A stretch of 64,000 nt of DNA from Candidatus Microgenomates bacterium. Lineage in GTDB: Bacteria > Patescibacteriota > Microgenomatia > UBA8517 > JACQJR01. The translations under genes were made by a program, and so were the position numbers. Every line of letters starts with the position of its first letter. The first letter of the stretch is position 1. Shown one piece after another: positions 1 through 64,000 of the stretch. The stretch spans positions 167,793 through 231,792 of the forward strand of contig JACQJR010000001.1 of the NCBI GenBank assembly GCA_016204995.1, read 5' to 3'. A model generated the notes under the pieces. That model made no database searches. It was not told the DNA's origin and worked only from the letters and a program-made list of their open reading frames with translations.

Positions 1-1296
1 AGTAGAAATAGCGTCGTTGTAATAACGCTGGGAGTCTCTGGCAACATCAAAATAAAGAATATCCCCCTTTTTAAGAGTAGGTAAATAAACCTTAAGTTGA
101 TTAAAAAACTCACGCGCCGGAAAACTCCGAGTTTGTAAAATATCATGCTGATAAATTACAGAATTATAAAGATTACCTACTCCAATTAATATTATTAATA
201 ATCTTACCACCTTACCGAAGATGCTATTTACTGACAAGGCAATAAATACGGCTCCTAGTATCCCAGTTAATGCTAAAAATGAATGGGCCATATACCTTTC
301 CACAGTACCGTAAGGAATCGTAGGATTAAAGGCGGAATAAATAATAATATTCGTCAAAAACCAAAGCGATAGAAATAGGAAAATTCGCCTCTGTTTTTTA
401 ATAAAAATTAATAAAAGAAAACCAATTATTAAAAGGATTACACCTAAAACAGCAAGAAAAGATCGATCTGGCGACTTAATGAAATTTGTCAACCAATCAG
501 GCATTATTAGATTGGCCATTGTAGATAAAGAACCATAGTACAAATCCCATTTTCCATTAATAAAAGCAAGAAGAAATTCTTTCATTTGAGGAGTTCTATT
601 AACCGAAGCTGTAGCAACGAAATTTTCAAAAATATAAAAGAATGGAACTAGCCTGATTACTGAAAATAAAATTGATGATGGGCGCCTGTTGAAAGTTAAA
701 AATATTAATTCAAAAATTACTACTATGGAAAAAAGATAATGGGTTCTATTAATAGCAAATTCTGTTGCCAGAAAAAAAGAAAGTAAAGCAAAAAGATAAT
801 AACGAAATTTGTTTTCTTTGTAAAATTTCCAATAAGCGAAAAATAATAAACCAATGGTGATAAAGCTAATACTGGTAGTAGCACTATTGGCCATCCTCCA
901 GGTTCCATCAGAAGAAATATAGCCGGCCGCGAAAATAAAACCAGCTACTCTACCACCGGATTTTCCCAAAATAATAGAGAAAGTTTTGTAAACTACAATA
1001 GTAGATATCAGGTATAAAACTAGTAGTAAAGCAAAATATGGTACCGTGTTAGTTCCAAAAAAGTAATGGATAGGAATAAAAGGCGTGGGTGTATATTTAG
1101 TGATTCCTATTCCTATTGGACCAGGACCAAAAAATCCAGCTGGCTGGTCAATATGTTCTAATTTAAAAAACAAAGCATTGTCATCTTGCCAAGGGTACAT
1201 CCATAGCATCTGTCCGTAAGAAATAAGAACTATAATAATAATGAAAACCAAAAAATGCCCGTTAATTAGTGATAGTAATTTTTTATAAATTAACAT
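1..1296 (-). CDS. Polytopic membrane protein, N-terminal part (runs off window start); paralog of the YfhO-like/GT-C group C proteins at 34391..36832 and 38253..40751
   Basis: Manual translation of the minus strand from ATG (complement 1296..1294) gives an uninterrupted ORF to position 1. It begins MLIYKKLLSLINGHFLVFIIIIVLISYGQMLWMYPWQDDNALFFKLEH. It is multi-TM, and the motif AAGYISSDGTWRMANSATT matches ASGYLGIESLTWNVAGGQI and VASGYIGVEALTWNMGAG in the two paralogs. It is absent from the ORF track because it has no in-window stop. The 14-nt overlap with the upstream gene suggests an operon. Confidence 0.5.
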   Translation of the reverse strand, partial: MLIYKKLLSLINGHFLVFIIIIVLISYGQMLWMYPWQDDNALFFKLEHIDQPAGFFGPGPIGIGITKYTPTPFIPIHYFFGTNTVPYFALLLVLYLISTIVVYKTFSIILGKSGGRVAGFIFAAGYISSDGTWRMANSATTSISFITIGLLFFAYWKFYKENKFRYYLFALLSFFLATEFAINRTHYLFSIVVIFELIFLTFNRRPSSILFSVIRLVPFFYIFENFVATASVNRTPQMKEFLLAFINGKWDLYYGSLSTMANLIMPDWLTNFIKSPDRSFLAVLGVILLIIGFLLLIFIKKQRRIFLFLSLWFLTNIIIYSAFNPTIPYGTVERYMAHSFLALTGILGAVFIALSVNSIFGKVVRLLIILIGVGNLYNSVIYQHDILQTRSFPAREFFNQLKVYLPTLKKGDILYFDVARDSQRYYNDAIST

Positions 1297-2371
1297 TATT
1301 AAAAACTGAATAAGGTAAGACAAAATGCCATTTATATCCTTTCTTTACACCTTCAACCCCCAACTTAAGAATTTTATCTAACTCCCCATATTGTTTGGTA
1401 AAAAAGTAATATGATTTTTCTTGGCTACCCCACTGCATTTTAAAATTATAAGGTCCTCCGCCTCGCGGCTTGGAGGATTCCCAGTTAAAAACTGCAAAGC
1501 TATTTTTTTTAGCCCAAAGGAGTAAATGGTTTATGAGCAAATATATCGCACCGTTTTTATATGATTCTTTAGAGCCGGAAATCATATATGTATCCACAAC
1601 CTCTTGATGATAAATTGTTAAACATCCTGCTTCAATTTTTTTACCATGCTTCACCAAAAAAAATTTTGCTCTATTTTTAGGAATAAAGTATTTTACAGCA
1701 CCTTGAAAAATTTCTTCTGGTAATGGCTCAAGATTGATGGATCTATGTCTTTCTTGGTGGATTTTATACCATTTTTTTATTTCCGCCTGATCTATTGATT
1801 CCTCCACAACTAATTTATCTAACAAGGCTTTTTTAAGCATTCTTTTCAAATTATTTCTAAAATGTGAATTAGTAAGTACCGGTTTATTCAAGTCAATAAA
1901 AAGCGTGTAGTTTTCTAGCTCCCAGGTTGGTTGAAAATATTTTCTATAAAGATTTTCATCCGGAATAAATGGAGAAGAAATAATTGTTACTAAAACGCAA
2001 TTTTTCCTTTGGGCGATATCTTCCACACCTTTTATTAATAGATTAAAAATTTCTTCTCTTTGACTTTGGTTATTTATCAACGCTCCTCCTAGTGGTCCTG
2101 GATAAGGAATAGAATTAATAATGTTGCCAAATTTAGAATTATATACATAGATTGGTAAAATACCGACAATCTTTTGGTTGTTTTTTACTAAAACATAGAT
2201 TGACTCATCAGTTTTAAAATCATTAATAGTATTTCTCCACTCTAGAGTTTGCTGGAAAAAAGCCCATGGACATTCATCCAAAAATTTCTCACACTCTTTT
2301 TCTAATTGAGCATTGCCCTTTAAAAGGTATTCTACTTTAAGTTCTTTAGAAATCACATTTTTACTTTTCAT
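1283..2371 (-). CDS. FemAB-like / GNAT-fold acyl(aminoacyl)transferase family protein (hypothetical)
   Basis: 362 aa, soluble. Its length and general composition resemble FemAB/BioF2-like acetyltransferase domain proteins often found in polysaccharide loci. No diagnostic motif was verified. Confidence 0.3.
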   Translation of the reverse strand: MKSKNVISKELKVEYLLKGNAQLEKECEKFLDECPWAFFQQTLEWRNTINDFKTDESIYVLVKNNQKIVGILPIYVYNSKFGNIINSIPYPGPLGGALINNQSQREEIFNLLIKGVEDIAQRKNCVLVTIISSPFIPDENLYRKYFQPTWELENYTLFIDLNKPVLTNSHFRNNLKRMLKKALLDKLVVEESIDQAEIKKWYKIHQERHRSINLEPLPEEIFQGAVKYFIPKNRAKFFLVKHGKKIEAGCLTIYHQEVVDTYMISGSKESYKNGAIYLLINHLLLWAKKNSFAVFNWESSKPRGGGPYNFKMQWGSQEKSYYFFTKQYGELDKILKLGVEGVKKGYKWHFVLPYSVFNNVNL

Positions 2372-2426
2372 AATTAAATTGTAGTAATAAACAATATTGT
2401 TAAGTATACTATATATGATTTTCTAA

Positions 2427-3224
2427 ATGGATTCTGTTGATTTTGCTATTATTCCTGCCGCCGGTAAAGGTTCTAGATGGGACCCCATCTCTTCTTTTGT
2501 CCCCAAGGAAATGCTCCCTTTGAATGGGACGCCTGTCATAGAATTGGTTATTCGTGAAGCAATTGAATCAAATGTCAAGAAAATAATTATAGTAATAAAT
2601 AAGGAAAAAGAAGTAATTAGAAACTTTATTAATTCTAGAAGCAACTTAAACAAATCAGCAGACTTTTATTTTGTTTATCAGGACAAACCGTTAGGAGTAA
2701 TAGATGCAGTCTACCGCGCCAGAAGTATATTAAAAGGAAAAAACTTTGCTTTACTTTTCCCTGATATGCCCTCTTATTACCAACAAATTCCACCATTGAA
2801 ACAAACTTTAGAAATTTTTAATGCTTTACCCACTGGGCATAGCGTATTGTCCTTTGCTAAATACCCCCAAAATAACATGCTTTTTTATGGAGAATTTTTA
2901 TTGAAAAAGAGAGAGAATCATTTATACGATGTCCTGCATTTATGCCCCCGCGCTAAAACTCCTACTGATATTCATCATCTAAATGACAATTTAAGAGGCG
3001 CTGGCCGTAATATCTTTTCCTTTGTTACTTTTCCTCTCATTAATCAAATTGCGGCTAAGCCATTTAAGGGAGAAATCAGTGATGCCAATCTATTGAATTT
3101 AATGTTTGAGAAAAAAATACCTATTATCGGCAAGGAGATAGATGGTTTTATCTTTGACGCGGGCACGCCAGAATTATTTGCTAAAGCTAACTGGTTTGCT
3201 ACTTTACAGAAGAAGAAATTATAA
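2427..3224 (+). CDS. Sugar-1-phosphate nucleotidylyltransferase, GalU-like (UTP--glucose-1-phosphate uridylyltransferase family)
   Basis: N-terminus AIIPAAGKGSRWDPISSFVPKEMLPL closely matches the GalU signature xIPxAGxGTRxLPxTKxxPKEMLPL. Confidence 0.55.
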   Translation: MDSVDFAIIPAAGKGSRWDPISSFVPKEMLPLNGTPVIELVIREAIESNVKKIIIVINKEKEVIRNFINSRSNLNKSADFYFVYQDKPLGVIDAVYRARSILKGKNFALLFPDMPSYYQQIPPLKQTLEIFNALPTGHSVLSFAKYPQNNMLFYGEFLLKKRENHLYDVLHLCPRAKTPTDIHHLNDNLRGAGRNIFSFVTFPLINQIAAKPFKGEISDANLLNLMFEKKIPIIGKEIDGFIFDAGTPELFAKANWFATLQKKKL

Positions 3225-3226
3225 TT

Positions 3227-4318
3227 TCACTTTTTGCCGGCCACGATATTGGCATAAGTTATGGTATCTTTCCCTGCTACCATTCTCCAATCAGGACAAG
3301 CGGCACATAATGAATTTAAGTTAAAATTACCGGTTAAATGCGCCTCTCTGATGCTATTTAAAAGAGCTGAATTCCACAAATCTTTCAACGAACCATCTTG
3401 AGGGTAATACCCGATATCAGCTTCATCTCTATCCCAAGCATGGGGACAATAAACAAACTTTAAAGATCCAGCTGTGCCACCCGTTAAACTAAAGCGAGTG
3501 AAAGGAAAAATACAAGGATAACGGTTTAATCCGTTAACTTTTCTAACTACCCCTTCTTGATCTTTCACAATCTCATCTTCACTCAAAACTTCGTTAAAAT
3601 TAGGAGTTAGACCAGCTGTTGAATTTAAGGGCCGAAACGAAACTTTATCAACTCCTAGTTTTTTTCCCAACTCCACAAAATCCTGCTGTTCATCTTGAGA
3701 TTGTTGTCTAACAATCATGGTGATCATAAATTCAGTATTTATTTGTTGATTTTCAGACAACTTATTTCTTGCCTCAACTGCTTTAGCAATGTTATCCGTC
3801 ACTGCCTTAAAGTAATTAATATGATGATATCTTTCAGGACGGACAACTCCATAAGTTTCTGCTGTAGCTGCATCCAAACTGATATTGATTAATTTAACAC
3901 CTGCCCGGCACAAGTCAGCAACTAATTTTTCCTTAAGCAGAATACCATTGGTGGTCAATCCTACATTAAAACCAAGTTCGCCAGCAGCATAAGTCAATAG
4001 CCCCTTAGCTTGCGGATGCAGAAGCGGCTCTCCATCCGCTGATATTTGTAAAGATGGCTTGGGGTCCCAAGTCTCGGCAATTTCCGTAAAAGCTTTCTTT
4101 AATAATTGCGGATTTGTGTAAAGCGGTTCCACTTCTTCGTGGTGGGCAATTTTTTCTTCACGGCGAAGTTGCTGACCAGGGTAACCACAATGTAGTTCGC
4201 ACCACAGATTACATTTTTTTGATAAATCTACTAATACCAAACTGGGAGGCAAATTTTGCCAGCTCTCAACTTCTTGTTGTGTTGGTGGTTGATTATAATT
4301 TCTCCTTAATATTTCCAT
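3227..4318 (-). CDS. Radical SAM-like enzyme with C-terminal Cys-rich (SPASM/twitch-like) region; non-canonical CX3CX3C cluster motif
   Basis: CNLWCELHC near the N-terminus. DGEPLLHP matches the GGE SAM-binding motif. TTNGILL matches the MoaA-like ribose motif. C-terminal cysteines sit in CPHAW...CAACPDW. Confidence 0.5.
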   Translation of the reverse strand: MEILRRNYNQPPTQQEVESWQNLPPSLVLVDLSKKCNLWCELHCGYPGQQLRREEKIAHHEEVEPLYTNPQLLKKAFTEIAETWDPKPSLQISADGEPLLHPQAKGLLTYAAGELGFNVGLTTNGILLKEKLVADLCRAGVKLINISLDAATAETYGVVRPERYHHINYFKAVTDNIAKAVEARNKLSENQQINTEFMITMIVRQQSQDEQQDFVELGKKLGVDKVSFRPLNSTAGLTPNFNEVLSEDEIVKDQEGVVRKVNGLNRYPCIFPFTRFSLTGGTAGSLKFVYCPHAWDRDEADIGYYPQDGSLKDLWNSALLNSIREAHLTGNFNLNSLCAACPDWRMVAGKDTITYANIVAGKK

Positions 4319-4360
4319 TTTTAACCGTAAAAATTATTTTAGTTTAGTCTATTAACATTG

Positions 4361-5413
4361 TCAATTTCTGAATGATAAGAAACCTGTTTTTTGATTATAT
4401 TTTAGTTTAATTTTCTGACTATTTTTCTTAAGAGATTTTTGGGCTGCTTCAAGTAGTATTACTAGATTAACTGCATCTTGCAAAGTAATGATTGGCATTT
4501 TCCTGCTAGTAGTCTTTATTAAAAATTCTTCAAAAACACTTTTTAATGGTTCTTTGTTAGGAATATGAGGAATCGTAATATCCCCATAACGCAAAGTAAA
4601 AAAATGTTTTAACAAACCGTCATCATGATTATTTTTTTCTATTCCCCTATCAAAAAGTTTTACTTTACCATCGCTTTGAGTATCATCAAATGATACCATT
4701 TTTTTATCTCCTACTAAAACAAAGGTTCTAGTTTTAATTGGATCTGCCCAACTAACTCTTAAGTTAAAAAGGGTGTTGTCGGCAAATTCTAAAGTTAAAA
4801 ATGCTACATCGTCAATTTTGGGTGTTAAAAAGGCCCGGCCGGCAGCAGTGATACCGGTAGGCTGTTTGTTTAATAAATGGGTAACCGTATAAATAAAATG
4901 AGTTGATAAATCCCACAGCGCCGAGACATCATTTCTGATTGGACCTAATGCAGTATAATCGCCATAGCCATAATGAATTTTACCAAGAGTATTTTTCATT
5001 ATTAATTCTTTAATCTTTTGGATAGCAGGATTAAAAATAAATGTATGATCAACCATTAAAATACTTCCGTTTTTATTGGCTATCTCTGCTAAATAAATAG
5101 CATCCCTGGCTGAAGAAGTAAGAGGTTTTTCCACTAACACATCTTTGCCTGACTGAAGTATTCTTTTAGCAATATCAAAGTGGTTGGCCGCCGGAACTGC
5201 CACGATTATCCCATCGGTACTTTGATCCTTTAGCAAATCACTTAAATTGGTAGTGGTTTTAACATAAGGATAAAATCGCTGAATTATTTTAAGTTTTTCA
5301 ATAGATAAATCGCAACACCAAACTAAATTTGCACCTTCATACTCGTGTACAATCCTGGCAAAATTTGGCCCCCAATGCCCCAATCCTACAATAGCTATAT
5401 TTTTAGTTTTCAT
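4361..5413 (-). CDS. Gfo/Idh/MocA family NAD(P)-dependent oxidoreductase (WbpB-like sugar 3-dehydrogenase candidate)
   Basis: N-terminal Rossmann motif IAIVGLGHWGPNFARIV and EKPL motif. Paralog of 13446..14465. Confidence 0.7.
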   Translation of the reverse strand: MKTKNIAIVGLGHWGPNFARIVHEYEGANLVWCCDLSIEKLKIIQRFYPYVKTTTNLSDLLKDQSTDGIIVAVPAANHFDIAKRILQSGKDVLVEKPLTSSARDAIYLAEIANKNGSILMVDHTFIFNPAIQKIKELIMKNTLGKIHYGYGDYTALGPIRNDVSALWDLSTHFIYTVTHLLNKQPTGITAAGRAFLTPKIDDVAFLTLEFADNTLFNLRVSWADPIKTRTFVLVGDKKMVSFDDTQSDGKVKLFDRGIEKNNHDDGLLKHFFTLRYGDITIPHIPNKEPLKSVFEEFLIKTTSRKMPIITLQDAVNLVILLEAAQKSLKKNSQKIKLKYNQKTGFLSFRN

Positions 5414-6104
5414 TGAAAGTAATTTTTATCCAGAACGTAAAAAGCTCTTTTAGATATTTTAAGTAACGCACTGGATTACCATACTTTGATCTACCCGCCG
5501 ATCTTTTATAAAATTTGGCTTTAACTTGAGCAATATTATATCCTCTGCGATAAAGGTTAACAAGTAGTTCTGCCGGCATAAAAGTATCTCTGGCAGCAAT
5601 TTTGACATTTTTTAATATTTCCCTTTTATAGGCTTGCACAAAGTGAAAATCTTCAATGGGAGTTCTAAAAAATAACTTTACCAGTAGAAAGCTGGTCATT
5701 GATGTTAATTTTCTAAAATTAGAATTAGCTGATCTGTCTTGACGGACAAAAACTATTACATCCGCGGTTTTAAATTGTTCTCCTGCTCTTTTTAAATCAT
5801 CAAGATTAAAAGCTTGATCGGCAGAATTAGTCAAAATCCATTCGTATCTGGCTTTTTTAAATCCATCCCAAATTGCCCGACCAACCCCTAAATTTTCTTT
5901 ATGAGTTATGCCTTTAACTTTTTTATATTTTTTAATTATTCCTTGGAGAATTTTGGCTGTATTATCTGTAGACCCATCATCAATCACGATAATTTCATAC
6001 TTTTTAGTAAATTTTCTTAGTTTTTGGTTATAAATTTGGATACTATCTTTAATAGCCGCTTCCTCATTAAAAGCCGGCACAATTAAAGAAAGGGAATTTA
6101 GCAT
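5403..6104 (-). CDS. GT2 family glycosyltransferase, Dpm1-like (polyprenyl-phosphate sugar synthase candidate)
   Basis: LIVPAFNEE...IIVIDDGSTDNT...ENLGVGRA motifs of GT-A/GT2. Confidence 0.75.
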   Translation of the reverse strand: MLNSLSLIVPAFNEEAAIKDSIQIYNQKLRKFTKKYEIIVIDDGSTDNTAKILQGIIKKYKKVKGITHKENLGVGRAIWDGFKKARYEWILTNSADQAFNLDDLKRAGEQFKTADVIVFVRQDRSANSNFRKLTSMTSFLLVKLFFRTPIEDFHFVQAYKREILKNVKIAARDTFMPAELLVNLYRRGYNIAQVKAKFYKRSAGRSKYGNPVRYLKYLKELFTFWIKITFNEN

Positions 6105-6124
6105 GACGTAATCTTAACATAAAA

Positions 6125-6153
6125 TTGAGATTTTCATAGATACACGTTATACT
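6125..6153 (+). promoter_or_regulatory. Putative sigma70-like promoter (-35 TTGAGA, 17-nt spacer, -10 TATACT) ending 5 nt before the ATG at 6159; implies a leaderless transcript
   Basis: Hexamers read directly from the sequence. No Shine-Dalgarno between the -10 box and the ATG. Confidence 0.35.
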
Positions 6154-6158
6154 AGGTT

Positions 6159-7727
6159 ATGGAAAATCTTAAAAATAACGAGCAAATAGTCTTACAAACC
6201 GAACGGCAAGATGCCAAATTAAGATTTCAATTAAATGAACATAACGCTGAAGAGTATTTAGAGAGCACAGCTTTGGTAAAAGATAAACCCTGGAGCGAGG
6301 AAGACGTAGAGCAGACTAAAAGATTTTTGTTGGCTTGTGCTCCTTTTGCTCATCCTAAAGTTTTTCCCAGCTATTGGGAACATTTAATTATCGCCTCCCT
6401 TTACGGCAAGGAATTAGCCAGAAGAACTAAAAACTCTGATTTTGATCCCTATGAAGCCCAAACATTAATGCTATTACATGATTTAGGCAGGTTAGTTGCG
6501 CCACACCGCTATTTAAGAAATGATGTAATAGAATACTCATTATTAAAACATGCCGGAGAAAGAGCAGATTTACTTAAAACATCTTTCATTTTACCAGAAT
6601 TAATTGGAGTGAAAGTTCCCGGTATCCCAGAAACTCAAAAACCATTTACTAAACTTGCAGATATGACTCTTGCTCAAAGAATTATTGACGTAGCAGATAA
6701 TTTAAGTAAAAGGACTGCCACGGGACAATTATGGACGATTAACGATCTACTAGATTATTCTGCCAAGATGGTAGCGAATTATTCGGCGGAGGGGAAAATT
6801 TGGGCCTCGGAAAGAACCGGCTTAAAAGCTATCGCCGATCCTCCTGCAGGAAAAGGCAAACTAAGATTTGCTGCTCACCTAGTCATAGAAGAAGTAGCAT
6901 GGTTAAAACAAGCTTATGGGATAGATTTTGATAAATTAAGAGATAAAATAACACAAGAATGGAACAATCGGGAGAATCAAGAATTTCTACTTGCTCTTAA
7001 AGATGCCCAGGAAACTTTAGATCAAAATGTAGACCGATTACTGGGTAAGCCTAATATTACTACTGTTGTTTTTGACGTAGGAGATGTGTTATTTCAAGGA
7101 AAAAAGAGTGAAGTATTAGATGATGAACTAATTAGAAGAATATCAGCTTTTTTCAGTTGTTCACCAGAAAATACATTAACAGCCTTTAGAACTTTACATG
7201 TTAAAGGCATGACCGGCCAAATTTCTGAAAGAGAGTATTTGGAACATTTTTGGAAAATTGCCGGAAAAACTCCGCCAGATGGTATAAAAGAATTACGCGT
7301 TCCATTTTTACATCCTGATGTTTACCAACCAAACAGAGAAATGCAAGACATCGTTAAGAACCTATCTCAAAATCCAAACCTTACAATATTCCTTTTCTCC
7401 AATGTTGTATCTGTCTTAACTCCTGTAGTTATTGCGTGCCTAAAAGAATTTTACCCAGAAATATCAGAAAGTAATTATTTATTTTCTAATCGGATAGGCG
7501 TAGCTAAAGGCGTTGACGATAAAGCCGCTTTCCAGTTAGTTTTGGAAATAATTCACCCAGATGATCCGCAGAAAATTTTATTTATTGATGATAATGAAAA
7601 ATATACCACTGCCGCTAGATCGCTTTATAATATTCGCGGCTTCACCTTTCGCGAAAATCCTTATAGGGATCAAACAGCAGATAAAAGATTTAAGCAAGAA
7701 CTCCAAAAAGCAGAGTTAATATCATAA
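6159..7727 (+). CDS. HD-domain phosphohydrolase fused to a C-terminal HAD-like hydrolase domain
   Basis: H...LLHDLGR...D(VADNL) HD motifs in the N-terminal half. C-terminal half has VVFDVGDVL (variant motif I), FLFSNV (S/T), VAKG (K) and FIDDNEKY (DD), consistent with the HAD fold. Confidence 0.45.
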   Translation: MENLKNNEQIVLQTERQDAKLRFQLNEHNAEEYLESTALVKDKPWSEEDVEQTKRFLLACAPFAHPKVFPSYWEHLIIASLYGKELARRTKNSDFDPYEAQTLMLLHDLGRLVAPHRYLRNDVIEYSLLKHAGERADLLKTSFILPELIGVKVPGIPETQKPFTKLADMTLAQRIIDVADNLSKRTATGQLWTINDLLDYSAKMVANYSAEGKIWASERTGLKAIADPPAGKGKLRFAAHLVIEEVAWLKQAYGIDFDKLRDKITQEWNNRENQEFLLALKDAQETLDQNVDRLLGKPNITTVVFDVGDVLFQGKKSEVLDDELIRRISAFFSCSPENTLTAFRTLHVKGMTGQISEREYLEHFWKIAGKTPPDGIKELRVPFLHPDVYQPNREMQDIVKNLSQNPNLTIFLFSNVVSVLTPVVIACLKEFYPEISESNYLFSNRIGVAKGVDDKAAFQLVLEIIHPDDPQKILFIDDNEKYTTAARSLYNIRGFTFRENPYRDQTADKRFKQELQKAELIS

Positions 7728-8866
7728 GTTATTTTTACCTTCCACCATAGTTTAGCCATTTGGACAAGAGTTCGGGGAATCACCATTGGCCGGACTAGCT
7801 CACCCTTAGAGCTACCACCACGGCGTTTATGCCAATGGATGGGTACTTCGGCAAATCTGGCTTTGAGTTTTAAGCATTTATAAGTCATCTCCGGCAAGAA
7901 ATTAGCACTTTTATCCTCCGACTCTATTTTAATTGATTGAACGAGTTGCCTGCGCCAAATTGATACTGTAGAAATTTCGCGGAATTTAATATCAAATAAA
8001 ATTCTGGATAAAAAATGAAATCCCCAGGAGAATATTTTTCGCATTATAGTCTCATTTAATTTTATCCTATAACCAAAAGCACCATCATAACCCCTGACTG
8101 CTTCCAGAAAGTCAGGTAATTCAGTAAAATTAAACTGGCCGTCGGCCGGTGCTAAAAAAATCAGGCGCTTTTTGGCACTGTTAAAACAAGTCCTCATCGC
8201 CCCCGTAAATCCTCTATTTTGTTTGTGATGAACAGCGCGAATGCGTTTATTATTTTTGGTCAATTTATTAATAATTTTATCTGTGCCATCTGTAGAACCA
8301 TCATTAACTAACACAATTTCATAATCCATTTTCATCTTTTGTAAAACAAATTTAGCACTTATGGCTACCTTCTCCAATGTCGCCACTTCATTGAAAGCAG
8401 GGATGACTACCGAAATTGACTCTTTTTCTATCCTTTTTAGAAATTTTTTACTTGAACCTACTACTTTGACAGGAATACCAGCAACAATAGAATAAGGAGA
8501 AATATTAGTAAATTGGGGAACTACTGCGCCGGCTGCCACCACACTATGATGACCAATTTTTGCTCCCATTAAAATTACAGCATTTGAGCCAATAAAACAG
8601 AATTCGCCGATTTCTACTGGCGCTTTCTCTATCTCACTAAACCTTCTTTCGGAAATAGCCCTTTTAACAGTAGTGTGGGTCGTAATTTTGACTCCGGAAG
8701 AGATATCTGTTCCCCGACCTATTTTGAGAGGAGCATAAAGCGCATCAATCAAACAAAATGCCCCAATCCAAACTCGCTCGCCAATTTCCGGCTGGCCTAA
8801 AACCCAGGCGTGTTTATTGTATTTATTTTTGGACAGTCCATGACTTGCAAAATCAAAGACACTCAT
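7670..8866 (-). CDS. Bifunctional protein: N-terminal left-handed beta-helix (hexapeptide) sugar N-acetyltransferase fused to C-terminal GT2 (Dpm1-like) glycosyltransferase
   Basis: Hexapeptide-repeat region IGEFCFIGSNAVILMGAKIGHHSVVAAGAVV...IVAGIPVKVV. This is followed by ISVVIPAFNE...IVLVNDGSTDGT...QNRGFTGA GT2 motifs. Confidence 0.6.
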   Translation of the reverse strand: MSVFDFASHGLSKNKYNKHAWVLGQPEIGERVWIGAFCLIDALYAPLKIGRGTDISSGVKITTHTTVKRAISERRFSEIEKAPVEIGEFCFIGSNAVILMGAKIGHHSVVAAGAVVPQFTNISPYSIVAGIPVKVVGSSKKFLKRIEKESISVVIPAFNEVATLEKVAISAKFVLQKMKMDYEIVLVNDGSTDGTDKIINKLTKNNKRIRAVHHKQNRGFTGAMRTCFNSAKKRLIFLAPADGQFNFTELPDFLEAVRGYDGAFGYRIKLNETIMRKIFSWGFHFLSRILFDIKFREISTVSIWRRQLVQSIKIESEDKSANFLPEMTYKCLKLKARFAEVPIHWHKRRGGSSKGELVRPMVIPRTLVQMAKLWWKVKITYDINSAFWSSCLNLLSAV

Positions 8867-8867
8867 A

Positions 8868-9845
8868 TTACCAACCCAAAGTTCCTTTGATAGATTTTAA
8901 AATTTGCCTGGCTGGCAATCTTTCTCCTGCTACTGTTTCTATTTCTTTAATTCTCAAAATGCTGTCTTTGGTTAAAACATCCACACCCAAATCATTAATA
9001 GCCACAATTCTGCCACAGATTCTACCGGCATAATTTAATGGTGATTTAACTAATTCTGCCTTTTGGATAATGATTTTTTTATCTTCATAAGTAGTGAAAG
9101 CACCAGGATAAGGATCAGATAAAGCGCGAATTAAATTATAAATTTTTAGAGTTGGTAAATTCCAATCTATTCTGCCGTCATCGGGAATTCTAGCACAAGT
9201 ATAGGTAGCCAGTTTTTCATTTTGCTTTTTTCGCCGCGGTGTCCCATTTAACAGTTTAGACAAGTTGCGTATTAAAACTTTAATGGAGGCTGTTTTTGTT
9301 TTCCTATAAACATCAATCGCCGTATCATTAATACCAATCGGTACTTTAATTTGATCAACTAGGTCACCTGAATCCATTCCTTCTGCTAAATAAAATAAAC
9401 TTACTCCAGTTGATTTCTCGCCATTAATGACTACCCAATTTACCGGCGCAAATCCACGATATTTAGGTAAATATGATTCATGTACTGCCACGGATTTATA
9501 TTTAGGAATTTCATAAATTTCCCGAGGAATAATAGTTCGCCAACCCATCACTACTATTAAATCTGGTCTAACTTCTTTTAATAAATTTTTGTCTTCTTCA
9601 GACCTAACAAACTTAGTAATTTTAATGGGAATATGATTTTGATCAGCTAGTGTTTTAATATCATCACAATATTTCTCACGTTCATGGGGATCTTCCGGCA
9701 TACAGAAAATATAGGAAATATTAATGCCCTTGCGAAGAAGTTCTTGCAGACATTCTAAACCCCGATCCCTTCCACCAATAAATACTAATTTTTTATTCTT
9801 TAGATTATTAACTTTTGACATGTTGTAAAATTTGTTTGATAACAT
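8868..9845 (-). CDS. Sugar N-formyltransferase (formyl transferase family, Fmt/ArnA-N-like)
   Basis: HESYLPKYRGFAPVNWVVINGEKSTGVSLFYLAEGMDSGDLV matches the formyltransferase catalytic core HxSLLPxxRG...D. Placed in a sugar-amine context beside a DegT aminotransferase. Confidence 0.65.
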   Translation of the reverse strand: MLSNKFYNMSKVNNLKNKKLVFIGGRDRGLECLQELLRKGINISYIFCMPEDPHEREKYCDDIKTLADQNHIPIKITKFVRSEEDKNLLKEVRPDLIVVMGWRTIIPREIYEIPKYKSVAVHESYLPKYRGFAPVNWVVINGEKSTGVSLFYLAEGMDSGDLVDQIKVPIGINDTAIDVYRKTKTASIKVLIRNLSKLLNGTPRRKKQNEKLATYTCARIPDDGRIDWNLPTLKIYNLIRALSDPYPGAFTTYEDKKIIIQKAELVKSPLNYAGRICGRIVAINDLGVDVLTKDSILRIKEIETVAGERLPARQILKSIKGTLGW

Positions 9846-10938
9846 AATCTTGTTCTAACTTAGTCATCTGAAAATAAAGAGGCAGAATCATGGTCTCTTT
9901 GGTAGCTTTCTCTGTAACCGGTAGGAAGATTTTACCCATAGTTTTAGTGTAAGCTGGTTCCAAATGGGCGGCCATGATACCAAGTCTGGTAGAAATACCA
10001 TCATCAAGCAATCTTTGCATTAATTCGTTTCTGGTTATTTTTTTATTAGGAACGAGTCTCACCATATAAGATTGCCAATTAGTAACATAATTTTCTGGCA
10101 CATATGGGGGGATAATAATATCAGAATTATTAAAAGCCTTATTATAACGCTCTGCTAGACTGGCTCTCCTGACCAGAATCTTGGGAAGTTTTGCCATTTG
10201 AGCTACCCCGACTGCGGCTTGCAGATCAGACATTCTGAAATTATAACCAATTACCGGATAACTCTCTTGGATGATCTTATTTGATTTGTGTCTGGCTACG
10301 TCAGAAATTGACATACCTTGATGCCTTAAAATTCTTAACTTTTCCGCCCAAGTTTTATTGTTAGTTAAAATCATACCACCTTCGCCGGTAGTAATAGTTT
10401 TTCTGGGATGAAAACTTAAACAGGCCAGGTCGCCAAAACTGCCAATTTTTCTACCTTTATAGACGCTGCCTAAAGCACAGGCGGCATCTTCCACTACATG
10501 CAGTTTATATTTTTTGGCAATTTTTAAAATTTTATCCATATCAGCTGGCAGACCGATTTGATCAACCGGAATAATGGCGCGGGTTTTTTTGGTAATTAAT
10601 CTTTCAATTTGAGTCGGATCTATGTTATAAGTTCGCGGATCAATATCGGCAAAAATGGGAGTCGCGCCAACATGTACTGCCACATTGCTAGTCGCAATAA
10701 AAGAAAAAGACGGAACTATCACTTCATCAGCGGGGTCTATTCCTAAAAGATGCAGACTAAGAAAAAGGGCGGTGGTAGCTGAAGTAGTAGCAACCGCATA
10801 TTTGGCCCCGGTATATTCACAAATCAAATTTTCAAATTCTGCCACTTTGGGACCTTGAGTCACCCAGCCAGACTGAAGGACCTTGGCCACAAGTCTTTCC
10901 TCCGACTTGTCAAAAACTGGTTTAGTGATGGGAATCAT
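9808..10938 (-). CDS. DegT/DnrJ/EryC1/StrS family PLP-dependent sugar aminotransferase
   Basis: MIPITKPVF...GWVTQGPKVAEFE...ATTSATTAL. Start chosen at the internal ATG (complement 10938), which gives an ATGA overlap with the upstream gene. The ORF-track start was 10980. Confidence 0.8.
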   Translation of the reverse strand: MIPITKPVFDKSEERLVAKVLQSGWVTQGPKVAEFENLICEYTGAKYAVATTSATTALFLSLHLLGIDPADEVIVPSFSFIATSNVAVHVGATPIFADIDPRTYNIDPTQIERLITKKTRAIIPVDQIGLPADMDKILKIAKKYKLHVVEDAACALGSVYKGRKIGSFGDLACLSFHPRKTITTGEGGMILTNNKTWAEKLRILRHQGMSISDVARHKSNKIIQESYPVIGYNFRMSDLQAAVGVAQMAKLPKILVRRASLAERYNKAFNNSDIIIPPYVPENYVTNWQSYMVRLVPNKKITRNELMQRLLDDGISTRLGIMAAHLEPAYTKTMGKIFLPVTEKATKETMILPLYFQMTKLEQDYVIKQILQHVKS

Positions 10939-11915
10939 CTCTGCGCAGCAGCTTTTTGGGATTTTGCTTCCTTCCTCCACTTAATTAATCTTCTCAATCC
11001 CTCGCTTAAAGATATCTGGGCCTTAAACCCTAAATCTTTCTTAGCTCGCCGAGTATCAGCCTTCCTTCTTTCCACATTGGTAAATTTCCGAGGAGCTTCG
11101 TGAACAATAGCTAATGGCGATTTGGTTAATTGAAGCACTTTTTTAGCCAAAGTATTCAGGCTTGTCTCCCTTCCGGATCCCACATTATAGAAACCTTCAT
11201 TAATTTTGCTTTTTAGAGCACAAATAGTAGCGTAAGCAATATCTTCCACGTAGATAAAATCAAGCGATTGTTTGCCATCACCAAAGATTACGGGTGACAG
11301 TCCTTGATCTATCCGATCCAACCACCTTATTAAAACCTCGGTGTAAACGCCAAAAATATCCATTCTGGCGCCATAGGCATTAAACGGTCTCAAACAGACA
11401 TAATTTAAGCCGTACATGGCTCGGAAAGCTCTAGCCATTTGCTCGTTAGCGATTTTAGCTGCTCCATAAAGAGTTTCGTTGTTGTAAGGGTGATTCTCAT
11501 CCATCGGTACGTATGAAGGATTACCATAGACTGAAGCCGAAGAATTAAAAACTAATTTCTTTACCTTATGTTTGGCGCATGCTTCCAGCACATTAAAAGT
11601 TCCGTCCACTAAAATTTCATTACATAAACGAGGGTCTTCTGCGCATTGCGTAATCCTTATTACTGCTTCATGAATGACATAATCTGCGCCGCGAACTGCC
11701 CTATCAACTGTTTTAGGATCCCTAATATCTCCAGTAATTATTTTTACTTTTTTACTTTTTAAAGCTTCTTGTAAATTTTCTCTTGTCCCTCTGGTAAAAT
11801 TATCCAATACTGTAATTTTGCCAACTTGGTTCTTATAACTTTTAAGTATATAGTCAATTACCCAAGAACCAATAAAGCCTGCTCCGCCAGTAACAACGAA
11901 ATTAAGTTTTGCCAT
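10935..11915 (-). CDS. NAD-dependent epimerase/dehydratase (SDR family; UDP-sugar 4-epimerase/4,6-dehydratase-like)
   Basis: VTGGAGFIGSWV Rossmann motif. YGAAK catalytic YxxxK. Confidence 0.75.
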   Translation of the reverse strand: MAKLNFVVTGGAGFIGSWVIDYILKSYKNQVGKITVLDNFTRGTRENLQEALKSKKVKIITGDIRDPKTVDRAVRGADYVIHEAVIRITQCAEDPRLCNEILVDGTFNVLEACAKHKVKKLVFNSSASVYGNPSYVPMDENHPYNNETLYGAAKIANEQMARAFRAMYGLNYVCLRPFNAYGARMDIFGVYTEVLIRWLDRIDQGLSPVIFGDGKQSLDFIYVEDIAYATICALKSKINEGFYNVGSGRETSLNTLAKKVLQLTKSPLAIVHEAPRKFTNVERRKADTRRAKKDLGFKAQISLSEGLRRLIKWRKEAKSQKAAAQR

Positions 11916-13020
11916 TCTTAAAAAACTCCTTAATTTTTCTGCATATATACATTACTTCTTTTTTAGTTAATTCTGGAAACATGGGGAGTGATAAAATCTC
12001 ATTAGCATATTTTTCCGTAAGGGGAAAATCACCATTGGTGTATTTTAAACCCTCCATGGACTTTTGTAAATGCACGGGGATAGGATAATGCATCCCGGCA
12101 AAAATATTATTTTGATGCAAAAAGTTTAGTAATTCATCCCGCCTCTCTGTTCTAATAACATATAGGTGGTGATTAAGAATTCGCATTTTGTCAGAAAGAG
12201 GCGGCAAAAATAAAGGTAAACCGGTTAATAAATCATGATATAATTTAGCAATTCTTCTTCTTTGGGCATTCCAACGCTCCAGTTTTTTTAACTTAACATT
12301 TAGATAGGCCGCATGGACTGTATCAAGCCGACTATTATAACCAATAAGGTCGTGTTTATATTTAGCTGCCTGACCCACATTTCTTATTATGCGAACATTA
12401 TTAGCCAAAAGGTCATTATTAGTAACTATGGCCCCGCCATCCCCAGCCGCTCCCAAATTTTTACCGGGATAAAAGGAAAAAGCTGCTATGTCACCAAAAG
12501 AACCACACTTTTTGCCAGCCAGCGAAGACCCATGCGCCTGACAAGCGTCTTCTAGAATATATAATTTATGTTTTTTTGCAATTTTTAAAATTGCCTTCAT
12601 CGAGGCAGGAGTACCGTAAAGATGAACTGGAATAATAACTTTAGTTTTGCGTGTAATTGCTTTTTCAATTAATTTAGGATCTATCTGATAAGTATCAGAA
12701 TCACAGTCAACCAAGACCGGCTTTGCCCCTAAATAAATAATTGGCAAAACTGTGGCAATGAAAGTGTTAGCAACCGTAATAACTTCGTCCCCTGGTGCCG
12801 TACCAAGAGCCCGCAATGACAGAAGTAAGGCATCTGTACCTGAAGCCACTCCGATACAATGTTTAACTCCGCAATATTTAGCAAAATTTTTCTCAAAATC
12901 AGCCACTTCCTCGCCCAAAATAAAATTTCCTTTAGCCAATATTTTATTAACCGCGGAAGGAATATCCTTTTTCAAAGTTTTATATTGTCTTTGTAAATCA
13001 ACTAATTGAATTGCCTTCAT
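11902..13020 (-). CDS. DegT/DnrJ/EryC1/StrS family sugar aminotransferase (WbpE-like candidate)
   Basis: Typical DegT N-terminus and PLP-fold motifs (GVASGTDALLLSL). Confidence 0.8.
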   Translation of the reverse strand: MKAIQLVDLQRQYKTLKKDIPSAVNKILAKGNFILGEEVADFEKNFAKYCGVKHCIGVASGTDALLLSLRALGTAPGDEVITVANTFIATVLPIIYLGAKPVLVDCDSDTYQIDPKLIEKAITRKTKVIIPVHLYGTPASMKAILKIAKKHKLYILEDACQAHGSSLAGKKCGSFGDIAAFSFYPGKNLGAAGDGGAIVTNNDLLANNVRIIRNVGQAAKYKHDLIGYNSRLDTVHAAYLNVKLKKLERWNAQRRRIAKLYHDLLTGLPLFLPPLSDKMRILNHHLYVIRTERRDELLNFLHQNNIFAGMHYPIPVHLQKSMEGLKYTNGDFPLTEKYANEILSLPMFPELTKKEVMYICRKIKEFFKNGKT

Positions 13021-13021
13021 A

Positions 13022-13459
13022 TCATTTTCTTAAAACCCTGCCGGGATTACCTATTACCACGGCTCCATCTGGAACGTGACGAATTACCACGGCTCCAGCG
13101 CCAATTATAGAATTTTTACCAATCCTCACCGGCAAAATTGTCACATTTGATCCAATTCTAACATTATCTTCAATGAAAGTATTTTTCATTACCCAATTTT
13201 TTGTATTCGGTGAATCATATAAATCATTAATAAACATAACCCCATGGGCTATAAAAACATTGTCACCAACAGTTACGCCTTCGCAAATAAAACTATGACT
13301 GCTAACTCGGGAATTTTTTCCGATCGTCACATTTTTTTGTATTTCCACAAAGGGACCCACAAAAACATTATCACCCAAAACACAACCGTATAGATTCACT
13401 AAATCTGGATAGGGTATTTTAACATCTTTACCCAGCTTAACAGTCTTATCTACGGGCAT
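13022..13459 (-). CDS. Hexapeptide-repeat sugar N-acetyltransferase (WbpD/PglD-like)
   Basis: Left-handed beta-helix repeats VGDNVFIAHGV..IGSNVTILPVRIGKNSIIGAGAVV. Start set at the internal ATG (MPVDK) to remove a 59-nt overlap. The ORF-track start was 13504. Confidence 0.7.
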   Translation of the reverse strand: MPVDKTVKLGKDVKIPYPDLVNLYGCVLGDNVFVGPFVEIQKNVTIGKNSRVSSHSFICEGVTVGDNVFIAHGVMFINDLYDSPNTKNWVMKNTFIEDNVRIGSNVTILPVRIGKNSIIGAGAVVIRHVPDGAVVIGNPGRVLRK

Positions 13460-14465
13460 GATCAAAAACCACCTTTCTGCCAGTCCGGGCCGACTTAGTA
13501 GCACTTTCTAGAATTTCCACAATTTGCGCCCCGAATGTACCGCTACTTTTTGGTTCTTTCCGTGTTTCAATGGCATTTAAAAAATCTTGGACTAGTAGAG
13601 AAAGAGGCTCTACCACATTAACTTTAGGCAACCAGACATCTCCTGTTCTATAGCCTATTTTGGCATCCTCCAATTCTCTTAATTTTTTAGGAATGATTAC
13701 TCCTTTATCATAAATCCGTACTTTTTCTGTAGGCTCAATATCGTCATAAACAATCATTTTTTTAGTACCAACGATTAGCATCCGACGTATTTTAGCCGGA
13801 GATAGCCAACTGATATGAACAGATGCAGAAATATTTTTGAGATATTCAGCAAAGACATAAGCCACATCTTCATGCTGTCCAAAATGGACTCTTCCATGTG
13901 CATAAACACTTTTAGGATGAGCGCCTAATAAATAATTGATTATGGAAAAATCATGCGTAGCTAAATCAAAAATTACATTAGAATCTTTTTGGAAAAGACC
14001 CAAGTTTACTCTGACTGAATCAATATATAAAATATCACCTAGCTCTTTGCCATCAATTATCTCCTTAATCCTAGTTACTGCATCGTTAAAAAGAAAGGTA
14101 TGATCAACCATTAAAATACGTTTATGTTTTCTAGCTACTTTAACTAACTGCCAAGCATGGGAGCAGTCTAAAGTCATGGGTTTTTCAATTAAAACATCCT
14201 TGCCGTGTTCTGCGGCTTTTTTGGCTAGAGGAAAATGAGTGATTGTAGGGGTTGCTAAAACAATACCATGAATAGTGGAATCTTTAACAACCTGATCAAA
14301 ATCTGTTGTTACTTCAATAGAAGGATATCTTTTTTTAACGGCCTTTAATTTATTTTGGTCCTTATCACAACAATAAACTACCTCGCATCCCGAATTGTCA
14401 AAAAGATTACGCAGTAAATTAGGACCCCAATATCCATAACCCACCAAAGCAACGCGCTTATCCAT
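13446..14465 (-). CDS. Gfo/Idh/MocA family oxidoreductase (WbpB-like)
   Basis: VALVGYGYWGPNLLRNL Rossmann N-terminus and EKPM motif. Adjacent to aminotransferase and acetyltransferase genes, as in UDP-2,3-diacetamido sugar pathways. Confidence 0.7.
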   Translation of the reverse strand: MDKRVALVGYGYWGPNLLRNLFDNSGCEVVYCCDKDQNKLKAVKKRYPSIEVTTDFDQVVKDSTIHGIVLATPTITHFPLAKKAAEHGKDVLIEKPMTLDCSHAWQLVKVARKHKRILMVDHTFLFNDAVTRIKEIIDGKELGDILYIDSVRVNLGLFQKDSNVIFDLATHDFSIINYLLGAHPKSVYAHGRVHFGQHEDVAYVFAEYLKNISASVHISWLSPAKIRRMLIVGTKKMIVYDDIEPTEKVRIYDKGVIIPKKLRELEDAKIGYRTGDVWLPKVNVVEPLSLLVQDFLNAIETRKEPKSSGTFGAQIVEILESATKSARTGRKVVFDHARR

Positions 14466-14534
14466 AATTTACCTTTTTTAACAGCCTAGTTTACTTTAAA
14501 CTAAAATTATATTCAACCATGAAAAAATTTACAG

Positions 14535-14885
14535 TCACTTCTTTAAAAAGTAAATTATTAATCCAACAACTAAAAATCCATATACATAATTACCTAATAA
14601 TTCCGCGCTTTCATATTCCCCTAAAAAAATTAGCAATAGAGATATAAACAATAGTAAAAATATCGCCAATAAGATTATTTTTATACTTAGCTTAAAGATA
14701 ATCATAAAAGATGCCATAATCATAAATAGAATTAATTCTTTTTTAATATAGAGATTAAAATAGGGAAGAGTTGGTAAAAGATAAAATAAACCCAATAAAA
14801 AAACAAAACCAATAACTTGATGGCGATTAGTAATAATTTTTTTAAAAAAATATTGTTCCAATTTAACTAACTTATATTTTTTCAT
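14535..14885 (-). CDS. Small hydrophobic membrane protein (hypothetical)
   Basis: Three predicted TM segments. Start set at the internal ATG (MKKYKL), which gives a 4-nt overlap with the upstream giant gene. Confidence 0.3.
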   Translation of the reverse strand: MKKYKLVKLEQYFFKKIITNRHQVIGFVFLLGLFYLLPTLPYFNLYIKKELILFMIMASFMIIFKLSIKIILLAIFLLLFISLLLIFLGEYESAELLGNYVYGFLVVGLIIYFLKK

Positions 14886-17800
14886 TGGCGTTTTCTTCTT
14901 TTTAACAAATATATAAAAATTCCCAAAAATGATATACAAAACACTGCTATACTGATTAAAGCCCCCACATAAAAAGCCTTTTGAGGGAAATATTCTATCA
15001 CAAACTTACCAGTGCCTAAACTATCCACCTTCCATCCATTGGCATAACCATCAACTATAAAATGATTTGAAATAATTTTGTTACTTTTAGAAAACAAACC
15101 TTTTATTAAACCAAAAGGATTATTTTGTCCCTCATCTGAATTACTTATCTCTCTTAATCTCCATAATTTATCAAATCGCTCATTAAAAATTAATATAAAA
15201 GGCGTCGCTGATCTTTGTAATTGTAATTCATATCTAGTAGGGTTTTTCTTATCATAATCGACAGATGGCGCTTTAATGGAAAATTTCTTATCACTTTCAT
15301 TATTTAATACTACAAATGGAGAAAATATCTCTTCTGCAGTCACATTATCAATTTGAGGTTTTTCCTTATTCTCATTGCAAACATAAATATTGAGATATTT
15401 TGAATTAATAGAAGGATAGTAAATGTAAGTAAATGGCTGATAGTTTAGTATCGGATAAATACCTAATTCTCGCTGCCCTTTTATGAAATACTGTAATTGA
15501 GGATCTTCTTTATTATCCTCCCTTACAAAAAGTTTAAGTGCCTGATCCTTACGGGAAGCACTAATTCTGACTTTATAAAAAAGACTGCTATCAAATCTTT
15601 CAATGCTTCCATAGTAACAAGATATGGTTCCACTCGGGGACTGCTCTAATTTATAACCGTGGGACTTAAAGATATTTGGCAAATTATCAAATCTAACAAC
15701 TAAGGTAAATGCACCGATCAGACCAGGAGGCGATTCCATATGGATTATATCCTCACTCTTTTTAATTATCTTGAGTGGCCACTCTTTATTTTCTTGGGTT
15801 AATGTTGCCGTTTTGGGATAAATCCGCTGGCCATCGGTATCAAAAGGTAAAAAATGAGTACTAATAAATAAGCCGTCTGAATTTTTTTCTGTTAGATTAA
15901 CATGAAATACTTTTTCATTTCGCCATTTATTTTCGTCATTTAATATTGGTGTATAAAAAGTCTTAATTCTATAAATTTGCCAAAGCACATCGGTTAAACC
16001 TTGAATAACATTTTCGCCAAAAGTGCCAGATCTAGCTTTGTCTAACTCTATGCGAAGATTTATCTCAATTGGGTTAAGGATTTGTATAATCATGCGCGCT
16101 TTCTCAAAATCCTCTTTGGGATCAGAGGTTGATGACAAAAGCTGATGAGTAATTACTAAATAATCATTCATCATTTTTAATGATCCTATCAAATATTTCT
16201 CTCGCTCACGAAAATCCAACATATTTTTTACTTCGCCTGCTCTCCGTAAAGTTGCTCCTAAATAAACATTGATTTTTTCTTTGTCATTAGTGGCTAGAAG
16301 CAATTCCTTTTTTTCTCTGATTTTTTTTAATAAATAAAGAGGGGAATTAGGTAGAACCCTCACTTTGGGTAAATCTGCATTTGTTTCTATATTTTCTATC
16401 AGACAAGACTCACATTGATAATATGTGAGTTCTGCAGAGAATAAATCTCTGGGGATATTATTTGATTTAGATTCTTTTTGGGGAACTAAAAAAATATTAC
16501 TATTAGAAGCAAATGATCTATAAAGAAAAGGGTAATTTTGGGGAATAGCCACCAATGACGATATAGCATAAATCTTTTTATTAAACTCTGAATCAATTTT
16601 ATAAATGGTCCATTCCCCGAAAATTTTTGCTTTCTTGATATGAATCAATGAGCTTAAAATATTTTCAAATTTTTGAGGCGATTTTAAACTGAATAAATGG
16701 TCATCTGCTAAAATATCATTTCTCACTAAGAAAAAATTTATTCCTAGTCTTGATGATAAATTTAATATCTTTTCTTCTTTATCGCCTTGCTCTATAGACA
16801 AGTAAAGCTCCTGTAACCAATTTCTCTCTTCCGGACTTAAACTGGCATCGTTTGCCAGAGTATTTTTAAAAGTTAACATTGACGGCAAGGTAGATAAACT
16901 CCAATATCCCCAACTATAGCTATCTACTTTCCAACCTTCGTCCAGTGATGGTAATAATAAAATCCTCCCATTGGTATAATTATTATCTGCCCAATTTTTA
17001 AAATCCTGGACATAATCGGGAATGTGTACCTTAGTTGTAGCGGACTTTTGCCAATACAAAACTTGAGGAGAAAAAAGCGGTTTATAATACCATAGCCACC
17101 CCCCGATAATAATGATGGTTAAAAATAAAGTAGAAATAGATTTTAAGCCGTCATTCTTAATGAAACTTACTATTTTAATTGAACAAATAGACAAGGTAAA
17201 GCCAATTAGGACGCTCATGCTTAAAAAGAATGTTGATCCGAATTTATAAAAAGGGGTTCTAAATATAACAAACCCCGGTACCTTATCATATAAAAAATCG
17301 TATATGAAACCCAACGGAGGATGAGTTCCGGCCATAAAAATTAAGACGACAACAATTAATAAGACAAAAAAAGAAATTAATCTTCTCTGTATAGTTGTTT
17401 TTACTAATAGTAAAGATGAAAATGCCAATACAGGAAAAAGAAAGCTAACAGCAATTAATGTTTGATCTTTAAAATAGGCCTCCGCATACGGATGATTGAG
17501 ATTAATATTGTATTGATCAGTATACCAATCTGGTATACCTTGTAGTCTAAACATATTAATGAATGAAGAAGACTGGCTGATATAATTAAGCCAAGATTTA
17601 TTAGGGACAGTAATACTTTCATTAAAAAAATTTGATAGATCGCCATAAAATAATTTAACTAAATATGGAAGAATGGCATAACTATTTATCAATATGTAGC
17701 CTACTAGGGTTAGAACTAAGAAGGTTAACAATTTATAAACCTGCTCAAACTTACGTGTTAAAAATCCCCAGATGGTGGTGTACAGCAAAAGCACTAACAC

Positions 17801-18421
17801 CATGACTATTAAACCACCATATAATGGCAAACCCCAAATACTGCCGCCGTTAAAAACAAAAAATATAATAGCGGATAGAATGGCTGCTAACAGAATCTCC
17901 ATCTTTCTTGTCAATACTCTCAAGGAAATAGCTAAAAAAATCAGCGTAGCAGATAATAATCCATATTTGGCCCGTTCTAGCATAAAAATTGATTGGAAAA
18001 CATAAAAATTAAAAGTTATGAAAACTGGAAAAATAAAAACAAAAACTTTGCCAAAATTATCTTTGACAGAAAAAGCAAAAACTAATGCTGAAGAGAAAAG
18101 TATTGCCAGCCAGAAAAAGATGAGCAGATAATTACCAGCCGCCTGGTTGCCAGCCAGAATAGTTAAAATATAATCTATAACGTGCAGAGTAATACTGCCA
18201 AAGTTAACTGCATTATCTTGACCAAAATTAAGATGATCATCCCAAGCATAAAAACGACTATTTAAAAATTGTTTTGCATCAAGTGCCAAACCGGAATCAT
18301 GACCAGCTAAAACAAATCCCTCTGGCAGCCAGGACTTAGTTAAAAACCAAAAACCAATTAGGGCAAAGATTAGATAAACTGTGCATAAAGATAAAAATTT
18401 ATTCTTTTTAATTAATCTCAT
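14882..18421 (-). CDS. Giant (1179 aa) polytopic membrane protein, GT-C-like (YfhO/AftD-like architecture) with large extracytoplasmic domain and C-terminal TM anchor
   Basis: About 12 N-terminal TM helices. The first loop, AGHDSGLALDAKQFLNSRFYAWDDHLNFGQD, is acidic-rich. A roughly 650-aa soluble region follows. A terminal TM helix is followed by KRRKRQ. Confidence 0.5.
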   Translation of the reverse strand: MRLIKKNKFLSLCTVYLIFALIGFWFLTKSWLPEGFVLAGHDSGLALDAKQFLNSRFYAWDDHLNFGQDNAVNFGSITLHVIDYILTILAGNQAAGNYLLIFFWLAILFSSALVFAFSVKDNFGKVFVFIFPVFITFNFYVFQSIFMLERAKYGLLSATLIFLAISLRVLTRKMEILLAAILSAIIFFVFNGGSIWGLPLYGGLIVMVLVLLLYTTIWGFLTRKFEQVYKLLTFLVLTLVGYILINSYAILPYLVKLFYGDLSNFFNESITVPNKSWLNYISQSSSFINMFRLQGIPDWYTDQYNINLNHPYAEAYFKDQTLIAVSFLFPVLAFSSLLLVKTTIQRRLISFFVLLIVVVLIFMAGTHPPLGFIYDFLYDKVPGFVIFRTPFYKFGSTFFLSMSVLIGFTLSICSIKIVSFIKNDGLKSISTLFLTIIIIGGWLWYYKPLFSPQVLYWQKSATTKVHIPDYVQDFKNWADNNYTNGRILLLPSLDEGWKVDSYSWGYWSLSTLPSMLTFKNTLANDASLSPEERNWLQELYLSIEQGDKEEKILNLSSRLGINFFLVRNDILADDHLFSLKSPQKFENILSSLIHIKKAKIFGEWTIYKIDSEFNKKIYAISSLVAIPQNYPFLYRSFASNSNIFLVPQKESKSNNIPRDLFSAELTYYQCESCLIENIETNADLPKVRVLPNSPLYLLKKIREKKELLLATNDKEKINVYLGATLRRAGEVKNMLDFREREKYLIGSLKMMNDYLVITHQLLSSTSDPKEDFEKARMIIQILNPIEINLRIELDKARSGTFGENVIQGLTDVLWQIYRIKTFYTPILNDENKWRNEKVFHVNLTEKNSDGLFISTHFLPFDTDGQRIYPKTATLTQENKEWPLKIIKKSEDIIHMESPPGLIGAFTLVVRFDNLPNIFKSHGYKLEQSPSGTISCYYGSIERFDSSLFYKVRISASRKDQALKLFVREDNKEDPQLQYFIKGQRELGIYPILNYQPFTYIYYPSINSKYLNIYVCNENKEKPQIDNVTAEEIFSPFVVLNNESDKKFSIKAPSVDYDKKNPTRYELQLQRSATPFILIFNERFDKLWRLREISNSDEGQNNPFGLIKGLFSKSNKIISNHFIVDGYANGWKVDSLGTGKFVIEYFPQKAFYVGALISIAVFCISFLGIFIYLLKRRKRQ

Positions 18422-19458
18422 AGTGATTTTTCTTTATAACTTTTCAAATTGCCTAAGAAAGTATAAAAATGATACCCAAGGGGGACATTTTTGGAGATAA
18501 TCGGGAAAAATATTCTATCATCAATGGTGCGAATTTTACTTTGAATAAAGTACCTTTTGCGTAAAGTCGCGCTAATATTAATTAAATTCCAGAGTATGGC
18601 TTTTTTAATCGCCCAAGCAATACTAAATTTCCGTCGCAATAAATACATGACTAAAACTATCTCACATAAAAATAAGTGCCAAAGAAAAATTTTAAATAAA
18701 TTTATCGCCCCTAAATTTTTTAGGTAGGAATTAATCCTATTCTTGAATGAGTGATATTGAACGAAAGAATTATCTAGTTTACTACTAGTGGCACCGATTT
18801 TATGATAAATTTTAGAGGAAGGGACAAAAGCAATTTTATATCCGGCCATCCAAACCCGATGGCATAAATCAGTTTCTTCAAAATAGGCAAAATATCGGCT
18901 GTCAAAGATTTCTTTATCCACCTTCACTTTTTCTAACACTTCTCTTTTAAAAATCATCGCTGCGCCTTTGGCTGAATAAATATCAATCTGCCGATCGTAT
19001 ATCTTTGAATCTTTTTTGGCAAAACCATAATGATAAAGAAAACCACTGCTCGTTAAGAATGAACCAACTGCATCAAGTCTTTCTTTATCATCCATAAAAA
19101 ATATTTTACTTTGCACTCCTCCTATGCTTAGATCTGAATTTAGAACCCTTAATAAATTGATTAGGAAGTTATCAGTAACATAAGTATCATTGTTAAGAAA
19201 AAGAATATATTCACCCTTTACAACTCTATAACCAATATTGTTGGCTTCAGCAAAACCTAGATTTTTTTTATTGATAATAATAATGGTTTTAGGGAAGTTT
19301 TTCTTAACATATTCTACCGAACCATCCATAGAGGCATTGTCAACTAAAATTACTTCTATCTTTTTATACTGTTGTTTAAAAAGGGACGGCAAACATTTTT
19401 CTAAGTGAGCCTTTCCATTCCAATTAACAATAATGATAGATACTAGTTTTTTATTCAT
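18418..19458 (-). CDS. GT2 family glycosyltransferase (WbbL/rhamnosyltransferase-like)
   Basis: VSIIIVNWNG...VILVDNASMDGS...LGFAEANN. Confidence 0.75.
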   Translation of the reverse strand: MNKKLVSIIIVNWNGKAHLEKCLPSLFKQQYKKIEVILVDNASMDGSVEYVKKNFPKTIIIINKKNLGFAEANNIGYRVVKGEYILFLNNDTYVTDNFLINLLRVLNSDLSIGGVQSKIFFMDDKERLDAVGSFLTSSGFLYHYGFAKKDSKIYDRQIDIYSAKGAAMIFKREVLEKVKVDKEIFDSRYFAYFEETDLCHRVWMAGYKIAFVPSSKIYHKIGATSSKLDNSFVQYHSFKNRINSYLKNLGAINLFKIFLWHLFLCEIVLVMYLLRRKFSIAWAIKKAILWNLINISATLRKRYFIQSKIRTIDDRIFFPIISKNVPLGYHFYTFLGNLKSYKEKSL

Positions 19459-19463
19459 TGTGC

Positions 19464-21664
19464 TTATGGTCCAAGAAATTCTATATCATCTAGATAAAAT
19501 GTACCGCTGTTTTTTGTACCAATCATATTAAAGGACAGTATAGCAAAGCGGGCATCGGGCGGAGCTTTGGCAGTAACTGATATTTTATACCATTTAGATT
19601 GACCGAAAACTCTAGGTGATAAAGCTATCACCTCTCCTGGTAAATTAATATTGGCATCTTCCTTGTTAAAGAAATCTATCCGTAAAAACCCATCGCGTTC
19701 TACCTCATTTAAAAATCCCACTGGTTTTAACCAACCAGTTAAAGTATAAACCTCTGATGGCGTAACAGAAATTTTTGGACTCATTAGTCTAGGACCGCGA
19801 TAATAAATATTTTCTAAATCATACTCTAAAGAGCCTTTTCCACTATGTCCTTCCTTTAAACTAAAAGAAATATTAATTTTACTTTTATTACCTAATTCCT
19901 CTAAACGCCAAAAATCTTTTTCTTGTTCTTTATCAAAAGAAAATCTTTTAATTAAGTTATTAGCCGTTGGCAAAGAAGTAGGCAAGGCAGAAAAATACAA
20001 GCCAGACATGTCACACATACTATCTCTAGTAAAACTTTTTAATAAGTTTGCCCGACTAAAATATTCCCTCATTGCTAAAGTAACATAATAATTTTGGTAA
20101 AGAGGTTGGGGAATAATAAAAAAATTATTTTCAAACATATAAGTAAAACGTGATAAAATCCCAGTATTAATAAAAAAATAATCAAACTTTCGCTCTTGTA
20201 GTTCTGTTAAAAAGAAATCTGTATCAGGCCTCACTTCCGTAACTTGATAAGATTTTTTGGGTAAGGCAATGGGAGAAACTTGGGCTATTTTTTTATCAGC
20301 TGAAATATTTTCGTTAATCCATTTAACGCTAAATTCATCAGGGCTTACCCCACCGCAAGACCAACTACTAACAACAGAAGTTGTGATTGGGTGATAAAGA
20401 ACCAACCCTGATATGACAAAAAATATCATCATGACATTAACCCTCTTTTTAATTATTTTTCCCAAATTATCCTTAAGATTTAACAAAAAAATAGCCGCGA
20501 ATATTGATAAAAATGGCACCAGTGGTAAATTCAACCTTTCATAAACCGCTGGTATATAAAAAGAGTTATAGATAAAGGTAAATAGAGGAATAATTAGTAA
20601 AAATAAAGTTTTTTTAAGATGACGAAATAAAGATAAAAAAATCCCCCCAATTGATACTAAAGCTAAACCTGGCCCTAAAACTCGAAAGATTAAAAATGAT
20701 GAATGAAATTCTTTAAATCCAGTAGGAATAAGAGTTGATAAACTAGGAATACTAGACTTACCGCCTGAAGAAATATAAGATAGGATAGACGTCATAAAAG
20801 CCGTTATAGAAGTCCCATACCATAAAAACTGAGCTCCAGCTTCTTCTTGCAGAATATGACGACTATCGGCACTAAAGAATAAGTATGGCACACCAATAAA
20901 TATTCCCACGGGAATGGCGAGAAGTCCCAAAGAAAATTTTGATAGTCTTTTTGATAATTTATCTTTATCTAAAAAAATAACAAATGGATAAGCAAGAAAA
21001 GCCAAAGGAAAATATTTTATAGTAGAGGACAAACCAATCAAAAAACCACTAGCCAAATACCATTTCAGGCGGCTAGTAGTTACAGCTTTAACCATAAAGA
21101 GTAATGATAAAAGGATGAGAAAGATAAATGAAACATCGGTGGTAATATAATGAGAATCCCTGACATGCAAAGGGTTTAAGGCGAAAATTAAAGCTGATAA
21201 AAAACCGATTTTTGGATTAAATAATTTTTTAGCGATTAGATAAACGATCAAAACGCTTATTGTGCCAATTATGGCTGTCAATGCTCTACCCTCTAAGAAA
21301 GATAAGGAATTGATATCACTAGTTACATATTCAATAAAATCTATGGCTTTGTTATTGAATGATGTAGGCGGAGGTTGAGAAATTTTTAAATTGGTTAAAA
21401 TTATCCCGATAATCCAAAAGGGAATGTAAACTAAAGATTGTAAATAAAAAATCCAAGAACCATATTTATAAGCATGCGGCTCAAAATCTCCATTTGTAAT
21501 AATGTTATAAAAAAGGGCTTTCGCATGTTTTATAATATAAGCCTCATCTGTATGGGCAATATTAGGAACTAGACCGATAAAGCGAACCAGTAGGGCAACA
21601 GCAAGAATGATAAATAAAAGCTTATTATTTTTTAAAGCACGCCGAATTCCCCTCATTAGCATTA
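19464..21664 (-). CDS. GT-C glycosyltransferase, PMT/ArnT-like (group A) with C-terminal CBM-like beta-sandwich domain
   Basis: The loop-1 motif AHTDEAY carries the conserved Asp-Glu. NPLHVRDSHY follows. About 12 TM helices. C-terminal GFLRIDFF...W.K...APP...F...YLDDIEFL is shared with 24921..27164 and 32236..34386. Start placed at MLMRG (complement 21664). The ORF-track start was 21803. Confidence 0.6.
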
Positions 21665-21711
21665 GGCGTATTATACTAGATTTTAATCGTGTATAATATC
21701 TAACATAAATT

Positions 21712-22779
21712 ATGCCAATAACAAAAACTAGTTTAGTTTCCTGTGTAAAAGTAAAAGTTGGAAAAGATCCTAAATTAGTTTTTAAGGCTGTTGCCCAAGC
21801 CATGAAGCTTGCGCATTGGGAAAAATATGTTAAGGGGCGTAATATTGTTTTAAAAGTGAATGTGGTGTGGGATAAACTTTACCCTAGTTGTACTACTACT
21901 CCCATGGTAATAGAAGGAGTCATAAAAACATTGCTCCAGAAGTTTCCCAATGCTAAAATCACCATTGTTGACACCGATACTCCTGGAATCATGCATGCCC
22001 ATTACTCCTTTAGGAATTTAGGTATTAATTACATGGCTAAAAAGTACGGCATCAAGACTGTCAATCTTACCAATACCAGCTTCCGCACCGTCAACCTTAA
22101 CGGCGAAAAACTTAAAAAATTTAAAGTAAGTAAAGTTCTACTTGATGCAGATACAATTATTACCATTCCCGTGATGAAGACCCATTCTATCTCAACAGTA
22201 TCATTGAGTCTTAAAAATCAATGGGGATGTATTCATGATTTAAGACATAACTTTCATCTCTATTTAGCCAAAGCCATCGGGGACGTAAATAATTTTTATA
22301 AAAAGAAGGTTTCGTTTGTAGTTATGGACGGATTATTTGGCATGGAAGGGAAGGGCCCAAAGAATGGAAAACCAGTTAAGGTAGGATTTATTTTTGCTTC
22401 ACCTGACCGCGTAGCTCTTGATACTCTGGTTGCCCAATCCATGGGGTTTGACCCCCAAAAGGTTGATCATATAACTCATTGCCAAAACTTAAAAATTGGC
22501 ACTATGAACTATAAAATCGTTGGGTCAAAACCACCCAAGATGAAATTTGCCAGTCCCCATGATTTTCAGTTAACCTTTTGGGTAGAAATGTTTTTGAGAA
22601 AACTTGGGCCATTTTATGAAAAATTATTTTTCCAAACGAATATTCTTTACCCTTTACGCCTGGCAGCCAGAGTATACAATGACATTTGGTACTATTTTAT
22701 TGGAAGTAAAAACAAGGACAGGATGATGAAAACAGATTTTGGTCAGATGTGGCAAGAATACTTAAATAATGCTTCTTGA
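21712..22779 (+). CDS. DUF362-like domain protein (hypothetical)
   Basis: [21 protein letters not shown] resembles the conserved DUF362 core. Confidence 0.35.
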
Positions 22780-22804
22780 CTAAAATTAGTAAATTGACTA
22801 CATT
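22776..22804 (+). promoter_or_regulatory. Putative promoter (-35 TTGACT, 17-nt spacer, -10 TACATT) upstream of the ATG at 22818
   Basis: Read from the sequence. The -10 box is weak. Confidence 0.3.
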
Positions 22805-22817
22805 ACAAGTAATTAAA

Positions 22818-23951
22818 ATGCCAAAAAACGGTGAGCTAAAAAAACACCCCGCCACAAAATATGCACTCATCACTGGATGCTCTGGGCTGGTTGGCTCGGG
22901 AGCTGTCCGTTTCTTCTGTGAGCGAGACTTTCAAATAATCGGCATAGATAATAATTTTAGAGAGTACTTTTTCGGTAAAGATGCTAGTACGGATTGGATG
23001 AGAAGACAACTTGAGGAAAAATATCCCAAACAGTTCCAACATTTTTCTATTGATATTCGCGATTACCTAACTCTTGAGCAAATTTTTAAAAGATTTAATT
23101 TTGAATTAGTAATTCATACTGCTGCTCAACCCTCTCATGACTGGGCGGCTCGCGAACCTTTAACAGATTTTTCCATTAACGCCGTCGGCACCTCCAACAT
23201 GCTTGAGTTAACTAGATTATATGCTCCTAATTCTGTTTTCATCTTCACCTCTACTAATAAGGTATACGGGGATTTACCCAATGAACTTCCTCTTATTGAA
23301 CTAGAAAAACGTTGGGAAATTAAGCCTACGCATAGATACTCTCGCGGCATTGATGAAACAATGGATATAGATAATAGTGTTCATAGCCTTTTTGGTGCCT
23401 CAAAAGTGGCAGCCGATGTGCTTGTCCAGGAATACGGAAAATATTTTGGCTTGAAGACGGGGGTGTTTAGAGGCGGTTGCCTCACAGGTCCAGCCCACTC
23501 CGGCACTATGCTCCATGGCTTTTTAGCCTATCTTGTTAAAGCAATCGCCAAGGGAATTCCCTACACCATCTTTGGATACAAGGGAAAGCAAGTTAGGGAT
23601 AACATCCACTCCTCCGACCTTATCAATGCCTTTTATCATTTTTACCAAAATCCCCGTCCTGGTGAAGTCTATAATATGGGTGGATCTCGCCACTCCAATG
23701 TTTCTATGCTGGAGGCAATCGCGAAAATCGAAAAATTACTTAAGAAAAAAGGCAATATAAAATATTCTGATGATAATAGAACTGGAGATCATATTTGGTA
23801 TATTTCAGACGTTTCAAAGTTCAAAACTCACTATCCTAATTGGAATTACAAATATGATGGAGACCAAATATTAGAAGAACTATGTAAATCTATGGTGGAT
23901 AAAAGCTATTCTGTCAAAAAAGAAGAAGCCTTTGTAATTAACGAAAGGTAA
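22818..23951 (+). CDS. NAD-dependent sugar epimerase (SDR family; CDP-paratose/tyvelose 2-epimerase-like)
   Basis: [12 protein letters not shown] Rossmann motif. YGASK. Start at MPKNGE. The ORF-track start was 22776. Confidence 0.6.
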
Positions 23952-23958
23952 AATAAAC

Positions 23959-23982
23959 TACTCCGTAGTAAACTACGGAGTA
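23959..23982 (+). terminator. Perfect 10-bp stem / 4-nt loop hairpin (TACTCCGTAG-TAAA-CTACGGAGTA) 8 nt after the stop codon; candidate intrinsic terminator lacking a strong U-tract
   Basis: Inverted repeat read directly from the sequence. Confidence 0.35.
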
Positions 23983-24060
23983 TCCCTTAGGAAAAGTTTG
24001 ATCACTGCTTCGCTAACCCCCGCAGCAGAGCTGCGAGGTATTCGCTAAGTTTGACTAAAT

Positions 24061-24089
24061 TTGCATTTCTATTAAAAACGGTCTATAAT
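24061..24089 (+). promoter_or_regulatory. Putative sigma70-like promoter (-35 TTGCAT, 17-nt spacer, -10 TATAAT) 9 nt upstream of the ATG at 24099
   Basis: Consensus -10 box. No Shine-Dalgarno. Confidence 0.4.
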
Positions 24090-24098
24090 TTTTTTACT

Positions 24099-24860
24099 AT
24101 GCAAGAAAATTTGAAAGGTGGCGAAAATTCCCGTATAGAGGACTTGCCGGTACCAGAATTTAATCTCACAGATGAACAAAAGTTGATATTAACCGGCGTA
24201 GCTGACTGGGTCAGTAATTTTTTTAAAAACGCCGAAGAAAATAACCGTGTGGTTATGGGAGGACACGGTTTTGACCATAATCAGCGTACTGCAGGGATAG
24301 CAGCCGTAATCGCCACACGCGAAGGCTATTCTCCCTTTCTACCAGCGTTGACGAGTTTGATATTTGATATTGGCAGAACCAGTACTGATCCTCGAGCGCA
24401 TAACTTTCGCCATGGAGAATTAAGCCGTGAGATGGCACACGATTTTATTATAGGATTACCTTTAGCGGATGAAGAGAAAACCTTAGTATTAAATGCGATT
24501 GAAGATCACCCCAAACTTAATGATCAGATAGTAGGAGAAAGAAGAAACTGGCTACAAATGATTTTGCAAGATGCCGATAGATTAGATACACTTGGACCGA
24601 TTGGGATAGCAAGAGCCAGCTCCAATCGCTGGAGACTACCACTATTTTCCGATCAAATTGCCATAGGAACCCCTGAAGATACCATAACTACAAGTTTCCA
24701 GGATTATGCTTATCGCGTCCCCGTATGGATTGAGTCTATGTGGACAAAAACCGGTTTAGAGATTACACAAGCTAGAATGCCATATATGCAAGCTGCAATA
24801 GCTGAAATAAGAAAAGAAGCTCAATATATGCATGATGCTTTCGGCAAACTCTTTGAATAA
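24099..24860 (+). CDS. HD-domain superfamily protein (variant: FDIGR in place of the HDLGR motif)
   Basis: GFDHNQRTAGIA (His), LIFDIGRTS and QDADRLDTLG (Asp) match the HD-domain layout. Paralog of 6159..7727 and 53336..54709. Start chosen at the ATG that follows the promoter; the ORF-track start was 24051. Confidence 0.45.
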   Translation: MQENLKGGENSRIEDLPVPEFNLTDEQKLILTGVADWVSNFFKNAEENNRVVMGGHGFDHNQRTAGIAAVIATREGYSPFLPALTSLIFDIGRTSTDPRAHNFRHGELSREMAHDFIIGLPLADEEKTLVLNAIEDHPKLNDQIVGERRNWLQMILQDADRLDTLGPIGIARASSNRWRLPLFSDQIAIGTPEDTITTSFQDYAYRVPVWIESMWTKTGLEITQARMPYMQAAIAEIRKEAQYMHDAFGKLFE

Positions 24861-24884
24861 TTCTCTCCTTCTCTACATCTCTAA

Positions 24885-24913
24885 TTGATGCAAATAATCG
24901 GATAAGTTATACT
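24885..24913 (+). promoter_or_regulatory. Putative promoter (-35 TTGATG, 17-nt spacer, -10 TATACT) ending 7 nt before the GTG start at 24921
   Basis: Read from the sequence. Confidence 0.3.
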
Positions 24914-24920
24914 GCCTGTT

Positions 24921-27164
24921 GTGAGGAGAAAAATTAGATACTTTGCCGACCAAATTTTTAAAAAGAAAAAGGCAATAACATTAATCTTTATCTTAGGGCT
25001 AAGCCTTAGGCTTCTAGGTACCTATCCCGGTTATCCCCTCACCCATCCTGATGAATCAACTATCCAAACTGCCTCTATTGAAATTGCTTTTAAGGGCAAT
25101 TTCTTAACCAAGGCTTATTATTACGGACAGTTGTTACCGCTTATTTATGCCTTTAGTTACCTTTTTTACCTTCCTCTAGCAGCTATTTTCTTTTTACCTA
25201 ATCTTATTACCACTCGGGGTCTAAATCATTTCGGAGAAGAATTTTATAAATTTCTTACCCAAGGTTTCCCTCTACACCAACAAACATTTTGGAGTGTTAA
25301 TTATTGGGCAAGGTACGATAGCGCCATTATTAGCTCTTTAACTATTATTGTTGCCTACTTATTGGGAAAAAAATTATTTAATAAACATATTGGTTTAACA
25401 GTTGCCTTTTTAATTGCTATTAATTACCGACATGTTTTAAGCAGTAGATTAATTTTAGCTGATGCACCGGCAGCCTTTTTTGCGATACTGGCCGTTCTTT
25501 TATTTACTAGGCTTTTACAAAAAACATCTTTAAAAAACTATCTTCTAGCTGGTGTGGGTTTGGGTTTATCCTTATCTGTAAAATATTTTATTTATGTCAT
25601 TCCGGCTTTTTTATTATGCCATCTTTCCTCTTCCTTAAAAACAAAAGGGAATGTGTTAATAAGATTGGTAAAAGTTATTACAAATTATAAATTATTTTTA
25701 TCAGTTCTTACGGCAGTAATTTTACTATTAATTATTAATCCCTATTTTTTATTTGCCCAAAAAGAAGCCGCTTATTATTGGATAGCCAATTCTGCCAGAT
25801 ATGGCTTAAGATTTTCTCTAGAGACACTGCAAAATAATAATTTTTCCTTCTACTCTCTTTACTATTTATTTTATTACGGCTTAAGTCCAATCATTAGTAT
25901 TCTTACTATCTTAGGCTTTATCTGGAGCTTTATTCGTTATCCTAAGGCAGCATTGATTATCTCTATTGTTATCATTCCCTATCTTTATACTTTTTTAGTA
26001 ATTTCTGGAACAGGCATTGTCAGAAACTATGCTGCCATTATTCCGCTTCTATTATTTTTCCCTGCTGTAATTATTGCTGACTTAATTTTATTTTTGCACC
26101 GAATTAAATTTTCTACCATCATTATCACCTTATTAATCTTAACTATCGGCTACCAATCATTAAAATATAGTCTAACTAGCGGATATTATTTGACTCAAGA
26201 GCAAAATATGATTTCTCTTTACAAGTGGATGGATAAAAATTTACCAGAGGATAGCAAAATTATTGGTTCAAGTGGCATCTTCTATCCTGCTGGTCGTAAT
26301 TTTGAGGGAATTAAATTAGATGTCAATTTAAATAACCTAATGAGTATGGAAGAGTTGCAAGAGCAACCAACTCCCTGGCTTATTTTTAGTTCTATCCCTC
26401 AAGATGTGACAGAAAACTTTCTATTGAATAATGAAATTGCCAGAAAATCTTTTATCAGCAATTTCTTGCCTTCATATCTTACTAATAATACTTATAACAC
26501 TCTAGTCTTTAAGGAGCTAGCAGATTTTAGGGTAGCAGAATTTGCCAAACCTTTAACTCAAGATCCCCCATTTATGGTAATTAAAATCCCGCAGTTTGAC
26601 CAAGCTAAAAAAGAGACAACAGTAGCCAGATTTAAATTTACTAACTCTCAACAATTAAATAATTGGTCTTATAATTTCTATCCTACTGATACTTATCAAT
26701 ATACATATGAAAATGGCGTTGTTAATTTCACCCAAAAAACTCCTCAATGTAATACTTTACTTACCCAACTATCTTCAGATAAAACTTATATTATCCCAAA
26801 CCAATGGTATAGCCTCAAAGCTTTAGCCAAACGACAAGCTAATAGTATTTACCAAAGAGCCAGGAATGGATTTTTTAGATTAGATTTTTATGACGGAAAT
26901 GACAATTTAATTAAAACCTATGTCACTCATCCACTTAATTCTAATGTAGGCTGGCAGAAACTATCGGCTGCCGGAATTGCACCGCCGTATGCTACTTATG
27001 CCAAAATTACCTTTCAGATTGATGCCTGTTTTGAGGAAGAAAGCTATAGCTTTAATAACATCACTCTTTTTACTACTAAACAAATACCTAGTATTGACAC
27101 AACCACCTATCATTTCTATATGCAACCCGCGCCTAGTAGTTTTTACTGGTTACCCCAACTTTAA
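24921..27164 (+). CDS. GT-C glycosyltransferase, PMT/ArnT-like (group A) with C-terminal CBM-like domain
   Basis: Loop-1 motif THPDEST. AINYRHVLSSRL. Multi-TM. C-terminal FFRLDFYDGND...GWQKL...APPYATYAKITFQ. GTG start. Confidence 0.6.
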   Translation: MRRKIRYFADQIFKKKKAITLIFILGLSLRLLGTYPGYPLTHPDESTIQTASIEIAFKGNFLTKAYYYGQLLPLIYAFSYLFYLPLAAIFFLPNLITTRGLNHFGEEFYKFLTQGFPLHQQTFWSVNYWARYDSAIISSLTIIVAYLLGKKLFNKHIGLTVAFLIAINYRHVLSSRLILADAPAAFFAILAVLLFTRLLQKTSLKNYLLAGVGLGLSLSVKYFIYVIPAFLLCHLSSSLKTKGNVLIRLVKVITNYKLFLSVLTAVILLLIINPYFLFAQKEAAYYWIANSARYGLRFSLETLQNNNFSFYSLYYLFYYGLSPIISILTILGFIWSFIRYPKAALIISIVIIPYLYTFLVISGTGIVRNYAAIIPLLLFFPAVIIADLILFLHRIKFSTIIITLLILTIGYQSLKYSLTSGYYLTQEQNMISLYKWMDKNLPEDSKIIGSSGIFYPAGRNFEGIKLDVNLNNLMSMEELQEQPTPWLIFSSIPQDVTENFLLNNEIARKSFISNFLPSYLTNNTYNTLVFKELADFRVAEFAKPLTQDPPFMVIKIPQFDQAKKETTVARFKFTNSQQLNNWSYNFYPTDTYQYTYENGVVNFTQKTPQCNTLLTQLSSDKTYIIPNQWYSLKALAKRQANSIYQRARNGFFRLDFYDGNDNLIKTYVTHPLNSNVGWQKLSAAGIAPPYATYAKITFQIDACFEEESYSFNNITLFTTKQIPSIDTTTYHFYMQPAPSSFYWLPQL

Positions 27165-27885
27165 GAGGAAAACCAAAATATTTATACCTCAGGGATTTCA
27201 TAAAAACTTTAAAATAGCCTGGTCCCACTTTTAAGACTTTAAAATTGCTTATTCCCATTCCTTTGGTTCTTTCAATCCAGCTAACTGGAACTTCCTTAAT
27301 ATTATAGCCAAGTAAAATGGCGTAAATCCCAATTTCCGCATTGATGGAAAATCCCGGGCTTTCCAGGTAAGGCTTTAAATCATCAATAATTTGCTTTCTA
27401 TAAAATTTAAAATTATTAGTTACATCCCACTGTCTCATTCCCAAGATGGCTTTAGCTAAGATATGAAAAGATCTATTGGCAATTTTCTTAGGCCAAGCAT
27501 ATCCTTCCAATCTTCCTCCTTTAATAAATCTGGCACCCACTACCCCGTCTGCTTTCTCTCCAGCTTTGACTAATTTTTTAATATCAATAGTATTTTTAGT
27601 GAAATCGCAATCAAGTAGTAAAACATGCGTTGCTTGATCTGAAATTGCTTTTAATCCTTCTCTGATGGCATTTCCTACGCCGCCATTTCTTTTTCTATGC
27701 ACCACAGTCAGTTTTGGATATTTTTTTTTCAGTTTATCCAGAATTTTGCCAGTACTATCTGTACTACAATCATCAACTACTACAACTTGCATCAGATTTT
27801 TTCCTAAATTACCAAACAGAAGTCGTGCCATGTTTTTTATATTTCCCTCTTCATTATGCGCTGGAATGACTACTGAAATTTTCAT
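27133..27885 (-). CDS. GT2 family glycosyltransferase, Dpm1-like
   Basis: ISVVIPAHNEE...VVVVDDCSTDST...NGGVGNA. Confidence 0.75.
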   Translation of the reverse strand: MKISVVIPAHNEEGNIKNMARLLFGNLGKNLMQVVVVDDCSTDSTGKILDKLKKKYPKLTVVHRKRNGGVGNAIREGLKAISDQATHVLLLDCDFTKNTIDIKKLVKAGEKADGVVGARFIKGGRLEGYAWPKKIANRSFHILAKAILGMRQWDVTNNFKFYRKQIIDDLKPYLESPGFSINAEIGIYAILLGYNIKEVPVSWIERTKGMGISNFKVLKVGPGYFKVFMKSLRYKYFGFPLKVGVTSKNY

Positions 27886-29513
27886 AGGTTAAGATCTATT
27901 TTTTTAAGTTCTTTTGATGAAAAGTCATAAAATAAAGCATTGACTTGATTTTTTGTGAGATGATAATCTTTAATGGTCTGGCGCAATTTATGTTCATCAC
28001 TAAAAAATCCAAAACCTAAACTAGCTATTTCTTTATAACCTTCCGTATTTAAATTCCATAAAAATTTATCTTTTATTAATTGACTAGGTATTTTACCAGT
28101 TTGGTAATACCAAATCATTAAGGTATAACCCATACCTTGTTGAAAGGGGACATGATTACCTACTAGGTAAAAATCATGATTACCTGTTATATAAAATATA
28201 TTCTTATTATTATCAAAGGTTGGTTTTAGACGAGATAATTGCGATAATAAACTTCTTCTTTCCTGACTAACAGCGATCAAATCCATTAATGATTTATTTA
28301 AATACTTTAGATGAACCACTAAAAATAGTCCTACCAGGAAAATTGCGACCATACCCAATCTCCATCTATTTAAATATTTGTTTAAGGAAAAAACTGTTAA
28401 TCCCAATATTATTCCCGAAGGTAAGTTGGACAGATAATAATACCTTGATTCAAGATAGGCAAAACTTTTACTTAGTAAAACATAAGGCAGAAAACTTAAT
28501 ACGAAAAATGCTACCCAAAAGATAGCATGCTTTTTGATAGTTATAGATTCTTTTCTAACGGCTAAATAGAAAATAAACAGGATGATTAAGGTTAGAGCAA
28601 CAGCAAATAAATCTATCACTACTGTTTGAACAATAATATTAAAATGCTCCGAAGGAAAAAGGGGATAATAAATATTAGTAAAAAATTTCGCAAAATTTAT
28701 CAATAATTCTTGAGGAATAAAAGTCAGAGATAAGGAAGTTAATGGATAGAAAAAAAATCTCGTGATAATTGTAGGGATATTATTAGTGGTGGAAGAAGAG
28801 ATAAACAATTCTGATGAGCGATCAACCGACAAAAACCAGGTTAGTCTTGTTATAGCGATGGAAAAAAATATAAATAAAAATGGCCAAAATTTTTTAAAGA
28901 AATCTCTCCATGATAATCTGTTGTAGAGTAAGGCACCTAGAGGCATTAATAGAAATAGAAATATTCCTATCTCCTTGAAGAAGAGTGAAATATAAAGAGT
29001 TAATAAAGAAACATACAGCCACTTAATCTTTAAGTTAGATAAATAGTTAAAATAAAGTATTAGTGACGACAAAATTAAAGTTACTGCTACCAGGGTACCT
29101 AAGGAAGTACCAAACCAGGAAACAGCACTATGAGAAACGCTAGAGATGGTAAAAAATAAAGTTCCTATAGAAGCAAATAAACTATTTTTAATAATCCATT
29201 TTCTAACTAAATAAAAAACCAATAAAGAATTAGCTGTATGGAAAAATATGCTGTACAAGGCTATAGCGCTAGTATTAAAAGATAACTTTCCAAAAAAAAT
29301 ATAGCTTAGGAGTATAGAAGCAAATCTATCTTGGGCGACTAAAAGTTTAGCGGGAGTTAAGTTATCAAAAATTTCCGTAAAATTTTTTAATATGATATTA
29401 TTACCAATATTCTGCCATTCATCTTGTTGATAAAAAACTTGTGTAAGGCCGCTATAAACCAAAATAGTAATTAATGATAAGAAAATAAATGGGGGTAAGA
29501 AGGCCTTACTCAT
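27882..29513 (-). CDS. Polytopic membrane protein with C-terminal soluble domain (hypothetical; possible GT-C/polymerase-like)
   Basis: About 12 hydrophobic helices followed by a roughly 150-aa hydrophilic tail. Confidence 0.35.
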   Translation of the reverse strand: MSKAFLPPFIFLSLITILVYSGLTQVFYQQDEWQNIGNNIILKNFTEIFDNLTPAKLLVAQDRFASILLSYIFFGKLSFNTSAIALYSIFFHTANSLLVFYLVRKWIIKNSLFASIGTLFFTISSVSHSAVSWFGTSLGTLVAVTLILSSLILYFNYLSNLKIKWLYVSLLTLYISLFFKEIGIFLFLLMPLGALLYNRLSWRDFFKKFWPFLFIFFSIAITRLTWFLSVDRSSELFISSSTTNNIPTIITRFFFYPLTSLSLTFIPQELLINFAKFFTNIYYPLFPSEHFNIIVQTVVIDLFAVALTLIILFIFYLAVRKESITIKKHAIFWVAFFVLSFLPYVLLSKSFAYLESRYYYLSNLPSGIILGLTVFSLNKYLNRWRLGMVAIFLVGLFLVVHLKYLNKSLMDLIAVSQERRSLLSQLSRLKPTFDNNKNIFYITGNHDFYLVGNHVPFQQGMGYTLMIWYYQTGKIPSQLIKDKFLWNLNTEGYKEIASLGFGFFSDEHKLRQTIKDYHLTKNQVNALFYDFSSKELKKIDLNL

Positions 29514-29583
29514 AACTTAATTATGATAAATTGTAGCAGAATATTCACAACAGACAAACTTTATGTTAGGATAGAGAACATTA

Positions 29584-30846
29584 GTGTATCCTATGAAAAA
29601 ATTAAATAAAAGACCTAATAACTTCCGCCCTAAAAATAAATCATTCTATTCTACAAGTCTAAAGTCCTTATACAAGGCTCATATTACCGAAGGCGAATCT
29701 GTTTTAGAATTTAGCTATGGAATAGAAAATGTGCTGGATGATCTTAATCTTAAAAAAAATCACGCAAGAATAGATATAAGTCGTAAAGTAAAGCCACTAA
29801 AAACGAGAACTAAATTTGACCGAATTATTATACATAATCTTGTAGAGTATGTCTTTGATGTTCAGTTAATCATTGAACGGGCTAGAAGACATATTAAGTC
29901 TGATGGTTTACTTATTCTCTCATCCATCAATCCCCTATGGAAAACATCATTTAAACCTGAAATAAGGAAAAATTGGCAACATACTATATCTCTAAAACAT
30001 CTAATCAGCATAGTTAAGCTAGCAGGATTCCAGATTGAAAAATCAGGTTATCTTATGCCTAAGCTATCCAAATTAGGCGCAATCCAATATCTAGTAGCAA
30101 AACCGCTAACTGCTATGAAAAAAGATCCATCAGTCAGCATCGTCATACCCTGTTACAACGAAGAAGATAATGTTGTAGAAACAGTAAAACAAGCTCCTAA
30201 ACTTGGTAGATTTACAGAAATTATAGTGGTAGATGATGCTTCTAAAGATAAAACTAAGGAAGTAGCAGAATCCTTGAGGAAAAAGTATAAAAATCTCAAA
30301 GTTGTTTCTCGCAAATTAAATGGCGGTAAGGGGCCCGCAGTTAAATCTGGTATTGATGCCGCCAAAGGAGATATCTTGATTATCTGGGATGCGGATAGAA
30401 CTGTACCAGCCAGTGAACTGTATCGTTTTTACGATGCATTAGCGTTGGGTTTGGGACAATTCTCCAATGGCACCCGCATGATCTATAGAATGGAAGGTGA
30501 GGCTATGAGACCATTGCATGTTTTAGGCAATACAGTCTTTGGCTGGCTTTTTAGCTGGATCTTTAGCAATGGCATTAGTGATACACTTTGTGGTACCAAA
30601 GCTTTATTTATGAAAGATGCTAGAAAAATAGAAATGGGCAAGGAAAGATGGGGAGATTTTGATTTATTATTTGGAGCAGCCAGACTTGGTTTAAAAATAG
30701 CCGAGGTGCCTATTCACTATAAATCCCGTGTAGCTGGAGAATCAAAAATGCGAACCTTCAATTATGGCTTTAAGGTAGGTAAAATGGCATTATCAGGTAT
30801 GATTGAATTTAAAATAAAGCCTATTCTAAAAACACTAGTTAGCTGA
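29584..30846 (+). CDS. Fusion: degenerate class I SAM-methyltransferase-like N-terminal domain plus C-terminal GT2 (Dpm1-like) glycosyltransferase
   Basis: N-terminal VLEFSYG (degenerate GxGxG) and FDRIIIHNLVEYV...IKSDGLLIL (MTase post-II motifs). C-terminal VSIVIPCYNEE...IIVVDDASKDKT...IWDAD. Confidence 0.55.
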   Translation: MYPMKKLNKRPNNFRPKNKSFYSTSLKSLYKAHITEGESVLEFSYGIENVLDDLNLKKNHARIDISRKVKPLKTRTKFDRIIIHNLVEYVFDVQLIIERARRHIKSDGLLILSSINPLWKTSFKPEIRKNWQHTISLKHLISIVKLAGFQIEKSGYLMPKLSKLGAIQYLVAKPLTAMKKDPSVSIVIPCYNEEDNVVETVKQAPKLGRFTEIIVVDDASKDKTKEVAESLRKKYKNLKVVSRKLNGGKGPAVKSGIDAAKGDILIIWDADRTVPASELYRFYDALALGLGQFSNGTRMIYRMEGEAMRPLHVLGNTVFGWLFSWIFSNGISDTLCGTKALFMKDARKIEMGKERWGDFDLLFGAARLGLKIAEVPIHYKSRVAGESKMRTFNYGFKVGKMALSGMIEFKIKPILKTLVS

Positions 30847-30987
30847 TAGTTATCTTCAAAACAATTCTGCTTTTTGCTAATGAAGCTCCACGGCTAAATT
30901 CTTAATTACCTTCTTTGGCTGATAAAATTAACTGAAATAGGGGATTGACATTATCTTCCATAAAATATTTAATGATATACATTAATA

Positions 30988-32199
30988 ATGGAAAGATCTA
31001 CCTTCACAGATGCTAAATCTAAACTTGAATACCATCCTCAAACTGTTGAACGCCTATTAAACAACGAACCCGTTATACCAATAAGTATGGAAGTAGATTT
31101 ATCATACTTTTGCGGTGATCAATGTACGTTTTGCCACTTTTCCTACACCCACCAGAAACCCGTTAGAACCGATGCTCTTCTCCCTATCTTAGAGAAAGTT
31201 TTCATGCCCCCCAAGCTGGCCGATGAAGTATTGAGAAAAATGAACGAAGCCGGAGTTAAATCAATTGTTTTTTCTGGAGGGGGAGAACCTACTGATAGCC
31301 CTTTCGCTTTGGAAATTTTTAAAATGGCTAAATCTTACAATCTGGAGTTAGGGATGTACACTAGGGGATTTAACCTAAAAGGTGAACTAGGAGAATTTGT
31401 GGCTAATAACTTTGAATGGGTGGTGGTCTCGCTAGATGTGACTAATCCGGAAGAGCATAAACTTATCAAAGGCACTAATGGGAAAATATTTTTGGAAAAG
31501 TTGGAAAACATCCATAACTTTTTGAAAATACCTAATCGGCATGCCAATATTAGTGTTAGCGCCATGGTGGATACCGGCCACCTAGAAAATGTACCGCCAT
31601 ATCCGGAACAGCAAGATTTATTTGGAACAGATGCCACCCAAGTTACTAAATTAGAACGGGATATGCTTTGGTTATTGGGGTTAGGCGCTGATGAGGTACA
31701 GATTAGACCAATTATAGATACCGGATCATATAAAGAGCAAAGAGAATCTCACCAAATGAAGGGGATGGCTTTTATGACTGATAAACAAATCTGGCAGGAA
31801 CATTATAGTTGGATTCCTAAAGTAGTATCAATTCTGGAAAGATATAATAGTCTAGCTGGCCTAAATACGTCAATAGATAAATTTCATCAAGTCTATGAAG
31901 GGGAAAGTGGAGAGGAGACATGTTATGGTATGGTAATATCAGCTGGTTTGGTTGCCAGTGATGGAAAAGTCTACAAATGCGTCAACACACGATCTATTCC
32001 GGAAAAAATTATTGGCGATTTAAAAACCCAATCCATGGAAGAGATTTTTCTTTCCGAATCTTTAGATCGCTCCATTGATAGTTTTTGCAGGGTCGGATGT
32101 CGAGGATGTAAAGTCAATGAAGTTTTTAATAGACTATCTCATTCCGAAACAGTATTCTTATCACCACGACAAGGTGTCAAACATCCCAATTTTATTTAG
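30988..32199 (+). CDS. Radical SAM enzyme with C-terminal auxiliary-cluster (SPASM/twitch-like) cysteines
   Basis: Canonical CGDQCTFC (CX3CXFC). FSGGGEPT GGE motif. C-terminal C-x18-C...CRVGCRGC. Confidence 0.65.
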   Translation: MERSTFTDAKSKLEYHPQTVERLLNNEPVIPISMEVDLSYFCGDQCTFCHFSYTHQKPVRTDALLPILEKVFMPPKLADEVLRKMNEAGVKSIVFSGGGEPTDSPFALEIFKMAKSYNLELGMYTRGFNLKGELGEFVANNFEWVVVSLDVTNPEEHKLIKGTNGKIFLEKLENIHNFLKIPNRHANISVSAMVDTGHLENVPPYPEQQDLFGTDATQVTKLERDMLWLLGLGADEVQIRPIIDTGSYKEQRESHQMKGMAFMTDKQIWQEHYSWIPKVVSILERYNSLAGLNTSIDKFHQVYEGESGEETCYGMVISAGLVASDGKVYKCVNTRSIPEKIIGDLKTQSMEEIFLSESLDRSIDSFCRVGCRGCKVNEVFNRLSHSETVFLSPRQGVKHPNFI

Positions 32200-32235
32200 T
32201 AAAAACGTTTAATTTACTATGACTTAAAAAAGTTT

Positions 32236-34386
32236 ATGAAAAATGTCACGCGGGCTAAACTTTTACTCTTAATATTAATCTTAGCTTTTTTATTAAGAAC
32301 CATCGGTATTACCCCAAATTTCCAACAGCATCCTGATGAACCTGGAGTAATCGAACCCGCAAGCAAAATTGCAATAAATACAATTTTCCATCATAATCCA
32401 GACCCCAATGTAGAACCTCAACCATTTAAATACTCCTCCTCTATTTTCTATATGCACGCTTTAATTAGAAGCATTATTCTCATGAGCAGCTACTCCATTT
32501 ACAAAACTACCGGCTTTACCTTTAACATCCCAAAACAAAATTTCGGCGAACCAAGTTTTGAACAGTTTATAGCAGATTTAGGCCCCTACTTTTTGAGTGA
32601 TATTTTATTATGGGCGCACAGATTCCCCAGTGTAATATTTGGAACGCTTACTGTCCTTTTCGTTTATAAGACTGCTTTACTTTTATTTAAAAAAGGGGGT
32701 CTTGCCTTACTTTCCGCATTAGCACTTGCTATCATGCCCCAGCACGTCCGCGACTCGCATTGGGCAACAGTCGGTATTATTCAGACTTTCTTCTTTACCC
32801 TAGCTTTTTATCTAAGTGCAAGAGCATGGAAATTACCAGACACCAAAAATTGGATTATGGCCAGCGTTATCGCTGGTTTTGCAGTGTCTATTAAATACTT
32901 CCCCTTGCCCTTACTACCTCTCTTTTTTTTTCTCTTTTTGGCACGTACTAAAATTACACCTAGTTTTCTGATTATTATCTTTTTGTCAATCTTTGTTGGT
33001 TATTTTTTGGGCATGCCCTATATTTTTGCCCATATTCAAGAAATGATTAATGCTTTCAAATCTCAAGTTGCTTTTTATTCTCCTGAAAAAGTAGGAGGTG
33101 AACAATCATTTTTTGCGCACATTTTGCCTTTATATTTGCACGGATACCACTTCAATTTTTTTTACAAAATAGCCGTGGGGCCATTACTTTCGTTAGTTGG
33201 GTTAATTGGAACATTTTATGGGATTAAAAAGTGGGGATTGGAAGCTGTTTCGCTACTAATTATCCCCGTCATCAACCTGCTATTCATAACTTTTTATTTA
33301 GAAGCAGTTTACGAAACGCTTGATATTCCCGCTCTACCTTTTTTCGCTATATTTATCGGAATAGGAGCTTGGGCCATCTTACAAAAAGCTCAAAATAACA
33401 AAATCATATTGGCGGTGATATTAAGTATTATATTTTTGCCTGCATTTTTAGATTCTGCCCAAGCCTCATTAGCATGCACAAAAACTATTACTGAATTTGA
33501 GGCCCATGATTGGATAGCTGAAAATATTCCAGAAGGAATTACTTTAGCATTTCAACCGAATATGCGCCTCCCTTCTAAAAATTTTAAATTTGTCCGCTCT
33601 GAACCAAAAGAGAAGTTTTTACTTGCCGAAATTCAAGAAAGTGGCGCAGAATATGTTGCCTTGCATTCAGGATACACCGATCGTTATTCCCAATGGCTCG
33701 ATGATAAACTTTTTCTATCGCAGTATGTCAAAAATAATGAATTTACACATCTTGTTCTGCAGGAATATGAGCAAAATACAAGGCTGCTAAAATCATTCGT
33801 TAAACCCACCATGTGCGTAAATAGCCGTATATATATTTATAAGATTCCCCCTCTTCTTAATCCAGCTAAAAATATAATTCAACAGTTTAACTTTAGTGAC
33901 CAAAACTATTTCTCTGGTTGGAAATTAGGTCATCTAAAAGTTCCCTCGGGAACAAGGATTGAACTATTATCAACATCAAATGGTACTAAATTAAAGTATC
34001 AATATGACTCTGATATCTTTTCCCAGCAGTTGGGAAAAGGGACTTTACCTCCTGCTTTTTACGGCACCCCATTTCGCTCTCCCTTTATTAATATAAATAG
34101 TGAAAAAAAATATTCTGCAACTATGTTAGTTAAAAAGATATACAGATCTTTAAGTCAACTCCCCAATGGATTTCTAAGATTAGACTTTTATCAAAGCAAC
34201 AAAGAAGAACCTATTTTAACTAGAATTTCGCCTAGGCTTACGCCAGAAAACAATGAATGGCAAAAATTGCTTATTACTTCCTATGCACCTAATAATGCCA
34301 AATTTGCTACTATCTCTTTTCAAACATCAGTGGCTTCAGAACCTTCAGAATATTTGATAGATAAAGCCACTCTGATGGGAGATTAG
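32236..34386 (+). CDS. GT-C glycosyltransferase, PMT/ArnT-like (group A) with C-terminal CBM-like domain
   Basis: Loop-1 motif QHPDEPG. MPQHVRDSHW. Multi-TM. C-terminal GFLRLDFYQSNKEEP...EWQKL...APNNAKFATISFQ. Confidence 0.6.
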   Translation: MKNVTRAKLLLLILILAFLLRTIGITPNFQQHPDEPGVIEPASKIAINTIFHHNPDPNVEPQPFKYSSSIFYMHALIRSIILMSSYSIYKTTGFTFNIPKQNFGEPSFEQFIADLGPYFLSDILLWAHRFPSVIFGTLTVLFVYKTALLLFKKGGLALLSALALAIMPQHVRDSHWATVGIIQTFFFTLAFYLSARAWKLPDTKNWIMASVIAGFAVSIKYFPLPLLPLFFFLFLARTKITPSFLIIIFLSIFVGYFLGMPYIFAHIQEMINAFKSQVAFYSPEKVGGEQSFFAHILPLYLHGYHFNFFYKIAVGPLLSLVGLIGTFYGIKKWGLEAVSLLIIPVINLLFITFYLEAVYETLDIPALPFFAIFIGIGAWAILQKAQNNKIILAVILSIIFLPAFLDSAQASLACTKTITEFEAHDWIAENIPEGITLAFQPNMRLPSKNFKFVRSEPKEKFLLAEIQESGAEYVALHSGYTDRYSQWLDDKLFLSQYVKNNEFTHLVLQEYEQNTRLLKSFVKPTMCVNSRIYIYKIPPLLNPAKNIIQQFNFSDQNYFSGWKLGHLKVPSGTRIELLSTSNGTKLKYQYDSDIFSQQLGKGTLPPAFYGTPFRSPFININSEKKYSATMLVKKIYRSLSQLPNGFLRLDFYQSNKEEPILTRISPRLTPENNEWQKLLITSYAPNNAKFATISFQTSVASEPSEYLIDKATLMGD

Positions 34387-34390
34387 AAAA

Positions 34391-36832
34391 TTATTCAGCG
34401 TTTAAGAGGCTTTTATCTTTATTAAATTCTTTGAGTGAAGGATGCCATGCTTCTATTTTACTAATTTTTAGATTGCTGGGGAAATCAGCTACATTAATTT
34501 TAATAGATTTAATTCGCCTACCTGTTTTTGGCAGCTGAATTGTATATTCATTAAAGCTACTCAAACCTTTTATATAAATTTTCTGCTCCTGCCCAGCTGG
34601 GTAACCCCCATCCCCATCCACTCTCCAATTTATTTCTACGGGAATTTTTTCCTTTAAAATTTGTTTGTAAAAACGCAGCATTGTTTCCCAATTAGGAAAA
34701 TATGCTGCCGGGTTATTCCTAACAAGGAAGTAATTTTCTAAATCTTTCTTCTCCAAAGGTTTATCAAAAATTTCAATCTCATCTACAGCCGGCGTCCAAC
34801 CGCCTCTTGTCTTTTTAATAATTAGACGAATGTATTTTGCTTCCTTTCCACCTACTTCTGTGGTAAAAAACTGTCCTGTTGTCAATCTGGGTGCATTAGT
34901 TACATGCTCAACAGTGATAAATTCTTTACCATCCTGGGAAATAGAAATTTCATATTCTGATGGCGCTCGGAACTCCCACGGTGCAGTCCGAGAAGAAGCC
35001 CAAACAATCTTGTAGACCTTTGTGAGATCTCCAAGATCTATGGTAACCTTGGTCCCTTCCGACTCCCACTGCGAAGGAATCCAAGTAGTTACATTTTTAC
35101 CATCAATTACATTATTTATATTGTGCTCATCACTCATAGAGGAAACATCAGCTGTAATCATTTTTGCTCTTTTAGCCTCTTGATTAAAGAATAGATCAAA
35201 GTATTGATCAAGCGACATACTCCCTCCTTGTAGGAACAATTTTGGGGCTATTTCTTTGGTTAAATCAACTCGCATCCATGCCTTGATAAAAACCGGGGTG
35301 GAGGCGGGAATATCCAAATCAGTTAGTTCAATTTCTTTGCCATCTAAATTGCTGCCTAAATTGACTTTTTGTCCAGCCGATAAAATCTTACGAGCTTCCG
35401 GCGTCTCTTCCAAAATATCTCCTCGTTTATAGTCAAAAGCATAAATATCATTAGGCCCTAAATTATTATGTTGGAGTAATCTCACGGCTTCTAGTGGATC
35501 TGTTGCTAAATGAAAATCATCAAATCGCTTACTATAAAATCCTGCTAGAAAATGAGCGCTGCCCGCATCGCTGCCGGAAACATAAGGTCCGGGCGGGTAA
35601 GGACGCGTAAGTGTGGTCAATAAAACTGAATCCCTATCAATATGCGGAGCTTTAGTGGTAATAGTCTCATAAAAATACTTTAAATGACTAGAATGAGATT
35701 CCCATCTATTGTTAATTACATAATTTGAGAAGTAAATATGAAACAATAAAATAATAAAAAAGACTAGTAACTGCAGTTTCTTTCTAAGAATACTTAAAAT
35801 AATTGCAAGGTACCCTGAAACAAATGGAAGCAAGACTATATAAAATCTGTGCGAAGAGGGCCAAATAGTGGGGATTTGACCGACAAAGGAAATAACTAAC
35901 ATAATCACCGCTAAAGATAAAAATATTATCAAAGAAAAAAAGAATGCTATCCAAAAAAGTTTTTTCTTTTCACGCCAAAGATGTAATAAAGGTAGAATTA
36001 AAACGAGTAAGGCCAGAAATCCAAAAATCGTCTCAATACTCTCCGGCAATTTACTAAAAATCAATAACAGGTCTGAAGGGAACAAAACGTTCCCCAGATT
36101 TTTTACAAAAACATCTAACATTTCCCAGCTAATATTAAGATGAGTAATTTTGCCAAAGATAAGTTTGAAGCTTTGAAAAAAAATTATGACAGGCAAAATA
36201 AATAAAATTACCATAGGCAAAAAAGGGCGCCACGATATTCTTTTACCAGTTTGGTAAGTTTGAGATAAAATTAAAAGCGGAATCCAAATCAAAAGTAGAA
36301 AAGAACGAAATTGAAAAAAATAGAGGGAAAATAAAAGTGAGGCTGCGAAAAAGATTAAATTAAATTTGCTTCTATGCTTTAAATAATTAATCAGCAAAAT
36401 TAGGGTTAAAAGAGACGATATAAGAAAAACTAAGTGAATTTGTCCTCCAGCCACATTCCACGTTAAAGATTCAATGCCCAAATAACCACTTGCCGCAATA
36501 GCAGCAGCATACACTGAAATTTCTTTCCTTTTTGTGTACAGAATCCGCATAAATAAATAAAACAATACTAGAAATAATAAGAAAAGAATAAACGAGGCAA
36601 GGTAATAAAAAAATGGATTGTAACCAAAAAAGAAATACTCTATAGTTACCAATGGTCGCAGAAATAAATAAGCTACAAACCCGGGATACAAAAAAATACT
36701 ATGTGGATCACTGGGGAATTGGACTCCATAAAGCAAAGAAAAATCCTCATAAGAAAAATAATATTTAAGGATTTGAGAAATGCTTAAAAAAGCAATGACA
36801 ATAATCAAAAAAATCTTCTTAATCATTTGCAA
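34391..36832 (-). CDS. YfhO-like/GT-C polytopic membrane protein (group C) with C-terminal discoidin (F5/8 type C)-like carbohydrate-binding domain
   Basis: N-terminal TM plus YFSYEDFSLLYG acidic loop. About 13 TM helices. C-terminal NVIDGKNVTTWIPSQW...YKIVWASSR...EISISQDGKEF...TRGGWTPAVDEIEIF resembles a discoidin/F5/8-C domain. Confidence 0.5.
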   Translation of the reverse strand: MQMIKKIFLIIVIAFLSISQILKYYFSYEDFSLLYGVQFPSDPHSIFLYPGFVAYLFLRPLVTIEYFFFGYNPFFYYLASFILFLLFLVLFYLFMRILYTKRKEISVYAAAIAASGYLGIESLTWNVAGGQIHLVFLISSLLTLILLINYLKHRSKFNLIFFAASLLFSLYFFQFRSFLLLIWIPLLILSQTYQTGKRISWRPFLPMVILFILPVIIFFQSFKLIFGKITHLNISWEMLDVFVKNLGNVLFPSDLLLIFSKLPESIETIFGFLALLVLILPLLHLWREKKKLFWIAFFFSLIIFLSLAVIMLVISFVGQIPTIWPSSHRFYIVLLPFVSGYLAIILSILRKKLQLLVFFIILLFHIYFSNYVINNRWESHSSHLKYFYETITTKAPHIDRDSVLLTTLTRPYPPGPYVSGSDAGSAHFLAGFYSKRFDDFHLATDPLEAVRLLQHNNLGPNDIYAFDYKRGDILEETPEARKILSAGQKVNLGSNLDGKEIELTDLDIPASTPVFIKAWMRVDLTKEIAPKLFLQGGSMSLDQYFDLFFNQEAKRAKMITADVSSMSDEHNINNVIDGKNVTTWIPSQWESEGTKVTIDLGDLTKVYKIVWASSRTAPWEFRAPSEYEISISQDGKEFITVEHVTNAPRLTTGQFFTTEVGGKEAKYIRLIIKKTRGGWTPAVDEIEIFDKPLEKKDLENYFLVRNNPAAYFPNWETMLRFYKQILKEKIPVEINWRVDGDGGYPAGQEQKIYIKGLSSFNEYTIQLPKTGRRIKSIKINVADFPSNLKISKIEAWHPSLKEFNKDKSLLNAE

Positions 36833-38256
36833 TAGATAAGTTGATATTTTGGCGGTTCTTGATCTAAATATGACCTCATCTGCCTAGTGAATCCCTCATA
36901 ATGATATGGTTTAAATAACAATGCATGCTCACGCTCTATTAAGATTTCAGTATCACAAGGGACGCTTAAACTACCATAGTAAGGATACAACAAAGTTGGG
37001 TTGACAAGGTAGAATTTTCCCCCTGAAATAGTCGGAGGGTCGGTAGTATTATCATCAACTACCTCTTTTTTAGTATAAATATCTTCAAGCGTGTATTTAC
37101 TATTTTTAGTTTTTAAATAATTTTCCGCCTCTTCTCTAAATGCTGTAGGATAAATTAAATGTTTAAAAGTATTAAAACGGGGCCACCAGTTTACTAAAAC
37201 AATAAAAATGAAAGCGCTGAATCCCAATGCATAAAATAAGCGAGATTGACAAACTTTTCTAAATAAACTATCCAAAGCTATTATCCCATATATTAAAAGG
37301 AGTAGATAGAATGGACGGATTGTACGACCATATAAAACAGTTTTTGCTGCTATATGGGAAAATATTTCTAGGATTAAAAAAATCAGAATCAAATAAATTA
37401 TCCATGGAAAAAATTTCTTTTTTTCTTTAAGAAAAATTATTAGAGGGGCAAAAGCAATAATTAATAAACCCAGTATCCCATCGTATGATCGAACATATTC
37501 AGTTAAAAACGGTAAGACCGGTATAAAATCTCCTTGTGTTACAATACCCGATAAATGTTGTGCCTCATCAAAGTAAGATGGTGTTGCGCCGATAGCCATT
37601 GATATTAATTGAGCAGAAATAACAACTAGTGCAAAGCCACCGACAAAAAAAACCGATTTTTTTAATTTAAATCTTTTGTTGTAAATAAAAAGTAAAAATG
37701 GTATTGGAATAAGATAATAAAAATTACTCGGATAAATAAGAAAAGATACAGCACTAATTATTCCAAAATTTAAGGCTGATTTTCTTTTAATAAAAACATA
37801 TAAAGCTAAGAGTAAAGTTGCCAAACTAGCGTCATAAGGCAACATATGTCGTATATAGAAAATGGAAGAGATGGAAAAAATTAATACTATAGTAGCCAGG
37901 ATAGCCGTACTTTGGTTGACTATCCTTTGGAGAATCAAATAAACAAATATGGGAATTAAGGAATTAAAAACTAGGTTCAGCATTGTCCCGTATGGGACAT
38001 TCGGCTTCTGCACTTCAAGCCAAATTGGAATGGAATATAAAATTCCAAAACCGGGTTTGGCATTAATCCCAAAGACGCCTTGAAAATAAAGTGTTGGATT
38101 TTTTTCTTTCTCGCTTTGTTTCAAAGTATTAATTAGGCGCTTATAAAAAATTTCATCTCCAAAAAAATATTGCCCGTTGGGGTTAAATAAAGATAATCTC
38201 GTAAGCAGAATTAAAAACAGCAACAATATAAATAATTTGGGAGTTTTAAATCTCAT
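36823..38256 (-). CDS. Polytopic membrane protein (hypothetical, GT-C-like)
   Basis: N-terminal TM helix followed by about 11 further helices. Confidence 0.35.
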   Translation of the reverse strand: MRFKTPKLFILLLFLILLTRLSLFNPNGQYFFGDEIFYKRLINTLKQSEKEKNPTLYFQGVFGINAKPGFGILYSIPIWLEVQKPNVPYGTMLNLVFNSLIPIFVYLILQRIVNQSTAILATIVLIFSISSIFYIRHMLPYDASLATLLLALYVFIKRKSALNFGIISAVSFLIYPSNFYYLIPIPFLLFIYNKRFKLKKSVFFVGGFALVVISAQLISMAIGATPSYFDEAQHLSGIVTQGDFIPVLPFLTEYVRSYDGILGLLIIAFAPLIIFLKEKKKFFPWIIYLILIFLILEIFSHIAAKTVLYGRTIRPFYLLLLIYGIIALDSLFRKVCQSRLFYALGFSAFIFIVLVNWWPRFNTFKHLIYPTAFREEAENYLKTKNSKYTLEDIYTKKEVVDDNTTDPPTISGGKFYLVNPTLLYPYYGSLSVPCDTEILIEREHALLFKPYHYEGFTRQMRSYLDQEPPKYQLIYCK

Positions 38257-40751
38257 TTATCTAGATCTCCTAGTTTAGGGTAAAAAAGTGACGCTTTTCT
38301 AATATTTATTTTTGCCGGGAAATTTAATACTTGAATCTTTAATGACTTTACTTCTTTGCCAATATATATCGGTAAAATCGTATGAATATTTTGTATTCTA
38401 TTTATCTCAACTGGAATAATTTTTGATCGCCCCACCGGATAATCGGTGTTTTCATCAACTCTCCAAGAAATTTCTAAATTAATAAAGTTTTTTAGTATTT
38501 CTTTCAAATAATGCCGGGCTATTTCTTTACTAAAAAAATAGTCTTGAGGATTCTGTTTAACTAAAAAGTATTCATTAAAATTTATATCTTTATCATTGCT
38601 ATCAAAAAATTCTACTTCGTCAATCGCCGGAGTCAATCCTCCTCTGGTTTTATTAATAGTAATTTTAACAAATCTAGCTACTTGTTCTGGGATTTCGTCA
38701 ATAAAAAATTCGCCTGTCTTTATGATAGGAGCAGACTTGACAGTTTTTACTTCATGAAAGTCAAATCCATCTTTTGATAACTCAATTTTATAATCCGAGG
38801 GCAATCTTGCATACCAACTGGCAGTACGGGAGGAGGACCAAACAATACGATTAATATTTCTCTCCCTTTCTAAATCTAGCAATATAGATAATCCACCTTG
38901 ATGCCAGTTTTTGGGGATCCAAGTGGTACTATAATCTCCGTCAATTATATTAGAAACTTCATGTTCAAAACTTAAAGATTCTTCTTTTGTAGTAACGCTT
39001 ATATTTTTTGATAAAACATTTTCTTTAAAGAGTAATTTAAAGTATTTTTCTAGATCTTTAGATAATATCTGATTAGATTTATTTAAATAATTATTACTTG
39101 GAAAATCGGGATAGACCTTAAATTGCATATTAAGATACAAGGGGGCTGAGGTCGGCAAAGAAAGGTTATTAAAACTTATTACCCTATTGTATAAATCCCA
39201 ACCAAGATTTATTTGCCTACCATTTTTTAAAATTTCTCTAGTCTGCTCTGTTACATTAAGTAATTCTCTTCTCCTATAATGTAGGGCATACAGATGGTCT
39301 TCTGAAACCTTCAGTTTATTAAGAGTTTCTACTGCTTCAGCCGGAGACAAAACTAATTTAAAATTATCTGTCCTTTTTCCATAAAATCCAGCTGGCATCG
39401 CCAAAGCATTGGCATCTCTGGCAGAAACCAAAATACTGACCGGTGTTGGTTCCCCTTGGGTGATTAATAAAACATCATTATTATTCATCTCGGGAACATA
39501 CTCGCGTAGTGTTTGATAAAAATATTGCAAGTGGCTAATTGGATTCTCCCACCTATCCTTTATGACTTGATTGGACAAAATTGCATGGCTGATAATCCAA
39601 AATCCCAGGAAGAATAGGGTTAAAAACCTACTTCTTCTCTGCAGAATAACCAAAATTGTGCCTAAAAATCCAGCCAAGAAAGGAAAAATAACTATGTAAA
39701 ATCTATGACTAGAATACCACACGGCCGGAGAAACAATCACCAAACTAATCGCTAGCTGAAGAATAAATAGATTAATAATAATCGTTGACCCAAAGAAAAA
39801 TAATAATGACCGTTCTTTAATTTTTTTTATAAAGCAGGTTATTATTGTCGCAAGAATAAAAGATAATCCTACAATGCCGGCAAATACCTCAATAACAGTT
39901 AAATTAAATTTTTGATTCGTTGCTATATAGTTTAATAATTCCGCTGGGAAAAATATATTGCCCATATTTCTGGTATAAACTTCCATAAATTGCCCGATAT
40001 CAAAGTTAACATGGGCTCCTCTACTAGAATTAAACCCTAAGCTTTCTTTATAAAAGAAAAATCCTAATATAAAAATAAAGAACAGAAGAAATAAAAAAGA
40101 CTTTGGCAATTTTTTAATACTGTTAATTGTAAGTATTAGTAATGGTATCCAAACAAATAAAAGGAAGGAACGAAATTGAAAAAAATAAATAGCTGTAAGA
40201 GCGCTTACGATAAATCCCAATAAGTAAACAAGTTTAAATTGATTGAAATATGTAGATTTATTTTTCTTAAGATAGGAAGTTATAAAAATAAAAGATAACA
40301 AGCAGAGTATTAAAAAAACTGTATTGTTGGGGCCAGCGCCCATATTCCAAGTCAGAGCTTCAACACCAATGTACCCGCTAGCTACAATTAGCGATGAAAA
40401 AAGAGCCAAACTTTGGTTCCTAGATAATAATGATTTTACAAAAAAATAAAAAACAAGTATAAAAAGGAGAAATAAAATGAACGAGATTATATAATATCCT
40501 TTTGCTTCATAGCCGAAGAGCTGAAATAAGGGAGTAAAAAAGGGTTGTAAAAAATGATAGCCCGAAGCATCTGTAGCTGCCAGAATGCTATCTTTATCAG
40601 TGGGAAATTGTAGAGCATAGAATAAGAAAAAATCGTCATAGAAAAAATAATAATTTATAATTCGACCTACGCTTAGAATACAAAGAAAAAAAATACCAAG
40701 TAGGGAGAAAAAATCAATTTTTGATAGTTTGAAGATATTTCCCCATTTCAT
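38253..40751 (-). CDS. YfhO-like/GT-C polytopic membrane protein (group C) with C-terminal discoidin-like domain
   Basis: YYFFYDDFFLFYALQFP loop. VASGYIGVEALTWN. C-terminal SNIIDGDYSTTWIPKNW...IVWSSSRTASW...TRGGLTPAIDEVEFF. Confidence 0.5.
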   Translation of the reverse strand: MKWGNIFKLSKIDFFSLLGIFFLCILSVGRIINYYFFYDDFFLFYALQFPTDKDSILAATDASGYHFLQPFFTPLFQLFGYEAKGYYIISFILFLLFILVFYFFVKSLLSRNQSLALFSSLIVASGYIGVEALTWNMGAGPNNTVFLILCLLSFIFITSYLKKNKSTYFNQFKLVYLLGFIVSALTAIYFFQFRSFLLFVWIPLLILTINSIKKLPKSFLFLLFFIFILGFFFYKESLGFNSSRGAHVNFDIGQFMEVYTRNMGNIFFPAELLNYIATNQKFNLTVIEVFAGIVGLSFILATIITCFIKKIKERSLLFFFGSTIIINLFILQLAISLVIVSPAVWYSSHRFYIVIFPFLAGFLGTILVILQRRSRFLTLFFLGFWIISHAILSNQVIKDRWENPISHLQYFYQTLREYVPEMNNNDVLLITQGEPTPVSILVSARDANALAMPAGFYGKRTDNFKLVLSPAEAVETLNKLKVSEDHLYALHYRRRELLNVTEQTREILKNGRQINLGWDLYNRVISFNNLSLPTSAPLYLNMQFKVYPDFPSNNYLNKSNQILSKDLEKYFKLLFKENVLSKNISVTTKEESLSFEHEVSNIIDGDYSTTWIPKNWHQGGLSILLDLERERNINRIVWSSSRTASWYARLPSDYKIELSKDGFDFHEVKTVKSAPIIKTGEFFIDEIPEQVARFVKITINKTRGGLTPAIDEVEFFDSNDKDINFNEYFLVKQNPQDYFFSKEIARHYLKEILKNFINLEISWRVDENTDYPVGRSKIIPVEINRIQNIHTILPIYIGKEVKSLKIQVLNFPAKINIRKASLFYPKLGDLDK

Positions 40752-41380
40752 ACTTTATCGTTATATATAATGGCGCAGTTGTAAGAAAGAAAATATCTTA
40801 AGAAATGCAATTTATCAAATAGTTTTTCTAAAAAAATTATGGCTTTAAATATAGGAACATTTATGAAGGGCACAAAATGACTCTCAAAATTTATAAAATT
40901 GGTGTCGGAGAAATATTTTAATATTAAACCCTTGAACTTACTTTGCGGCAAGTGTTCATGCCCACCAATTTTAGTCATATGAATATAAAATAAAGGATTA
41001 TAACGATTGCCCTCAATTAAAATGATTATAGCCTTAGGAGCAGAAACCCTTTTAATTTCTTTTAAAACCCTCTCTGGATTATTAACATGATGAAGCACAT
41101 CTTTTAAGAAAATACCCGTAAATTGGCTGGACTTAAAAGGCAATTTTTCAGCATCACCTTTTAAGAACTTTAAATTTTCTACCCTATGACTGTTTTTTTT
41201 CCAATTAGGATGAATAGTAATATCTAAACCAACTACATTAGAGGCATATCTAGCAATTTCTTTGGCATCCTCACCATCACCACAACCAATATCCAGAACC
41301 ATTTTACCATCGAATTCCGCCAGCCCACCTATCCTTTGATAAAAATCTTTTTTAAAAAGTTTAAGTGTAGACATGGCCAA
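40748..41380 (-). CDS. Class I SAM-dependent methyltransferase
   Basis: VLDIGCGDGEDA motif I, acidic motif II (GLDI) and LKDVLHHV. Confidence 0.75.
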   Translation of the reverse strand: MAMSTLKLFKKDFYQRIGGLAEFDGKMVLDIGCGDGEDAKEIARYASNVVGLDITIHPNWKKNSHRVENLKFLKGDAEKLPFKSSQFTGIFLKDVLHHVNNPERVLKEIKRVSAPKAIIILIEGNRYNPLFYIHMTKIGGHEHLPQSKFKGLILKYFSDTNFINFESHFVPFINVPIFKAIIFLEKLFDKLHFLRYFLSYNCAIIYNDKV

Positions 41381-41458
41381 GATTATTATATACCCACTCC
41401 AACTTCCGTACTAATCATATGGGTATATACGAATACCTTAAAGATTATAATAAGATGA

Positions 41459-43619
<2,161 letters not shown>

Positions 43620-43634
43620 TTAATTAGAATAAAG

Positions 43635-44474
43635 TCAATGCTTCTTGGAATATAAAATTGACGCTATTAATCCCAATAATGCTCCAGTCATCTCCACACT
43701 CCTCATTAATAAAAGTCCAAAGGCTAATACCGGATGACTAATTAATTTACGCCACTTCCTAAAAAAGACTGGTCTAAATAACAAATTACCTTGGCTGCTA
43801 ATCATTTCCGGATGTCTTTGTAAATAACTTAAGGCATGAGAAGCATAATAGAATTTCTTTTTAGCAGAGCGAGTTATGGAAAATCTTCCTTCATTATGCA
43901 AGATAAAACTTTTAATACGAGAAATTTTTACTCCATCTTTTTTCATTCTTAAAGGTAAATCCCAATCTTCCGGTCCGGTAATTGATAAATCATAGCCACC
44001 AGATTTTCGAAAAATATTTGTCCTAAAAAAACGTGCTGCCTCAATATCTGACTCTCCCAAGTAAAATTCTCGTTCATAAACTTTAACTTTAGTCCAGAAA
44101 CCTTCACCAAAGGACTTTTCAGGAATTACCAAAGCCCCTATCAAGGGGGACTTCTCTAGTTTATTTACGCATTGTTCCACTACCAGCTTAGTTAATCTCA
44201 TATCCGAATCAAGTATTAAAATATATTTACCACTAGCCTGCTTTACACCAAAATTTCTTTGGGCCGACCTCTCTGGACCTTTGTTGTAGACTTTTCTGGT
44301 GTATTCTCTAGCAATTTCGGTAGTTCTATCTGTTGATTTATTATCAACTAAAATTATTTCTATTTTTGGATAGGTCTGTTTTCTAATACTTTCTAAAAGA
44401 GCACTTAAAGTCGTAGCAGAATTTCGGGTGGTAATTATGACAGAAACCAAAGGAAGCTTTTTCAATTTTAACAT
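43635..44474 (-). CDS. GT2 family glycosyltransferase
   Basis: VSVIITTRNS...IILVDNKSTDRT...ILILDSD. Confidence 0.75.
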   Translation of the reverse strand: MLKLKKLPLVSVIITTRNSATTLSALLESIRKQTYPKIEIILVDNKSTDRTTEIAREYTRKVYNKGPERSAQRNFGVKQASGKYILILDSDMRLTKLVVEQCVNKLEKSPLIGALVIPEKSFGEGFWTKVKVYEREFYLGESDIEAARFFRTNIFRKSGGYDLSITGPEDWDLPLRMKKDGVKISRIKSFILHNEGRFSITRSAKKKFYYASHALSYLQRHPEMISSQGNLLFRPVFFRKWRKLISHPVLAFGLLLMRSVEMTGALLGLIASILYSKKH

Positions 44475-44518
44475 TTAGTTTTGATATGATATACTCATTA
44501 GACTGCAATTTGCAACCA

Positions 44519-45463
44519 ATGGCAAAGAGACAAAGCTTCTCCTTCGTTATCCCTGCCAAAAATGAAGAAGAGTCAGTTACTATTCTTTATAAAGAAATAA
44601 TTACATCATTAAGAGGGCTGTATAATCCTTTCGAAATTATTTTCGTGGATGATGGATCAACGGATCAAACTTTTACCAAACTTGTACAAATTAGAAAATT
44701 TGATAAAAGGGTAAAAATAATTCAATTACGTGGTAACTTTGGTAAATCCATAGCACTTCAGGTAGGTTTTGACCATGCTAAAGGAAATCTTATCTTTACC
44801 ATGGATGCAGACTTACAAGATAATCCCGCTGATATAAAATTATTTTTAGATAAAATAGGTCAAGATTATGATTTGGTATCAGGTTGGAAAAAGAAAAGAT
44901 TGGATCCTAATTTAAGTAAGGTAATACCATCTCGGATTATTAATTTCTTAACTAGATTTTTAACCCATGTTCAACTCCATGATATTAACTGTGGCTTTAA
45001 GGCTTACAAGAAGGAGGCTATTCAAAGTATAAATTTATATGGAGAGCTATATAGGTTTATACCAATACTGGCTGCTAAACAAAACTTTAGAGTTGGTGAA
45101 GTTGTCGTTTCCCATAGACAAAGAAAATATGGCAAAACCAAGTTTGGTTGGGAAAGAGGCATTAAAGGAATCTTAGATTTAGTCACTATTGTCTTTTTAA
45201 CTGGTTACGTCCAAAGACCAAGCCATTTCTTTGGCGGGTTAGGATTAGGATCATTTTTTGTAGGTTTTGTCATCGGTGCTTATATACTTTGGTTAAGAAT
45301 TACTACCGGTAGTATCCAGTATAGACATCCATTACTATTCTTGGGGATGTTACTGATGATTATCGGAGTACAGTTGATTTCTACCGGTTTACTTGCCGAA
45401 ACTATTGTTTACACAAAGAGTAAATTAGATTATACTTCTAAGATCAAGAAGATACTATTTTAA
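44519..45463 (+). CDS. GtrB/ArnC/Dpm1-like polyprenyl-phosphate glycosyltransferase (GT2 with C-terminal TM helices)
   Basis: FSFVIPAKNEE...IIFVDDGSTDQT...MDADLQD plus two C-terminal TM helices. Start at MAKRQS. The ORF-track start was 44486. Confidence 0.75.
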   Translation: MAKRQSFSFVIPAKNEEESVTILYKEIITSLRGLYNPFEIIFVDDGSTDQTFTKLVQIRKFDKRVKIIQLRGNFGKSIALQVGFDHAKGNLIFTMDADLQDNPADIKLFLDKIGQDYDLVSGWKKKRLDPNLSKVIPSRIINFLTRFLTHVQLHDINCGFKAYKKEAIQSINLYGELYRFIPILAAKQNFRVGEVVVSHRQRKYGKTKFGWERGIKGILDLVTIVFLTGYVQRPSHFFGGLGLGSFFVGFVIGAYILWLRITTGSIQYRHPLLFLGMLLMIIGVQLISTGLLAETIVYTKSKLDYTSKIKKILF

Positions 45464-45471
45464 GATAATAT

Positions 45472-46482
45472 ATGGCTAGAAAAAAGAAGGCTTTAATTAC
45501 CGGAATTACCGGCCAAGATGGATCTTATTTGGCTGAATTCCTTTTATCTCGGGGGTATGAAGTTTCCGGCATCATTAGAAAAACTAGTAACCATAAACAT
45601 CTCAATCTCAGTCATATCCAACAGCAAGTTAATTTACTTTATGGAGATTTATTAGACCCACCTTCGTTGGCCTCTATTATTAAAAAAGTTAATCCCGATG
45701 AGGTTTACAATTTAGCTTCCCAATCTTCCCCTTCTGAATCATTTAAGCAACCAATGCATACAGCTGAAATCACCGGCATTGGCGCTCACCGAGTCCTAGA
45801 GGCAGTTAGACATATCACGCCTCATGCCAGATTCTATCAGGCTTCAAGCAGTGAAATGTTTGGTTGGGTCAAGGAAATCCCCCAAAATGAAAACACCCCT
45901 TTTAACCCGGCCAATCCCTATGCCGCAGCCAAGCTATACGCCCATTCAATTGCCAGAATTTATCGCGCCAGCTACAATATATTCGTCGCTTGTGGCATTC
46001 TCTTTAACCATGAATCACCCCGCCGGGGTATGGACTTTGTTACTCAAAAAGTTACTTATGCTGCTGCTTGTGCTAAATTAGCCATTAAAAATTCAGATTA
46101 TTTAAACGAAGAAGGCGAACCAATAGTCAAAAATTCCAAGGTATCTCTGGGAAACTTAGATGCTAAACGAGATTGGGGCTTTACTGGCGATTATGTAGAA
46201 TCAATGTGGTTAATGTTGCAATATTCAAAGCCTGATGATTTTGTTATTGCTACAGGAGAAACACATACAGTTCGCGAACTTTGCAAAGAAGCTTTTTCCT
46301 ATGTTGGCTTAAACTGGAAGAATTTTGTGAAGGTTGATAAACGTTTTATCAGACCGACAGAAACTGGTCCTCTGATTGGAGATTATAGCAAGGCAAAAAA
46401 GATTCTAGGTTGGCAACCAAAAGTAAATTTTAAAAAATTAATATCTATGATGGTAGACGCTCACCTTGAAGCGTTAAAGTAA
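45472..46482 (+). CDS. gmd: GDP-mannose 4,6-dehydratase
   Basis: ALITGITGQDGSYLAEFLL. YAAAK. FNHESPRRG are hallmark Gmd motifs. Confidence 0.85.
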   Translation: MARKKKALITGITGQDGSYLAEFLLSRGYEVSGIIRKTSNHKHLNLSHIQQQVNLLYGDLLDPPSLASIIKKVNPDEVYNLASQSSPSESFKQPMHTAEITGIGAHRVLEAVRHITPHARFYQASSSEMFGWVKEIPQNENTPFNPANPYAAAKLYAHSIARIYRASYNIFVACGILFNHESPRRGMDFVTQKVTYAAACAKLAIKNSDYLNEEGEPIVKNSKVSLGNLDAKRDWGFTGDYVESMWLMLQYSKPDDFVIATGETHTVRELCKEAFSYVGLNWKNFVKVDKRFIRPTETGPLIGDYSKAKKILGWQPKVNFKKLISMMVDAHLEALK

Positions 46483-46504
46483 AAGTAGAACCTACTAATT
46501 AAAT

Positions 46505-47263
46505 ATGTCTTCATTTAAGAATGAGAATAATTCTTCGCTATCTATATTCTTTCCTTGTTATAACGACCAATACAGTATTAAAAAATTAGTAGAAGATGCT
46601 TTTAAAACCGCCAAATCCATAACTTCAGATTGTGAAGTTATCGTCATTGATGATGGGTCAAAGGATAATAGTAAAACAGTTTTAAAAAATTTAGCCAAAA
46701 AATATAAAAATCTTAACTTAATATTTCATGAGAAAAATATGGGCTATGGCGCCGCCTTAAAGAGTGGTTTTAAATCTGCTACTAAAAATTTAATTTTCTA
46801 TACTGATGGGGATGGACAATACGATGTCAAAGAATTACCTATTTTGCTAAGTTTAATGACTGATGATGTAGATTTTATTAATGGATTTAAGATGTCCAGA
46901 AATGATCCTAGCATCAGAATCGTAATTGGTAACATTTATAGCTTTCTTACTCGTTGGTTATTTTGGATTCCAGTCTATGATGTTGATTGTGATTTTAGAT
47001 TAATACGGAGAAAATTACTACAAAGTTTAGATTTAAAAAGTAACAGCGGTTCAATTTGCATTGAATTAGTTAAGAAAGCCCAGTTAAAGGGCGCTAAATT
47101 TCGCCAGGTATCAATACACCATTACGAGAGAAGATGGGGACAATCACAATTTTTTCAGCTTGAGAGACTATTGTCAACTTTTAGAGAATTAATTTTCCTC
47201 TGGATTAAATTAATTATTATTGATAAATTAATTAAAAGGCATTCTTCTTATGGAAATTGCTGA
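46505..47263 (+). CDS. GT2 family glycosyltransferase, Dpm1-like
   Basis: LSIFFPCYND...VIVIDDGSKDNS...YTDGDGQ. Confidence 0.7.
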   Translation: MSSFKNENNSSLSIFFPCYNDQYSIKKLVEDAFKTAKSITSDCEVIVIDDGSKDNSKTVLKNLAKKYKNLNLIFHEKNMGYGAALKSGFKSATKNLIFYTDGDGQYDVKELPILLSLMTDDVDFINGFKMSRNDPSIRIVIGNIYSFLTRWLFWIPVYDVDCDFRLIRRKLLQSLDLKSNSGSICIELVKKAQLKGAKFRQVSIHHYERRWGQSQFFQLERLLSTFRELIFLWIKLIIIDKLIKRHSSYGNC

Positions 47264-48002
47264 ATATGAAAATATCTACAAAAATGAGTCATCTCATTTT
47301 TTATATACCTCACGGCACAAAATTATTATCAACTTAGTTAGAAAATATTTCAGAAAAAGCCATGCCTTGAAAATACTAGATGCTGGATGTGGTACGGGGT
47401 TATTTGCTAAAAAACTAGCTAAATTTGGAGATGTAACTGGAATAGATATTAGTTCCCGAGCATTAAAATTTGCCCAAAAAAGAGGTATTAAAACCAAAAA
47501 GGCCTCTGTCATTAAATTACCTTTTAAAGAAAATTATTTTAACTTGTTAGTTTCCATTGATGTTCTTTATCATCGGGCTGTAGAAGATGATGTAAAAGCT
47601 TTGAAAGAATTCTTTCGGGTTTTAAAACCCAATGGATTATTAATTATCCGCCTGCCAGCTAATAAATGGATTAAGACTATTCATGATCAACATGTTCATA
47701 CCCGCCAAAGATATGACAAAGTTGAGCTAAGAAATAAACTAATTAAAGTAGGTTTTGCTATTGAGAAATTATATTTTGTGGATGGTCTATTATTACCTAT
47801 CTCTTTACTGCAAAGTTTGTGGCAGAAAGTTGTTCCCGCCAAGACAACAGAATCTGCCGTTAAACCACTGCCAAAACTGATCAATAACATGCTCGCTTAT
47901 TTACTATCGCAAGATGTGGAATGGCCATTTGGTATCGGATTAATAGCAGTTGGCAGAAAACCATTAAGACACAAAATAACCCCGAGTAAAAAGACCAGTT
48001 AG
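47250..48002 (+). CDS. Class I SAM-dependent methyltransferase
   Basis: ILDAGCGTGLFA motif I. IDIS. VLYH...LKPNGLLII. Confidence 0.75.
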   Translation: MEIAEYENIYKNESSHFLYTSRHKIIINLVRKYFRKSHALKILDAGCGTGLFAKKLAKFGDVTGIDISSRALKFAQKRGIKTKKASVIKLPFKENYFNLLVSIDVLYHRAVEDDVKALKEFFRVLKPNGLLIIRLPANKWIKTIHDQHVHTRQRYDKVELRNKLIKVGFAIEKLYFVDGLLLPISLLQSLWQKVVPAKTTESAVKPLPKLINNMLAYLLSQDVEWPFGIGLIAVGRKPLRHKITPSKKTS

Positions 48003-49106
48003 TAAAAATCCTAAAATTAAATAAATAACTCCAGTAATAAATATTACGTGTTTTCTATCCTTTATTAATAGAGCCAAGCCTAAAAAGCCCGGGAAAAGAT
48101 GAAGTATATATCGCGGAGTACCGGCTAAAACTCCGGTAAACGAAATTAAAGCAAGTAATACCAACATAAAAACACCGTAAGATAGTCTCACTTTTTTCAA
48201 AACAAAAATTGATAAAGCTATATATAAAATCGTTGTCGCTAATTCTAATATTGCTATCCAATAAACAAGTAGATGTTTGTCAACATAAATTAGTATTTTT
48301 ATATACCTAAAAATTGTCTGGGCTGGCATGATAAACCTTTGTTGGTGCCAGGCGATCATTGACTTTTGAAAAAGGAGAAAGTCACCAAAGAATATCTGTA
48401 AATACATCATATAGATAATTATTCCCAGTCCTGTCAAAGATAGAGCAATGAAGCCAGTTTTTAAAAATTTCATCATGGATTTTTTTGAAATAAAAAATTT
48501 TTTCTTTTTAAAAAGCGCCTCGTTTTGTAAATACCATTCCACTGCTAAAGCTGGTAGCAAAGCAAGTCCAGATAAACGAGTCAAAACGGTTAAGCCGCCA
48601 AAAACTCCTGCCAAATGCCAACGGCCACGTCTGGCAAAATAGAAACTTGAAGTAGATAATAACAAAAATAATGAATCTGGATAAACTGCCTGATAAAAAA
48701 ACGCCAGAGGAAAAAAAGATAACAATATCAGGGCAAAATTTGCCAATCTTTCTGGATAATCAATCCTAATTATTTTATAAACCACCCATAAGCCTAAATA
48801 AAAGGAAACTAATGATATTAATATCCCAGCATAGAGAGAAGGAATTTTGAAAATTATATTTAACAAATAAACTAGTAAAGGGTAAAGAGGAAAAAAGGCA
48901 AAATTAAAATTTTGATAACCATTAGTCACAATATCTAAAAAATGCCTACCATCAAAATTAGCCCAAATCCAAACCCAATAGGGAGCTAGGTTATCAACTT
49001 GTTTACCCAGATAACCTTCCTGTAAATGTATTGATGAAGAAGCAATAAAAGCTAGCAGCAGAAAAAATACTCTTGATTGTAACATTAATTTTAGGAACGG
49101 ATTCAT
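47964..49106 (-). CDS. Polytopic membrane protein, GT-C-like (PIG-V/DUF2029-like mannosyltransferase fold candidate)
   Basis: N-terminal TM plus WANFDGRHFLDI loop. About 10 TM helices. Confidence 0.35.
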   Translation of the reverse strand: MNPFLKLMLQSRVFFLLLAFIASSSIHLQEGYLGKQVDNLAPYWVWIWANFDGRHFLDIVTNGYQNFNFAFFPLYPLLVYLLNIIFKIPSLYAGILISLVSFYLGLWVVYKIIRIDYPERLANFALILLSFFPLAFFYQAVYPDSLFLLLSTSSFYFARRGRWHLAGVFGGLTVLTRLSGLALLPALAVEWYLQNEALFKKKKFFISKKSMMKFLKTGFIALSLTGLGIIIYMMYLQIFFGDFLLFQKSMIAWHQQRFIMPAQTIFRYIKILIYVDKHLLVYWIAILELATTILYIALSIFVLKKVRLSYGVFMLVLLALISFTGVLAGTPRYILHLFPGFLGLALLIKDRKHVIFITGVIYLILGFLLTGLFTRGYFVS

Positions 49107-51172
49107 TGTGATAATCCAAAAACTTTTACTTTAGTAATCTTTAGAATACATGAATCAGGATTTTGAGTATCTAGAAATAAAAATTTTCCACTTCTAGCGG
49201 GGAGCAAAAAGACAAAAGTGTTTTTATCGCTCTTTAACCATTGTGTAGGTATTTGAGGATAATCAATAGTTTCTGGTTCTTGTCTCCAATTAATCCCATC
49301 ATTAGACACACGAATATAACCACCCACTTGGTGATTATCACAGTTTTTATCAAGATGCTTAATTTCCAATCTAGTTAGGAATATTTCTTGTTTAAGTTCT
49401 ATTTTAATTATATTATCTTTAATACCAAGGTTATTAACCATATATTCCCGTTCTTTTTCAAAACCAGGCTTAGTATGGGCTAGGTCATTTTTCCAGATTT
49501 TTAGTAAAGATACCCCATCAACTTTTATCTCATGAACCGGAGTCAAAAACATATCGTAGTAAGCAAAACCATACCAAGACTTAGGCGGCCAATCATGGGC
49601 TATCTCCATCACATATTCACCTTGCCTTTGTGGTCCACTCGGATAGGAATTAGAAAAATATATATCCGGCCTTAACTTAGAACGAGGCACGTTGGTCATA
49701 ACGTTAATTGGCAGCCCTAATTTGGCATCTGCCGGCGCATTTTGATTTAACCATTCTACTCCTTGTAAGTAGACATTGCCGTAGCTATTACCCCAAGAAG
49801 GAATATTTCTTTCTTGGGCACCGGATAAACCACCTATTAATTGATTAAAATAAACATTTTCATTAGGATGAATTTCTATTAATTCTCTGCCTATAAAAAT
49901 AAATGATAGAACTACAACTAATATAGCTGATGCAGACAAAAATTTATTTTTGATGTGCAATATTCCAAAAATACTTATCCCACATATAATTGCCAGTACA
50001 GGCAAGAATTCCATAATTTGTCTAACTCCTCCGTAAATATTTGCCCCAGGCAAAGACACTCGTGCTAAAGGCACCCATAACCAAAGTAAAGTTAACAAGG
50101 CTATATCACTTTTCCTTTTAATTAATAAATAAAGGGAAAACAATAAACCGATACCACTCATAATTAAAATTGGTAAGGGAGTAGTATAAATTATCCATTT
50201 GATAGGATAAGTATTAAAACCGAACAATATATACTTTTCCATACTGGTCGGTGTACCCAAACCAATACCTTGATAGTAATTAATTACTTCTCCTAACCTT
50301 CCCCAGTCAGACCATAAAAATGGCCAAAAAGCCAAGAAGATACCTATAACAATTACTGGAAACAAGAATAAGGATAAAATTATTCTTAAATTCAATGTGA
50401 TTTTTTTGGTTAGCAAACCAAAAACAAACCAGGGCCCTACTATAAGTGGTAAAAATAAAGCGTTAAATTTTGTTCCCAAAGCAAAACCGACAAGCACAGC
50501 TGATAAAACGATTAACTTGAAATTTTTAAGTTTAGCGCCAAAAAAGAAACTAATAATAGATAACCCAAAAAAAGAAGCCTCGGTTGGGTCTTTAATATTA
50601 AAATGACTTTCAGCAAAAAATAAAGGATAAAGAGCAAGAGATAAAGAGGCAGTTACTGATGGCCATAAACCAAAGTTATAATAAACAAAAATTCCTACCC
50701 CTAGAACTAATAAAGAGGCTATTACTATCTCAAATAAATGATATGATTCAATATCATCTGTGACGCCCAACTTTTGATAAAAAATATAGTTAAAGAAGGC
50801 AGAAAAAATATCACTAGTAGGCGGATGGCCTCCATCAAATCCGTTAACAAATAAAGAAAAGTTAAAAACATCAGACTGATAATAACTGCGACGAAAAGAA
50901 GGATCAGTAGGATTAGTATTTTTAATGCTATTTTTATAAAGCGGCGATTCCCCGGCCCTGTCTATAAAATCAGAGGTTCCTCGCAACTCTGGATATGAAG
51001 GCAAATCTAAAAAATCCCTCTTACCAGTTAAAAAATAATGTAAATATGCCTGTCCTCTTTGAAAATGTAACGATTCATCCCAATCAATACCATAATCGGA
51101 TAACGTTATAATTCCAATTATTAAAAATAAAATTGGTACGACGAAAATCGCAATCTTCTTAAAAAGTTGCAT
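49103..51172 (-). CDS. GT-C glycosyltransferase (group B; PMT/ArnT/COG1807-like) with C-terminal periplasmic domain
   Basis: The loop-1 motif DYGIDWDESLHFQRGQ carries the conserved DE. AESHFNIKDP. Multi-TM. Paralog of 51174..53162 and 58913..60937. Confidence 0.55.
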   Translation of the reverse strand: MQLFKKIAIFVVPILFLIIGIITLSDYGIDWDESLHFQRGQAYLHYFLTGKRDFLDLPSYPELRGTSDFIDRAGESPLYKNSIKNTNPTDPSFRRSYYQSDVFNFSLFVNGFDGGHPPTSDIFSAFFNYIFYQKLGVTDDIESYHLFEIVIASLLVLGVGIFVYYNFGLWPSVTASLSLALYPLFFAESHFNIKDPTEASFFGLSIISFFFGAKLKNFKLIVLSAVLVGFALGTKFNALFLPLIVGPWFVFGLLTKKITLNLRIILSLFLFPVIVIGIFLAFWPFLWSDWGRLGEVINYYQGIGLGTPTSMEKYILFGFNTYPIKWIIYTTPLPILIMSGIGLLFSLYLLIKRKSDIALLTLLWLWVPLARVSLPGANIYGGVRQIMEFLPVLAIICGISIFGILHIKNKFLSASAILVVVLSFIFIGRELIEIHPNENVYFNQLIGGLSGAQERNIPSWGNSYGNVYLQGVEWLNQNAPADAKLGLPINVMTNVPRSKLRPDIYFSNSYPSGPQRQGEYVMEIAHDWPPKSWYGFAYYDMFLTPVHEIKVDGVSLLKIWKNDLAHTKPGFEKEREYMVNNLGIKDNIIKIELKQEIFLTRLEIKHLDKNCDNHQVGGYIRVSNDGINWRQEPETIDYPQIPTQWLKSDKNTFVFLLPARSGKFLFLDTQNPDSCILKITKVKVFGLSQ

Positions 51173-51173
51173 G

Positions 51174-53162
51174 TTACTGTAAAATATAAATCTCTATTTG
51201 GGAATTATTTGAAAAACAAGAATTATTTTCCGAGGTAATAACTTTAATAAAGCGCAATTCTTTGCCAGATAAATAGAAGTTAACACTATTTTTACCTAAG
51301 TCGTATTGATAGATAACTTGTTCTGTACCTAAAGGCTCAACCTCTCTATACCATGATTGACCATCAAGCGAAGTCTCCACATAACCATTTTTGAGACATC
51401 TTGTTATGTCCTGACGATTTAAAACAATCCTGGTTGCTTCCACATTTTTCTTAGCGTCAATCGTTAAAATATTATTTTTCCAGTTTGATCTGATATCTTT
51501 ATCTAAGACTTCATTCCTTCTCATATGGGGTTTGGTATGTTCAAAATCATTTTTCCAGACCTTAGCCAGAGCAATATTGTCTATTTTAACTTCATAGACC
51601 GGATCTAAAAATCTCTCCAGATAATCCCACACCGAAGGATATTGCCTGGCCGCTCCTTGATAAGTTAATTCCATTAAATACTCTCCACCCCTATTGATGC
51701 CTGTCCAATTAGTGCCGGAAAAATCAATATCCGGCCTTAATTGAATTAAAGGCACATTTTGACCTGTCCCCTGGACTAAGGCAAGACGGGCATTTGGGGG
51801 AGCATTTTTATTAATCCATTGGATGGCTTGCCAATAAGCATTACCATAGGAATTTCCGGCTGAAGGGATACCCGCTTGATAAGCACCCTTTAACCCACCA
51901 ACTAAAAAATTAAAATAAACATTTTCGTTAGGATGAATCTTAGTTAAAACTACTAGTTGTGGAATAAAAGCTAATAAAATGATAACTGATATCCAAAAAT
52001 TCAACTTTTTATTTAATAGCTTCCTTATAAACTCCGCTCCTAAACCAGCTAAAAGTGCCATCGCTGGCAAAAATTCCATAATTTGCCTAACGCCACCGTA
52101 AATTACGGTATTTGGCAGACTAACGCGAAAAATAGGTATACCTAACCATAATAACCATAACCAGTTAGTTTTTTCCCTACCGGGCTTGGATATGGCATAT
52201 ATTAAACCCACACCGCTTAGCAACAAAACCCATGGGGGTGTAGTTACTATAATCCAAAAGATGGGGTACAAATTAAATCCTCCAATACGGTATTCGGCCG
52301 GTTGGTAATTGAAACCTAAAGCAATATCTTGGTAGTAATTTAATACTTTACTAATATGATCCCACGTATCTTGCCAAAGAAATGGCCAAGTAATAAAAGG
52401 AATCGCAATTACTATAAAGGGAGATATCACTAGCATCCTCTTGTAACGTAGAGGAATTTTCTTAATGGAATTCAAAATAATCTTCGGTCCCCTTTTAATT
52501 AATTGAAAGTATCTTAAGAATAGATAAGGGATAACGATAAATGGTAAAAAGATAATATTTAATTTTGTCCCCAACGCTAAACCTGCGCCTATACTGGCTA
52601 TTATCAACCATTTCCAATTACCTTTTTCCAAAGATTTCCAGAAAGCGAAAATAGTTAAGGCGAAAAAAGCTGTTTCTGGTGGATCTTTGATATTAAAATG
52701 ACTTTCGGCAAAAAATAAAGGATAAGTAGTAATTACCAAACTGGCTATGATACTGGCAAAAATTCCATGAGTAAGGTAGGCAAAAATTGCCACAATTAAA
52801 ATTACCAAGGTTGAAATAAATAAGTTATATAAATGATAAGCTTGGATATCCCCTGCTAATCCCAATTTTTGATAAAAAATAAAATTAGAAATTGCTGCCA
52901 ACAGATCACTAGTAACTGGATGTCCCCCATCCCAATCGTAAAGGGCTTTAACATCATAACCATTGAAAAAACTTGGCTTTTGAGAAATCGATCGGCCCTT
53001 TTGCTCAATTTGACCAGTTAAGAAGTAGTAAAGATAACCCTGACCTCTTTGAAAATGAATTGGCTCATCCCAATTAATACCATAGTCATTTAAGGTTAAA
53101 ATACCTGCTATTAAAAAAATTACAGGCACTAAAAAAACAAGAATTTTCTGCTTTAGAGTCAT
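51174..53162 (-). CDS. GT-C glycosyltransferase (group B) with C-terminal periplasmic domain
   Basis: DYGINWDEPIHFQRGQ. FAESHFNIKDP. Contains the 112-nt tract identical to 59569..59680. Confidence 0.55.
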   Translation of the reverse strand: MTLKQKILVFLVPVIFLIAGILTLNDYGINWDEPIHFQRGQGYLYYFLTGQIEQKGRSISQKPSFFNGYDVKALYDWDGGHPVTSDLLAAISNFIFYQKLGLAGDIQAYHLYNLFISTLVILIVAIFAYLTHGIFASIIASLVITTYPLFFAESHFNIKDPPETAFFALTIFAFWKSLEKGNWKWLIIASIGAGLALGTKLNIIFLPFIVIPYLFLRYFQLIKRGPKIILNSIKKIPLRYKRMLVISPFIVIAIPFITWPFLWQDTWDHISKVLNYYQDIALGFNYQPAEYRIGGFNLYPIFWIIVTTPPWVLLLSGVGLIYAISKPGREKTNWLWLLWLGIPIFRVSLPNTVIYGGVRQIMEFLPAMALLAGLGAEFIRKLLNKKLNFWISVIILLAFIPQLVVLTKIHPNENVYFNFLVGGLKGAYQAGIPSAGNSYGNAYWQAIQWINKNAPPNARLALVQGTGQNVPLIQLRPDIDFSGTNWTGINRGGEYLMELTYQGAARQYPSVWDYLERFLDPVYEVKIDNIALAKVWKNDFEHTKPHMRRNEVLDKDIRSNWKNNILTIDAKKNVEATRIVLNRQDITRCLKNGYVETSLDGQSWYREVEPLGTEQVIYQYDLGKNSVNFYLSGKELRFIKVITSENNSCFSNNSQIEIYILQ
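51827..51938. repeat. 112-nt tract 100% identical to 59569..59680 (dispersed repeat inside two otherwise diverged GT-C paralogs)
   Basis: Aligned by eye. Both tracts encode IHPNENVYFNFLVGGLKGAYQAGIPSAGNSYGNAYWQ. Confidence 0.8.
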
Positions 53163-53265
53163 GTATTATAAAGCGGTTTCAAAACCTTTCTACAAGCTGC
53201 CGCTAGGCCTCAAAGCAAAGCCGATGGCTGAAGTTTTGAAACAGCTTCTATGTATTCTATCATCT
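53161..53265. repeat. Intergenic palindromic element: 11-nt direct repeats (ATGTATTaTAA / TATGTATTcTA) flanking imperfect inverted repeats GCGGTTTCAAAAC ... GTTTTGAAACAGC; MITE-like or operator-like
   Basis: Read directly from the sequence. Local GC is higher than the surrounding sequence. Confidence 0.3.
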
Positions 53266-53299
53266 AGAGTGTTTTTAAAGAAGAAATTACTACAAAAAT

Positions 53300-53328
53300 T
53301 TGCATATAAAAGGTAGTTTTGCTAGAAT
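53300..53328 (+). promoter_or_regulatory. Putative promoter (-35 TTGCAT, 17-nt spacer, -10 TAGAAT) ending 7 nt before the ATG at 53336
   Basis: Read from the sequence. No Shine-Dalgarno. Confidence 0.35.
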
Positions 53329-53335
53329 TCTCAAT

Positions 53336-54709
53336 ATGTCACTCAATCCTGAAATAGTAAAAAAGGCTATTCAGCCACCAGTTAATTTATTAAAAAGAGT
53401 GGACTTTTTTAATTTATCATTCACCAAACTTATTACTAGAAAGCCAGAAAAAACCTCAGAAGAGTTGGATCAAGCTTTCTATAGTTTAAGCAGATGGCTT
53501 AATAATCAAGAAAATTCTAACTATGCTGCCATTTTAGTTAGAGAAACAGTAGAATTTTTACAGAATAACGAACAGGACATACTTTCTGAAAGTCACAATA
53601 TTATCCATGACGCTGAAGCTATCACTTGTCTATTAGACGATAAAGGACGAGAAATTGAAATAGATAATGCCACTATTTTTATTGCCACCGCCGTTACATT
53701 GTTACATGATCTGGGCCGAACAACTGAAAAGATAGTTATTGATCAGCCACTTGAAAATCAAACACAACTCCACCATGATCAATTAAGCTATAGAGCAGCC
53801 AGAAAAATATTAAAGGAAATTAGTAAAGATTCAGAGTTACCAGAGGATATAAAATCAGCCTTAGAATTATTAATTTTTCATGGACTCCGTCATAGTGGAG
53901 AGTTAAATCAAAAACCTTATATTGGCTTGTCTTATGATCTTGACCGTCGACAACTAACCGGTTCCACTACTGTAGTTCGCGATATCCCCTTTTTTGGTGG
54001 TTGGCAAAATATTAGTTTATCAACCGATGAGATAAAAAACTGGCCTGCTGGCTACCTTTATCCTCACACCTTTTTTCTTCAACAAAGATTTGCTAGTAAT
54101 ATTTTTAGAGATGAACCGTTAAAGGAAAAACATCAACTTGACGAGGTTTATAACAAACTAGCCGTTGAAGGATCAACTATAGTACTTTTAGCCTGTGGAG
54201 ATAATCAAGATGCCAAAGAATTGGCTTTTGACGTTGATTTAGGATTAGTTGATATTCCAGAGACCAGCATAACTGATAAAGGTGGTAGGCGTTGGTGGCC
54301 TAAAAGAAGACTTCCTGCAGGCACTTTAGCTAAATCGGCAGAGGAAGCAAGAAATATTGAAGAACTAATAAATAGCAAACCATTGTCTAAGATAGACTTT
54401 GAATATATTATGGAAAGTTATCTGGAAGCTTATACCACATTTATAGATGAAAATCACCTGTATCAAATAAAAGAAAGCATTAGAGAATTTGACCAAGATG
54501 ATAGGATAAAATGGGCAAGGGTGCTTTTCTACTCTCATCGTAAAAACCAAGAAAGATATGCGCACAGAATTAAAATTTTTTGGCAAGAGAAGAATAGGGG
54601 AAGCTTCTTAGGAAAGATAGCTGAACCCTTCATTGATGTGCTAGCGGCAAAACATCATCAACGCGAGAATTTGGAGAAAGTGTTCAAATCCTATTGGTCA
54701 AACATTTAA
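53336..54709 (+). CDS. HD-domain phosphohydrolase (paralog of the 6159..7727 N-terminal domain)
   Basis: IIHDAEA. LLHDLGR. FHGLRH. YDLDRR. The ORF-track start at 53300 is a TTG; the ATG at 53336 is preferred. Confidence 0.5.
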   Translation: MSLNPEIVKKAIQPPVNLLKRVDFFNLSFTKLITRKPEKTSEELDQAFYSLSRWLNNQENSNYAAILVRETVEFLQNNEQDILSESHNIIHDAEAITCLLDDKGREIEIDNATIFIATAVTLLHDLGRTTEKIVIDQPLENQTQLHHDQLSYRAARKILKEISKDSELPEDIKSALELLIFHGLRHSGELNQKPYIGLSYDLDRRQLTGSTTVVRDIPFFGGWQNISLSTDEIKNWPAGYLYPHTFFLQQRFASNIFRDEPLKEKHQLDEVYNKLAVEGSTIVLLACGDNQDAKELAFDVDLGLVDIPETSITDKGGRRWWPKRRLPAGTLAKSAEEARNIEELINSKPLSKIDFEYIMESYLEAYTTFIDENHLYQIKESIREFDQDDRIKWARVLFYSHRKNQERYAHRIKIFWQEKNRGSFLGKIAEPFIDVLAAKHHQRENLEKVFKSYWSNI

Positions 54710-54715
54710 AATAAT

Positions 54716-55288
54716 TTACAGCTTTTCTTTTATCGACTCGAAAACCTCACGAGAATAAGTGTCAGCAGTCGCCGGGTTAGAAGGATCTAGAAGAGTATTA
54801 GCTATCACCGTTAAACGAGTATCATCTTCCAATGTTTCATAGGTATGAAAAATAAATTGCGGCATCCAAATACCATCACCCCTCTCTAAAATAAAATCTC
54901 TTTTATCTCCTTTTAAATCCTCTAAAATTAACCTTGCCCTGCCATTATTAAACGTAATAATTTCTTTGCGGATACGATGAAATTCTAAGGCTCCAATTGT
55001 ACCTAATATTAAACCAGCTACCTCATAACTTCTAAAACCACGAATGTCGTAGCCAATTCTTTCCACTTCTGATTCCTCATAGTTAAACAAATCTTTTATT
55101 AGCGCCGATATTTCAGCAAAATTATAAGCAAAGAGAACTGATAGTCTGACTTCTGATTTAGTAATAAATGGGCCAAAATTTTCAATTGGTTTATTGTTAG
55201 TTACATAAGAAGATAATATTCTAACTTCCGCTACAGAAGTGAATTGCTCTGGCCTTTCGTTTGGATTGAATATTAATCTTTCTACCAT
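54716..55288 (-). CDS. Cupin-fold sugar 3,4-ketoisomerase-like protein (FdtA/QdtA/WxcM C-terminal-domain-like)
   Basis: RGFRSYEV...NGRARLILEDLKGDKRDFILERGDGIWMPQFIFHTYETLEDDTRLTVIANTLLD aligns with FdtA RGFHAHK...NGSCRVILDDG...GLYVGPAVWHEM...VLASDYYD. Confidence 0.45.
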   Translation of the reverse strand: MVERLIFNPNERPEQFTSVAEVRILSSYVTNNKPIENFGPFITKSEVRLSVLFAYNFAEISALIKDLFNYEESEVERIGYDIRGFRSYEVAGLILGTIGALEFHRIRKEIITFNNGRARLILEDLKGDKRDFILERGDGIWMPQFIFHTYETLEDDTRLTVIANTLLDPSNPATADTYSREVFESIKEKL

Positions 55289-55297
55289 AATTTAAAT

Positions 55298-57769
55298 CTA
55301 GCCTTTAGGAAAGGCTTTAACTAAATTAGCTACCTTTTCAACTTCTTCGTCAGTAATAACGGCATCTAAAGGTAGAGTCACTACCCGAGAAGCTATATAT
55401 TCTGTCACTGGAAGTTTGGCATGATTATATTTGGCAAAAGCTGGTTCTTTATTAAGGGCTAGAAAATGGAAAGAGCAACCAACGCCATTTTCTTTCATAT
55501 ATTCAAAAAACTCATCACGCTTCTTTTCTACTAATATCGGATAAAGATGAGTCCCTTTATTATTAAATCCTAATAATTCATTATAAAGAGCTACTACTTC
55601 CTTTCGTCTTTGCTCAAATTGATCAAGGCGAGCCAGCTGCACCCTACCTAAGGCTGAATTAATATCAGTGGTATTAAATTTATAACCAGGAAATTCCACT
55701 TCATAGACCCATTTTGATTTAAGTTGATACCTTTTCCAGGCATCACGCGACAGACCATGCAACCGGGCCTTCCTTAACCAATCGGCCACTTTCTCATCAT
55801 TGGTAGTAATCATCCCGCCCTCACCCGTAGTCATATTTTTGGTAGCGTAAAAAGAGTAACAACGGGTAAAAGAATTAGTATTGTCGCCATTTTTAGGAAT
55901 CAAATGAGCACTATCTTCAATAATTGGCAGATCTGTTTCTATTATTGCCCGATTCCCCCCATAGTGGACTGGCATTACTGCTTTCGTTTTTTGGGTGATA
56001 ACTTTTTCCAATGATTTTTGATCCATACAAAAATTTTCTTTGTTAATATCAGCAAAAACTGGTGTGGCTCCAGCATGAACAATTACAGAAACTGTCGCAG
56101 GGAAAGTAAAGGCCGGTACAATCACCTCATCTCCTGTCTTAATACCTAAAGCCTTGAGGGAAAGAAAAAGAGCTGCCGTACAACTATTAACTGCGATGGC
56201 ATATTTTGCCCCAACGTAACTTGCAAATTCCTCTTCAAACTTAACTGTTTCTTCTCCCATCGTCAACCAACCACTTTGTAAAATTTGTGCCACCGCATTT
56301 ACCTCCATCCGCTTAATATTGGTACGAGAGAAAGGAATTACACCATTACTGGAATTATGATTTGTTAAATTGGGAACAAACTTATTTAAAGTCATTAGAG
56401 CTAATTCTATATTATTACTCTCTACTGCCTTTCTTAAATCAGCTAAATCATAAAGATCAATATTGGCCGCATGCTGACTAACCCGAAAAATTCTACCATG
56501 ACCAGTTTTCTCTAGATATTCATCTTCTGCGATTAATTGTTCAGTAATTTTTTCACCCGGCCGTCGCCCTATGTATTTAACTTGAATCTCTTCTCCAGGA
56601 ACAAATCCAGCTAGTTGAATCATAAATTTGGCCAAGTCATCGATTCTAAATTGCTCACCCATGTCTAGCACAAAAATCTCTCCACCGCGACCGATGACGC
56701 TGGTATGAAGCACTAATTGCACTGCTTCTGGGATAGTCATCATAAACCTGGTCATTCTAGTATCAGTTACCGTAACAGGACCGCCACTGGCAATCTGTTT
56801 TCTAAAGATTGGCATAACACTACCATGACTATCCATCACATTACCAAATCTGACAGCGCAATATTTAGTCCTACCTAGATCATTAAGACTGGCTAAAATA
56901 TGTTCTCCCACGAGCTTTGTCGTTCCCATCACACTTTGAGGGCTGGCCGCCTTGTCAGTAGAAATATAAACAAACTTTTCCACTCCTTCTTCGTAAGCCA
57001 CTTTGGCTAGATTTTCCGTACCAAAAACATTATTGCGAATTGCCTCCAAGGGATGGCTTTCCATTAAAGGTACGTGTTTAAAAGCGGCGGCATGGAAAAT
57101 GACATCAGGCCTGTTCTTCCTTATTACATCCTGTACTTTTCTTCTATCCTGCATGTTACCAACCATGCATTCAAAATTTCCTTCCGATGCTAGTTCTGCT
57201 AACTCAAACCCTAACTCAAATAAACCATTTTCCCACCAATCAAAAGCGATTAATTTTTTAGGAGAAAATTGAATAAGCTGACGACAAATTTCTGAGCCGA
57301 TTGAGCCAGCTGCTCCTACTACTATCAGAGTTTTATCTTTGAACTCACTCTCAAAAATTGGTTGTTCTTTTTTGACAATAGCCTTACCGAATAAATCTTC
57401 TATTTTTAGTTCACGGAATTGTTCCAGTTTTACCTTTCCTTGAACCATCTCTAGGGTACGAGGAACAATTTTAAAAAATACTCTCGCCCCTCGGCACGCT
57501 TCTAAAATTTTTCTGATGGTACTTCCTTCAGCGGAGGGAATCGCTATTAAAATTCCGTCTACAGAATATTTTTTAATCAATAGTAGTAATTCATCAATTT
57601 TACCTAAAATTTTAACGCCTTTGATGTCTTTGCCGATTTTGGTTTTATCATCATCAATAAAACCAACAACTTGATATTGTTTTTTAAAATGAAGACGTAG
57701 CTCGTTTAATAATTCTTCTCCGGCTACACCAGCTCCAACTATTAATACTTTTTGAGAATTTTTATTCAT
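55298..57769 (-). CDS. Bifunctional fusion: PglF/CapD/WbpM-like UDP-sugar 4,6-dehydratase (soluble, two Rossmann domains) plus C-terminal DegT-family aminotransferase (PglE-like)
   Basis: N-terminal LIVGAGVAGEEL...GFIDDD linker domain and LIVVGAAGSIGSEI...HAAAFKHVPLME...STDKAASPQSVMGTTK catalytic SDR domain. C-terminal ILQSGWLTMGEETVKFEEEF...AVNSCTAALFLSL DegT domain. The ORF is continuous. Confidence 0.7.
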   Translation of the reverse strand: MNKNSQKVLIVGAGVAGEELLNELRLHFKKQYQVVGFIDDDKTKIGKDIKGVKILGKIDELLLLIKKYSVDGILIAIPSAEGSTIRKILEACRGARVFFKIVPRTLEMVQGKVKLEQFRELKIEDLFGKAIVKKEQPIFESEFKDKTLIVVGAAGSIGSEICRQLIQFSPKKLIAFDWWENGLFELGFELAELASEGNFECMVGNMQDRRKVQDVIRKNRPDVIFHAAAFKHVPLMESHPLEAIRNNVFGTENLAKVAYEEGVEKFVYISTDKAASPQSVMGTTKLVGEHILASLNDLGRTKYCAVRFGNVMDSHGSVMPIFRKQIASGGPVTVTDTRMTRFMMTIPEAVQLVLHTSVIGRGGEIFVLDMGEQFRIDDLAKFMIQLAGFVPGEEIQVKYIGRRPGEKITEQLIAEDEYLEKTGHGRIFRVSQHAANIDLYDLADLRKAVESNNIELALMTLNKFVPNLTNHNSSNGVIPFSRTNIKRMEVNAVAQILQSGWLTMGEETVKFEEEFASYVGAKYAIAVNSCTAALFLSLKALGIKTGDEVIVPAFTFPATVSVIVHAGATPVFADINKENFCMDQKSLEKVITQKTKAVMPVHYGGNRAIIETDLPIIEDSAHLIPKNGDNTNSFTRCYSFYATKNMTTGEGGMITTNDEKVADWLRKARLHGLSRDAWKRYQLKSKWVYEVEFPGYKFNTTDINSALGRVQLARLDQFEQRRKEVVALYNELLGFNNKGTHLYPILVEKKRDEFFEYMKENGVGCSFHFLALNKEPAFAKYNHAKLPVTEYIASRVVTLPLDAVITDEEVEKVANLVKAFPKG

Positions 57770-58910
57770 GTATTATTTGCAAAAAACTTCTAACCGATTT
57801 TTCAATACTAAAAAGTTCGGCAACTTTTTTAGTATTTCTAGTAAAACTTACTCTTTGTGATTTTTTACTCGGCAAGGTAGCTAATATTTGAGCTAACTGT
57901 TCTACGCTTTCTGATTTGAAATTTAAACCAATATGATATTTCTGAACCAAGTATTTTAGATCTGGCAAGCTGGCAACAATTAGTGGGGTACCATTTTTCA
58001 TGCTTTCGGAAAAAACCAAAGGAATACTATCACTTCTGGAGGGAATTATCAACCAATCTGACATTGCTAAAACCTGGGCAATTTTAGTTTTATCATTAAC
58101 GTTACCATAAAATTTAATAAAATTAAAAATACCTTCTGTTTGGGCTTTTTCTTTAAGACCCTTCAAAAGAGAACCATCTCCTAACATGTGAATTTCAAAT
58201 TTATTAATCTGGTCCTTAATCTTGATTAGAGCATCCAAAAAAATATCTGGTCCTTTAACCAATTCCATTCTACCAATAAATGATAAAGTTATTTTGTTTT
58301 TATTCTTAGTAATTGAAGTAGCTGGTTTACTAACAAACTGACTGGCTGATGGCAAAAATAAGCATTTTTTACCTGAAATAATCCTTACTTTATTAGCTAA
58401 ATCAATACCATCAGCCAATAAATAATCTGCTTCTCTAAGAGTTTGCTTAATTAAATATCCAACAATCGGAAACCTAGCGTAAACATAAACATCTGACCCC
58501 AATACCCAAATAGCATAAGGAATGCCAAACTTTTTTTTAACAAAGTAAGCAAATAATCCGGCAGGAAAAGCCCACATTGCCAAATTAATGTTAGGCTTTG
58601 TTTCTTCCATAATTTGGTTGGTTCTTTGTAAACCCTTAATAAAAAATAAAATTAGGTCATAAATCATAAAGGGATGCCAAATTTTTAATTGACCTAATTT
58701 TTTATTTACTCCCCAACCAAACCAATAAACAGGCACCTTTTGAATTTTCAATTTACTATCTCTCTTGCCAGGACAAACTACAAAAACATTTTGTTTTTCT
58801 TTAATTAACTCACCAGCAAAATCGTGGACGAATATGCCTGCATTTTGCCTATCGGTGGAGGAAGAGGGGTAGTTATGAGAAATAATACCTATTTTTAATT
58901 GCTGCTTCAT
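57762..58910 (-). CDS. GT4-like (GT-B) glycosyltransferase
   Basis: LSFIGRMELVKG...MLGDGS...LIIPSRSDSIPLVFSESMKNGTPLI (EX7E-like). Start at MKQQLK with an ATGA overlap. The ORF-track start was 58961. Confidence 0.65.
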   Translation of the reverse strand: MKQQLKIGIISHNYPSSSTDRQNAGIFVHDFAGELIKEKQNVFVVCPGKRDSKLKIQKVPVYWFGWGVNKKLGQLKIWHPFMIYDLILFFIKGLQRTNQIMEETKPNINLAMWAFPAGLFAYFVKKKFGIPYAIWVLGSDVYVYARFPIVGYLIKQTLREADYLLADGIDLANKVRIISGKKCLFLPSASQFVSKPATSITKNKNKITLSFIGRMELVKGPDIFLDALIKIKDQINKFEIHMLGDGSLLKGLKEKAQTEGIFNFIKFYGNVNDKTKIAQVLAMSDWLIIPSRSDSIPLVFSESMKNGTPLIVASLPDLKYLVQKYHIGLNFKSESVEQLAQILATLPSKKSQRVSFTRNTKKVAELFSIEKSVRSFLQIIHE

Positions 58911-58912
58911 TA

Positions 58913-60937
58913 TCAATCTTTTAGAATAGATAATTCTATAGCAGGATCGTGTAGAAGACAAGATTGGGCGTCTTTGGCTATAATTTTTATATATTTAGCA
59001 GGTCTGGCTGAAAAATAATAATAAATAGTATTGTCCTTTTTTGTAAGTTCACTTACTTGCTCTGTTGGAATAGGCTCTATTTCTTGACTAAATTTAATAC
59101 CATCAACTGAAGTCCAAATGTCACCATTATTTCCTTGGCAACCAATACCAATATATCCTAAAGTTAATCTCGTTAACAAAACTGGTTTTTCTAACTTAAA
59201 AATAATTTCACTATCAATTATTTTTTGACTAATTAGACCCTTGTACAACACTTCAGGTTTTCGATATTCCAGTTTGGTATGTTCTAAATCATTTTTCCAT
59301 ACCCTGGCAATTGCCATATCATCAACTTTAACTTCATAAACCGGTTCAAGTAATGTGTCTACATAATCCCAAGCATAAGGGAATAGTTTTAAAATTTTAG
59401 CAGGCGTAAGTTCTATTAAATATTCTCCCTCCCTATTAATACCAGTCCAATAACTATTTGAAAAATCTAAATCTGTTCTTAATTCGCTAGTTGCGATATT
59501 AAGACTTGTTCCCTGTATTAAAGCAATTCTAGAGTTCTGTTCAGCGTGCTTATTGAGCCATTGGATAACTTGCCAATAAGCATTACCATAGGAATTTCCG
59601 GCTGAAGGGATACCCGCTTGATAAGCACCCTTTAACCCACCAACTAAAAAATTAAAATAAACATTTTCGTTAGGATGAATTTTATAAAGAGGATATATAC
59701 TAATTAATAATAAACTTGCCACGAATAGACAATTTATTAAGATAGAATATCTAGGCAAAAATTTAATAAAATGATGACGCAACCAATCCGCACCTACCCC
59801 ACTTATTAGAGCCATAGCGGGGATATATTCCATAATTTGCCTAACCCCCCCATAAATAGAAGTATTAGGAAAGCTAACCCGACCTACTGTAACAATAAAA
59901 ATCAAAAACCATAACACAAAAACATAATTATTTTTATACCAATTATTTCTCCAATTAATTAATCCTGCTAGAAAACAAATTAGAATTAAAGGTGGTGTCG
60001 TGTACAAAATCCAACGGGCAGCATAAAAATTCCAAGCCGTGAGAGGATTAAAATCGAATGAAGATTCTGTACCTAATTCCTTGTAATAGCTAAAAACTAA
60101 AACTAAATTCCCAAAAATATCTTGCCAAAGAAAAGGCCAAATAGCTATCAAAATAGTTAGCATAATAAGAGGAAAGATTAATAATATTAAAAGTACATTT
60201 TTTTGAAAAAGGAAACTGACAAATTTCTTTTTTTCTTTAATTAGAAGCAATAACGCCCAAGGCGTAACAATAAATGGCGAAAATAAAATATTAAATTTTA
60301 CACTAAAAGCTAAACCAGCAGCGATAGCTGCAAACAAGATGTATTTAATTTTTTGTTTGTTAAAGATTTTCCATAATAGATAAAGTGTTAATACAAAAAA
60401 GAATGATTGAGCAGGATCCTTAATATTAAAATGACTCTCGGACCAAAAAAGCGGATAGCTACCCATAAAAATAGCTGAAAATATCCCGGGCCCTAAACCA
60501 AAAGTTTCTATAGCGAATAAAAAAACTAATCCCACTAAAAGGCTGCTAATAAAAATATTAAAAAGGTGATAACTAGCTATATCACCCGCTATTCCTAGTT
60601 TTTGATAGAAAATATAATTAAATAAGGCTGATAAAATATCATTTAGGGGAGGATGACCTTTGTCATCAACAAACCATGTTTGTGCACCATATGCATCATG
60701 CTGATAATAGCTTCTAGAGTGGTAATTTGGATCAGATCGGGCTTTGTCTAGTTGGTAAGGAGGTAAACCTTCATAAGTTGCTTTACCAGTTAAAAATAAT
60801 CTTAAATAACCTTGGCCTCTTAGAAAGTGCTCGGGTTCATCCCAAGACAAACCATAATGGCTATTAGTCAAAATGCCGTCAATTAAAAAAATTAGCGCAA
60901 CTAGTAGAGATAAAAAGAGATTTTTCTTCAGATGCAA
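58913..60937 (-). CDS. GT-C glycosyltransferase (group B) with C-terminal periplasmic domain
   Basis: HYGLSWDEPEHFLRGQ. WSESHFNIKDP. Contains the 112-nt tract identical to 51827..51938. Confidence 0.55.
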   Translation of the reverse strand: MHLKKNLFLSLLVALIFLIDGILTNSHYGLSWDEPEHFLRGQGYLRLFLTGKATYEGLPPYQLDKARSDPNYHSRSYYQHDAYGAQTWFVDDKGHPPLNDILSALFNYIFYQKLGIAGDIASYHLFNIFISSLLVGLVFLFAIETFGLGPGIFSAIFMGSYPLFWSESHFNIKDPAQSFFFVLTLYLLWKIFNKQKIKYILFAAIAAGLAFSVKFNILFSPFIVTPWALLLLIKEKKKFVSFLFQKNVLLILLIFPLIMLTILIAIWPFLWQDIFGNLVLVFSYYKELGTESSFDFNPLTAWNFYAARWILYTTPPLILICFLAGLINWRNNWYKNNYVFVLWFLIFIVTVGRVSFPNTSIYGGVRQIMEYIPAMALISGVGADWLRHHFIKFLPRYSILINCLFVASLLLISIYPLYKIHPNENVYFNFLVGGLKGAYQAGIPSAGNSYGNAYWQVIQWLNKHAEQNSRIALIQGTSLNIATSELRTDLDFSNSYWTGINREGEYLIELTPAKILKLFPYAWDYVDTLLEPVYEVKVDDMAIARVWKNDLEHTKLEYRKPEVLYKGLISQKIIDSEIIFKLEKPVLLTRLTLGYIGIGCQGNNGDIWTSVDGIKFSQEIEPIPTEQVSELTKKDNTIYYYFSARPAKYIKIIAKDAQSCLLHDPAIELSILKD
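59569..59680. repeat. Second copy of the 112-nt identical tract (see 51827..51938)
   Basis: Aligned by eye. Confidence 0.8.
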
Positions 60938-60945
60938 TAATTATA

Positions 60946-61551
60946 CTACTCAATTTGGGCAAGTTTGGTTTTAACGGAGTCTAGATAGTTGATATATTCG
61001 CTAAGGGAACCTTTTTGATCATCTGATAGTTGAGTAATTAAATAATTCAACAATATCTTTTGTTTATCAATCGACATCATAAATTTAGTTTTTAAAATCG
61101 ACATATTTACAGATTTTAGGTCTGCTGCTTTTTGAGTAAAACTTAATGCTTCTTCTACTTTACTTTTACCAAAATCAAGGGTTTTTTTGGCATTTTGATA
61201 ATCATTTTTCATCAATAATTTCTCTGCCTCTAATAATCTCTTTTCTGAAAGAGTAATATTGTATTCTGCTTTATTATAGTTTCCGAAAATAAACCATCCC
61301 CTTAATGACTCCTTAAAGAATTTTAAAAAATACAAGGAATCACTAGCGGTTTTACCAGCCGATAAGGGCCAAAAAAGTTGATAAGAATCAACGGGTGTAG
61401 GAACGGGAGTAGGCGAGGGGGTTAATAAAACAGTTTTAGTAGCCATTACATTAGAGGAAGCTAATAGTAAAAGTAAAATGACCCAAAAATTAATTAAAAA
61501 ACTTCTCATCTCCCTAAACCTAGTATAGGTATAAGCCATCCGTCCTGTCAA
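60946..61551 (-). CDS. Membrane-anchored/secreted hypothetical protein with Pro/Thr-rich linker
   Basis: N-terminal hydrophobic segment FLINFWVILLLLLASS, then TPSPTPVPTPV linker. Remainder predicted helical. Confidence 0.3.
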   Translation of the reverse strand: MTGRMAYTYTRFREMRSFLINFWVILLLLLASSNVMATKTVLLTPSPTPVPTPVDSYQLFWPLSAGKTASDSLYFLKFFKESLRGWFIFGNYNKAEYNITLSEKRLLEAEKLLMKNDYQNAKKTLDFGKSKVEEALSFTQKAADLKSVNMSILKTKFMMSIDKQKILLNYLITQLSDDQKGSLSEYINYLDSVKTKLAQIE

Positions 61552-61578
61552 TAGGAAACTATATTCTCCTTCAGATAT

Positions 61579-62790
61579 TTGGTATCATTTAAACATTACA
61601 TGTGGCCATTTTTTACTTTAAAGCTGCAAAAGCAAAAATTAGCAGATAGTATAAACAAAGTTTTATCTCAAGCTGATTTAAGGAAAAAGATTAGAAAATT
61701 TTCTATAATCTTAGTCACTCCTATTTTTAGTATCTTTTTTACTTTATTAATCATGGAAGGGTTTATCAGGGCATTTTTACACCCTAGCGAAGCTCCTGAT
61801 ATTTATTTCAATAATAATCTAGGTAATCTTTTTGTTCCTAATCAAACTGGCTACTACATTAAAGGTAAAAACTCCGAAATTATAGCTAAATTTAACATTA
61901 ATAAACAAGGATGGAATTCGCCTTATGATTATATAGAAACTAAATCACCAACTATTAAACGCTTCGCTTTCATCGGTGACTCATTTATAGAATCTCTACA
62001 AGTTAATTATGATAAATCATACCCATATTTACTTAATGAAAAGTTAAAAAATAAAAATGTTGATGTTTATACTTTTGGCCATTCCGGTGCCAACCTAATT
62101 CATTATTCCCATATGATGGACTTTGTAGGAAATAAATACCAACCGGATTTGGTTTTTGTCAATATTGTTAGTAATGATTTCAAAGAAAGTCTTAGTGGCT
62201 ACAACCGAATAGACAATTGGTCTCTTATCTATAATAATAAAGGTTTTAGTCAAAAGTCACCCAGGGAGGTTAGTAATTTAGCGATTAAACGCTTAGCTAG
62301 AAAATCCGCCTTAGTCAGATATCTAACTATTAATCTTGATTTAATCAATACCTCTCCTTTTCTGAATAAAATTTTTTATGCAGAAACTAGACAAAATAAA
62401 TTAGATAAAAATATGGAAGAGTTATTTGATGGTAATCAGTTTTTGGAATCTATGGTTGAATATATACTTCAACAATTTTTGACTATCAGTAAAGATAATA
62501 AATTTAAGCTTGTATTAGTTTTAGATACGGATAGGCAAGCTATTTATGGTAATCAAGATCTATATAAAACTGAAAACTATAGATACAGATCGGCTGTTAA
62601 AACTGCTGCTAAAAAATTCAATATTAATGTTATAGATTTAACCGAAATTTTCCAAAAAGACTGGCAGGTTAATCACAAGAGATTTGATTGGTCCATTGAT
62701 GACCATTGGAATGAATATGGGCATGAATTAGTAGTAAATACTATTAATAATTGGTTAAATTCTTTTAATAAAAACTATAAACTTTTTTAA
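61579..62790 (+). CDS. SGNH/GDSL-family hydrolase with N-terminal TM anchor (possible glycan O-acetylesterase/acyltransferase module)
   Basis: FAFIGDSFIE (GDS block I). FGHSGAN (block II Gly). DDHWNEYGHELV (DxxH block V). The likely true start is the ATG at 61600; the ORF-track TTG is at 61579. Confidence 0.6.
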   Translation: MVSFKHYMWPFFTLKLQKQKLADSINKVLSQADLRKKIRKFSIILVTPIFSIFFTLLIMEGFIRAFLHPSEAPDIYFNNNLGNLFVPNQTGYYIKGKNSEIIAKFNINKQGWNSPYDYIETKSPTIKRFAFIGDSFIESLQVNYDKSYPYLLNEKLKNKNVDVYTFGHSGANLIHYSHMMDFVGNKYQPDLVFVNIVSNDFKESLSGYNRIDNWSLIYNNKGFSQKSPREVSNLAIKRLARKSALVRYLTINLDLINTSPFLNKIFYAETRQNKLDKNMEELFDGNQFLESMVEYILQQFLTISKDNKFKLVLVLDTDRQAIYGNQDLYKTENYRYRSAVKTAAKKFNINVIDLTEIFQKDWQVNHKRFDWSIDDHWNEYGHELVVNTINNWLNSFNKNYKLF

Positions 62791-63883
62791 CTAATTGCAA
62801 ACTTTGCTGGCGAGATTTATTCCAATCAAAATTTTTACTCCACCTTAATGCACCTTGTTGTAACTTTTGATATTCTTTTTGATTAGCTAATAAATCAACT
62901 ATATTACTGGCTAAATTTTCTGGAGAATTTTGACTACACAAAATTCCACTTACACCTTCCTCAATTGAATCAATTATTCCTTGCGATTTGTAGGCTACCA
63001 CGGGTGTCCCTACACTATTGGCTTCAATATTAACCAAACCCCATCCTTCATGTACTGATGGATTAACTAAAATATGACTTCTTGACAGAAGTGTAAATTT
63101 TTTGGCTTGTGTCACATATCCCCAAAATTTAATCTTTTTGGATAAATTTAATTTATTAACTAATCTTTTTAATTGATTAAAATATTTGGCCGTCTCTGGT
63201 TTCCCAATTACCCAAAATTGCCAAGTAGGTGGTAATAAAGAAAAACATTTAATAGCATCCTCTATACCCTTATCTTTTGATAATATTCCCAGATAAACAA
63301 CTGTTTTAACTTTTAACTTTGTACTTTTAACTTTTAACTTAGTAGTTATTACTCCATGTGGTATTACTGCAATATTTTTTGGGGGTATTCCCATTTTAAT
63401 AACATCGGCTTTTGCTGATTCTGAACCAGTCATAAATGGAGTTTTTTTATAGATTAAAAAAATAAAAGGTTCAACCCAATAACCCAATAACCCAATAACC
63501 CAATTTAAGGGTCGCGGCAAAGGATTTAAAAACCAAACTTTTCTAGCGGTTTCTTGAATTACTGCTAATTTTGGTTTTCTAACATATAGTGGAGTAAAAA
63601 ATGGCAAGCCATGAAATTGATCAACAATGAAATCAAAATTACTTTTATTTTTCAGATAATAATAAAATCCTGCTATTTGAACGCCTAAATATTGATAACC
63701 TCCGCGAATAATTTTTACACCTCCTATATATTCTTCTGGTTGAGAATTAGGAAAGCGTGAAGAAAAAAGCATCACTTGATACCCCGCCTTAATCCACCCT
63801 TTCATATGCTGATGCATTACCTGCTCTGCTCCACCAGCCAAAGGATGTTTTGGATCTCTCCAGGAAAAAACTAAAATGTTCAT
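62765..63883 (-). CDS. GT4 family (GT-B) glycosyltransferase
   Basis: HEGWGLVNIEANSVGTPVV EX7E motif. Contains an internal 8-nt x4 repeat and a 21-nt tandem repeat. Confidence 0.7.
   Translation of the reverse strand: MNILVFSWRDPKHPLAGGAEQVMHQHMKGWIKAGYQVMLFSSRFPNSQPEEYIGGVKIIRGGYQYLGVQIAGFYYYLKNKSNFDFIVDQFHGLPFFTPLYVRKPKLAVIQETARKVWFLNPLPRPLNWVIGLLGYWVEPFIFLIYKKTPFMTGSESAKADVIKMGIPPKNIAVIPHGVITTKLKVKSTKLKVKTVVYLGILSKDKGIEDAIKCFSLLPPTWQFWVIGKPETAKYFNQLKRLVNKLNLSKKIKFWGYVTQAKKFTLLSRSHILVNPSVHEGWGLVNIEANSVGTPVVAYKSQGIIDSIEEGVSGILCSQNSPENLASNIVDLLANQKEYQKLQQGALRWSKNFDWNKSRQQSLQLVKKVYSFY
63303..63344. repeat. 21-nt tandem direct repeat x2 (GTTTTAACTTTTAACTTTGTA / CTTTTAACTTTTAACTTAGTA) inside the GT4 coding region, in frame (KLKVKST/KLKVKTV)
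   Basis: 19/21 identity between the two copies. Confidence 0.7.
63473..63504. repeat. Octanucleotide simple-sequence repeat (AACCCAAT)x4 inside the GT4 coding region
   Basis: Four perfect tandem copies read from the sequence. On the coding strand they encode NWVIGLLGYWV. Confidence 0.8.
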
Positions 63884-64000
63884 ATCATTTAAGGATGAAA
63901 AATTTTAAGCTATAAATGTTCTTACCCTTAAAAGGGTTAGAGGATAAAGCTTAACTGCCCTTGTAAACCATTTAGAAGCTTCTTTTATATTACGCTCCAT

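Follow-up and report, generated by a model that had tools for sequence, protein, structure and literature searches.

What kind of glycosylation system is encoded by a stretch of DNA in which GT-C-like proteins take up about 42% of the sequence, and by which route is its product assembled? The window, the whole 64,000-nt stretch analysed here, lies on a 609,565-nt contig of Candidatus Microgenomates, a CPR bacterium. A sequence-only reading had described it as one envelope-glycosylation island. The gene content and the flanks essentially confirm this description and indicate that it was an understatement: with flanking DNA from another assembly, which is sequence-identical to the window across the overlaps, the locus reaches at least 76.6 kb and contains at least 18 GT-C-like genes and at least seven Dpm1-like GT2 genes. 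Similar islands with reshuffled gene order are present on related Microgenomates contigs. We consider it probable that the window forms the central part of a super-locus for cell-surface glycans in this monoderm bacterium, and that the locus encodes a multiplied three/four-component extracytoplasmic glycosylation system.

Six GT2 enzymes of the Dpm1/GtrB/ArnC type

The window was read as holding at least six Dpm1/GtrB-like GT2 genes, and the six genes named hold up in NCBIfam searches, in a joint alignment and, for three of them, in PDB searches. Two further GT2 genes are listed after them.

5403..6104, minus: Dpm1/ArnC-like GT2, 233 aa, without a transmembrane helix (best NCBIfam match ArnC, profile positions 6-223 of 316)
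7670..8866, minus: hexapeptide acyltransferase fused to a Dpm1/ArnC-like GT2 (Pfam, NCBIfam, six-GT2 alignment)
27133..27885, minus: Dpm1-like GT2 (best PDB match Pyrococcus DPMS 5mlz, E 1e-17)
29584..30846, plus: methyltransferase domain fused to a Dpm1-like GT2 (Pfam, NCBIfam, six-GT2 alignment)
44486..45463, plus: ArnC/GtrB-type GT2 with two C-terminal transmembrane helices (PDB search)
46505..47263, plus: Dpm1/ArnC-like GT2 (NCBIfam, PDB search)
18418..19458, minus: conventional GT2, not Dpm1-like, with a single transmembrane helix at the C-terminus
43635..44474, minus: conventional GT2 (NCBIfam)

The six form one related set that aligns jointly with conserved DxD and RxxGxSK motifs, and their best NCBIfam matches are ArnC, AglJ, a Dol-P-hexose transferase, PgfS and PpgS. 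The NCBIfam matches spanning the whole catalytic domain are polyprenyl-phosphate glycosyltransferases, which agrees with the class proposed earlier; conventional GT2 models (PgaC, TuaG) match the N-terminal ~100 residues only. The three proteins queried against the PDB (44486, 46505 and 27133) have ArnC, GtrB and DPMS as best matches over the full catalytic domain. GT2 44486 aligns full-length with ArnC (E 7e-39) and GtrB (E 2e-30), with transmembrane helices at residues 252-270 and 283-301; the other five lack helices of the GtrB and ArnC kind. For 18418, queried as a contrast, ArnC, GtrB and DPMS are absent from the PDB matches, and NCBIfam best hits, BLAST and the six-GT2 profile score all place 43635 with 18418, apart from the six. 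These comparisons support the Dpm1/GtrB/ArnC type for the six, whose donor sugars are not assignable because all their NCBIfam scores fall far short of the equivalog cut-offs.

The GT-C array and its likely acceptors

Where at least 11 polytopic GT-C-type proteins had been claimed, we count 13 in the window, 12 complete and one cut at the left edge, each classed as GT-C-like through a Pfam match, a profile-profile comparison or a predicted fold.

1..1296, minus: GT-C-like protein, N-terminal 430 aa of an 841-aa gene (open frame; family C transmembrane HMM, E 6e-15)
14882..18421, minus: AftD-like GT-C, 1179 aa (PF11847, 28 bits, cut-off 26; DUF5667)
19464..21803, minus: GT-C family A (PMT/PMT_2), 730 aa with the start annotated by NCBI (PMT_2, 65 bits; NCBI name GT39)
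24921..27164, plus: GT-C family A (PMT, 53.8 bits)
27882..29513, minus: GT-C, 543 aa, of a family without a Pfam model (AF2 fold, Foldseek, hhalign)
32236..34386, plus: GT-C family A (PMT_2, 53 bits)
34391..36832, minus: GT-C family C with C-terminal CBM32 (F5/8 type C) (Pfam, BLAST, hhalign, family HMM)
36823..38256, minus: probable GT-C, 477 aa (PMT_2, 22 bits, below cut-off; NCBI name GT39)
38253..40751, minus: GT-C family C with C-terminal CBM32
47964..49106, minus: compact GT-C, 373-380 aa (PMT_2, 31 bits)
49103..51172, minus: GT-C family B paralog (Pfam, BLAST, family HMM; below Pfam cut-off)
51174..53162, minus: GT-C family B paralog (Pfam, BLAST, family HMM)
58913..60937, minus: third GT-C family B paralog (PMT_2, 38 bits; 40-45% identical to 49103 and 51174)

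Seven of these proteins score above the Pfam cut-offs for PMT, PMT_2 or AftD, and the Pfam-less families connect to PMT_2 by hhalign with probabilities of 90.8 to 98.9. The assignment is weak for three, as 36823 and 49103 fall below the Pfam cut-off and 14882 is just 2 bits above it. A basic N-terminus followed by TM1 and a DE/DD motif is found in 11 of the 13; the exceptions are 14882, with WDDH further into the first loop, and 47964, with no motif directly after TM1. The left-edge protein has WQDDN after TM1, and its full gene, read in the flanking DNA, ends in an F5/8 type C domain (CBM32). GT-C 14882, which has an ortholog of 35% identity in a relative, contains 11 + 1 transmembrane helices; DUF5667 is part of its large extracytoplasmic region, and its C-terminus is anchored by a transmembrane segment. 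GT-C 36823 has 10 helices and a GDE motif. GT-C 47964 is a paralog (36% identical) of a PIG-V-like gene in the right flank that matches Mannosyl_trans2. The AF2 model of 27882 (pLDDT 93.9) has PglB, STT3, DPY19, ALG9, ArnT and AftA/B as top Foldseek matches, and its family, of 715 clusters at 50% identity, is related to the PMT_2 family at an hhalign probability of 96.6.

The statement that most GT-C proteins carry lectin-like C-terminal domains has to be reduced to three of 13 with a demonstrable CBM32 (34391, 38253 and the left-edge gene); searches for such domains gave sub-threshold matches alone in family B (17.6 and 14.5 bits) and no matches in family A.

The PMT-like GT-C proteins might mainly be protein O-glycosyltransferases that use polyprenyl-phosphate sugars directly, as Ppm1 and Pmt do in Actinobacteria, and decorate S-layer, pilus or other secreted proteins without building a polysaccharide. 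Families A and B match PF02366 (PMT) above the cut-off (44.6, 53.8 and 45.3 bits), the best PDB matches of the family A profile are yeast Pmt1 and Pmt4 (E 1.8e-14 and 1e-8), and abundant surface proteins are known on CPR cells (PMC4736985). However, the CBM32 domains suggest glycan acceptors, for which there is precedent (PMC11127046), and GT4/GT2 Leloir enzymes with a Wzx-type flippase, described below, are typical of oligo- or polysaccharide assembly. In addition, neither a MIR domain nor another sign of a protein acceptor was detected, and a Ser/Thr-rich candidate acceptor gene is absent from the window. We therefore regard protein O-glycosylation as the rather unlikely main function.

The paralogs could also be alternative decoration modules that diversify a surface antigen, each attaching a single side-chain to a shared backbone, comparable to serotype variation or to evasion of phage and host recognition, instead of a sequential assembly line. 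Relatives hold the same families in other numbers and orders at 24-66% identity, and the three-component systems already described act by adding side-chains, which drives serotype diversity (PMC11127046, PMC10821137). On the other hand, all 13 GT-C frames in the window are intact within one genome, bar the one cut at the edge, and identical sequence was found in four assemblies or samples. This possibility, which we hold to be doubtful, is compatible with the multiplied three/four-component system and differs from it solely in pathway topology.

Coupling of GT2 and GT-C proteins

The earlier proposal that the GT2 enzymes provide donors to the GT-C proteins is backed by a Rosetta-stone fusion: in four relatives, a single polypeptide combines the orthologs of 29584 (46-49% identity) and 19464 (39-42% identity). 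Moreover, the start of GT2 27133 overlaps the stop of GT-C 27882 by 4 nt. The conventional GT2 18418, GT-C 14882 and a small membrane protein form a triplet that is kept in a relative.

14535..14939, minus: small membrane protein, 116-134 aa, 3-4 transmembrane helices

This small protein, without a match in Pfam and NCBIfam searches, occupies the same position in the relative (26% identity, pairwise E 2e-8) and may be a flippase or an activator subunit. Immediate vicinity of GT2 and GT-C genes is not a conserved feature of the relatives: a Dpm1-like GT2 directly adjoins the 543-aa family GT-C in only one of 26 and is no more than 10 kb away in 14 of 26.

A candidate flippase in the flank

The absence of Wzx, Wzy, Wzz, an ABC exporter and a ligase had been taken to argue for a different assembly route. 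Searches for these and for an initiating phosphoglycosyltransferase gave no window ORF match at E <= 1e-3, but "no Wzx" is valid for the window only, because a Wzx-type MOP flippase (Polysacc_synt, 58 bits) is encoded 1.7 kb past the right edge in identical flanking DNA. It lies between a Dpm1-like GT2 and a GT-C, in a contiguous GT2(DPMS-like)-Wzx-GT-C string that matches the GacIJKL/Wps four-component arrangement (PMC10821137), and the flanks add further GT-C genes to the locus. The argument for a different route is thus limited to the window, and the scheme itself is the three/four-component logic already known, in many copies.

We also considered a conventional Wzx/Wzy-type locus, in which some polytopic proteins would be a polymerase or ligase and the Dpm1-like GT2 enzymes ordinary cytoplasmic transferases. 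The flippase and the Leloir enzymes would be at home in such a locus, and enzymes of the GT-C fold are capable of polymerisation or ligation, as the lactococcal model proposes for WpsH/I/J (PMC10821137). However, Wzy_C, Wzz and initiating phosphoglycosyltransferase families have no match in the 76.6 kb examined, where an LCP ligase and Wzy were likewise not found; the match of the GT2 set to polyprenyl-phosphate transferases over the full catalytic domain (PDB for the three queried, NCBIfam for six) speaks against it, and the GT2-GT-C fusion in relatives is hard to reconcile with it. This makes a conventional locus quite improbable.

Sugar pathways and remaining genes

Pathways had been proposed for GDP-fucose, a 2,3-diacetamido-type sugar, an N-formyl amino sugar and a 4-amino-4,6-dideoxy sugar, and genes that fit all four are present, in this order:

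45472..46482, plus: GDP-mannose 4,6-dehydratase (Gmd; TIGR01472, 390 bits)
42612..43592, minus: GDP-L-fucose synthase-like SDR (Fcl; 273 bits)
13446..14465, minus: 3-dehydrogenase-like oxidoreductase, 2,3-diacetamido-type module
11902..13020, minus: aminotransferase, same module
13022..13504, minus: hexapeptide acetyltransferase, same module
10935..11915, minus: SDR dehydratase/epimerase, Arn-like N-formyl amino-sugar module
9808..10980, minus: DegT-type aminotransferase, same module
8868..9845, minus: sugar N-formyltransferase, same module
55298..57769, minus: PglF/PseB-like 4,6-dehydratase fused to a DegT aminotransferase

Both radical SAM enzymes reported earlier are present, whereas only the first of three reported HD phosphohydrolases passes the Pfam cut-off:

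3227..4318, minus: radical SAM enzyme 1 (PF04055, 38.7 bits; no match in an NCBIfam equivalog search)
30988..32199, plus: radical SAM/SPASM enzyme 2
6159..7727, plus: HD phosphohydrolase + HAD-like protein (HD 28.7 bits, cut-off 22; HAD 21.3 bits, below cut-off)
24051..24860, plus: weak HD-like protein (19.0 bits, under Pfam cut-off)
53300..54709, plus: weak HD-like protein (17.2 bits, under Pfam cut-off)

The remaining genes are as follows:

1283..2371, minus: FemAB/GNAT-like aminoacyl or acyl transferase (Pfam Acetyltransf_6, FemAB; NCBIfam FemAB 66 bits, below cut-off)
2427..3224, plus: sugar-1-phosphate nucleotidyltransferase (GalU/RmlA-like N-terminal domain)
4361..5413, minus: GFO/IDH/MocA oxidoreductase, UDP-GlcNAc 3-dehydrogenase-like
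21712..22779, plus: DUF362 protein
22776..23951, plus: dTDP-glucose 4,6-dehydratase-like SDR
40748..41380, minus: SAM methyltransferase
41459..42631, minus: GT4
47250..48002, plus: SAM methyltransferase
54716..55288, minus: protein of 190 aa, no family
57762..58961, minus: GT4
60946..61551, minus: DUF5667 membrane-anchored protein
61579..62790, plus: membrane-anchored GDSL/SGNH esterase or acyltransferase
62765..63883, minus: GT4

The window thus encodes three GT4 and two conventional GT2 Leloir enzymes, and therefore glycan assembly is probably a hybrid of cytoplasmic and extracytoplasmic steps rather than purely sequential additions outside.

Proposed mechanism

From the observed gene content, family and fold assignments, linkage and fusion in relatives, we infer donors, flipping, order of steps and acceptor as follows. 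Cytoplasmic pathways would supply several unusual nucleotide sugars: a 6-deoxyhexose (GDP-fucose or a relative of it), a 2,3-diacetamido sugar, a 4-amino-dideoxy sugar with an N-formyl or N-acyl group, a sugar resembling bacillosamine and possibly also methylated derivatives. At the inner membrane face, the Dpm1/ArnC/GtrB-type GT2 enzymes (six, or seven with the flank) would transfer single sugars to polyprenyl phosphate, and the Leloir GT4 and GT2 enzymes may add further sugars to some of the lipid-linked intermediates. The lipid-linked sugars would then be flipped, for which the Wzx-type MOP protein outside the window and perhaps small membrane protein 14535 are candidates; a MOP/MATE flippase for undecaprenyl-phosphate sugars has precedent (PMC11127046), and in the GacIJKL and WpsABGJ systems a Wzx-type flippase is accompanied by a small activator protein (PMC10821137). 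Outside the membrane, the GT-C array, with 13 members in the window and at least 18 in the whole locus, would transfer the sugars to an acceptor in the envelope. For the three GT-C proteins with CBM32 this acceptor is most likely a glycan, as in the precedent of a GT-C with a CBM that binds a glycan acceptor (PMC11127046), while the PMT-like ones may use a glycan or a protein.

Comparison with known systems

GtrA/B/V, CsbB/GtcA/YfhO, GacIJKL, lactococcal WpsA/B/G/J and the GT136 pentofuranose systems share a common logic: a GT2 makes a polyprenyl-phosphate sugar, a flippase (GtrA, SMR, MATE or Wzx-type) translocates it and an extracytoplasmic GT-C uses it, with a C-terminal CBM on some GT-C proteins and a small membrane activator in some systems. 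Whereas those loci hold one or a few modules, at least seven synthases and at least 18 GT-C genes are found here in one locus. The window contains no GtrA, SMR or MATE gene, five of its six GT2 enzymes lack transmembrane helices, and GT2 domains are fused to an acyltransferase or methyltransferase and, in relatives, to the GT-C itself.

The mycobacterial arabinogalactan/LAM system (Emb, AftA-D, Mpt, PimE, Ppm1) likewise has many GT-C paralogs, few polyprenyl-phosphate donors and extension of a cytoplasmically primed polymer outside the membrane, and the AftD-like giant GT-C with its large extracytoplasmic region has its counterpart there. In contrast, the window has no UbiA-type DPPRS, DprE1/E2 or galactan genes, the donors here would come from nucleotide sugars via GT2, and the host, a CPR bacterium, is not related to mycobacteria and has a several-fold smaller genome.

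With the Arn pathway (ArnA/B/C/D/E/F/T), the locus shares an aminotransferase, a formyltransferase, a dehydratase-type SDR, an ArnC-like GT2 and an ArnT-family (PMT_2) GT-C, as well as the logic of placing an N-formylated amino sugar on polyprenyl phosphate. However, all scores are far below the equivalog cut-offs, the ArnD deformylase and ArnE/F were not found, and the window SDR looks less like the ArnA decarboxylase than like a 4,6-dehydratase or an epimerase. CPR bacteria are generally regarded as monoderm and devoid of lipid A; therefore, unlike in the Arn pathway, lipid A would not be available as an acceptor.

Protein O-mannosylation (Ppm1 + Pmt, GT39) has in common the PMT/PMT_2 HMM matches, the DE motif that follows TM1 and a donor synthase of the Dpm1 kind; the locus differs in its many paralogs, the lack of a MIR domain, CBM32 on some GT-C proteins and diverse non-mannose sugar pathways. 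In summary, the locus is a known kind of system on an unusually large scale in a tiny genome, in which the three/four-component logic already known from Gtr, GacIJKL/Wps, Arn and mycobacterial Aft/Emb is multiplied many times.

Origin and extent of the locus

The product of 19464-21803 is 100% identical to an NCBI "Candidatus Microgenomates bacterium" protein on a 609,565-nt contig, and this record also contains further window proteins, under locus tags HY404_00910 to HY404_01085; therefore, the organism is a CPR/Patescibacteria bacterium. Identical sequence is also present in two Logan assemblies and in GCA_964556865.1, whereas an exact 36-mer of the window had no match in the GTDB-representative or JGI metagenome collections. 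With a GC content of 0.29-0.39 the window is AT-rich; it contains no tRNA genes and is gene-dense, with 48 ORFs of at least 100 aa and one gene cut at the left edge. The longest-ORF start of 19464-21803 (-) overlaps the divergent DUF362 gene at 21712-22779 (+) by 92 nt. The NCBI start for 19464 lies later and gives 730 aa, and several other mechanically listed ORF starts (TTG or GTG) are probably too long as well.

The flanking DNA was obtained via the terminal genes and overlaps the window by 12,371 nt and 4,375 nt with zero mismatches. In the left flank, the cut gene is completed to an 841-aa GT-C protein with a CBM32 domain and is followed by another paralog. The right flank covers window-equivalent coordinates 64,001-73,883.

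Genes of the right flank, in order
1st: TPR protein
2nd: seventh Dpm1-like GT2; best PDB match DPMS, E 1e-11
3rd: Wzx-type MOP flippase; PF01943, 58 bits against a cut-off of 28.2
4th: PIG-V-like GT-C, paralog of 47964
5th: GT4
6th: GT2
7th (last): three further PMT_2 proteins

The locus thus extends over at least 76.6 kb and carries no fewer than 18 GT-C-like and 7 Dpm1-like genes; at both sides, the DNA covered ends inside membrane-protein genes. It occupies at least 12% of the 0.61 Mb contig, and GT-C-like genes make up ~26.8 kb, or 42%, of the window by summed coordinates.

Dpm1-like GT2 enzymes

Pfam identified eight GT2 domains in the window, falling into a group of six and a group of two. 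The six (5403, 7670, 27133, 29584, 44486 and 46505) are mutually related by BLAST, score 78-105 bits against PF00535, and all combine a GT-A GT2 domain carrying DxD with a C-terminal RxxGxSK-type motif. Their alignment, A1, shows conserved DxS..D, DxD and RxxGxSK motifs with invariant D43/S45/D47, D96, R201 and G204. Those NCBIfam matches that cover the catalytic domain completely are to polyprenyl-phosphate glycosyltransferases (ArnC, AglJ, haloarchaeal Dol-P-hexose transferase, PgfS or PpgS), with every score far under the equivalog cut-off.

The likeness to solved DPMS, GtrB and ArnC structures also covers the whole catalytic domain. Along its full length, its two C-terminal TM helices included, 44486 matches ArnC (E 7e-39, residues 17-307) and GtrB (E 2e-30), while 46505 matches ArnC (E 9e-20, residues 11-230) and 27133 matches Pyrococcus DPMS (E 1e-17, residues 1-209). 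These three and the flank GT2 were the PDB queries; 5403, 7670 and 29584 were judged from their NCBIfam alignments. The control GT2, 18418, had no ArnC, GtrB or DPMS among its PDB matches, and by sequence both 18418 and 43635 resemble conventional Leloir GT2 enzymes.

The GtrB/ArnC-style C-terminal anchor of two TM helices is found in 44486 only; 46505 has one hydrophobic C-terminal helix, and the other four (5403, 7670, 27133 and 29584) have no TM helix. Genuine polyprenyl-phosphate GT2 enzymes without TM helices exist, such as human DPM1 and the catalytic domain of mycobacterial Ppm1. The six are predicted to take a single sugar unit from a nucleotide-sugar donor and attach it to polyprenyl phosphate. 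Two of them are fused at the N-terminus, 7670 to a hexapeptide acyltransferase domain and 29584 to a methyltransferase domain. The six genes and both fusions had already been picked out in the sequence-only reading, and Pfam, BLAST, NCBIfam and PDB searches agree with that list, its "44519" being 44486.

GT-C membrane proteins

Hydropathy analysis revealed 13 large polytopic proteins, 12 of them complete and one truncated. All 13 have 7-12 TM helices, within the 7-13 of a GT-C polytopic domain, and the AF2 models are helical bundles.

GT-C proteins of the window
19464, 24921, 32236: family A; PMT or PMT_2, over the Pfam cut-off
49103, 51174, 58913: family B; 51174 and 58913 over the PMT or PMT_2 cut-off, 49103 under it; 40-45% mutual identity
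34391, 38253: family C, CBM32-bearing; no Pfam match to the membrane domain
1-1296 (-), left-end gene: family C HMM, E 6e-15
27882: 543-aa family; no Pfam match; hhalign and Foldseek
47964: single; PMT_2, 31 bits, over the cut-off
36823: single; PMT_2, 22 bits, under the cut-off
14882: single, 1179 aa; GT-C_AftD, 28 bits against a cut-off of 26

Four of these (27882, 34391, 38253 and the left-end gene) have no Pfam match as GT-C proteins and are tied to the fold by hhalign at probabilities of 90.8-98.9, the left-end gene through the HMM. The family C membrane domain aligns with the 543-aa family (98.9%, 393 columns) and with family A (90.8%), and the 543-aa family aligns with the PMT_2 proteins of family A (96.6%, E 6e-10). 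The AF2 model of 27882 (pLDDT 93.9) has a predicted GT-C fold: its top Foldseek matches in the PDB are PglB, STT3, DPY19, ALG9, ArnT, AftA/B, EmbC and Pmt4, with probabilities of 0.9-1.0, compared with a TM score of ~0.13 against transporters. On fold and HMM evidence, we reject a transporter or Wzy-polymerase identity for the polytopic proteins. At least 11 GT-C-type proteins had been noticed in the sequence, and 13 are GT-C-like by Pfam, profile comparison or predicted fold.

In 11 of the 13, a short basic N-terminus leads into TM1, which is followed within ~5-13 residues by an acidic DE/DD motif (HTDE, HPDE, WDE, YEDF/YDDF, QDD, QQDEW or GDE). 14882 carries a WDDH motif deeper in the first loop; in 47964, TM1 is not directly followed by DE. 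An acidic motif after TM1 is a hallmark of GT-C enzymes. By the positive-inside rule, the DE/DD loops would be extracytoplasmic.

27882-29513 (-) has no Pfam or NCBIfam match and is "hypothetical" at NCBI. Its family comprises 715 clusters at 50% identity and is present across Microgenomates lineages. QDEW, which follows TM1, is near-invariant, as are P..Q.G.GY and GxGFG within the C-terminal domain. An STT3-type oligosaccharyltransferase is ruled out for 27882 because the WWDYG motif is absent. At least two GT-C families here, the 543-aa family and the CBM32-bearing family C, are without a Pfam model. In public annotation, several window proteins are named "glycosyltransferase family 39" or "phospholipid carrier-dependent glycosyltransferase", and the 543-aa, 1179-aa, CBM32 and HD proteins are "hypothetical" or "discoidin domain-containing".

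Coupling of GT2 and GT-C genes in relatives

Four homologs of 19464 in related metagenomic contigs are fusions of 1117-1140 aa (P0010-P0013; one at L003:1082-4462). The N-terminal part is an ortholog of 29584, with both its methyltransferase and its Dpm1-like GT2 (46-49% identity), and the C-terminal part is an ortholog of 19464 (39-42% identity). On sequence grounds, this Rosetta-stone fusion couples a specific predicted donor synthase with a specific predicted transferase. Our literature search found no described GT2-GT-C fusion.

In the window, the GT2 27133 overlaps the stop of the GT-C 27882 by 4 nt. To see whether direct adjacency of the two types marks a conserved operon, we examined 26 GTDB loci with a member of the 543-aa family: a Dpm1-like GT2 (counted at ≥100 bits) lies within 10 kb in 14 and directly adjoins the GT-C in only one. 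Strict adjacency is thus not conserved, and we claim no conserved pairing of the two. The named loci among the 26 belong to Woesebacteria, Daviesbacteria, Blackburnbacteria, Levyibacteriota and other Patescibacteria. Of the GTDB records with close homologs of this Microgenomates-type GT-C, many (L008, L011, L015, L017-L019, L023, L024, L031 and L033, TPA co-assembly MAGs) are titled "uncultured Gammaproteobacteria bacterium"; because the named neighbours are Woesebacteria and the others, these titles look like mislabels.

As to whether the island is conserved or strain-specific, similar islands are present in two related contigs, L003 and L004, but their content is reshuffled. A triplet is conserved in both: a conventional GT2 with one TM helix (18418 in the window), a giant AftD-like GT-C (14882; 1112-1179 aa) that contains DUF5667 and is anchored at its C-terminus, and a small membrane protein of 116-122 aa (14535).

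Positions of the triplet
14535-19458 (-): window
L004:14802-19537: related contig

Flippase and missing polysaccharide functions

No recognisable flippase of the GtrA, SMR, MATE or Wzx type lies inside the window. The sequence-only reading that the island lacks Wzx thus holds for the window but not for the locus, since the Wzx-type gene of the right flank sits between a DPMS-like GT2 and a GT-C on DNA identical to the window where they overlap. The three genes are contiguous on the same strand.

L007:5760-8956 (window-equivalent ~64,900-68,100, past the right edge): DPMS-like GT2, Wzx-type MOP flippase and PIG-V-like compact GT-C

This string looks like a complete three-component module. In the GacIJKL/Wps systems, a GT-C receives its C55-P-linked sugar or oligosaccharide through a Wzx-type flippase (PMC10821137), and a MOP/MATE flippase has the same role in GT136 systems (PMC11127046). 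Given these precedents, the flippase is no argument for a classical Wzx/Wzy pathway. Throughout the 76.6 kb, we found no match to Wzy, Wzz, initiating phosphoglycosyltransferase, ABC exporter or LCP ligase families, and PF02397, PF00953, PF04932 and PF02706 had no match in the window or flanks at the thresholds used. A classical O-antigen or capsule locus was rejected, as no initiator, Wzy, Wzz-PCP or ligase family was matched in the window or its flanks. The small protein 14535 belongs to no family and could be a candidate flippase or a GacJ/WpsB-like activator.

Sugar pathways and accessory enzymes

The unusual-sugar pathways proposed from the sequence were borne out at the family level. Gmd scores 390 bits and Fcl 273 bits. 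One gene set combines a 3-dehydrogenase with an aminotransferase and an acetyltransferase, another an SDR with an aminotransferase and a formyltransferase, and a PglF/PseB-like dehydratase is fused to an aminotransferase. Two radical SAM enzymes and three HD phosphohydrolases had also been noticed.

Radical SAM and HD genes
3227-4318: radical SAM enzyme
30988-32199: radical SAM enzyme
6159-7727: HD protein, passes Pfam
24051-24860: HD-like protein, sub-threshold; FD in place of the canonical HD dyad
53300-54709: HD-like protein, sub-threshold

Both radical SAM enzymes are real. Neither matches a known equivalog, one has a SPASM domain, and one is flanked by a Dpm1-like GT2 fusion and a GT-C; the pair may be candidate sugar-tailoring radical enzymes. 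The three HD proteins are mutually unrelated and scattered, and one HD or HD-like protein is fused to a HAD-like domain. The HD assignment is backed by Pfam for 6159 but falls below its threshold for 24051 and 53300.

Lectin-like domains and the putative acceptor

Most GT-C proteins had been read as carrying lectin-like C-termini; these were demonstrated in just three, 34391, 38253 and the left-end gene, all of family C type and with F5/8 type C (CBM32) domains. With Pfam at E ≤ 1, two members of family B gave sub-threshold F5/8C matches and family A C-terminal domains gave none, and hhalign of families A and B against the CBM32 region of family C reached a probability of at most 17%; lectin-like C-termini in families A and B are thus unsupported. 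Drawing the analogy to GT136 ORF12, Emb and AftD (PMC11127046), the CBM32 domains of these three proteins argue for a glycan acceptor. Protein O-glycosylation could also occur, given the PMT-like families.

The locus holds two further genes of interest here.

1283-2371 (-): FemAB-like transferase
61579-62790 (+): membrane-anchored GDSL/SGNH protein

Their presence suggests aminoacyl or O-acyl decoration of a glycan.

Proposed mechanism

The locus probably follows a three/four-component extracytoplasmic logic, for which we infer the donor identities, the order of steps and the acceptor alike. Cytoplasmic enzymes would make several unusual nucleotide sugars, which the Dpm1-type GT2 enzymes would load singly onto polyprenyl phosphate; the fused enzymes may couple tailoring (N-acylation, methylation) to loading, and, on the pattern of the lactococcal Wps model, some of the lipid-linked intermediates may be elongated by Leloir GT4/GT2 enzymes. 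The Wzx-type flippase would then move the intermediates outward, perhaps helped by 14535, and the GT-C array would hand the sugars to an envelope acceptor.

A broader reading, which we regard as rather unlikely, is that the main surface polymer of this lineage is built largely outside the membrane by an arabinan-like GT-C line that draws on at least six chemically distinct polyprenyl-phosphate sugars, including N-formyl/N-acyl amino-dideoxy and methylated ones, with synthase and transferase so tightly coupled that relatives merged them into single make-and-use enzymes. If so, extracytoplasmic GT-C glycosylation would be the main means by which a reduced CPR genome builds its envelope, and it would probably help to determine host attachment.

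Minimal genomes are typical of CPR bacteria, which probably live attached to other cells. The share of the contig taken by the locus, and of the window by GT-C genes, suggests that surface glycans are a major investment, and they are a plausible determinant of host or phage specificity. The Pfam-less GT-C families, the natural GT2-GT-C fusion and the fused tailoring-plus-loading enzymes, which are amenable to in vitro work, are leads for further study.

Comparison with known systems

We reject membership of the Arn pathway because the scores are far below the equivalog cut-offs (ArnC 159 against 529, ArnB 302 against 631 and ArnA 193 against 777 bits), the window yielded neither ArnD nor ArnE/F (no deformylase and no SMR pair), and, as far as we know, no lipid A is expected in a CPR bacterium. 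DPA-dependent arabinan machinery was likewise rejected, with no UbiA-type DPPRS or DprE1/E2 families among the window ORFs; among the family matches, the sole likeness to the mycobacterial arabinan machinery is a weakly scoring AftD-like N-terminal domain.

Literature searches for CPR-linked GT-C or GT39 expansions returned nothing specific except a passing mention of ~eight Dol-P-mannosyltransferase-like genes in Peribacteria (PMC4736985). The novelty lies in scale and composition: the locus fills at least 12% of a 0.61 Mb contig and carries at least 18 GT-C genes, together with two Pfam-less GT-C families, the GT2-GT-C fusion and the tailoring-GT2 fusions. In its way of working, the system resembles both three/four-component extracytoplasmic glycosylation and the Aft/Emb machinery of mycobacteria.

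Follow-up and report, generated by a model that had tools for sequence, protein, structure and literature searches.

A recurrent fusion of a hexapeptide N-acetyltransferase with an ArnC-like GT2 glycosyltransferase in CPR bacteria may join N-acetylation of an amino sugar to its loading onto a lipid carrier

Do the acetyltransferase and glycosyltransferase sequences that share one reading frame in a Candidatus Microgenomates bacterium belong to a single genuine protein, and, if so, which half acts first on its sugar? We addressed these questions in a 64,000-nucleotide stretch of contig JACQJR010000001.1 (the window; coordinates below refer to it, and the features given by coordinates lie on the minus strand, except for one convergent gene). 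On balance, sequence comparisons point to a bifunctional enzyme that, in a rare amino-sugar pathway, would catalyze both the last soluble step and the first one at the membrane.

The whole fusion ORF (7670..8866) is uninterrupted and specifies 398 aa, with its ATG located 1 nt past the stop codon of the upstream ORF (8868..9845). In Pfam searches, aa 84-117 matched Hexapep (PF00132; 45.9 bits, cutoff 27) and aa 152-268 matched Glycos_transf_2 (PF00535; 77.6 bits, cutoff 23.3); Hexapep_2 (PF14602) scored 41.1 bits. The two domain assignments made in a preliminary description of the locus hold. An AlphaFold2 model based on a 56-sequence alignment (mean pLDDT 88, pTM 0.74) exhibited a beta-helix at aa ∼20-138 (pLDDT mostly >90), a short linker helix at aa 139-143, and a GT-A alpha/beta domain beginning at aa 150. 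The N-terminal LbH (hexapeptide) acyltransferase domain was correctly recognized in that description, but by these domain boundaries it spans ∼140 aa (aa 1-140; 8447..8866) rather than ∼150 aa. The protein ends in a long helix (aa 362-398; 7670..7783, including the stop codon) that has no transmembrane (TM) segment. Its last ∼20 residues are an extension specific to this genome that is missing from most homologs and overlaps the convergent gene (6159..7727) by 58 nt.

The LbH-GT2 architecture was present in >110 clusters (51-67% identity) from many independent CPR/Microgenomates assemblies (NCBI, ENA, JGI, and Logan) that possess a conserved junction, GSSKKFLKxxExESISVVIPAYNE, and the identical fusion protein was found on 3 contigs. 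The inter-domain linker itself (SSKKFLKRIEK, aa 139-149; 8420..8452) is conserved, with S139 and L143 nearly invariant, and GT2-only relatives begin exactly at this segment. Separate, adjoining LbH and GT2 genes in other phyla mean that a lost stop codon could in principle yield such an ORF, but the recurrence of architecture and linker in so many distinct clusters from independent assemblies, the identical protein on several contigs, and the confidence of the model across the domain junction leave practically no room for a frameshift, lost stop codon, or misassembly having fused two genes. The fusion and its junction, where an assembly error had been considered, thus stand. Matches from Nitrospirota and Opitutae that resembled fusions were rejected after ORF analysis resolved them into separate adjacent genes.

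The top PDB sequence match of the N-terminal half was 8vr6, the sugar N-acetyltransferase Pcryo_0619 of Psychrobacter cryohalolentis K5 (E 1.4e-16, 34-35% identity), and Foldseek aligned this half with the related entries 8vr7 and 8vrm (34-35% identity, rmsd 1.7 Å, TM(target) 0.65). The LbH fold and W, D, T-H, and G positions are common to both proteins. In contrast, Pcryo_0619 stands alone as a 182-aa protein and does not share E73, H107, and S108, which are invariant in the fusion family; its ∼57 extra N-terminal residues and the identity of only ∼35% count against our main reading. Further comparisons came from 73 non-fused loci (spanning Nitrospirota, Verrucomicrobia/Opitutae, Planctomycetes, Microbacteriaceae, Vampirovibrio, cyanobacteria, and others) in which LbH is a stand-alone gene of ∼140-170 aa. 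In most of these loci the ortholog shares 47-62% identity with the fused LbH, which keeps 38 of the 46 positions that are ≥90% conserved among them, including W33, D41, H64, R69, and H107. His64 (8675..8677), located in a T-H motif, is invariant in 56 fusion proteins, 100% conserved in the 73 stand-alone orthologs, and aligned with a His of 8vr6; this conservation makes it the candidate catalytic base of the acetyltransferase. The alternative assignment of the LbH half as a gamma-carbonic anhydrase-like or other non-acyltransferase protein was rejected, since the top match was an N-acetyltransferase and the Zn histidines did not align: in the alignment with 1v3w, the 'GHnamvH' segment either was inserted relative to the query or faced E/A residues, and Thr occupied the place of the first His. 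We take these 1v3w histidines (H ... GH-x4-H pattern) to be the Zn ligands of gamma-class carbonic anhydrase-like LbH proteins. The NeuD model scored far below its curated cut-off. Together, the sequence matches and the model largely support the earlier proposal that this half is a putative N-acetyltransferase of an amino sugar, and they confirm it as a domain identity.

The surroundings of the split orthologs bear on the order of the steps. A DegT aminotransferase gene lies ≤1.5 kb from LbH in 58 of the 73 stand-alone loci (both DegT and SDR in 52) and within this distance in 8/9 fused loci. At 27 loci in other phyla, an ArnC-like GT2 gene (310-336 aa) starts 0-60 nt downstream of LbH on the same strand; its product matches the ArnC model end to end and has C-terminal TM helices, with 2-3 segments reaching a Kyte-Doolittle value of 1.6 (19-residue windows). 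The two halves are therefore encoded separately in other genomes, a possibility raised in the preliminary description. Other fusions also occur: locus L020 encodes LbH joined to DegT, and L048 encodes a reverse-order GT2(TM)-LbH protein. The split gene order, the fusions to DegT and GT2, and the domain likenesses of both halves favor transamination, then N-acetylation, then lipid loading, and thus, at the level of sequence, the 'acetylate, then load' option of the two that had been entertained. The domain identities, the orthology of each half, and the gene-order and fusion evidence for this order are established by these comparisons. The reverse order, in which the GT2 half would load a free-amine sugar and LbH would then acetylate the lipid-linked sugar at the membrane, is very unlikely. 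It would be compatible with the physical fusion, which would put LbH at the membrane, with the weak NCBIfam similarity of the LbH half to the lipid-acting O-acetyltransferase YvoF (7e-12), and with locus L090, where a GT2-only ortholog comes right after DegT_B with no acyltransferase between them. Nevertheless, Microbacteriaceae possess LbH with SDR and DegT and no nearby GT2, which argues that LbH works without a lipid-linked substrate, and in L020 LbH is fused to the aminotransferase. In addition, the closest solved relative is an N-acetyltransferase according to its depositors and comes from an O-antigen producer, P. cryohalolentis K5, whose O-antigen contains 2,3,4-triacetamido-2,3,4-trideoxy-L-arabinose (PMC8040287).

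The C-terminal half is a GT-A fold GT2 domain (aa 150-361; 7784..8419). Its top 24 Foldseek PDB matches were all ArnC, PfDPMS, or GtrB (E 1e-13 to 6e-10), with ArnC first (E 1e-13), and its best and sole end-to-end matches were Pren-P/Dol-P glycosyltransferases (GTs), namely ArnC, DPMS, GtrB, AglJ, and DPhHxTase. Identity with ArnC was 22%, and the ArnC equivalog (NF007986) scored 55-56 bits versus a cut-off of 529. All curated family models (ArnC, PgfS, AglJ, PpgS, and others) scored far below their cut-offs, ∼ten-fold for the Pren-P GT equivalogs. The PpgS model (NF058614) was not among the curated-model matches of this GT2 half, and an assignment of its subfamily to mycobacterial PpgS was rejected because members scored 35-44 bits versus the cut-off of 370. 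The segment P240-A-D242-G-Q244 (8135..8149), which defines this PADGQ subfamily, is the counterpart of DADLQ in ArnC, GtrB, and DPMS when aligned to ArnC, with Pro replacing the first Asp. No variation occurs at P240, D242, and G243 within the fusion family, and most members, this one included, have Q244 (G or E in some); D242 and Q244 correspond to the metal ligands of the DxDxQ motif. The first Asp of this motif (ArnC D100, GtrB D94, DPMS D89) was proposed in 2025 to be the catalytic base and was called universally conserved (PMC12690121, PMC12698845); with PADGQ in place of DADLQ, the proposed base is absent.

Other features of the lipid-phosphate site are retained. The ArnC residues that hold the lipid phosphate, R128 and R137, have R267 and R276 as their aligned counterparts, although R267 is not invariant across the fusion family. 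R276 lies in an amphipathic helix (aa 272-291, ETIMRKIFSWGFHFLSRILF; 7994..8053) that is predicted to be juxtamembrane or interfacial; for helix 274-291 of the AlphaFold2 model, the predicted hydrophobic moment is 0.55, with a mean hydrophobicity of +0.24, >2 SD above the protein mean. The R348-R-G-G351-S-S-K354 loop (7805..7825), whose R348, G351, and K354 do not vary within the fusion family, aligned with 'REFGESK' of ArnC. Unlike ArnC, the GT2 half has neither a tetramer-forming C-terminus nor TM helices, as no 19-residue window reaches a Kyte-Doolittle value of 1.6. Such C-terminal helices are not universal among Pren-P GT2s; mycobacterial PpgS, the substrate of which is an N-acetylated amino sugar, and human DPM1 each act on lipid phosphate with a short (∼240 aa), TM-less GT2 catalytic domain. 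Of the earlier description as a complete GT2 of the polyprenyl-phosphate type, the class likeness to ArnC, PfDPMS, and GtrB was borne out, whereas the motif's first Asp is absent, as are TM helices. Judged from the sequence and fold matches, the most likely role of the GT2 half is to transfer the completed sugar to a lipid carrier in the membrane. The lack of TM helices, the Pro at the position of an Asp said to be universal in Pren-P GTs, and the low equivalog scores would also fit a peripheral GT2 that is not a Pren-P GT and whose acceptor for the N-acetylated sugar is instead a protein, a glycolipid, or a lipid-linked oligosaccharide. We consider this unlikely in view of the end-to-end matches described above, the phosphate-binding Arg equivalents, the RxxGxSK loop, and the predicted interface helix, as well as the pairing of LbH in other phyla with unmistakable ArnC-type membrane GT2s that likewise are without the first Asp, and the abundance in this island of GT-C enzymes, which use lipid-phosphate sugar donors.

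The genes upstream of the fusion suggest a source for the sugar. From distal to proximal, they encode a GFO/IDH/MocA oxidoreductase that by sequence match is WbpB/UDP-GlcNAc 3-dehydrogenase-like (13446..14465); a stand-alone LbH sugar N-acetyltransferase matching FdtD/WlbB/QdtC (13022..13504); DegT_A, a second sugar aminotransferase by profile matches (11902..13020); an SDR of the epimerase/oxidase type (SSASVYG...YGAAK; 10935..11915) that is the presumed keto-sugar maker; DegT_B, an ArnB/perosamine-synthase-like aminotransferase (9808..10980) presumably supplying the amine, with ArnB (1mdo) as its best match (3.4e-76) and 8vr3 scoring 1.2e-56; and a formyltransferase-fold (FMT) protein (8868..9845) directly preceding the fusion. 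The operon SDR matched 8vr2, and DegT_B matched 8vr3 and 8vr5, accessions adjacent to 8vr6, which suggests at the sequence level that SDR, DegT_B, and LbH are the same three-enzyme module as 8vr2, 8vr3/5, and 8vr6. The SDR looks closer to epimerases than to dehydratases or decarboxylases, and the T-S/D-E signature is absent from it. A search for an Ara4N-type pentose route identified no UDP-sugar 6-dehydrogenase in the window or beside the cassette in loci L066 and L034, and no ArnD-type deacylase was found among window ORFs of 120 aa or more. Because the window contains no C6 dehydrogenase or decarboxylase signature, the sugar may be a hexose rather than a pentose. Given the additional LbH and the formyltransferase-like protein of the operon, the fused LbH would be one of several N-acyl steps.

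The FMT-fold protein requires separate consideration. Its gene and the fusion are translationally coupled, the closest relative (P0002) also has FMT upstream, and in P0011 FMT is fused to the C-terminus of LbH-GT2 (an initial FMT-LbH-GT2 reading was rejected, as tblastn and translation gave LbH-GT2-FMT). In locus L089, FMT stands alone between DegT and a 57%-identical GT2-only ortholog, an arrangement which, together with the position of the gene between DegT_B and the fusion, indicates that the FMT-fold protein could be the real N-acylating enzyme here. It would then N-formylate the 4-amine and the GT2 half would load the formamido sugar, just as ArnC accepts the formylated sugar exclusively (PMC12690121); the fused LbH would be redundant, provide an alternative N-acetyl glycoform, or act at another position (O-acetyl or another amine). 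This scenario strikes us as improbable, however, because the canonical catalytic Asn of the N-x-H motif is Ala in the window protein and is present in 0/111 FMT homologs, the gene is wholly absent from most fusion loci, and the LbH of FMT-associated members retains all family-invariant residues. Moreover, identity across CPR relatives is higher for the LbH half (65-74%) than for the GT2 half (51-57%).

According to the favored bifunctional reading, the operon would turn a UDP-HexNAc into a UDP-2,3-diacetamido-4-amino sugar: the GFO oxidoreductase, DegT_A, and stand-alone LbH would build the 3-acetamido group, and the final amine, most likely at C4, would be introduced by SDR together with the ArnB-like DegT_B. 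The LbH domain, presumably trimeric like LbH acyltransferases, would N-acetylate this amine with acetyl-CoA, with the invariant His64 as the likely base. The GT2 domain, bound to the membrane by its amphipathic helix instead of TM helices, would move the fully N-acylated sugar from UDP to a putative polyprenyl (undecaprenyl) phosphate acceptor at the cytoplasmic membrane face. The fusion may channel the product and would pull transamination forward, as formylation does in the Arn pathway. Once flipped, the lipid-linked sugar would presumably serve as donor for a GT-C (PMT_2-type) transferase, of which the island encodes many, and the whole would form a three-component system for extracytoplasmic glycosylation. 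Some nine to ten PMT_2 GT-C genes were counted in the window, and GT-C or YfhO-like genes come after GT2 in several loci; from such gene context we infer the link between the amino-sugar pathway and the GT-C enzymes.

The proposed scheme resembles the Arn pathway (ArnB/ArnA-FT/ArnC) in its C4 aminotransferase, amine N-acylation, and GT2 transfer to Und-P, but the acyl group is proposed to be acetyl from the LbH domain rather than formyl, and no ArnD-type counterpart was found in the window. By analogy, the closest conceptual precedent for the fusion is neisserial PglB, a single polypeptide in which an LbH-type domain N-acetylates a UDP-4-amino sugar that is then loaded onto undecaprenyl phosphate (PMC6959607). 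Acetylation and lipid loading are coupled in one protein there, as proposed here; however, the domain order is opposite, the transferase halves are non-homologous, and the PglB loader is a phosphoglycosyltransferase that yields Und-PP-sugar for oligosaccharide start, whereas the GT2 of the fusion would give Und-P-sugar for GT-C. The GtrB/GtrA/Gtr* three-component systems and PfDPMS also feature a GT-A Pren-P GT with juxtamembrane amphipathic helices that feeds a GT-C, but GtrB and DPMS possess TM helices and DADLQ, use simple hexoses, and have no fused sugar-tailoring domain. A lipid-loading synthase fused to a processing module is known in ORF15 (PMC11127046). The literature searched contained no mention of 8VR6, Pcryo_0619, or an LbH-GT2 fusion in CPR, and the fusion combines familiar parts in a way not previously reported.

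A seven-gene cassette (GFO, LbH, DegT, SDR, DegT, LbH, and GT2) occurs in Patescibacteria, Nitrospirota, Verrucomicrobia, Planctomycetes, and other groups, and its product is probably a lipid-linked tri-N-acyl amino sugar that serves to decorate the surface. The cassette provides a lead to the surface display of reduced-genome CPR bacteria, the surface chemistry of which is almost unknown. For >700 relatives in the databases, the annotation goes no further than "glycosyltransferase" or "carbonic anhydrase/acetyltransferase-like", and the fused and split forms give these poorly annotated proteins a concrete, testable function.

The TM-type partner GT2s, which belong to an unrelated lineage, also are without the first Asp and exhibit A/S/G-ADLQ. 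We tentatively suggest, with some reservation, that two unrelated Pren-P GT2 lineages naturally do without this residue, that its loss may suit a per-N-acylated donor, and that LbH marks a donor-specific subclass. If both lineages are active Und-P glycosyltransferases, the first Asp cannot be a class-wide general base; its loss may then be an adaptation to a per-N-acylated donor sugar without free hydroxyls, and a fused or adjacent LbH would be a marker of a distinct donor-specific GT2 subclass. All cassette-coupled GT2s naturally lack the proposed catalytic Asp, which offers a direct test of the 2025 ArnC and GtrB catalytic models. A specific tie of PADGQ to LbH proved only partly true: the loss of the first Asp is tightly linked to LbH in the TM-type partner clade, whereas among the TM-less GT2s it characterizes the entire subfamily, and members that stand alone or are paired with FMT share it.

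The gene at 7670..8866 (-) is a single open reading frame of 398 aa whose ATG follows the stop codon of its upstream neighbor, ORF 8868..9845, by 1 nt. Pfam assigned aa 84-117 of its product to hexapeptide repeats (45.9 bits) and aa 152-268 to Glycos_transf_2 (77.6 bits). The fused acetyltransferase-GT2 gene proposed in the preliminary description is real. The databases contain an identical protein from a Candidatus Microgenomates bacterium. A protein database search returned 739 relatives at E ≤ 1e-5, and ∼112 of the best 120 (from NCBI, ENA, JGI, and Logan assemblies) have both domains in this arrangement, at 51-67% identity. In a 56-sequence alignment of the fusion family, mean column identity was 63% and the junction was conserved; the AlphaFold2 model built on this alignment was confident (pLDDT 88, pTM 0.74) and placed a beta-helix at aa ∼20-138 and, after a short linker, a GT-A domain starting at aa 150; residues 362-397 were modeled as a long C-terminal helix. 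The shared architecture, the conserved junction, and the confident model rule out an assembly artefact as the origin of the fusion. Clustering of 1.84 billion proteins at 50% left one full-length representative of the fusion, which is thus specific to a single clade. Its 3' end overlaps a convergent HD and HAD-domain gene, 6159..7727 (+), by 58 nt (7670..7727) because the protein of this genome is longer by ∼20 residues at its C-terminus; an HD-domain gene also adjoins the fusion at loci L001 (upstream, same strand) and L008.

The best solved sequence relative of the N-terminal left-handed beta-helix (LbH) half was 8vr6 (E 1.4e-16), an N-acetyltransferase that scored above gamma-carbonic anhydrases and O-acetyltransferases; the LbH half therefore does not align best to a non-acyltransferase LbH protein, a concern raised earlier. 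Its fold matched 8vr6, 8vr7, and 8vrm at 34-35% identity and 1.7 Å rmsd. The depositors named these entries Pcryo_0619 N-acetyltransferase of Psychrobacter cryohalolentis K5 (we infer the exact substrate), and the O-antigen of that organism contains 2,3,4-triacetamido-2,3,4-trideoxy-L-arabinose (PMC8040287). Upstream of the fusion, the operon comprises GFO (13446..14465), stand-alone LbH (13022..13504), DegT (11902..13020), SDR (10935..11915), and DegT (9808..10980) genes, all (-). The SDR matches 8vr2 (8.6e-30) and the second aminotransferase matches 8vr3/8vr5 (∼1e-56), accessions adjacent to 8vr6. The second aminotransferase gave its best match to ArnB (3.4e-76), followed by perosamine synthases, and by these similarities is most likely a C4 aminotransferase. 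The separate gene at 13022..13504 encodes a classic sugar N-acetyltransferase (FdtD/WlbB/QdtC-like), and the fused LbH would therefore act on the second amine rather than the first.

A survey of one genome per species yielded 80 loci, at each of which we searched for the window proteins by tblastn and extracted the ORFs. In the loci outside CPR, a stand-alone gene encodes the LbH ortholog; its usual length is 140-170 aa, and identity is 47-62% in most loci. DegT lies within 1.5 kb of the stand-alone LbH at 58 of 73 loci, DegT and SDR together at 52 of the 73, and the full gene order of the window (GFO, LbH, DegT, SDR, DegT, LbH) recurs at many of them. Of the 46 positions with ≥90% conservation in the stand-alone orthologs, the fused LbH retains 38, including W33, D41, H64, R69, and H107. 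Myxococcales and deltaproteobacterial LbH orthologs (46-59% identity; L021, L022, L025, L031, L035, L039, L042, L051, L054, L069, L076, and L078) occur in a different context, with no DegT and mostly no SDR nearby; some form the C-terminus of longer ORFs that may be high-GC ORF-calling artefacts.

Split orthologs do occur in other genomes: LbH stands alone in 73 loci, and in 27 of these, from Nitrospirota, Verrucomicrobia/Opitutae, Planctomycetes, and further groups, an HMM of the GT2 half identified a separate GT2 gene of 310-336 aa starting 0-60 nt 3' of LbH on the same strand. The partner GT2s match the whole length of the NCBIfam ArnC model (153-193 bits), score 210-230 bits against the PgfS model, and carry two or three hydrophobic C-terminal segments. 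An Acidimicrobiales locus (L048, 657..2081) encodes the reverse fusion, a 474-aa protein with an ArnC-like GT2 and its TM helices followed by LbH, and a Methylomirabilota locus (L020, 1709..3304) encodes a 531-aa protein in which LbH precedes an ArnB/PseC-like aminotransferase; the two fusions of the same LbH are independent. LbH and GT2 are separate genes in the CPR loci L014-L018, and Microbacteriaceae have LbH with SDR and DegT but no GT2 nearby. From these arrangements follows an order of transamination, N-acetylation, and lipid loading. The preliminary description had left two orders open; the gene arrangements across loci favor acetylation before loading and, taken together, argue against acetylation following lipid loading.

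Foldseek comparison of the GT2 half gave ArnC, PfDPMS, and GtrB as its top 24 PDB matches (E 1e-13 to 6e-10). ArnC binds metal through D102 and Q104 and phosphate through R128 and R137 (PMC12690121); in an alignment to ArnC these correspond to D242, Q244, R267, and R276 of the fusion, and R348-x-x-G351-x-S-K354 aligns with REFGESK. Helix 272-291 is predicted to have strong amphipathic character, with a moment of 0.55 and a mean hydrophobicity of +0.24, a profile as expected for a juxtamembrane helix. No TM helices were found in the GT2 half, and the first Asp of DADLQ, described as universally conserved and, in GtrB, as the likeliest base (PMC12698845), is an invariant Pro in the fusion family (PADGQ, residues 240-244). 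The assignment to the polyprenyl-phosphate type thus holds for the fold, metal ligands, Arg pair, and RxxGxSK loop, but not for two features that define the type, the TM helices and the first Asp. The fusion fell outside every curated equivalog family when compared with equivalog models.

The first Asp is also absent elsewhere. All 27 adjacent TM-type partner GT2s have (A/S)ADLQD and L048 has GADLQE, whereas PADGQ occurs in both fused and split CPR forms. Among 32 other GT2 ORFs of the same loci, 15 have the canonical Asp; the remainder are mostly CPR paralogs or cassette GT2s displaced by 1-3 kb (L044, L072, L067, and L075). In a rough neighbor-joining tree, without bootstrap support, the TM-type non-Asp clade branches among GtrB, ArnC, and other DADLQ enzymes, and the PADGQ group among TM-less CPR DxD GT2s. 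The fused GT2 shares 24% identity with a partner GT2 and 28-29% with GtrB-like sequences. Separate placement and low mutual identity suggest, at the sequence level, that the first Asp was lost independently at least twice. We infer that this residue normally contacts a donor hydroxyl or the acceptor phosphate and is dispensable or obstructive for a per-N-acylated sugar. A caution is that PADGQ, within the TM-less lineage, characterizes a broader subfamily of ∼240-aa GT2s, formyltransferase-paired forms among them; comparison with the PpgS model rejected PpgS as its identity. GT2 domains of the TM-less PADGQ type also end much longer proteins of 730-1190 aa (P0244, P0248, P0251, P0271, P0285, and P0336), where they may be fused to membrane or GT-C modules. 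Elsewhere in the window, 5403..6104 (-) encodes a second Dpm1-like GT2 without TM helices (233 aa). It likewise lacks the first Asp (NSADQ), overlaps a UDP-GlcNAc 3-dehydrogenase-like GFO/MocA gene (4361..5413 (-)), and may be another amino-sugar loader.

We favor, with moderate confidence, a bifunctional fusion that acetylates its sugar and then loads it onto polyprenyl phosphate. The main rival for this genome is that the formyltransferase-fold neighbor at 8868..9845 (-), annotated by pipelines as methionyl-tRNA formyltransferase, may supply an alternative N-acyl group or do something else. This ORF scores alike against Fmt (1e-41) and the ArnA formyltransferase domain (8e-37). It also lies directly upstream of the closest relative (P0002) and is fused in one continuous frame to the C-terminus of LbH-GT2 in P0011; it is absent from most fusion loci. 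At the CPR locus L089 (4217..5841, DegT-FMT-GT2) the formyltransferase-fold gene stands alone between DegT and a GT2-only ortholog, without LbH, and at L090 (6880..8774, DegT-GT2) neither precedes GT2; both loci show CPR relatives swapping modules naturally. In the window's formyltransferase-fold protein, the N-x-H motif is A-V-H, so that Ala replaces the catalytic Asn of the N-x-H...D triad. This Asn is absent from all 111 family members, drawn from several phyla (A 61, G 29, I 17, V 3, T 1), and the family is a distinct branch embedded in sugar operons.

The closest functional precedent for acetylation followed by loading in one protein is neisserial PglB, in which an acetyltransferase for a UDP-4-amino sugar is fused to the enzyme loading that sugar onto Und-P (PMC6959607); unlike the GT2 loader of the fusion, that of PglB is a phosphoglycosyltransferase yielding Und-PP-sugar. 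The closest pathway analogue is ArnB/ArnA-FT/ArnC; neither a UDP-sugar 6-dehydrogenase nor an ArnD-like deacylase is present in the window. The domains and their logic are known, the pairing is unreported, and the active-site motif is non-canonical.

The window is a glycosylation island with about nine to ten PMT_2 GT-C genes plus an AftD-like GT-C (PMT_2/AftD-like paralogs at 14882..18421, 19464..21803, 24921..27164, 32236..34386, 36823..38256, 47964..49106, 49103..51172, 51174..53162, and 58913..60937), several Dpm1-like GT2s, methyltransferases, and radical SAM enzymes. For a single 64-kb island in a CPR bacterium with a small genome, this density of GT-C paralogs is unusual. Genes 3' of GT2 in related loci encode PMT_2, weakly YfhO-like, F5/8-type-C, or unannotated large membrane proteins, a context that agrees with a three-component system in which a lipid-phosphate sugar synthase and a flippase operate with a GT-C (PMC11127046). 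Two F5/8-type-C proteins of ∼820 aa each (34391..36832 and 38253..40751) recur beside the fusion in relatives. Heading the operon is a multi-TM ORF of ∼134 aa with no Pfam match (14535..14939 (-)) that might act as a flippase or tether the TM-less GT2 to the membrane; L085, the locus of a relative, has an equally long ORF in the corresponding place (1138..1539), likewise without a Pfam match. The island holds two more fusions. One, at 55298..57769 (-) (823 aa), combines a PglF/CapD-type 4,6-dehydratase (Polysacc_synt_2, 351 bits) with DegT (326 bits) and would join two successive bacillosamine-like pathway steps in one protein. The other, at 29584..30846 (+) (420 aa), links a SAM-methyltransferase domain with a Dpm1-like GT2 that lacks TM helices and has the motif DADRT, the second tailoring domain of the island joined to a lipid-loading-type GT2; L088 has a similar gene of 474 aa.

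Follow-up and report, generated by a model that had tools for sequence, protein, structure and literature searches.

The biggest gene in the 64-kb window (the whole stretch of DNA analysed here) encodes a giant membrane protein within a glycan island, and raises the question of whether this protein is a working glycosyltransferase or a scaffold. Here, we base its annotation on homology, which places it in a known enzyme class: judged by its sequence, it is probably a catalytically active GT-C membrane glycosyltransferase of the AftD (PF11847) superfamily. It is a distant relative of AftD and not an AftD orthologue, and its gene is followed by that of a small four-TM protein, which represents a new family.

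Reading frame, topology and domains

The gene is a single ATG-initiated open reading frame of 1179 aa, as originally predicted, and the next largest frames in the window encode 832, 823 and 813 aa. At a G+C content of approximately 31%, about 7.8% of random codons are stops, and therefore the chance of an open frame of 1179 codons is approximately 1e-42 (arithmetic from composition). The protein is identical to the NCBI hypothetical protein HY404_00955, from a Candidatus Microgenomates MAG. The gene and the parts of its product are as follows:

14882..18421, minus strand: predicted AftD-like GT-C glycosyltransferase gene, 1179 aa (HY404_00955)
17057..18421, minus strand: membrane core of GT-C type (residues 1-455), with 11 TM helices and the N-terminus inside (hydropathy, AF2 helices, positive-inside rule)
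18131..18328, minus strand: EL1, residues 32-97, with invariant G40, D42, W60, G67, G75 and H80 (invariant columns; aligns with AftD EL1 45-77)
17243..17329, minus strand: EL5, residues 365-393, with the motif FRTPFYKF and invariant R388 and K393 (conservation; alignment to AftD)
16352..17056, minus strand: periplasmic GT-C alpha/beta domain, residues 456-690, with the motif DxYxWGYWSL and invariant C670-x-x-C673 (hhalign, secondary structure, conservation)
15917..16351, minus strand: DUF5667-like bundle of five long helices, residues 691-835, not in AftD
14990..15916, minus strand: beta-sandwich region, residues 836-1144, with the C935/C1015 pair (AF2 strands, Cys co-variation 44/6)
14882..14989, minus strand: C-terminal TM helix (AftD TM12 equivalent) and cytoplasmic KRRKRQ tail (hydropathy, AF2)

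Hydropathy and the AF2 model (pLDDT 85.9, pTM 0.78) place 11 TM helices within residues 8-445. This core is followed by a soluble stretch of 699 aa (residues 446-1144) and by a last TM helix (1145-1172) that ends in the tail LKRRKRQ, so that the large extracytoplasmic domain and C-terminal anchor proposed from the sequence are both present, the domain being somewhat longer than the 650 or so residues suggested. The distribution of Lys and Arg obeys the positive-inside rule, with the N- and C-termini inside, and the same rule predicts EL1 (66 aa), EL4 (74 aa), EL5 (25 aa) and the large domain to lie outside. Residues C935 and C1015 co-vary perfectly (both are found in 44 sequences and neither in six) and C670-x-x-C673 is invariant among family sequences; both observations fit an extracytoplasmic location of the large domain. 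The soluble region had been described as lacking recognizable motifs, which is now explained in part: it comprises a GT-C alpha/beta domain, a DUF5667-like helical bundle that is lineage-specific, and beta-sandwiches.

Relationship to AftD and conservation of the loops

The reference enzyme AftD (Rv0236c and its M. abscessus counterpart; PDB 6W98, 6WBX and 6WBY; PF11847, formerly DUF3367) has a GT-C super-domain of 11 TM helices. The core of HY404_00955 likewise has 11, and differs in this from the other solved GT-C enzymes, which have 13 core TM helices. The sole Pfam family matched by HY404_00955 is PF11847 GT-C_AftD (28.0 bits, E 7e-7), a marginal match given the gathering cutoff of 26 bits and confined to profile positions 257-543 of 661. 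The same family is found in 23 of 42 homologues (E<=0.01; best E 1.4e-12), none of which matches another GT-C family, and NCBIfam models gave no match for HY404_00955. A search of PDB sequences with the single sequence returned nothing meaningful, and the family profile was therefore needed; with it, AftD is the top PDB match, in three collinear stretches. Alignment by hhalign to mycobacterial AftD pairs residues 467-603 with AftD 436-567 (probability 91.8%, E 7.4e-7) and residues 1061-1178 with AftD 1190-1284 (probability 91%, E 1e-6). The latter C-terminal module is also seen with hmmsearch, its invariant W1087, N1128 and W1130 match the NPGW and NGWQQGW of AftD, and residues 1061-1144 within it are homologous to the membrane-proximal beta-sandwich of AftD. 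A global profile alignment joins the N-terminal 620 residues to AftD 1-580 (E 7.3e-7), which together with the 11 helices bears out the GT-C-like bundle first proposed for the N-terminus. In a Foldseek search with the AF2 model, AftD is the top match by a wide margin (E 1.6e-14), ahead of STT3 (7e-6) and ArnT (4e-4). The AftD-type architecture of the original prediction thus stands on the Pfam match, the structural match and the profile-profile alignments, and the checks proposed with it (PF11847 search, profile and structure comparison, topology) all came out in its favour. A 543-aa membrane protein at 27882-29513 was considered as a short AftD-like paralogue and discarded (hhalign probability 6%).

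The two proteins have in common the 11-TM core, the periplasmic alpha/beta GT-C domain, the loop motifs W...FGQ...G...H in EL1, R...W in EL4 and R...K in EL5, a membrane-proximal beta-sandwich with (N/D)xxW and (N/D)G(W/Y)xxGW, and one re-entry helix (TM12) that leads into an R/K-rich stretch. In EL1, residues W60, F66-G67-Q68, G75 and H80 align with EL1 of AftD. The first loop had been likened to those of YfhO on the strength of the sequence GHDSG...YAWDDHLNFGQD, which is indeed present at residues 40-69; the likeness to YfhO is not sustained, since YfhO (PF09586) is matched neither by the window protein (E<=1) nor by 42 homologues (E<=0.01) and the loop aligns with EL1 of AftD.

Five residues are essential in AftD (K39, D41, E251, K361 and D474) and W272 is 100% conserved. 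Profile alignment equates K393 with K361, R388 with R357 and W299 with W272, and of the five essential residues K361 alone is clearly matched by a conserved one (K393), the register of the alignment in loops being uncertain. Subject to that register, K39 falls on D42 and D41 on G44 (invariant D42 lying two positions upstream), E251 on a variable position and D474 on L509, so that D41, E251 and D474 have no conserved equivalents in the family. HY404_00955 is also some 230 residues shorter than AftD and comes from another phylum. The three carbohydrate-binding modules of AftD (CBM1-3), which bind arabinan, are missing: no CBM or F5/8 Pfam match was found in HY404_00955, and AftD residues 600-1190 or so, the CBM region, have no hhalign match in it. 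In their place stand the DUF5667-like five-helix bundle and other beta-sandwiches, and the lectin-like domains that had been envisaged come down to weak Foldseek matches of the model to jelly-roll domains. Missing, too, is the TM13-16 four-helix bundle, which in AftD binds the phosphopantetheine of the acyl carrier protein (ACP); HY404_00955 stops at a point that corresponds to AftD residue 1284 (VRRKT1285), the border before TM13-16, where the gene of a separate four-TM protein follows.

These comparisons bear on whether HY404_00955 could be a true functional AftD, that is, an arabinofuranosyltransferase using decaprenyl-phospho-arabinofuranose (DPA) to branch or extend arabinan. AftD is its closest solved structure and only Pfam family, and the C-terminal beta-sandwich/TM12 module and the motifs of EL1 and EL5 are common to both; however, structural alignments give only about 10-14% identity, CBM1-3 and the ACP-binding helices are absent, and E251 and D474 are not conserved. 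The DPA pathway is likewise not in evidence, as the 64-kb window and four annotated related loci showed neither a UbiA-type phosphoribosyltransferase gene nor genes like DprE1/DprE2. We know of no description of arabinogalactan or lipoarabinomannan in CPR bacteria. Orthology with AftD is thus very improbable.

Other GT-C enzymes are clearly weaker matches than AftD (STT3/AglB/PglB, ArnT, Pmt1/2, AftA and the ALG enzymes) and yielded no Pfam or NCBIfam match. An oligosaccharyltransferase-like enzyme would move a pre-assembled, Wzx-flipped polyprenyl-diphosphate glycan en bloc to an S-layer protein, a pilin or some other acceptor. HY404_00955 matches no STT3-family model and oligosaccharyltransferases are not its best structural match, and we regard such an activity as improbable.

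Across the family, EL5 is the best conserved segment (63% identity), EL1 reaches 44% and the ectodomain is lowest; residues G40, D42, W60, R388, K393 and W299 are invariant in 50/50 sequences. This peak of conservation in the active-site loops speaks for a working enzyme and against a scaffold. The original prediction had suggested that it may be a scaffold or priming enzyme, and a catalytically dead protein serving the glycan machinery as a scaffold or 'priming' organiser would suit the biggest protein of the locus, whose large ectodomain and helical bundle could be sites of protein contact. In mycobacteria, AftD does build membrane complexes with TmaT and ACP, but its catalytic residues are still needed in the complex, and with the six invariant residues concentrated in the GT-C loops the scaffold reading is highly improbable. 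Priming of lipid-linked glycans is the work of cytoplasmic-face phosphoglycosyltransferases and not of GT-C enzymes, which are late-acting, operate on the outer face and use lipid-linked donors.

Neighbouring genes and the small four-TM protein

The predicted glycosyltransferase gene is flanked on both sides by genes that overlap it:

14535..14885, minus strand: small partner gene HY404_00950, 116 aa, four TM helices (sequence; identity to HY404_00950)
18418..19458, minus strand: upstream GT2 glycosyltransferase, 346 aa (PF00535 E 2.9e-24; junction sequence)

Both junctions read ATGA: the stop codon of the upstream GT2 overlaps the start of the big gene, whose own stop codon overlaps the start of HY404_00950. 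Elsewhere in the 64-kb window are several GT2s resembling ArnC, AglJ or dolichyl-phosphate-hexose transferases, GT4s, sugar-nucleotide enzymes, an Arn-like formyltransferase/aminotransferase block and at least eight PMT_2-type GT-Cs. Related loci encode a Wzx-type flippase alongside GT4, GT2 and methyltransferase genes.

The same gene set of GT2, GT-C and small four-TM protein is found in the Gtr and CsbB-GtcA-YfhO systems, and the logic is likely to be common, namely decoration of an envelope polymer on the outside from a polyprenyl-phosphate sugar. A YfhO/GtrC-type three-component system would have the GT2 make a polyprenyl-phosphate monosaccharide, the four-TM protein act as a GtrA-like flippase and the GT-C enzyme decorate a wall polymer; functionally, it is a special case of the explanation preferred here. 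The chaining of the triplet by ATGA overlaps fits this arrangement, as do the size and TM count of the small protein, which are those of GtrA/ArnE-type flippases. However, neither protein matches YfhO (PF09586) or GtrA (PF04138), and the upstream GT2 scores best with HpsN and rhamnosyltransferase-type models, not with ArnC/GtrB. Nor is the GT2 a conserved neighbour: of 38 related loci, only 6 have the same type of gene immediately upstream, which removes it as an obligate partner. The sequence of the small protein lacks a membrane-embedded acidic residue like that of SMR/ArnE proteins, and a Pfam scan of five diverse small proteins (E<=1) gave no match to GtrA or SMR/ArnE, on which ground a GtrA or SMR flippase was rejected. 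A three-component system of the YfhO/GtrC type is unlikely.

The small gene itself is a constant companion, being present in 51/51 related loci with enough downstream DNA, a count obtained by an iterative search seeded with the window protein only. Its product has an N-in, four-TM, C-in topology with a basic N-terminal linker of approximately 20 residues, and carries the motifs (L/I)PY(F/I/L/V)N(L/V) and AE.(L/I)G..(I/V)Y. It shows no similarity to a known family: Pfam gave no match, comparison of small-protein profiles with PDB sequences found nothing, and Foldseek with a single-sequence AF2 model (pLDDT 70.8) gave nothing better than E 1.7, with AftD not listed. In one locus (L142), the small module is fused to the N-terminus of a second, AftD-like paralogue. 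This is the sole fusion found; there was none between big and small proteins among the best 150 family representatives, 17 small-protein homologues from the database or 62 big genes of related loci. From gene linkage and the single fusion, we infer that the small protein is an integral subunit of the enzyme, where it may serve as a stabilizing or regulatory membrane module or in donor delivery.

That the small protein might be a split-off TM13-16 bundle of AftD was rejected, as an hhalign comparison of 52 small proteins with AftD 1285-1410 yielded a probability of 0.1% and neither PDB profiles nor Foldseek lent support; what is left is an analogy of position and topology. A more specific proposal, that of an obligate two-chain GT-C in which the 116-aa protein packs on the GT-C core and stands in for TM13-16, is tentative and unlikely. 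Were it so, AftD-type enzymes would possess a detachable regulatory or donor-handling membrane module, fused in Actinobacteria and separate in CPR; in mycobacteria, TM13-16 couples AftD to the acyl carrier protein. Compatible with two chains are the end of the big protein exactly at the AftD TM12/bundle border, the matching topology of the small protein, the universality of the gene pair in the loci examined and the fusion in L142, albeit N-terminal. The TmaT-AftD and ACP-AftD complexes offer a precedent for an AftD-type enzyme in a membrane complex with a partner touching its TM domain, although TmaT (an AT3-type acyltransferase) and ACP (soluble) are unrelated to, and unlike, the four-TM protein.

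Proposed mechanism and implications

HY404_00955 is most likely a late-acting, outer-face transferase of the glycan island that depends on a polyprenyl-phosphate sugar and extends or decorates a surface glycan with sugars. By analogy with other GT-C enzymes, this lipid-linked sugar would be bound at the interface of the outer leaflet of the membrane, in a putative donor site formed by EL1 (invariant H41-D42, R56 and W60), the TM3-TM4 loop (E149-R150-x-K152), EL4 (R292 and W299) and EL5 (R388 and K393). Here, D42 is the candidate catalytic Asp from sequence conservation, likely to serve as the catalytic or acceptor-activating acid, while K393 and R388 are likely phosphate binders. The ectodomain of approximately 700 aa would hold a polymeric acceptor, to which the sugar would then be passed. 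The donor would probably come from an ArnC/AglJ/DPM-like GT2 of the same island and need not be arabinofuranose.

At E<=1e-30, the family profile recovers 1,877 clusters (50% identity), and a relationship is detectable for more than 10,000, a total that may mix clade members with AftD or other GT-C enzymes. Named clade members so far come only from Microgenomates-group CPR bacteria; the paper on the AftD structure traced homologues only across Actinobacteria. A search of the literature on DUF3367, DUF5667 and GT-C enzymes of CPR bacteria turned up nothing of relevance.

Until now, AftD has been regarded as an enzyme of Actinobacteria that takes part in assembling arabinogalactan and lipoarabinomannan. 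What is new is a large clade that combines the GT-C core and C-terminal module of AftD with another ectodomain and a separate small membrane partner, and its members are natural 'domain-swap' variants for probing the roles of the accessory modules of AftD. CPR bacteria depend on surface contact with their hosts, and those of the Microgenomates group are ultra-small and uncultivated; the clade gives a handle on the little-known envelope glycobiology of CPR bacteria, and suggests a general role for AftD-type enzymes in the construction of complex surface glycans, one not peculiar to mycobacteria.

Topology and fold of the 1179-residue protein

The longest open reading frame (ORF) of the window is a single frame of 1179 codons that starts with ATG, and the probability of so long an open frame arising by chance is roughly 1e-42 at about 31% G+C (arithmetic from composition).

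14882-18421 (-): AftD-like GT-C gene; product identical to NCBI 'hypothetical protein HY404_00955' of a Candidatus Microgenomates MAG

Hydropathy and the AF2 model agree on 11 transmembrane (TM) helices within residues 8-445, followed by a soluble stretch of 699 residues, a last TM helix at 1145-1172 and the sequence LKRRKRQ. Lysine and arginine counts fit the positive-inside rule, with both termini cytoplasmic and with external loops EL1, EL4 and EL5 and the large domain outside. The cysteines fit the extracytoplasmic location of this domain: C670-x-x-C673 is invariant in the family, and C935 and C1015 co-vary perfectly, being both present in 44 sequences and both absent from six. The ORF, the AF2 layout, the topology and the cysteine features therefore confirm the original prediction of a giant membrane protein with a C-terminal anchor; the large ectodomain is present, but its length is nearer 700 than the 650 residues first estimated.

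The proposed kinship with the mycobacterial membrane arabinofuranosyltransferase AftD is supported by Pfam, where PF11847 (GT-C_AftD) is the sole family above threshold (residues 308-605; score 28 bits, cutoff 26). A DUF5667 match at residues 689-742 falls below the Pfam threshold, and an NCBIfam scan gave no match. Among 42 diverse homologues, PF11847 is matched by 23 (best E 1.4e-12) and DUF5667 by 18; Pfam finds no other family in this set, YfhO, PMT and STT3 all being absent, and the suggested resemblance of loop 1 to YfhO is not supported. When a profile of the 42 sequences was compared with all PDB sequences, AftD (6W98, 6WBX) ranked first, with three collinear matching stretches that correspond to EL1, the periplasmic domain and the C-terminal end. 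An AftD alignment was built for comparison from 80 mycobacterial aftD loci; every one of the twelve residues that the AftD structure paper names is present in the reference AftD protein at its published number. Local hhalign comparison of a 50-sequence family alignment with this AftD alignment matched residues 467-603 to AftD 436-567 (probability 91.8%, E 7.4e-7) and residues 1061-1178 to AftD 1190-1284 (probability 91.2%, E 1e-6), while global alignment of the N-terminal 620 residues gave E 7.3e-7.

The AF2 model, generated with the 42-sequence alignment, is confident (pLDDT 85.9, pTM 0.78). In a Foldseek search of the PDB, three AftD entries lead (E 1.6e-14 to 6.6e-14), followed by STT3 (about 1e-5) and ArnT (4e-4), a ranking that points to an enzyme of the GT-C fold with AftD as its closest relative of solved structure. 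Pfam, hhalign and Foldseek are thus in accord with the GT-C core and AftD-type architecture originally envisaged, an assignment that rests on homology. Matches of the ectodomain region in the place of AftD's CBM1-3 to jelly-roll and discoidin-type domains are weak (Foldseek E 0.006-0.2), leaving the suggested lectin function no more than plausible.

Comparison with AftD and conservation in the family

The protein has an 11-helix core in common with AftD, whereas OSTs and ArnT have 13 helices. The two also share an EL1 motif (W60, F66-G67-Q68, G75 and H80 in the numbering of the Microgenomates protein), an alpha/beta periplasmic domain, a membrane-proximal beta-sandwich (W1087, N1128 and W1130, where AftD has NPGW and NGWQQGW) and a TM12-like helix with a basic stretch after it. 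In EL4, R292...W299 corresponds to LRGTDSW272 of AftD, and in EL5, R388...K393 corresponds to R357...K361. By contrast, nothing corresponds to the approximately 590 residues of AftD in which CBM1-3 lie; their place is taken by a CxxC-bearing extension, a bundle of five helices (691-835, DUF5667-like) and further beta-sandwiches. Furthermore, the protein stops exactly where AftD (VRRKT1285) continues into a loop and the TM13-16 bundle, which binds ACP according to the AftD structure paper. Of the five essential AftD residues, K361 alone has a clear and invariant counterpart; D42, also invariant, lies at the position of AftD K39, two residues ahead of the D41 position, and the counterparts of E251 and D474 are not conserved in the family. 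The shared and differing features together argue for membership of the PF11847 superfamily outside the AftD orthologues.

When 1.84 billion cluster representatives were searched with a family profile, a limit of E ≤ 1e-3 admitted 10,527 clusters, a limit of 1e-10 left 6,624 and a limit of 1e-30 left 1,877. Nearly all of the top 150 representatives measure 1000-1200 aa, and a few are fragments of 514-892 aa. All named members come from the Microgenomates group (Microgenomates, Blackburnbacteria and Woesebacteria), and a literature search found nothing on this clade, or on DUF3367 (the former name of PF11847) or DUF5667 in CPR bacteria. Conservation within the family is highest in EL5 (63%), then EL1 (44%), and reaches its minimum in the helical (25%) and beta (24%) domains. 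Such a distribution would be expected if the enzyme is an active GT-C with a fast-evolving, putatively acceptor-binding ectodomain. The priming or scaffold role first suggested is unlikely.

The small four-helix partner and related loci

The AftD-like gene is flanked by genes that overlap it at ATGA on both sides, so the GT2, GT-C and small-protein genes form an overlapping chain.

18418-19458 (-): GT2, 346 aa, stop overlapping the start of the AftD-like gene
14535-14885 (-): HY404_00950, 116-aa ORF, ATG overlapping the TGA of the AftD-like gene (caATGAaa)

Of 38 related loci, only six have the same type of GT2 immediately upstream. The small protein has four predicted helices and basic N- and C-termini. 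An ORF of 97-159 aa starts about -31 to +120 nt from the stop of the large gene in 59 of the 62 loci where that gene is complete, and in the other three the contig ends too soon for a downstream ORF. The 52 distinct small products align, with the common motifs (L/I)PY(F/I/L/V)N(L/V) and AE.(L/I)G..(I/V)Y. An iterative HMM search, seeded solely with the protein from the window and run against 1,362 ORF segments from 53 non-redundant loci, recovered the adjacent small ORF in every locus with at least 330 nt past the stop (51/51). No match to Pfam, PDB sequences or a fold search was obtained, and by these comparisons the small proteins are a new family; the names of its homologues additionally include Levybacteria, also of the Microgenomates group.

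Of 53 related loci, at least 25 have a second, shorter AftD-like paralogue (500-885 aa) after the small ORF, and none was found in the window. These paralogues match the TM8-TM11/EL5 and C-terminal beta-sandwich/TM regions of the large family, and are the '841-881 aa, no Pfam' genes beside Wzx in Woesebacteria and Blackburnbacteria. The related loci also contain GT4, GT2, Wzx, methyltransferase and sugar-nucleotide genes.

Paralogues, a fusion and short ORFs in related loci (locus:coordinates)
L003:11898-14552, L006:11940-14564, L156:10047-11639, L126:9608-11224 and about 20 other loci: second AftD-like paralogue
L142:5214-8240 (+): fusion protein, 1008 aa, with an N-terminal small four-TM module (aa 27-113, E 9.6e-15)
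L162:12674-12931, L156:12544-12795, L152:12665-12967, L138:12057-12320, L126:12177-12407: ORFs of 74-100 aa with two TM helices

The remainder of the fusion protein matches the TM8-TM11/EL5 and C-terminal regions of the large family, as in the second paralogue, making it a 'Rosetta stone' fusion, the only one seen. Our inference is that the large enzyme includes the small protein as a subunit. That it might replace the TM13-16 bundle of AftD is an attractive idea supported by position and topology and not by sequence: its alignment with that region of AftD gave an hhalign probability of 0.1%. The five short ORFs, about 3 kb downstream of the large gene, carry the motif WIFFTAERL, and their similarity (E 1e-10 to 1e-14) is to the latter half of the small-protein profile.

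The glycan-biosynthesis island and a proposed mechanism

Judged by predicted gene content, the entire 64-kb window is a glycan-biosynthesis island.

Features of the island
19464-21803, 24921-27164, 32236-34386, 36823-38256, 47964-49106, 49103-51172, 51174-53162, 58913-60937: PMT/PMT_2-type GT-C genes
5403-6104, 27133-27885, 46505-47263: short GT2s
7670-8866, 29584-30846: GT2 fusions
8868-14465 (-): sugar-nucleotide modification block
55298-57769 (-): 823-aa fusion of a PglF-like 4,6-dehydratase (Polysacc_synt_2, CoA-binding N-terminus) and a DegT-type aminotransferase
34391-36832, 38253-40751 (-): F5/8-type-C (discoidin) proteins, 813 and 832 aa
60946-61551 (-): stand-alone DUF5667 protein, 201 aa (E 3.5e-10)
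27882-29513 (-): multi-TM protein, 543 aa, no Pfam match, adjoining an AglJ-like GT2
3227-4318 (-), 30988-32199 (+): radical-SAM proteins, one with a SPASM domain

There are at least eight PMT/PMT_2-type genes besides the AftD-like gene, two of them below the Pfam cutoff; eight GT-C genes in 64 kb is an unusually dense outer-face glycosyltransferase set for a small-genome CPR bacterium. Two of the five short GT2s are fusions, with a hexapeptide acetyltransferase in one and a methyltransferase in the other. Four of the five have NCBIfam matches, all well below curated cut-offs, that include ArnC, AglJ, dolichyl-phosphate hexose transferase and PpgS, models of polyprenyl-phosphate sugar synthases (46505-47263 was scanned by Pfam only). 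These ArnC/AglJ-like GT2s could plausibly supply the GT-C enzymes with lipid-linked donors.

The modification block encodes an ArnA-N-like formyltransferase (245 bits to PRK06988), two DegT/ArnB/PseC-like aminotransferases, an epimerase/dehydratase, a hexapeptide acetyltransferase and a UDP-GlcNAc 3-dehydrogenase-like oxidoreductase, which suggests formylated or acetylated amino-sugar donors. Two ORFs listed in it, 13022-13504 and 13446-14465, share 59 nt, and the true start of the upstream gene is probably at an internal codon. With the 823-aa fusion, a single polypeptide would provide the route to a 4-amino-4,6-dideoxy sugar. The window also holds GT4s, methyltransferases and a GDP-mannose dehydratase; UbiA, DprE1/2 and Wzx were not seen in it.

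Both discoidin proteins carry the F5/8-type-C domain near residues 560-700, and neither matches the HMM of the large family; the AftD PDB entry itself bears the name 'F5/8 type C domain-containing protein'. The domain type of the 201-aa DUF5667 protein also makes the helical bundle within the AftD-like protein, and a similar stand-alone gene lies close to the AftD-like gene in a Blackburnbacteria locus (L001:13802-14362); literature searches turned up nothing on DUF5667. The 543-aa protein, with homologues in 13 of 53 related loci (E down to 1e-120), shows no detectable relation to the AftD-like family (hhalign probability 6%).

Fold, topology, AftD homology, conservation pattern, gene linkage and glycan-island context form the observed basis for a mechanism. 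By analogy with GT-C enzymes, the donor would be a sugar linked to polyprenyl phosphate and available at the outer leaflet, with the ArnC/AglJ-like GT2s of the locus as plausible donor synthases. D42, with H41, is the predicted catalytic or acceptor-activating group, and R388 and K393, perhaps with R150 and K152, are predicted phosphate binders. The ectodomain may hold a polymeric acceptor, and the product would be an elaborated cell-surface glycan.

The protein is part of a large, unstudied AftD-like GT-C clade whose named members are all CPR bacteria of the Microgenomates group. New in this clade relative to AftD are a different ectodomain, the absence of the ACP-binding bundle and an obligately linked small membrane protein. 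Its assignment extends the known range of AftD-type enzymes and raises the testable possibility of a two-chain arrangement.

Follow-up and report, generated by a model that had tools for sequence, protein, structure and literature searches.

The window (the whole 64-kb stretch of DNA that was analysed, from a Candidatus Microgenomates bacterium) contains among its listed open reading frames three, here called paralogs A, B and C, that all encode polytopic GT-C glycosyltransferases, and these are probably PMT_2-type enzymes that use a lipid-linked donor and carry a C-terminal CBM_4_9-like module holding the acceptor glycan. About 165 residues that had lacked annotation thereby gain a fold and a probable role, in a common, multi-copy protein family of the Microgenomates, bacteria with a hardly explored envelope chemistry. 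The gain in annotation is solid, and A, B and C reveal neither a new mechanism nor a new kind of system.

Paralogs A, B and C and their GT-C core

The three genes and their NCBI proteins are:

19464..21656, minus strand: paralog A, GT-C with C-terminal CBM-like domain, 730 aa (MBI4058790.1)
24921..27164, plus strand: paralog B, GT-C with C-terminal CBM-like domain, 747 aa (MBI4058794.1)
32236..34386, plus strand: paralog C, GT-C with C-terminal CBM-like domain, 716 aa (MBI4058799.1)

The initial annotation had placed B and C correctly, and made a minor error in giving A the upper limit 21664, which is out of frame with any start codon. The longest open reading frame of A covers 19464..21803 on the minus strand, and since the NCBI protein begins at M50 of that frame, the gene is 19464..21656. 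All three proteins are deposited under Candidatus Microgenomates bacterium as GT39-family or phospholipid-carrier-dependent glycosyltransferases.

Each paralog matched both Pfam PMT_2 and Pfam PMT, with E values from 1e-6 to 9e-18. Scores for A, B and C were above the gathering thresholds of both families (65.4, 47.5 and 53.3 bits for PMT_2, PF13231, threshold 26.1 bits; 44.6, 53.8 and 28.7 bits for PMT, PF02366, threshold 22.7 bits), the PMT profile being matched in part, at about positions 72-236 of 245. A profile of the family also matched yeast Pmt1 (6p25; E 2.8e-8). As is characteristic of the GT-C_A class, the proteins have a polytopic core within the range of 7-13 TM helices, arranged as is conserved in that class, and an acidic motif at residues 32-45, where TM1 gives way to the first extracytoplasmic loop:

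21543..21554, minus strand: HTDE motif of A, in the loop that follows TM1 (residues 35-38, 730-aa numbering)
25044..25055, plus strand: HPDE motif of B, residues 42-45
32329..32340, plus strand: HPDE motif of C, residues 32-35

The earlier description of a loop-1 H(P/T)DE motif typical of GT39/GT83 enzymes therefore holds for all three, just after TM1. D37 and E38 (A numbering) are invariant in an alignment of 26 family sequences, and the DE motif described for PMTs lies at the same position (PMC12705809).

These affinities bear on an alternative that we consider unlikely, in which A, B and C would be protein O-glycosyltransferases, bacterial counterparts of the PMTs with secreted proteins, such as those of pili or the S-layer, as substrates, and with the C-terminal beta-sandwich serving as a MIR-like reader of a protein or glycosylated peptide acceptor and not of a polysaccharide. 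In its favor, PMT/PMT_2 and yeast Pmt1 gave the best matches by sequence, the NCBI name is GT39, and the DE motif is that of the PMTs; moreover, bacterial GT39 enzymes glycosylate proteins, and a CBM-like insert has been predicted in a C. bescii GT39 (PMC6151902). Protein and glycan acceptors are compatible, in that the target may be the glycan of a glycoprotein.

Searches for other hallmarks narrowed the assignment. Neither MIR nor PMT_4TMC domains were matched in A, B or C at E ≤ 1 in Pfam, and the model of A has no beta-rich insert inside the TM region, with strands starting only after residue 455. Among NCBIfam models no ArnT model was matched, and only weak matches to Agl23, archaeal STT3 and NTTRR-F1 were obtained. 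The translations contain no WWD, hence no oligosaccharyltransferase motif of the WWDxG type, and Pfam STT3 was not matched either. The resemblance to STT3, AglB and PglB (GT66) is confined to the level of the fold: STT3 and AglB were the best whole-chain Foldseek matches of the model, with Emb and AftD also among the matches. In the modelled secondary structure of A, the last TM helix is followed by an alpha/beta domain, which had no Pfam match and which homology would place outside the membrane:

19977..20294, minus strand: alpha/beta middle domain of A, about residues 455-560

The complete architecture is present in at least 79 cluster representatives (50% identity). Identity among A, B and C is only 23-32%, and each has its own orthologs in other genomes (E 1e-120 to 1e-186), and a recent duplication was rejected on these grounds. 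As judged by these comparisons, the three are paralogs of ancient divergence within a single enzyme family of Microgenomates (CPR/Patescibacteria).

The C-terminal domain

The C-terminal regions of the paralogs are delimited as follows:

19467..19964, minus strand: CBM_4_9-like beta-sandwich of A, about residues 565-730
26598..27074, plus strand: CBM_4_9-like domain of B, about residues 560-718
27075..27161, plus strand: 29-aa tail unique to B, after its CBM_4_9-like domain
33868..34383, plus strand: CBM_4_9-like domain of C, about residues 545-716

A shared C-terminal segment had been proposed, together with an alignment as a check, and the segment is real: the three C-termini matched one another with E values of 1e-5 to 1e-10 (blastp and tblastn), well above chance. 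Its proposed length of roughly 90 aa was too short, the domain being about 160-170 aa, with the last 90-100 aa as the best-conserved part. Across the window, translated in six frames, tblastn at E ≤ 1 detected no further copy of the C-terminus. The motifs quoted earlier were also found, reading GFLRIDFF (residues 656-663), GFFRLDFY and GFLRLDFY in A, B and C, followed by WYKI, WQKL and WQKL, and then by AP with FAILSF, YAKITF and FATISF; of the three, only B departs from the terminal DD/DK, with NN in place of the DD of A and the DK of C. Conserved residues of the domain are W583, Y637, R659, D661 and W689 (A numbering).

A first model, built from three sequences, gave the domain an all-beta structure with a pLDDT of 67.8. 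The full-length AF2 model of A had a pLDDT of 89.9 and a pTM of 0.88, with values of 87-98 in the C-terminal domain. Foldseek returned CBM22 (E 2e-6, TM 0.71 on the target), and the top fold matches were all polysaccharide-binding CBMs, which argues against a protein acceptor, although protein-binding jelly-roll domains were among the fold matches as well. The predicted structure is thus the beta-jelly-roll sandwich of CBM4/9/16/22, in agreement with the suggestion of a CBM4/9-like beta-sandwich in the initial annotation.

Pfam CBM_4_9 (PF02018; CAZy CBM4, CBM9, CBM16 and CBM22) did not match the C-termini of A, B or C even at E 10, placing these copies below every Pfam threshold, and solved CBMs share only 9-18% sequence identity with them. 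The kinship was seen through intermediates. A profile built from the three copies matched P0031 (E 5e-19), P0110 and P0112, whose matched regions gave CBM_4_9 hits with E values of 3e-34, 5e-23 and 8.5e-18. Sub-threshold CBM_4_9 matches at E ≤ 1 occurred in 7 of 40 family members (best E 5.5e-5), and the relatives P0003 and P0009 scored 18.1 and 20 bits against a gathering threshold of 25.9. A profile restricted to the GT-C-linked copies matched the CBM22 of Xyn10B among PDB sequences (E 0.0095). When the C-terminus of A was the only query, a word-indexed search found no homologs; an exhaustive profile search succeeded, and homologous modules occur elsewhere in tandem arrays and in cohesin/dockerin and Big_4 proteins. 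These results support the conclusion that the C-terminal domain is a divergent branch of the existing Pfam family CBM_4_9, with no new fold.

Other matches were set aside. A viral fusion protein, the sole PDB match of the three-sequence profile, was spurious, and the M1 aminopeptidase N-terminal domains (E 0.003) that ranked above CBM22 in the search with the GT-C-linked profile, which comprised 40 sequences, were judged to reflect chance or generic beta-sandwich similarity. NCBIfam NTTRR-F1 (NF033675) gave 18.1 bits with A and 13.6 bits with C against a cut-off of 70, and is probably another distant jelly-roll relative; its single mention in the literature had no bearing on these proteins.

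The GT-C-linked branch has its own signature, G-F-x-R-x-D-F-Y, found in 65 of the 79 GT-C members and in none of the 36 proteins with free or tandem CBM_4_9 modules, and this offers a simple means of finding the family. On the sequence evidence, the branch is a GT-C-dedicated CBM_4_9 subfamily, which is new. The restriction of the motif to GT-C-attached copies fits an enzyme interface, and its R-x-D could contact the enzyme body instead of forming a ligand site. The pattern also agrees with a quite improbable alternative, that the sandwich is a structural brace for the extracytoplasmic part of the enzyme, like the peripheral beta-rich units in the C-terminal globular domain of AglB/STT3, without a role in ligand binding and with the G-F-x-R-x-D-F-Y strand as its docking surface. 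STT3 and AglB, which do possess such domains, head the whole-chain matches, and the alpha/beta domain passes into the sandwich without a linker, which, with the whole-chain pTM, suggests a fixed arrangement of domains. Against a brace, the homologous modules outside the GT-C proteins belong to the usual glycan-binding kind of CBM_4_9, the conserved Trp, Tyr, Arg and Asp make up a combination of residues typical of sugar binding, and A, B and C lack the WWDxG-type motif of the oligosaccharyltransferases. In addition, other GT-C paralogs of the island carry a lectin-type F5/8 type C domain at the same position, which argues for a swappable ligand-binding role and not for a brace specific to one fold.

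Candidate GT2 partners and the glycan island

The following genes lie near A, B and C:

29584..30846, plus strand: methyltransferase-like and GT2 protein, 420 aa, candidate polyprenyl-phosphate-sugar synthase
27133..27885, minus strand: 250-aa GT2 of the same type as AglJ, Dol-P-hexose transferase and ArnC, which converges with B and overlaps the 3' end of that gene
18418..19458, minus strand: 346-aa GT2 that follows A after 5 bp, in the same orientation
14882..18421: AftD-like GT-C (PF11847, E 7e-7), after the GT2 at 18418..19458
14535..14939: 134-aa 4-TM protein, after the AftD-like GT-C

The candidate synthase at 29584..30846 lies two genes upstream of C on the same strand, and its best partial matches were AglJ, Dol-P-hexose transferase and ArnC. 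In other Microgenomates (P0003 and P0158-P0161), proteins of about 1120 aa join methyltransferase-like, GT2, GT-C and CBM domains in one chain, and their N-termini are orthologous to this open reading frame (46-49% identity, E 1e-109 to 1e-126). Such fusions indicate a donor-synthesising partner, and they are a new observation that would tie enzymes of the A/B/C type to the polyprenyl-phosphate-sugar synthase predicted in the window. A homolog of the GT2 at 27133..27885 adjoins a B-type ortholog in a related locus (L021). From these fusions and adjacencies to ArnC/AglJ/Dol-P-hexose-transferase-like GT2s, we infer a donor linked to a lipid phosphate.

The GT2 next to A resembles ordinary polysaccharide GT2s and not a polyprenyl-phosphate sugar synthase. 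It probably forms one operon with A, the AftD-like GT-C and the 4-TM protein, and the order of a GT2, a 1112-aa and a 122-aa protein was seen again in another locus (L002). A flippase of the GtrA, MATE or SMR type was not recognised, and the 134-aa 4-TM protein had no family match. Of the parts of a possible three-component system (GtrA/GtrB/Gtr*-like), GT2 and GT-C are present, adjacent and in relatives even fused.

Like 20 related loci, the window is from end to end a glycan island with several GT-C paralogs. The neighbourhood of A, B and C includes sugar-modifying enzymes, many GT2 and GT1 genes and at least nine GT-C paralogs, the AftD-like one included, and such surroundings fit a complex polysaccharide better than the protein acceptor considered above.

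Proposed mechanism and known systems

In the mechanism that we favor, each enzyme would combine a PMT_2 (GT39/GT83-like) GT-C_A membrane core, a small extramembrane alpha/beta domain and a rigid C-terminal CBM_4_9 (CBM4/22-like) sandwich, which homology to ArnT, PglB and AglB would make extracellular. An ArnC/GtrB/AglJ-like GT2 at the cytoplasmic face would load a sugar onto polyprenyl phosphate, and the lipid-linked sugar would be flipped to the outer face. There the GT-C domain, with the Asp-Glu after TM1 as its catalytic centre, would transfer the single sugar with inversion to a cell-surface glycan or the glycan of a glycoprotein, while the CBM would keep the acceptor polymer beside the active site and help to select the position modified. 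A, B and C would then modify different positions or take different donor sugars. Sugar binding by the CBM-like domain, like the identity of donor and acceptor, is part of this proposal, and the earlier suggestion that the C-terminal domain could tether the enzyme to its glycan or select the acceptor is reasonable by analogy.

Binding of the acceptor glycan by a C-terminal CBM has been described for several GT-C enzymes, namely EmbC (PMC3044687) and the GT136 enzyme ORF12, EmbA/B/C and AftD (PMC11127046). ORF12 of Citrobacter youngae O1 is, like A, B and C, a GT-C_A enzyme with a beta-rich C-terminal CBM; it uses a polyprenyl-phosphate monosaccharide donor from a partner synthase, and its CBM binds the unmodified O-polysaccharide backbone, to which side-chain sugars are added after polymerisation (PMC11127046). 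The systems differ in that ORF12 founded GT136, whereas A, B and C match PMT_2/PMT; in the donor synthase, which is of the phosphoribosyl type with a MATE flippase for ORF12 and a candidate ArnC/AglJ-like GT2 with no recognised flippase here; and in the host, a Gram-negative bacterium with LPS versus a CPR bacterium. EmbA/B/C and AftD are likewise GT-C enzymes whose C-terminal lectin-like CBMs engage the growing glycan (PMC3044687, PMC11127046). In the Emb/AftD system several GT-C paralogs work on one polymer, as may also be the case here, and an AftD-like GT-C is found in the probable operon of A. However, Emb enzymes belong to GT53, have about 1050-1100 aa and a C-terminal region of two subdomains with a different type of CBM, use decaprenyl-phosphate arabinose, and share no sequence similarity with A, B and C beyond the GT-C core.

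By sequence, the closest enzymes are the GT39 proteins Pmt1/2/4 and bacterial GT39, with the same DE motif and probably the same lipid-phosphate-sugar logic, and PMTs too carry a lectin-like accessory domain that faces away from the cytoplasm. In PMTs this is a MIR beta-trefoil between TM7 and TM8, accompanied by PMT_4TMC, whereas A, B and C lack both and have a C-terminal jelly-roll instead; their acceptor is probably a glycan, not protein Ser/Thr as in PMTs. ArnT (GT83), which operates together with ArnC and the Arn sugar pathway, lacks a CBM and acts on lipid A, and lipid A production is not expected of CPR bacteria.

A, B and C would bring into the PMT_2 superfamily and the CPR bacteria a combination known from Emb, AftD and GT136, a GT-C enzyme joined to an acceptor-binding CBM. 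The initial annotation, which called the C-terminal domain novel and did not take the architecture for a described family, overstated its novelty, given a known Pfam branch, at least 79 representatives, NCBI entries and published GT-C enzymes with CBMs; literature searches brought up no publication that deals with the family in CPR bacteria. More tentatively, the G-F-x-R-x-D-F-Y branch might be a distinct, GT-C-dedicated CBM family, largely of Microgenomates, that recognises a conserved envelope glycan made on a mycobacteria-like assembly line. If so, the AftD-like GT-C and the paralogs with F5/8 type C domains would join it, and nearly every extracytoplasmic transferase would have its own lectin. 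More remotely still, the lectin might be aimed at a surface glycan of the episymbiont's host cell.

Genes and catalytic core of the three paralogs

The three open reading frames reported in the initial annotation, designated A, B and C, were all recovered by ORF calling in the window and are deposited in NCBI:

A, longest ORF: 19464..21803, minus strand, 779 aa
A, gene: 19464..21656, minus strand, 730 aa, start at M50 (MBI4058790.1, "glycosyltransferase family 39 protein")
B: 24921..27164, plus strand, 747 aa (MBI4058794.1, "phospholipid carrier-dependent glycosyltransferase")
C: 32236..34386, plus strand, 716 aa (MBI4058799.1, "glycosyltransferase family 39 protein")

The shorter interval was used for the A gene because the 730-aa NCBI protein begins at M50, and residue numbers refer to this protein. 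Each paralog contains 9–10 hydrophobic segments and matches Pfam PMT_2 and PMT above threshold, and the proposed loop-1 H(P/T)DE motif was found, as HTDE or HPDE, directly behind the first transmembrane helix in all three. In a 26-sequence full-length family alignment, D37 and E38 are invariant, and they occupy the position of the invariant DE motif that catalyzes inverting transfer in PMTs (PMC12705809). No MIR domain was detected in A, B or C by Pfam, or in the structure model of A; Pfam found no PMT_4TMC domain, the translations lack a WWDxG motif, and NCBIfam gave no match to the ArnT equivalog. A, B and C are therefore members of the bacterial PMT_2/GT39-like superfamily, as opposed to eukaryote-type PMTs, OSTs or ArnT. 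Identity among the three is only 23–32%, and A-type, B-type and C-type orthologs are separable across related loci of other genomes, each matching its own type at E 1e-120 to 1e-186. Judged from these comparisons, A, B and C are old paralogs, presumably with differing specificities.

The C-terminal domain and its relation to CBM_4_9

The C-termini of A, B and C resemble one another (blastp E 1e-5 to 1e-10), and tblastn against the six-frame translation (E <= 1) revealed no further copies elsewhere in the window. The motifs originally quoted for this segment are present, with small deviations (FAILSF in A, and NN rather than DD at the end of B), but the common unit is ∼165 aa rather than the ∼90 aa first proposed. 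Pfam returned no match to the window C-termini even at E 10, NCBIfam gave only a faint NTTRR-F1 match to window proteins, and a PDB sequence search with the three copies was empty. A full-length structure model of A, built from 26 homologs (pLDDT 89.9, pTM 0.88), places transmembrane helices up to residue ∼450, an alpha/beta domain at 455–560 and a 10-strand sandwich at 565–730, and Foldseek matched the model to CBM22 (E 2e-6; target-normalised TM 0.71 for 4xup and 2zez).

When a profile of the three copies was scored against 1.84 billion representatives, 441 proteins matched at E <= 1e-3 and 129 at E <= 1e-10, among them large proteins with tandem repeats, which Pfam assigns to CBM_4_9 over the matched regions (E 3e-34, 5e-23 and 8.5e-18 in the cluster representatives P0031, P0110 and P0112, the last also carrying cohesin and dockerin). 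Closer GT-C relatives match CBM_4_9 below the Pfam threshold (P0003, E 0.0036, profile positions 2–131 of 136), with a match at E <= 1 in 7 of 40 family members (best 5.5e-5, sub-threshold), and a profile of GT-C members only reached CBM22 of C. thermocellum Xyn10B at E 0.0095. Since structure prediction and profile evidence agree, we regard the domain as a divergent branch of CBM_4_9, and the predicted sandwich, the Foldseek match and the profile links bear out the initial guess of a CBM4/9-like fold.

The best 150 representatives of the profile search comprised 79 full-length GT-C proteins that end in the domain, 10 GT-C fragments, 24 short pieces (probable gene fragments), 36 large proteins that are not GT-Cs and have the domain in tandem, and 1 protein outside every group. 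Of the 79 full GT-C proteins, 65 have the strand motif G-F-x-R-x-D-F-Y, as do 20 of the 24 short pieces; the 36 tandem-CBM proteins all lack it and have only a generic l-x-l-x-F-Y strand. In the 26-sequence alignment, the CBM residues W583, Y637, R659, D661, W689 and S708 are at least 90% conserved, and this cluster may either bind a ligand or contact the enzyme. Past its CBM, B extends for another 29 aa in an aromatic-rich tail (KQIPSIDTTTYHFYMQPAPSSFYWLPQL; 27075..27161, plus strand) that is missing from A and C; the sequence encoding this tail overlaps the 3' end of GT2 gene 27133..27885, which is convergent with B.

Two other GT-C-like proteins of the window, with 10–11 transmembrane segments, have a domain of the F5/8 type C family (discoidin, CBM32-like; E about 1e-11) behind the transmembrane region:

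34391..36832, minus strand, 813 aa
38253..40751, minus strand, 832 aa

The PMT_2 paralogs 49103..51172 and 51174..53162 (both minus strand) gave faint C-terminal F5/8 type C matches (E 0.004 and 0.04), and a lectin-type tail seems to be usual among the GT-C enzymes of this island. The F5/8 type C domains support an exchangeable ligand-binding role for the C-terminal domain. Its rigid attachment and GT-C-specific motif would also suit a purely structural brace, but a brace would account poorly for the swapping in of F5/8 type C domains and for CBM ancestry, and we consider it improbable.

The glycan island and candidate donor synthases

The 64-kb window as a whole constitutes a glycan-biosynthesis island, which besides A, B and C encodes nine or more other polytopic GT-C-like proteins, ∼10 GT2s, one GT1, methyltransferases, sugar-nucleotide dehydratases and epimerases, DegT aminotransferases, a formyltransferase and acetyltransferases. 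Sequence affinity to PMTs might suggest that the enzymes perform protein O-glycosylation, with the sandwich in the role of a MIR domain; set against this polysaccharide-type neighbourhood, such a role appears rather unlikely.

An Arn-like sugar-tailoring block (8868..14465, minus strand) includes a formyltransferase with N- and C-terminal domains, two DegT-type aminotransferases, a dehydratase/epimerase, a hexapeptide acetyltransferase and a GFO/IDH/MocA oxidoreductase, and points to amino-deoxy sugars, N-formylated or N-acetylated, as the likely building blocks. An 823-aa fusion (55298..57769, minus strand) joins a PglF/PseB-like dehydratase (Polysacc_synt_2, E 6e-105) to a DegT aminotransferase (E 4e-97), halves that are separate adjoining genes in related loci (L003/L004 7113..9575).

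Several of the GT2s resemble polyprenyl-phosphate-sugar synthases (ArnC, AglJ, Dol-P-hexose transferase, PgfS, PpgS), and ORF 44486..45463, with two C-terminal transmembrane segments, matches the ArnC model over its entire length (E 1.3e-46). The most informative link between the GT-C-CBM enzymes and a GT2 partner comes from natural fusions of about 1120–1210 aa in the order MTase-like, GT2, GT-C, CBM, seen in P0003 and P0158–P0161 and also in two related loci:

L001, 1082..4462
L007, 2875..6516

Their N-terminal halves are orthologous to window ORF 29584..30846 (46–49% identity, E 1e-109 to 1e-126), an MTase-like plus GT2 gene on the same strand as C and two genes upstream of it. Two radical-SAM proteins lie in the island, one at 3227..4318 (minus strand) and one, with a SPASM domain, between the MTase-GT2 gene and C (30988..32199, plus strand).

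A GT2 (346 aa) lies 5 bp downstream of A and is followed by an AftD-like GT-C and a 134-aa protein with four transmembrane segments, probably as one operon (14535..19458, minus strand):

14882..18421, minus strand, AftD-like GT-C, 1179 aa, with a DUF5667 segment and a C-terminal transmembrane helix

This gene order is repeated in a second Microgenomates contig (L002 12802..17537), where the genes are a GT2, a 1112-aa and a 122-aa gene. No flippase for a lipid-linked sugar was recognised among the window genes; the 134-aa protein, which has no family match, is a possible candidate. A 543-aa protein (27882..29513, minus strand) with ∼7 transmembrane segments and no Pfam or NCBIfam match has a homolog in a related island (L002 1967..3598, E 8e-102), and may function as a polymerase, as a ligase or as a flippase-type component.

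Proposed acceptor binding and spread of the architecture

For the A-B-C family we infer a route in which a GT2 would place a sugar on polyprenyl phosphate, a putative flippase would turn the lipid-linked sugar to the outer face, and the GT-C core would move the sugar, via its DE centre, onto a surface glycan, as modelled on established three-component and Arn logic. The CBM would bind the surface glycan and offer it to the active site, a step modelled on experimentally characterised GT-C enzymes: the CBM of ORF12 (GT136) binds the unmodified O-polysaccharide backbone (PMC11127046), efficient EmbC activity needs the EmbC CBM, and AftD also has CBMs (PMC11127046; PMC3044687). By this analogy, the original idea that a lectin domain tethers the enzyme to its glycan or selects the acceptor appears sound.

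The architecture itself, presented at first as novel, is not new: the proteins are deposited and named in NCBI, GT-Cs with an acceptor-binding CBM are published, and the GT-C-CBM arrangement is common in Microgenomates. What is added is the recognition of a CBM_4_9-like domain that had gone unannotated, a motif diagnostic of a CBM subfamily dedicated to GT-C enzymes, and fusion evidence pointing to the GT2 partner. A motif scan of GTDB species genomes returned 20 loci, with one to three paralogs each, from the Microgenomates groups Levy-, Roizman-, Davies-, Gottesman- and Shapirobacteria, from one Parcubacteria bin, and from several MAGs whose titles read "uncultured Gammaproteobacteria" (L004, L007, L009, L010, L013, L014, L019 and L020). 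These last titles are probably wrong, since the loci have the same gene content as those of Microgenomates.
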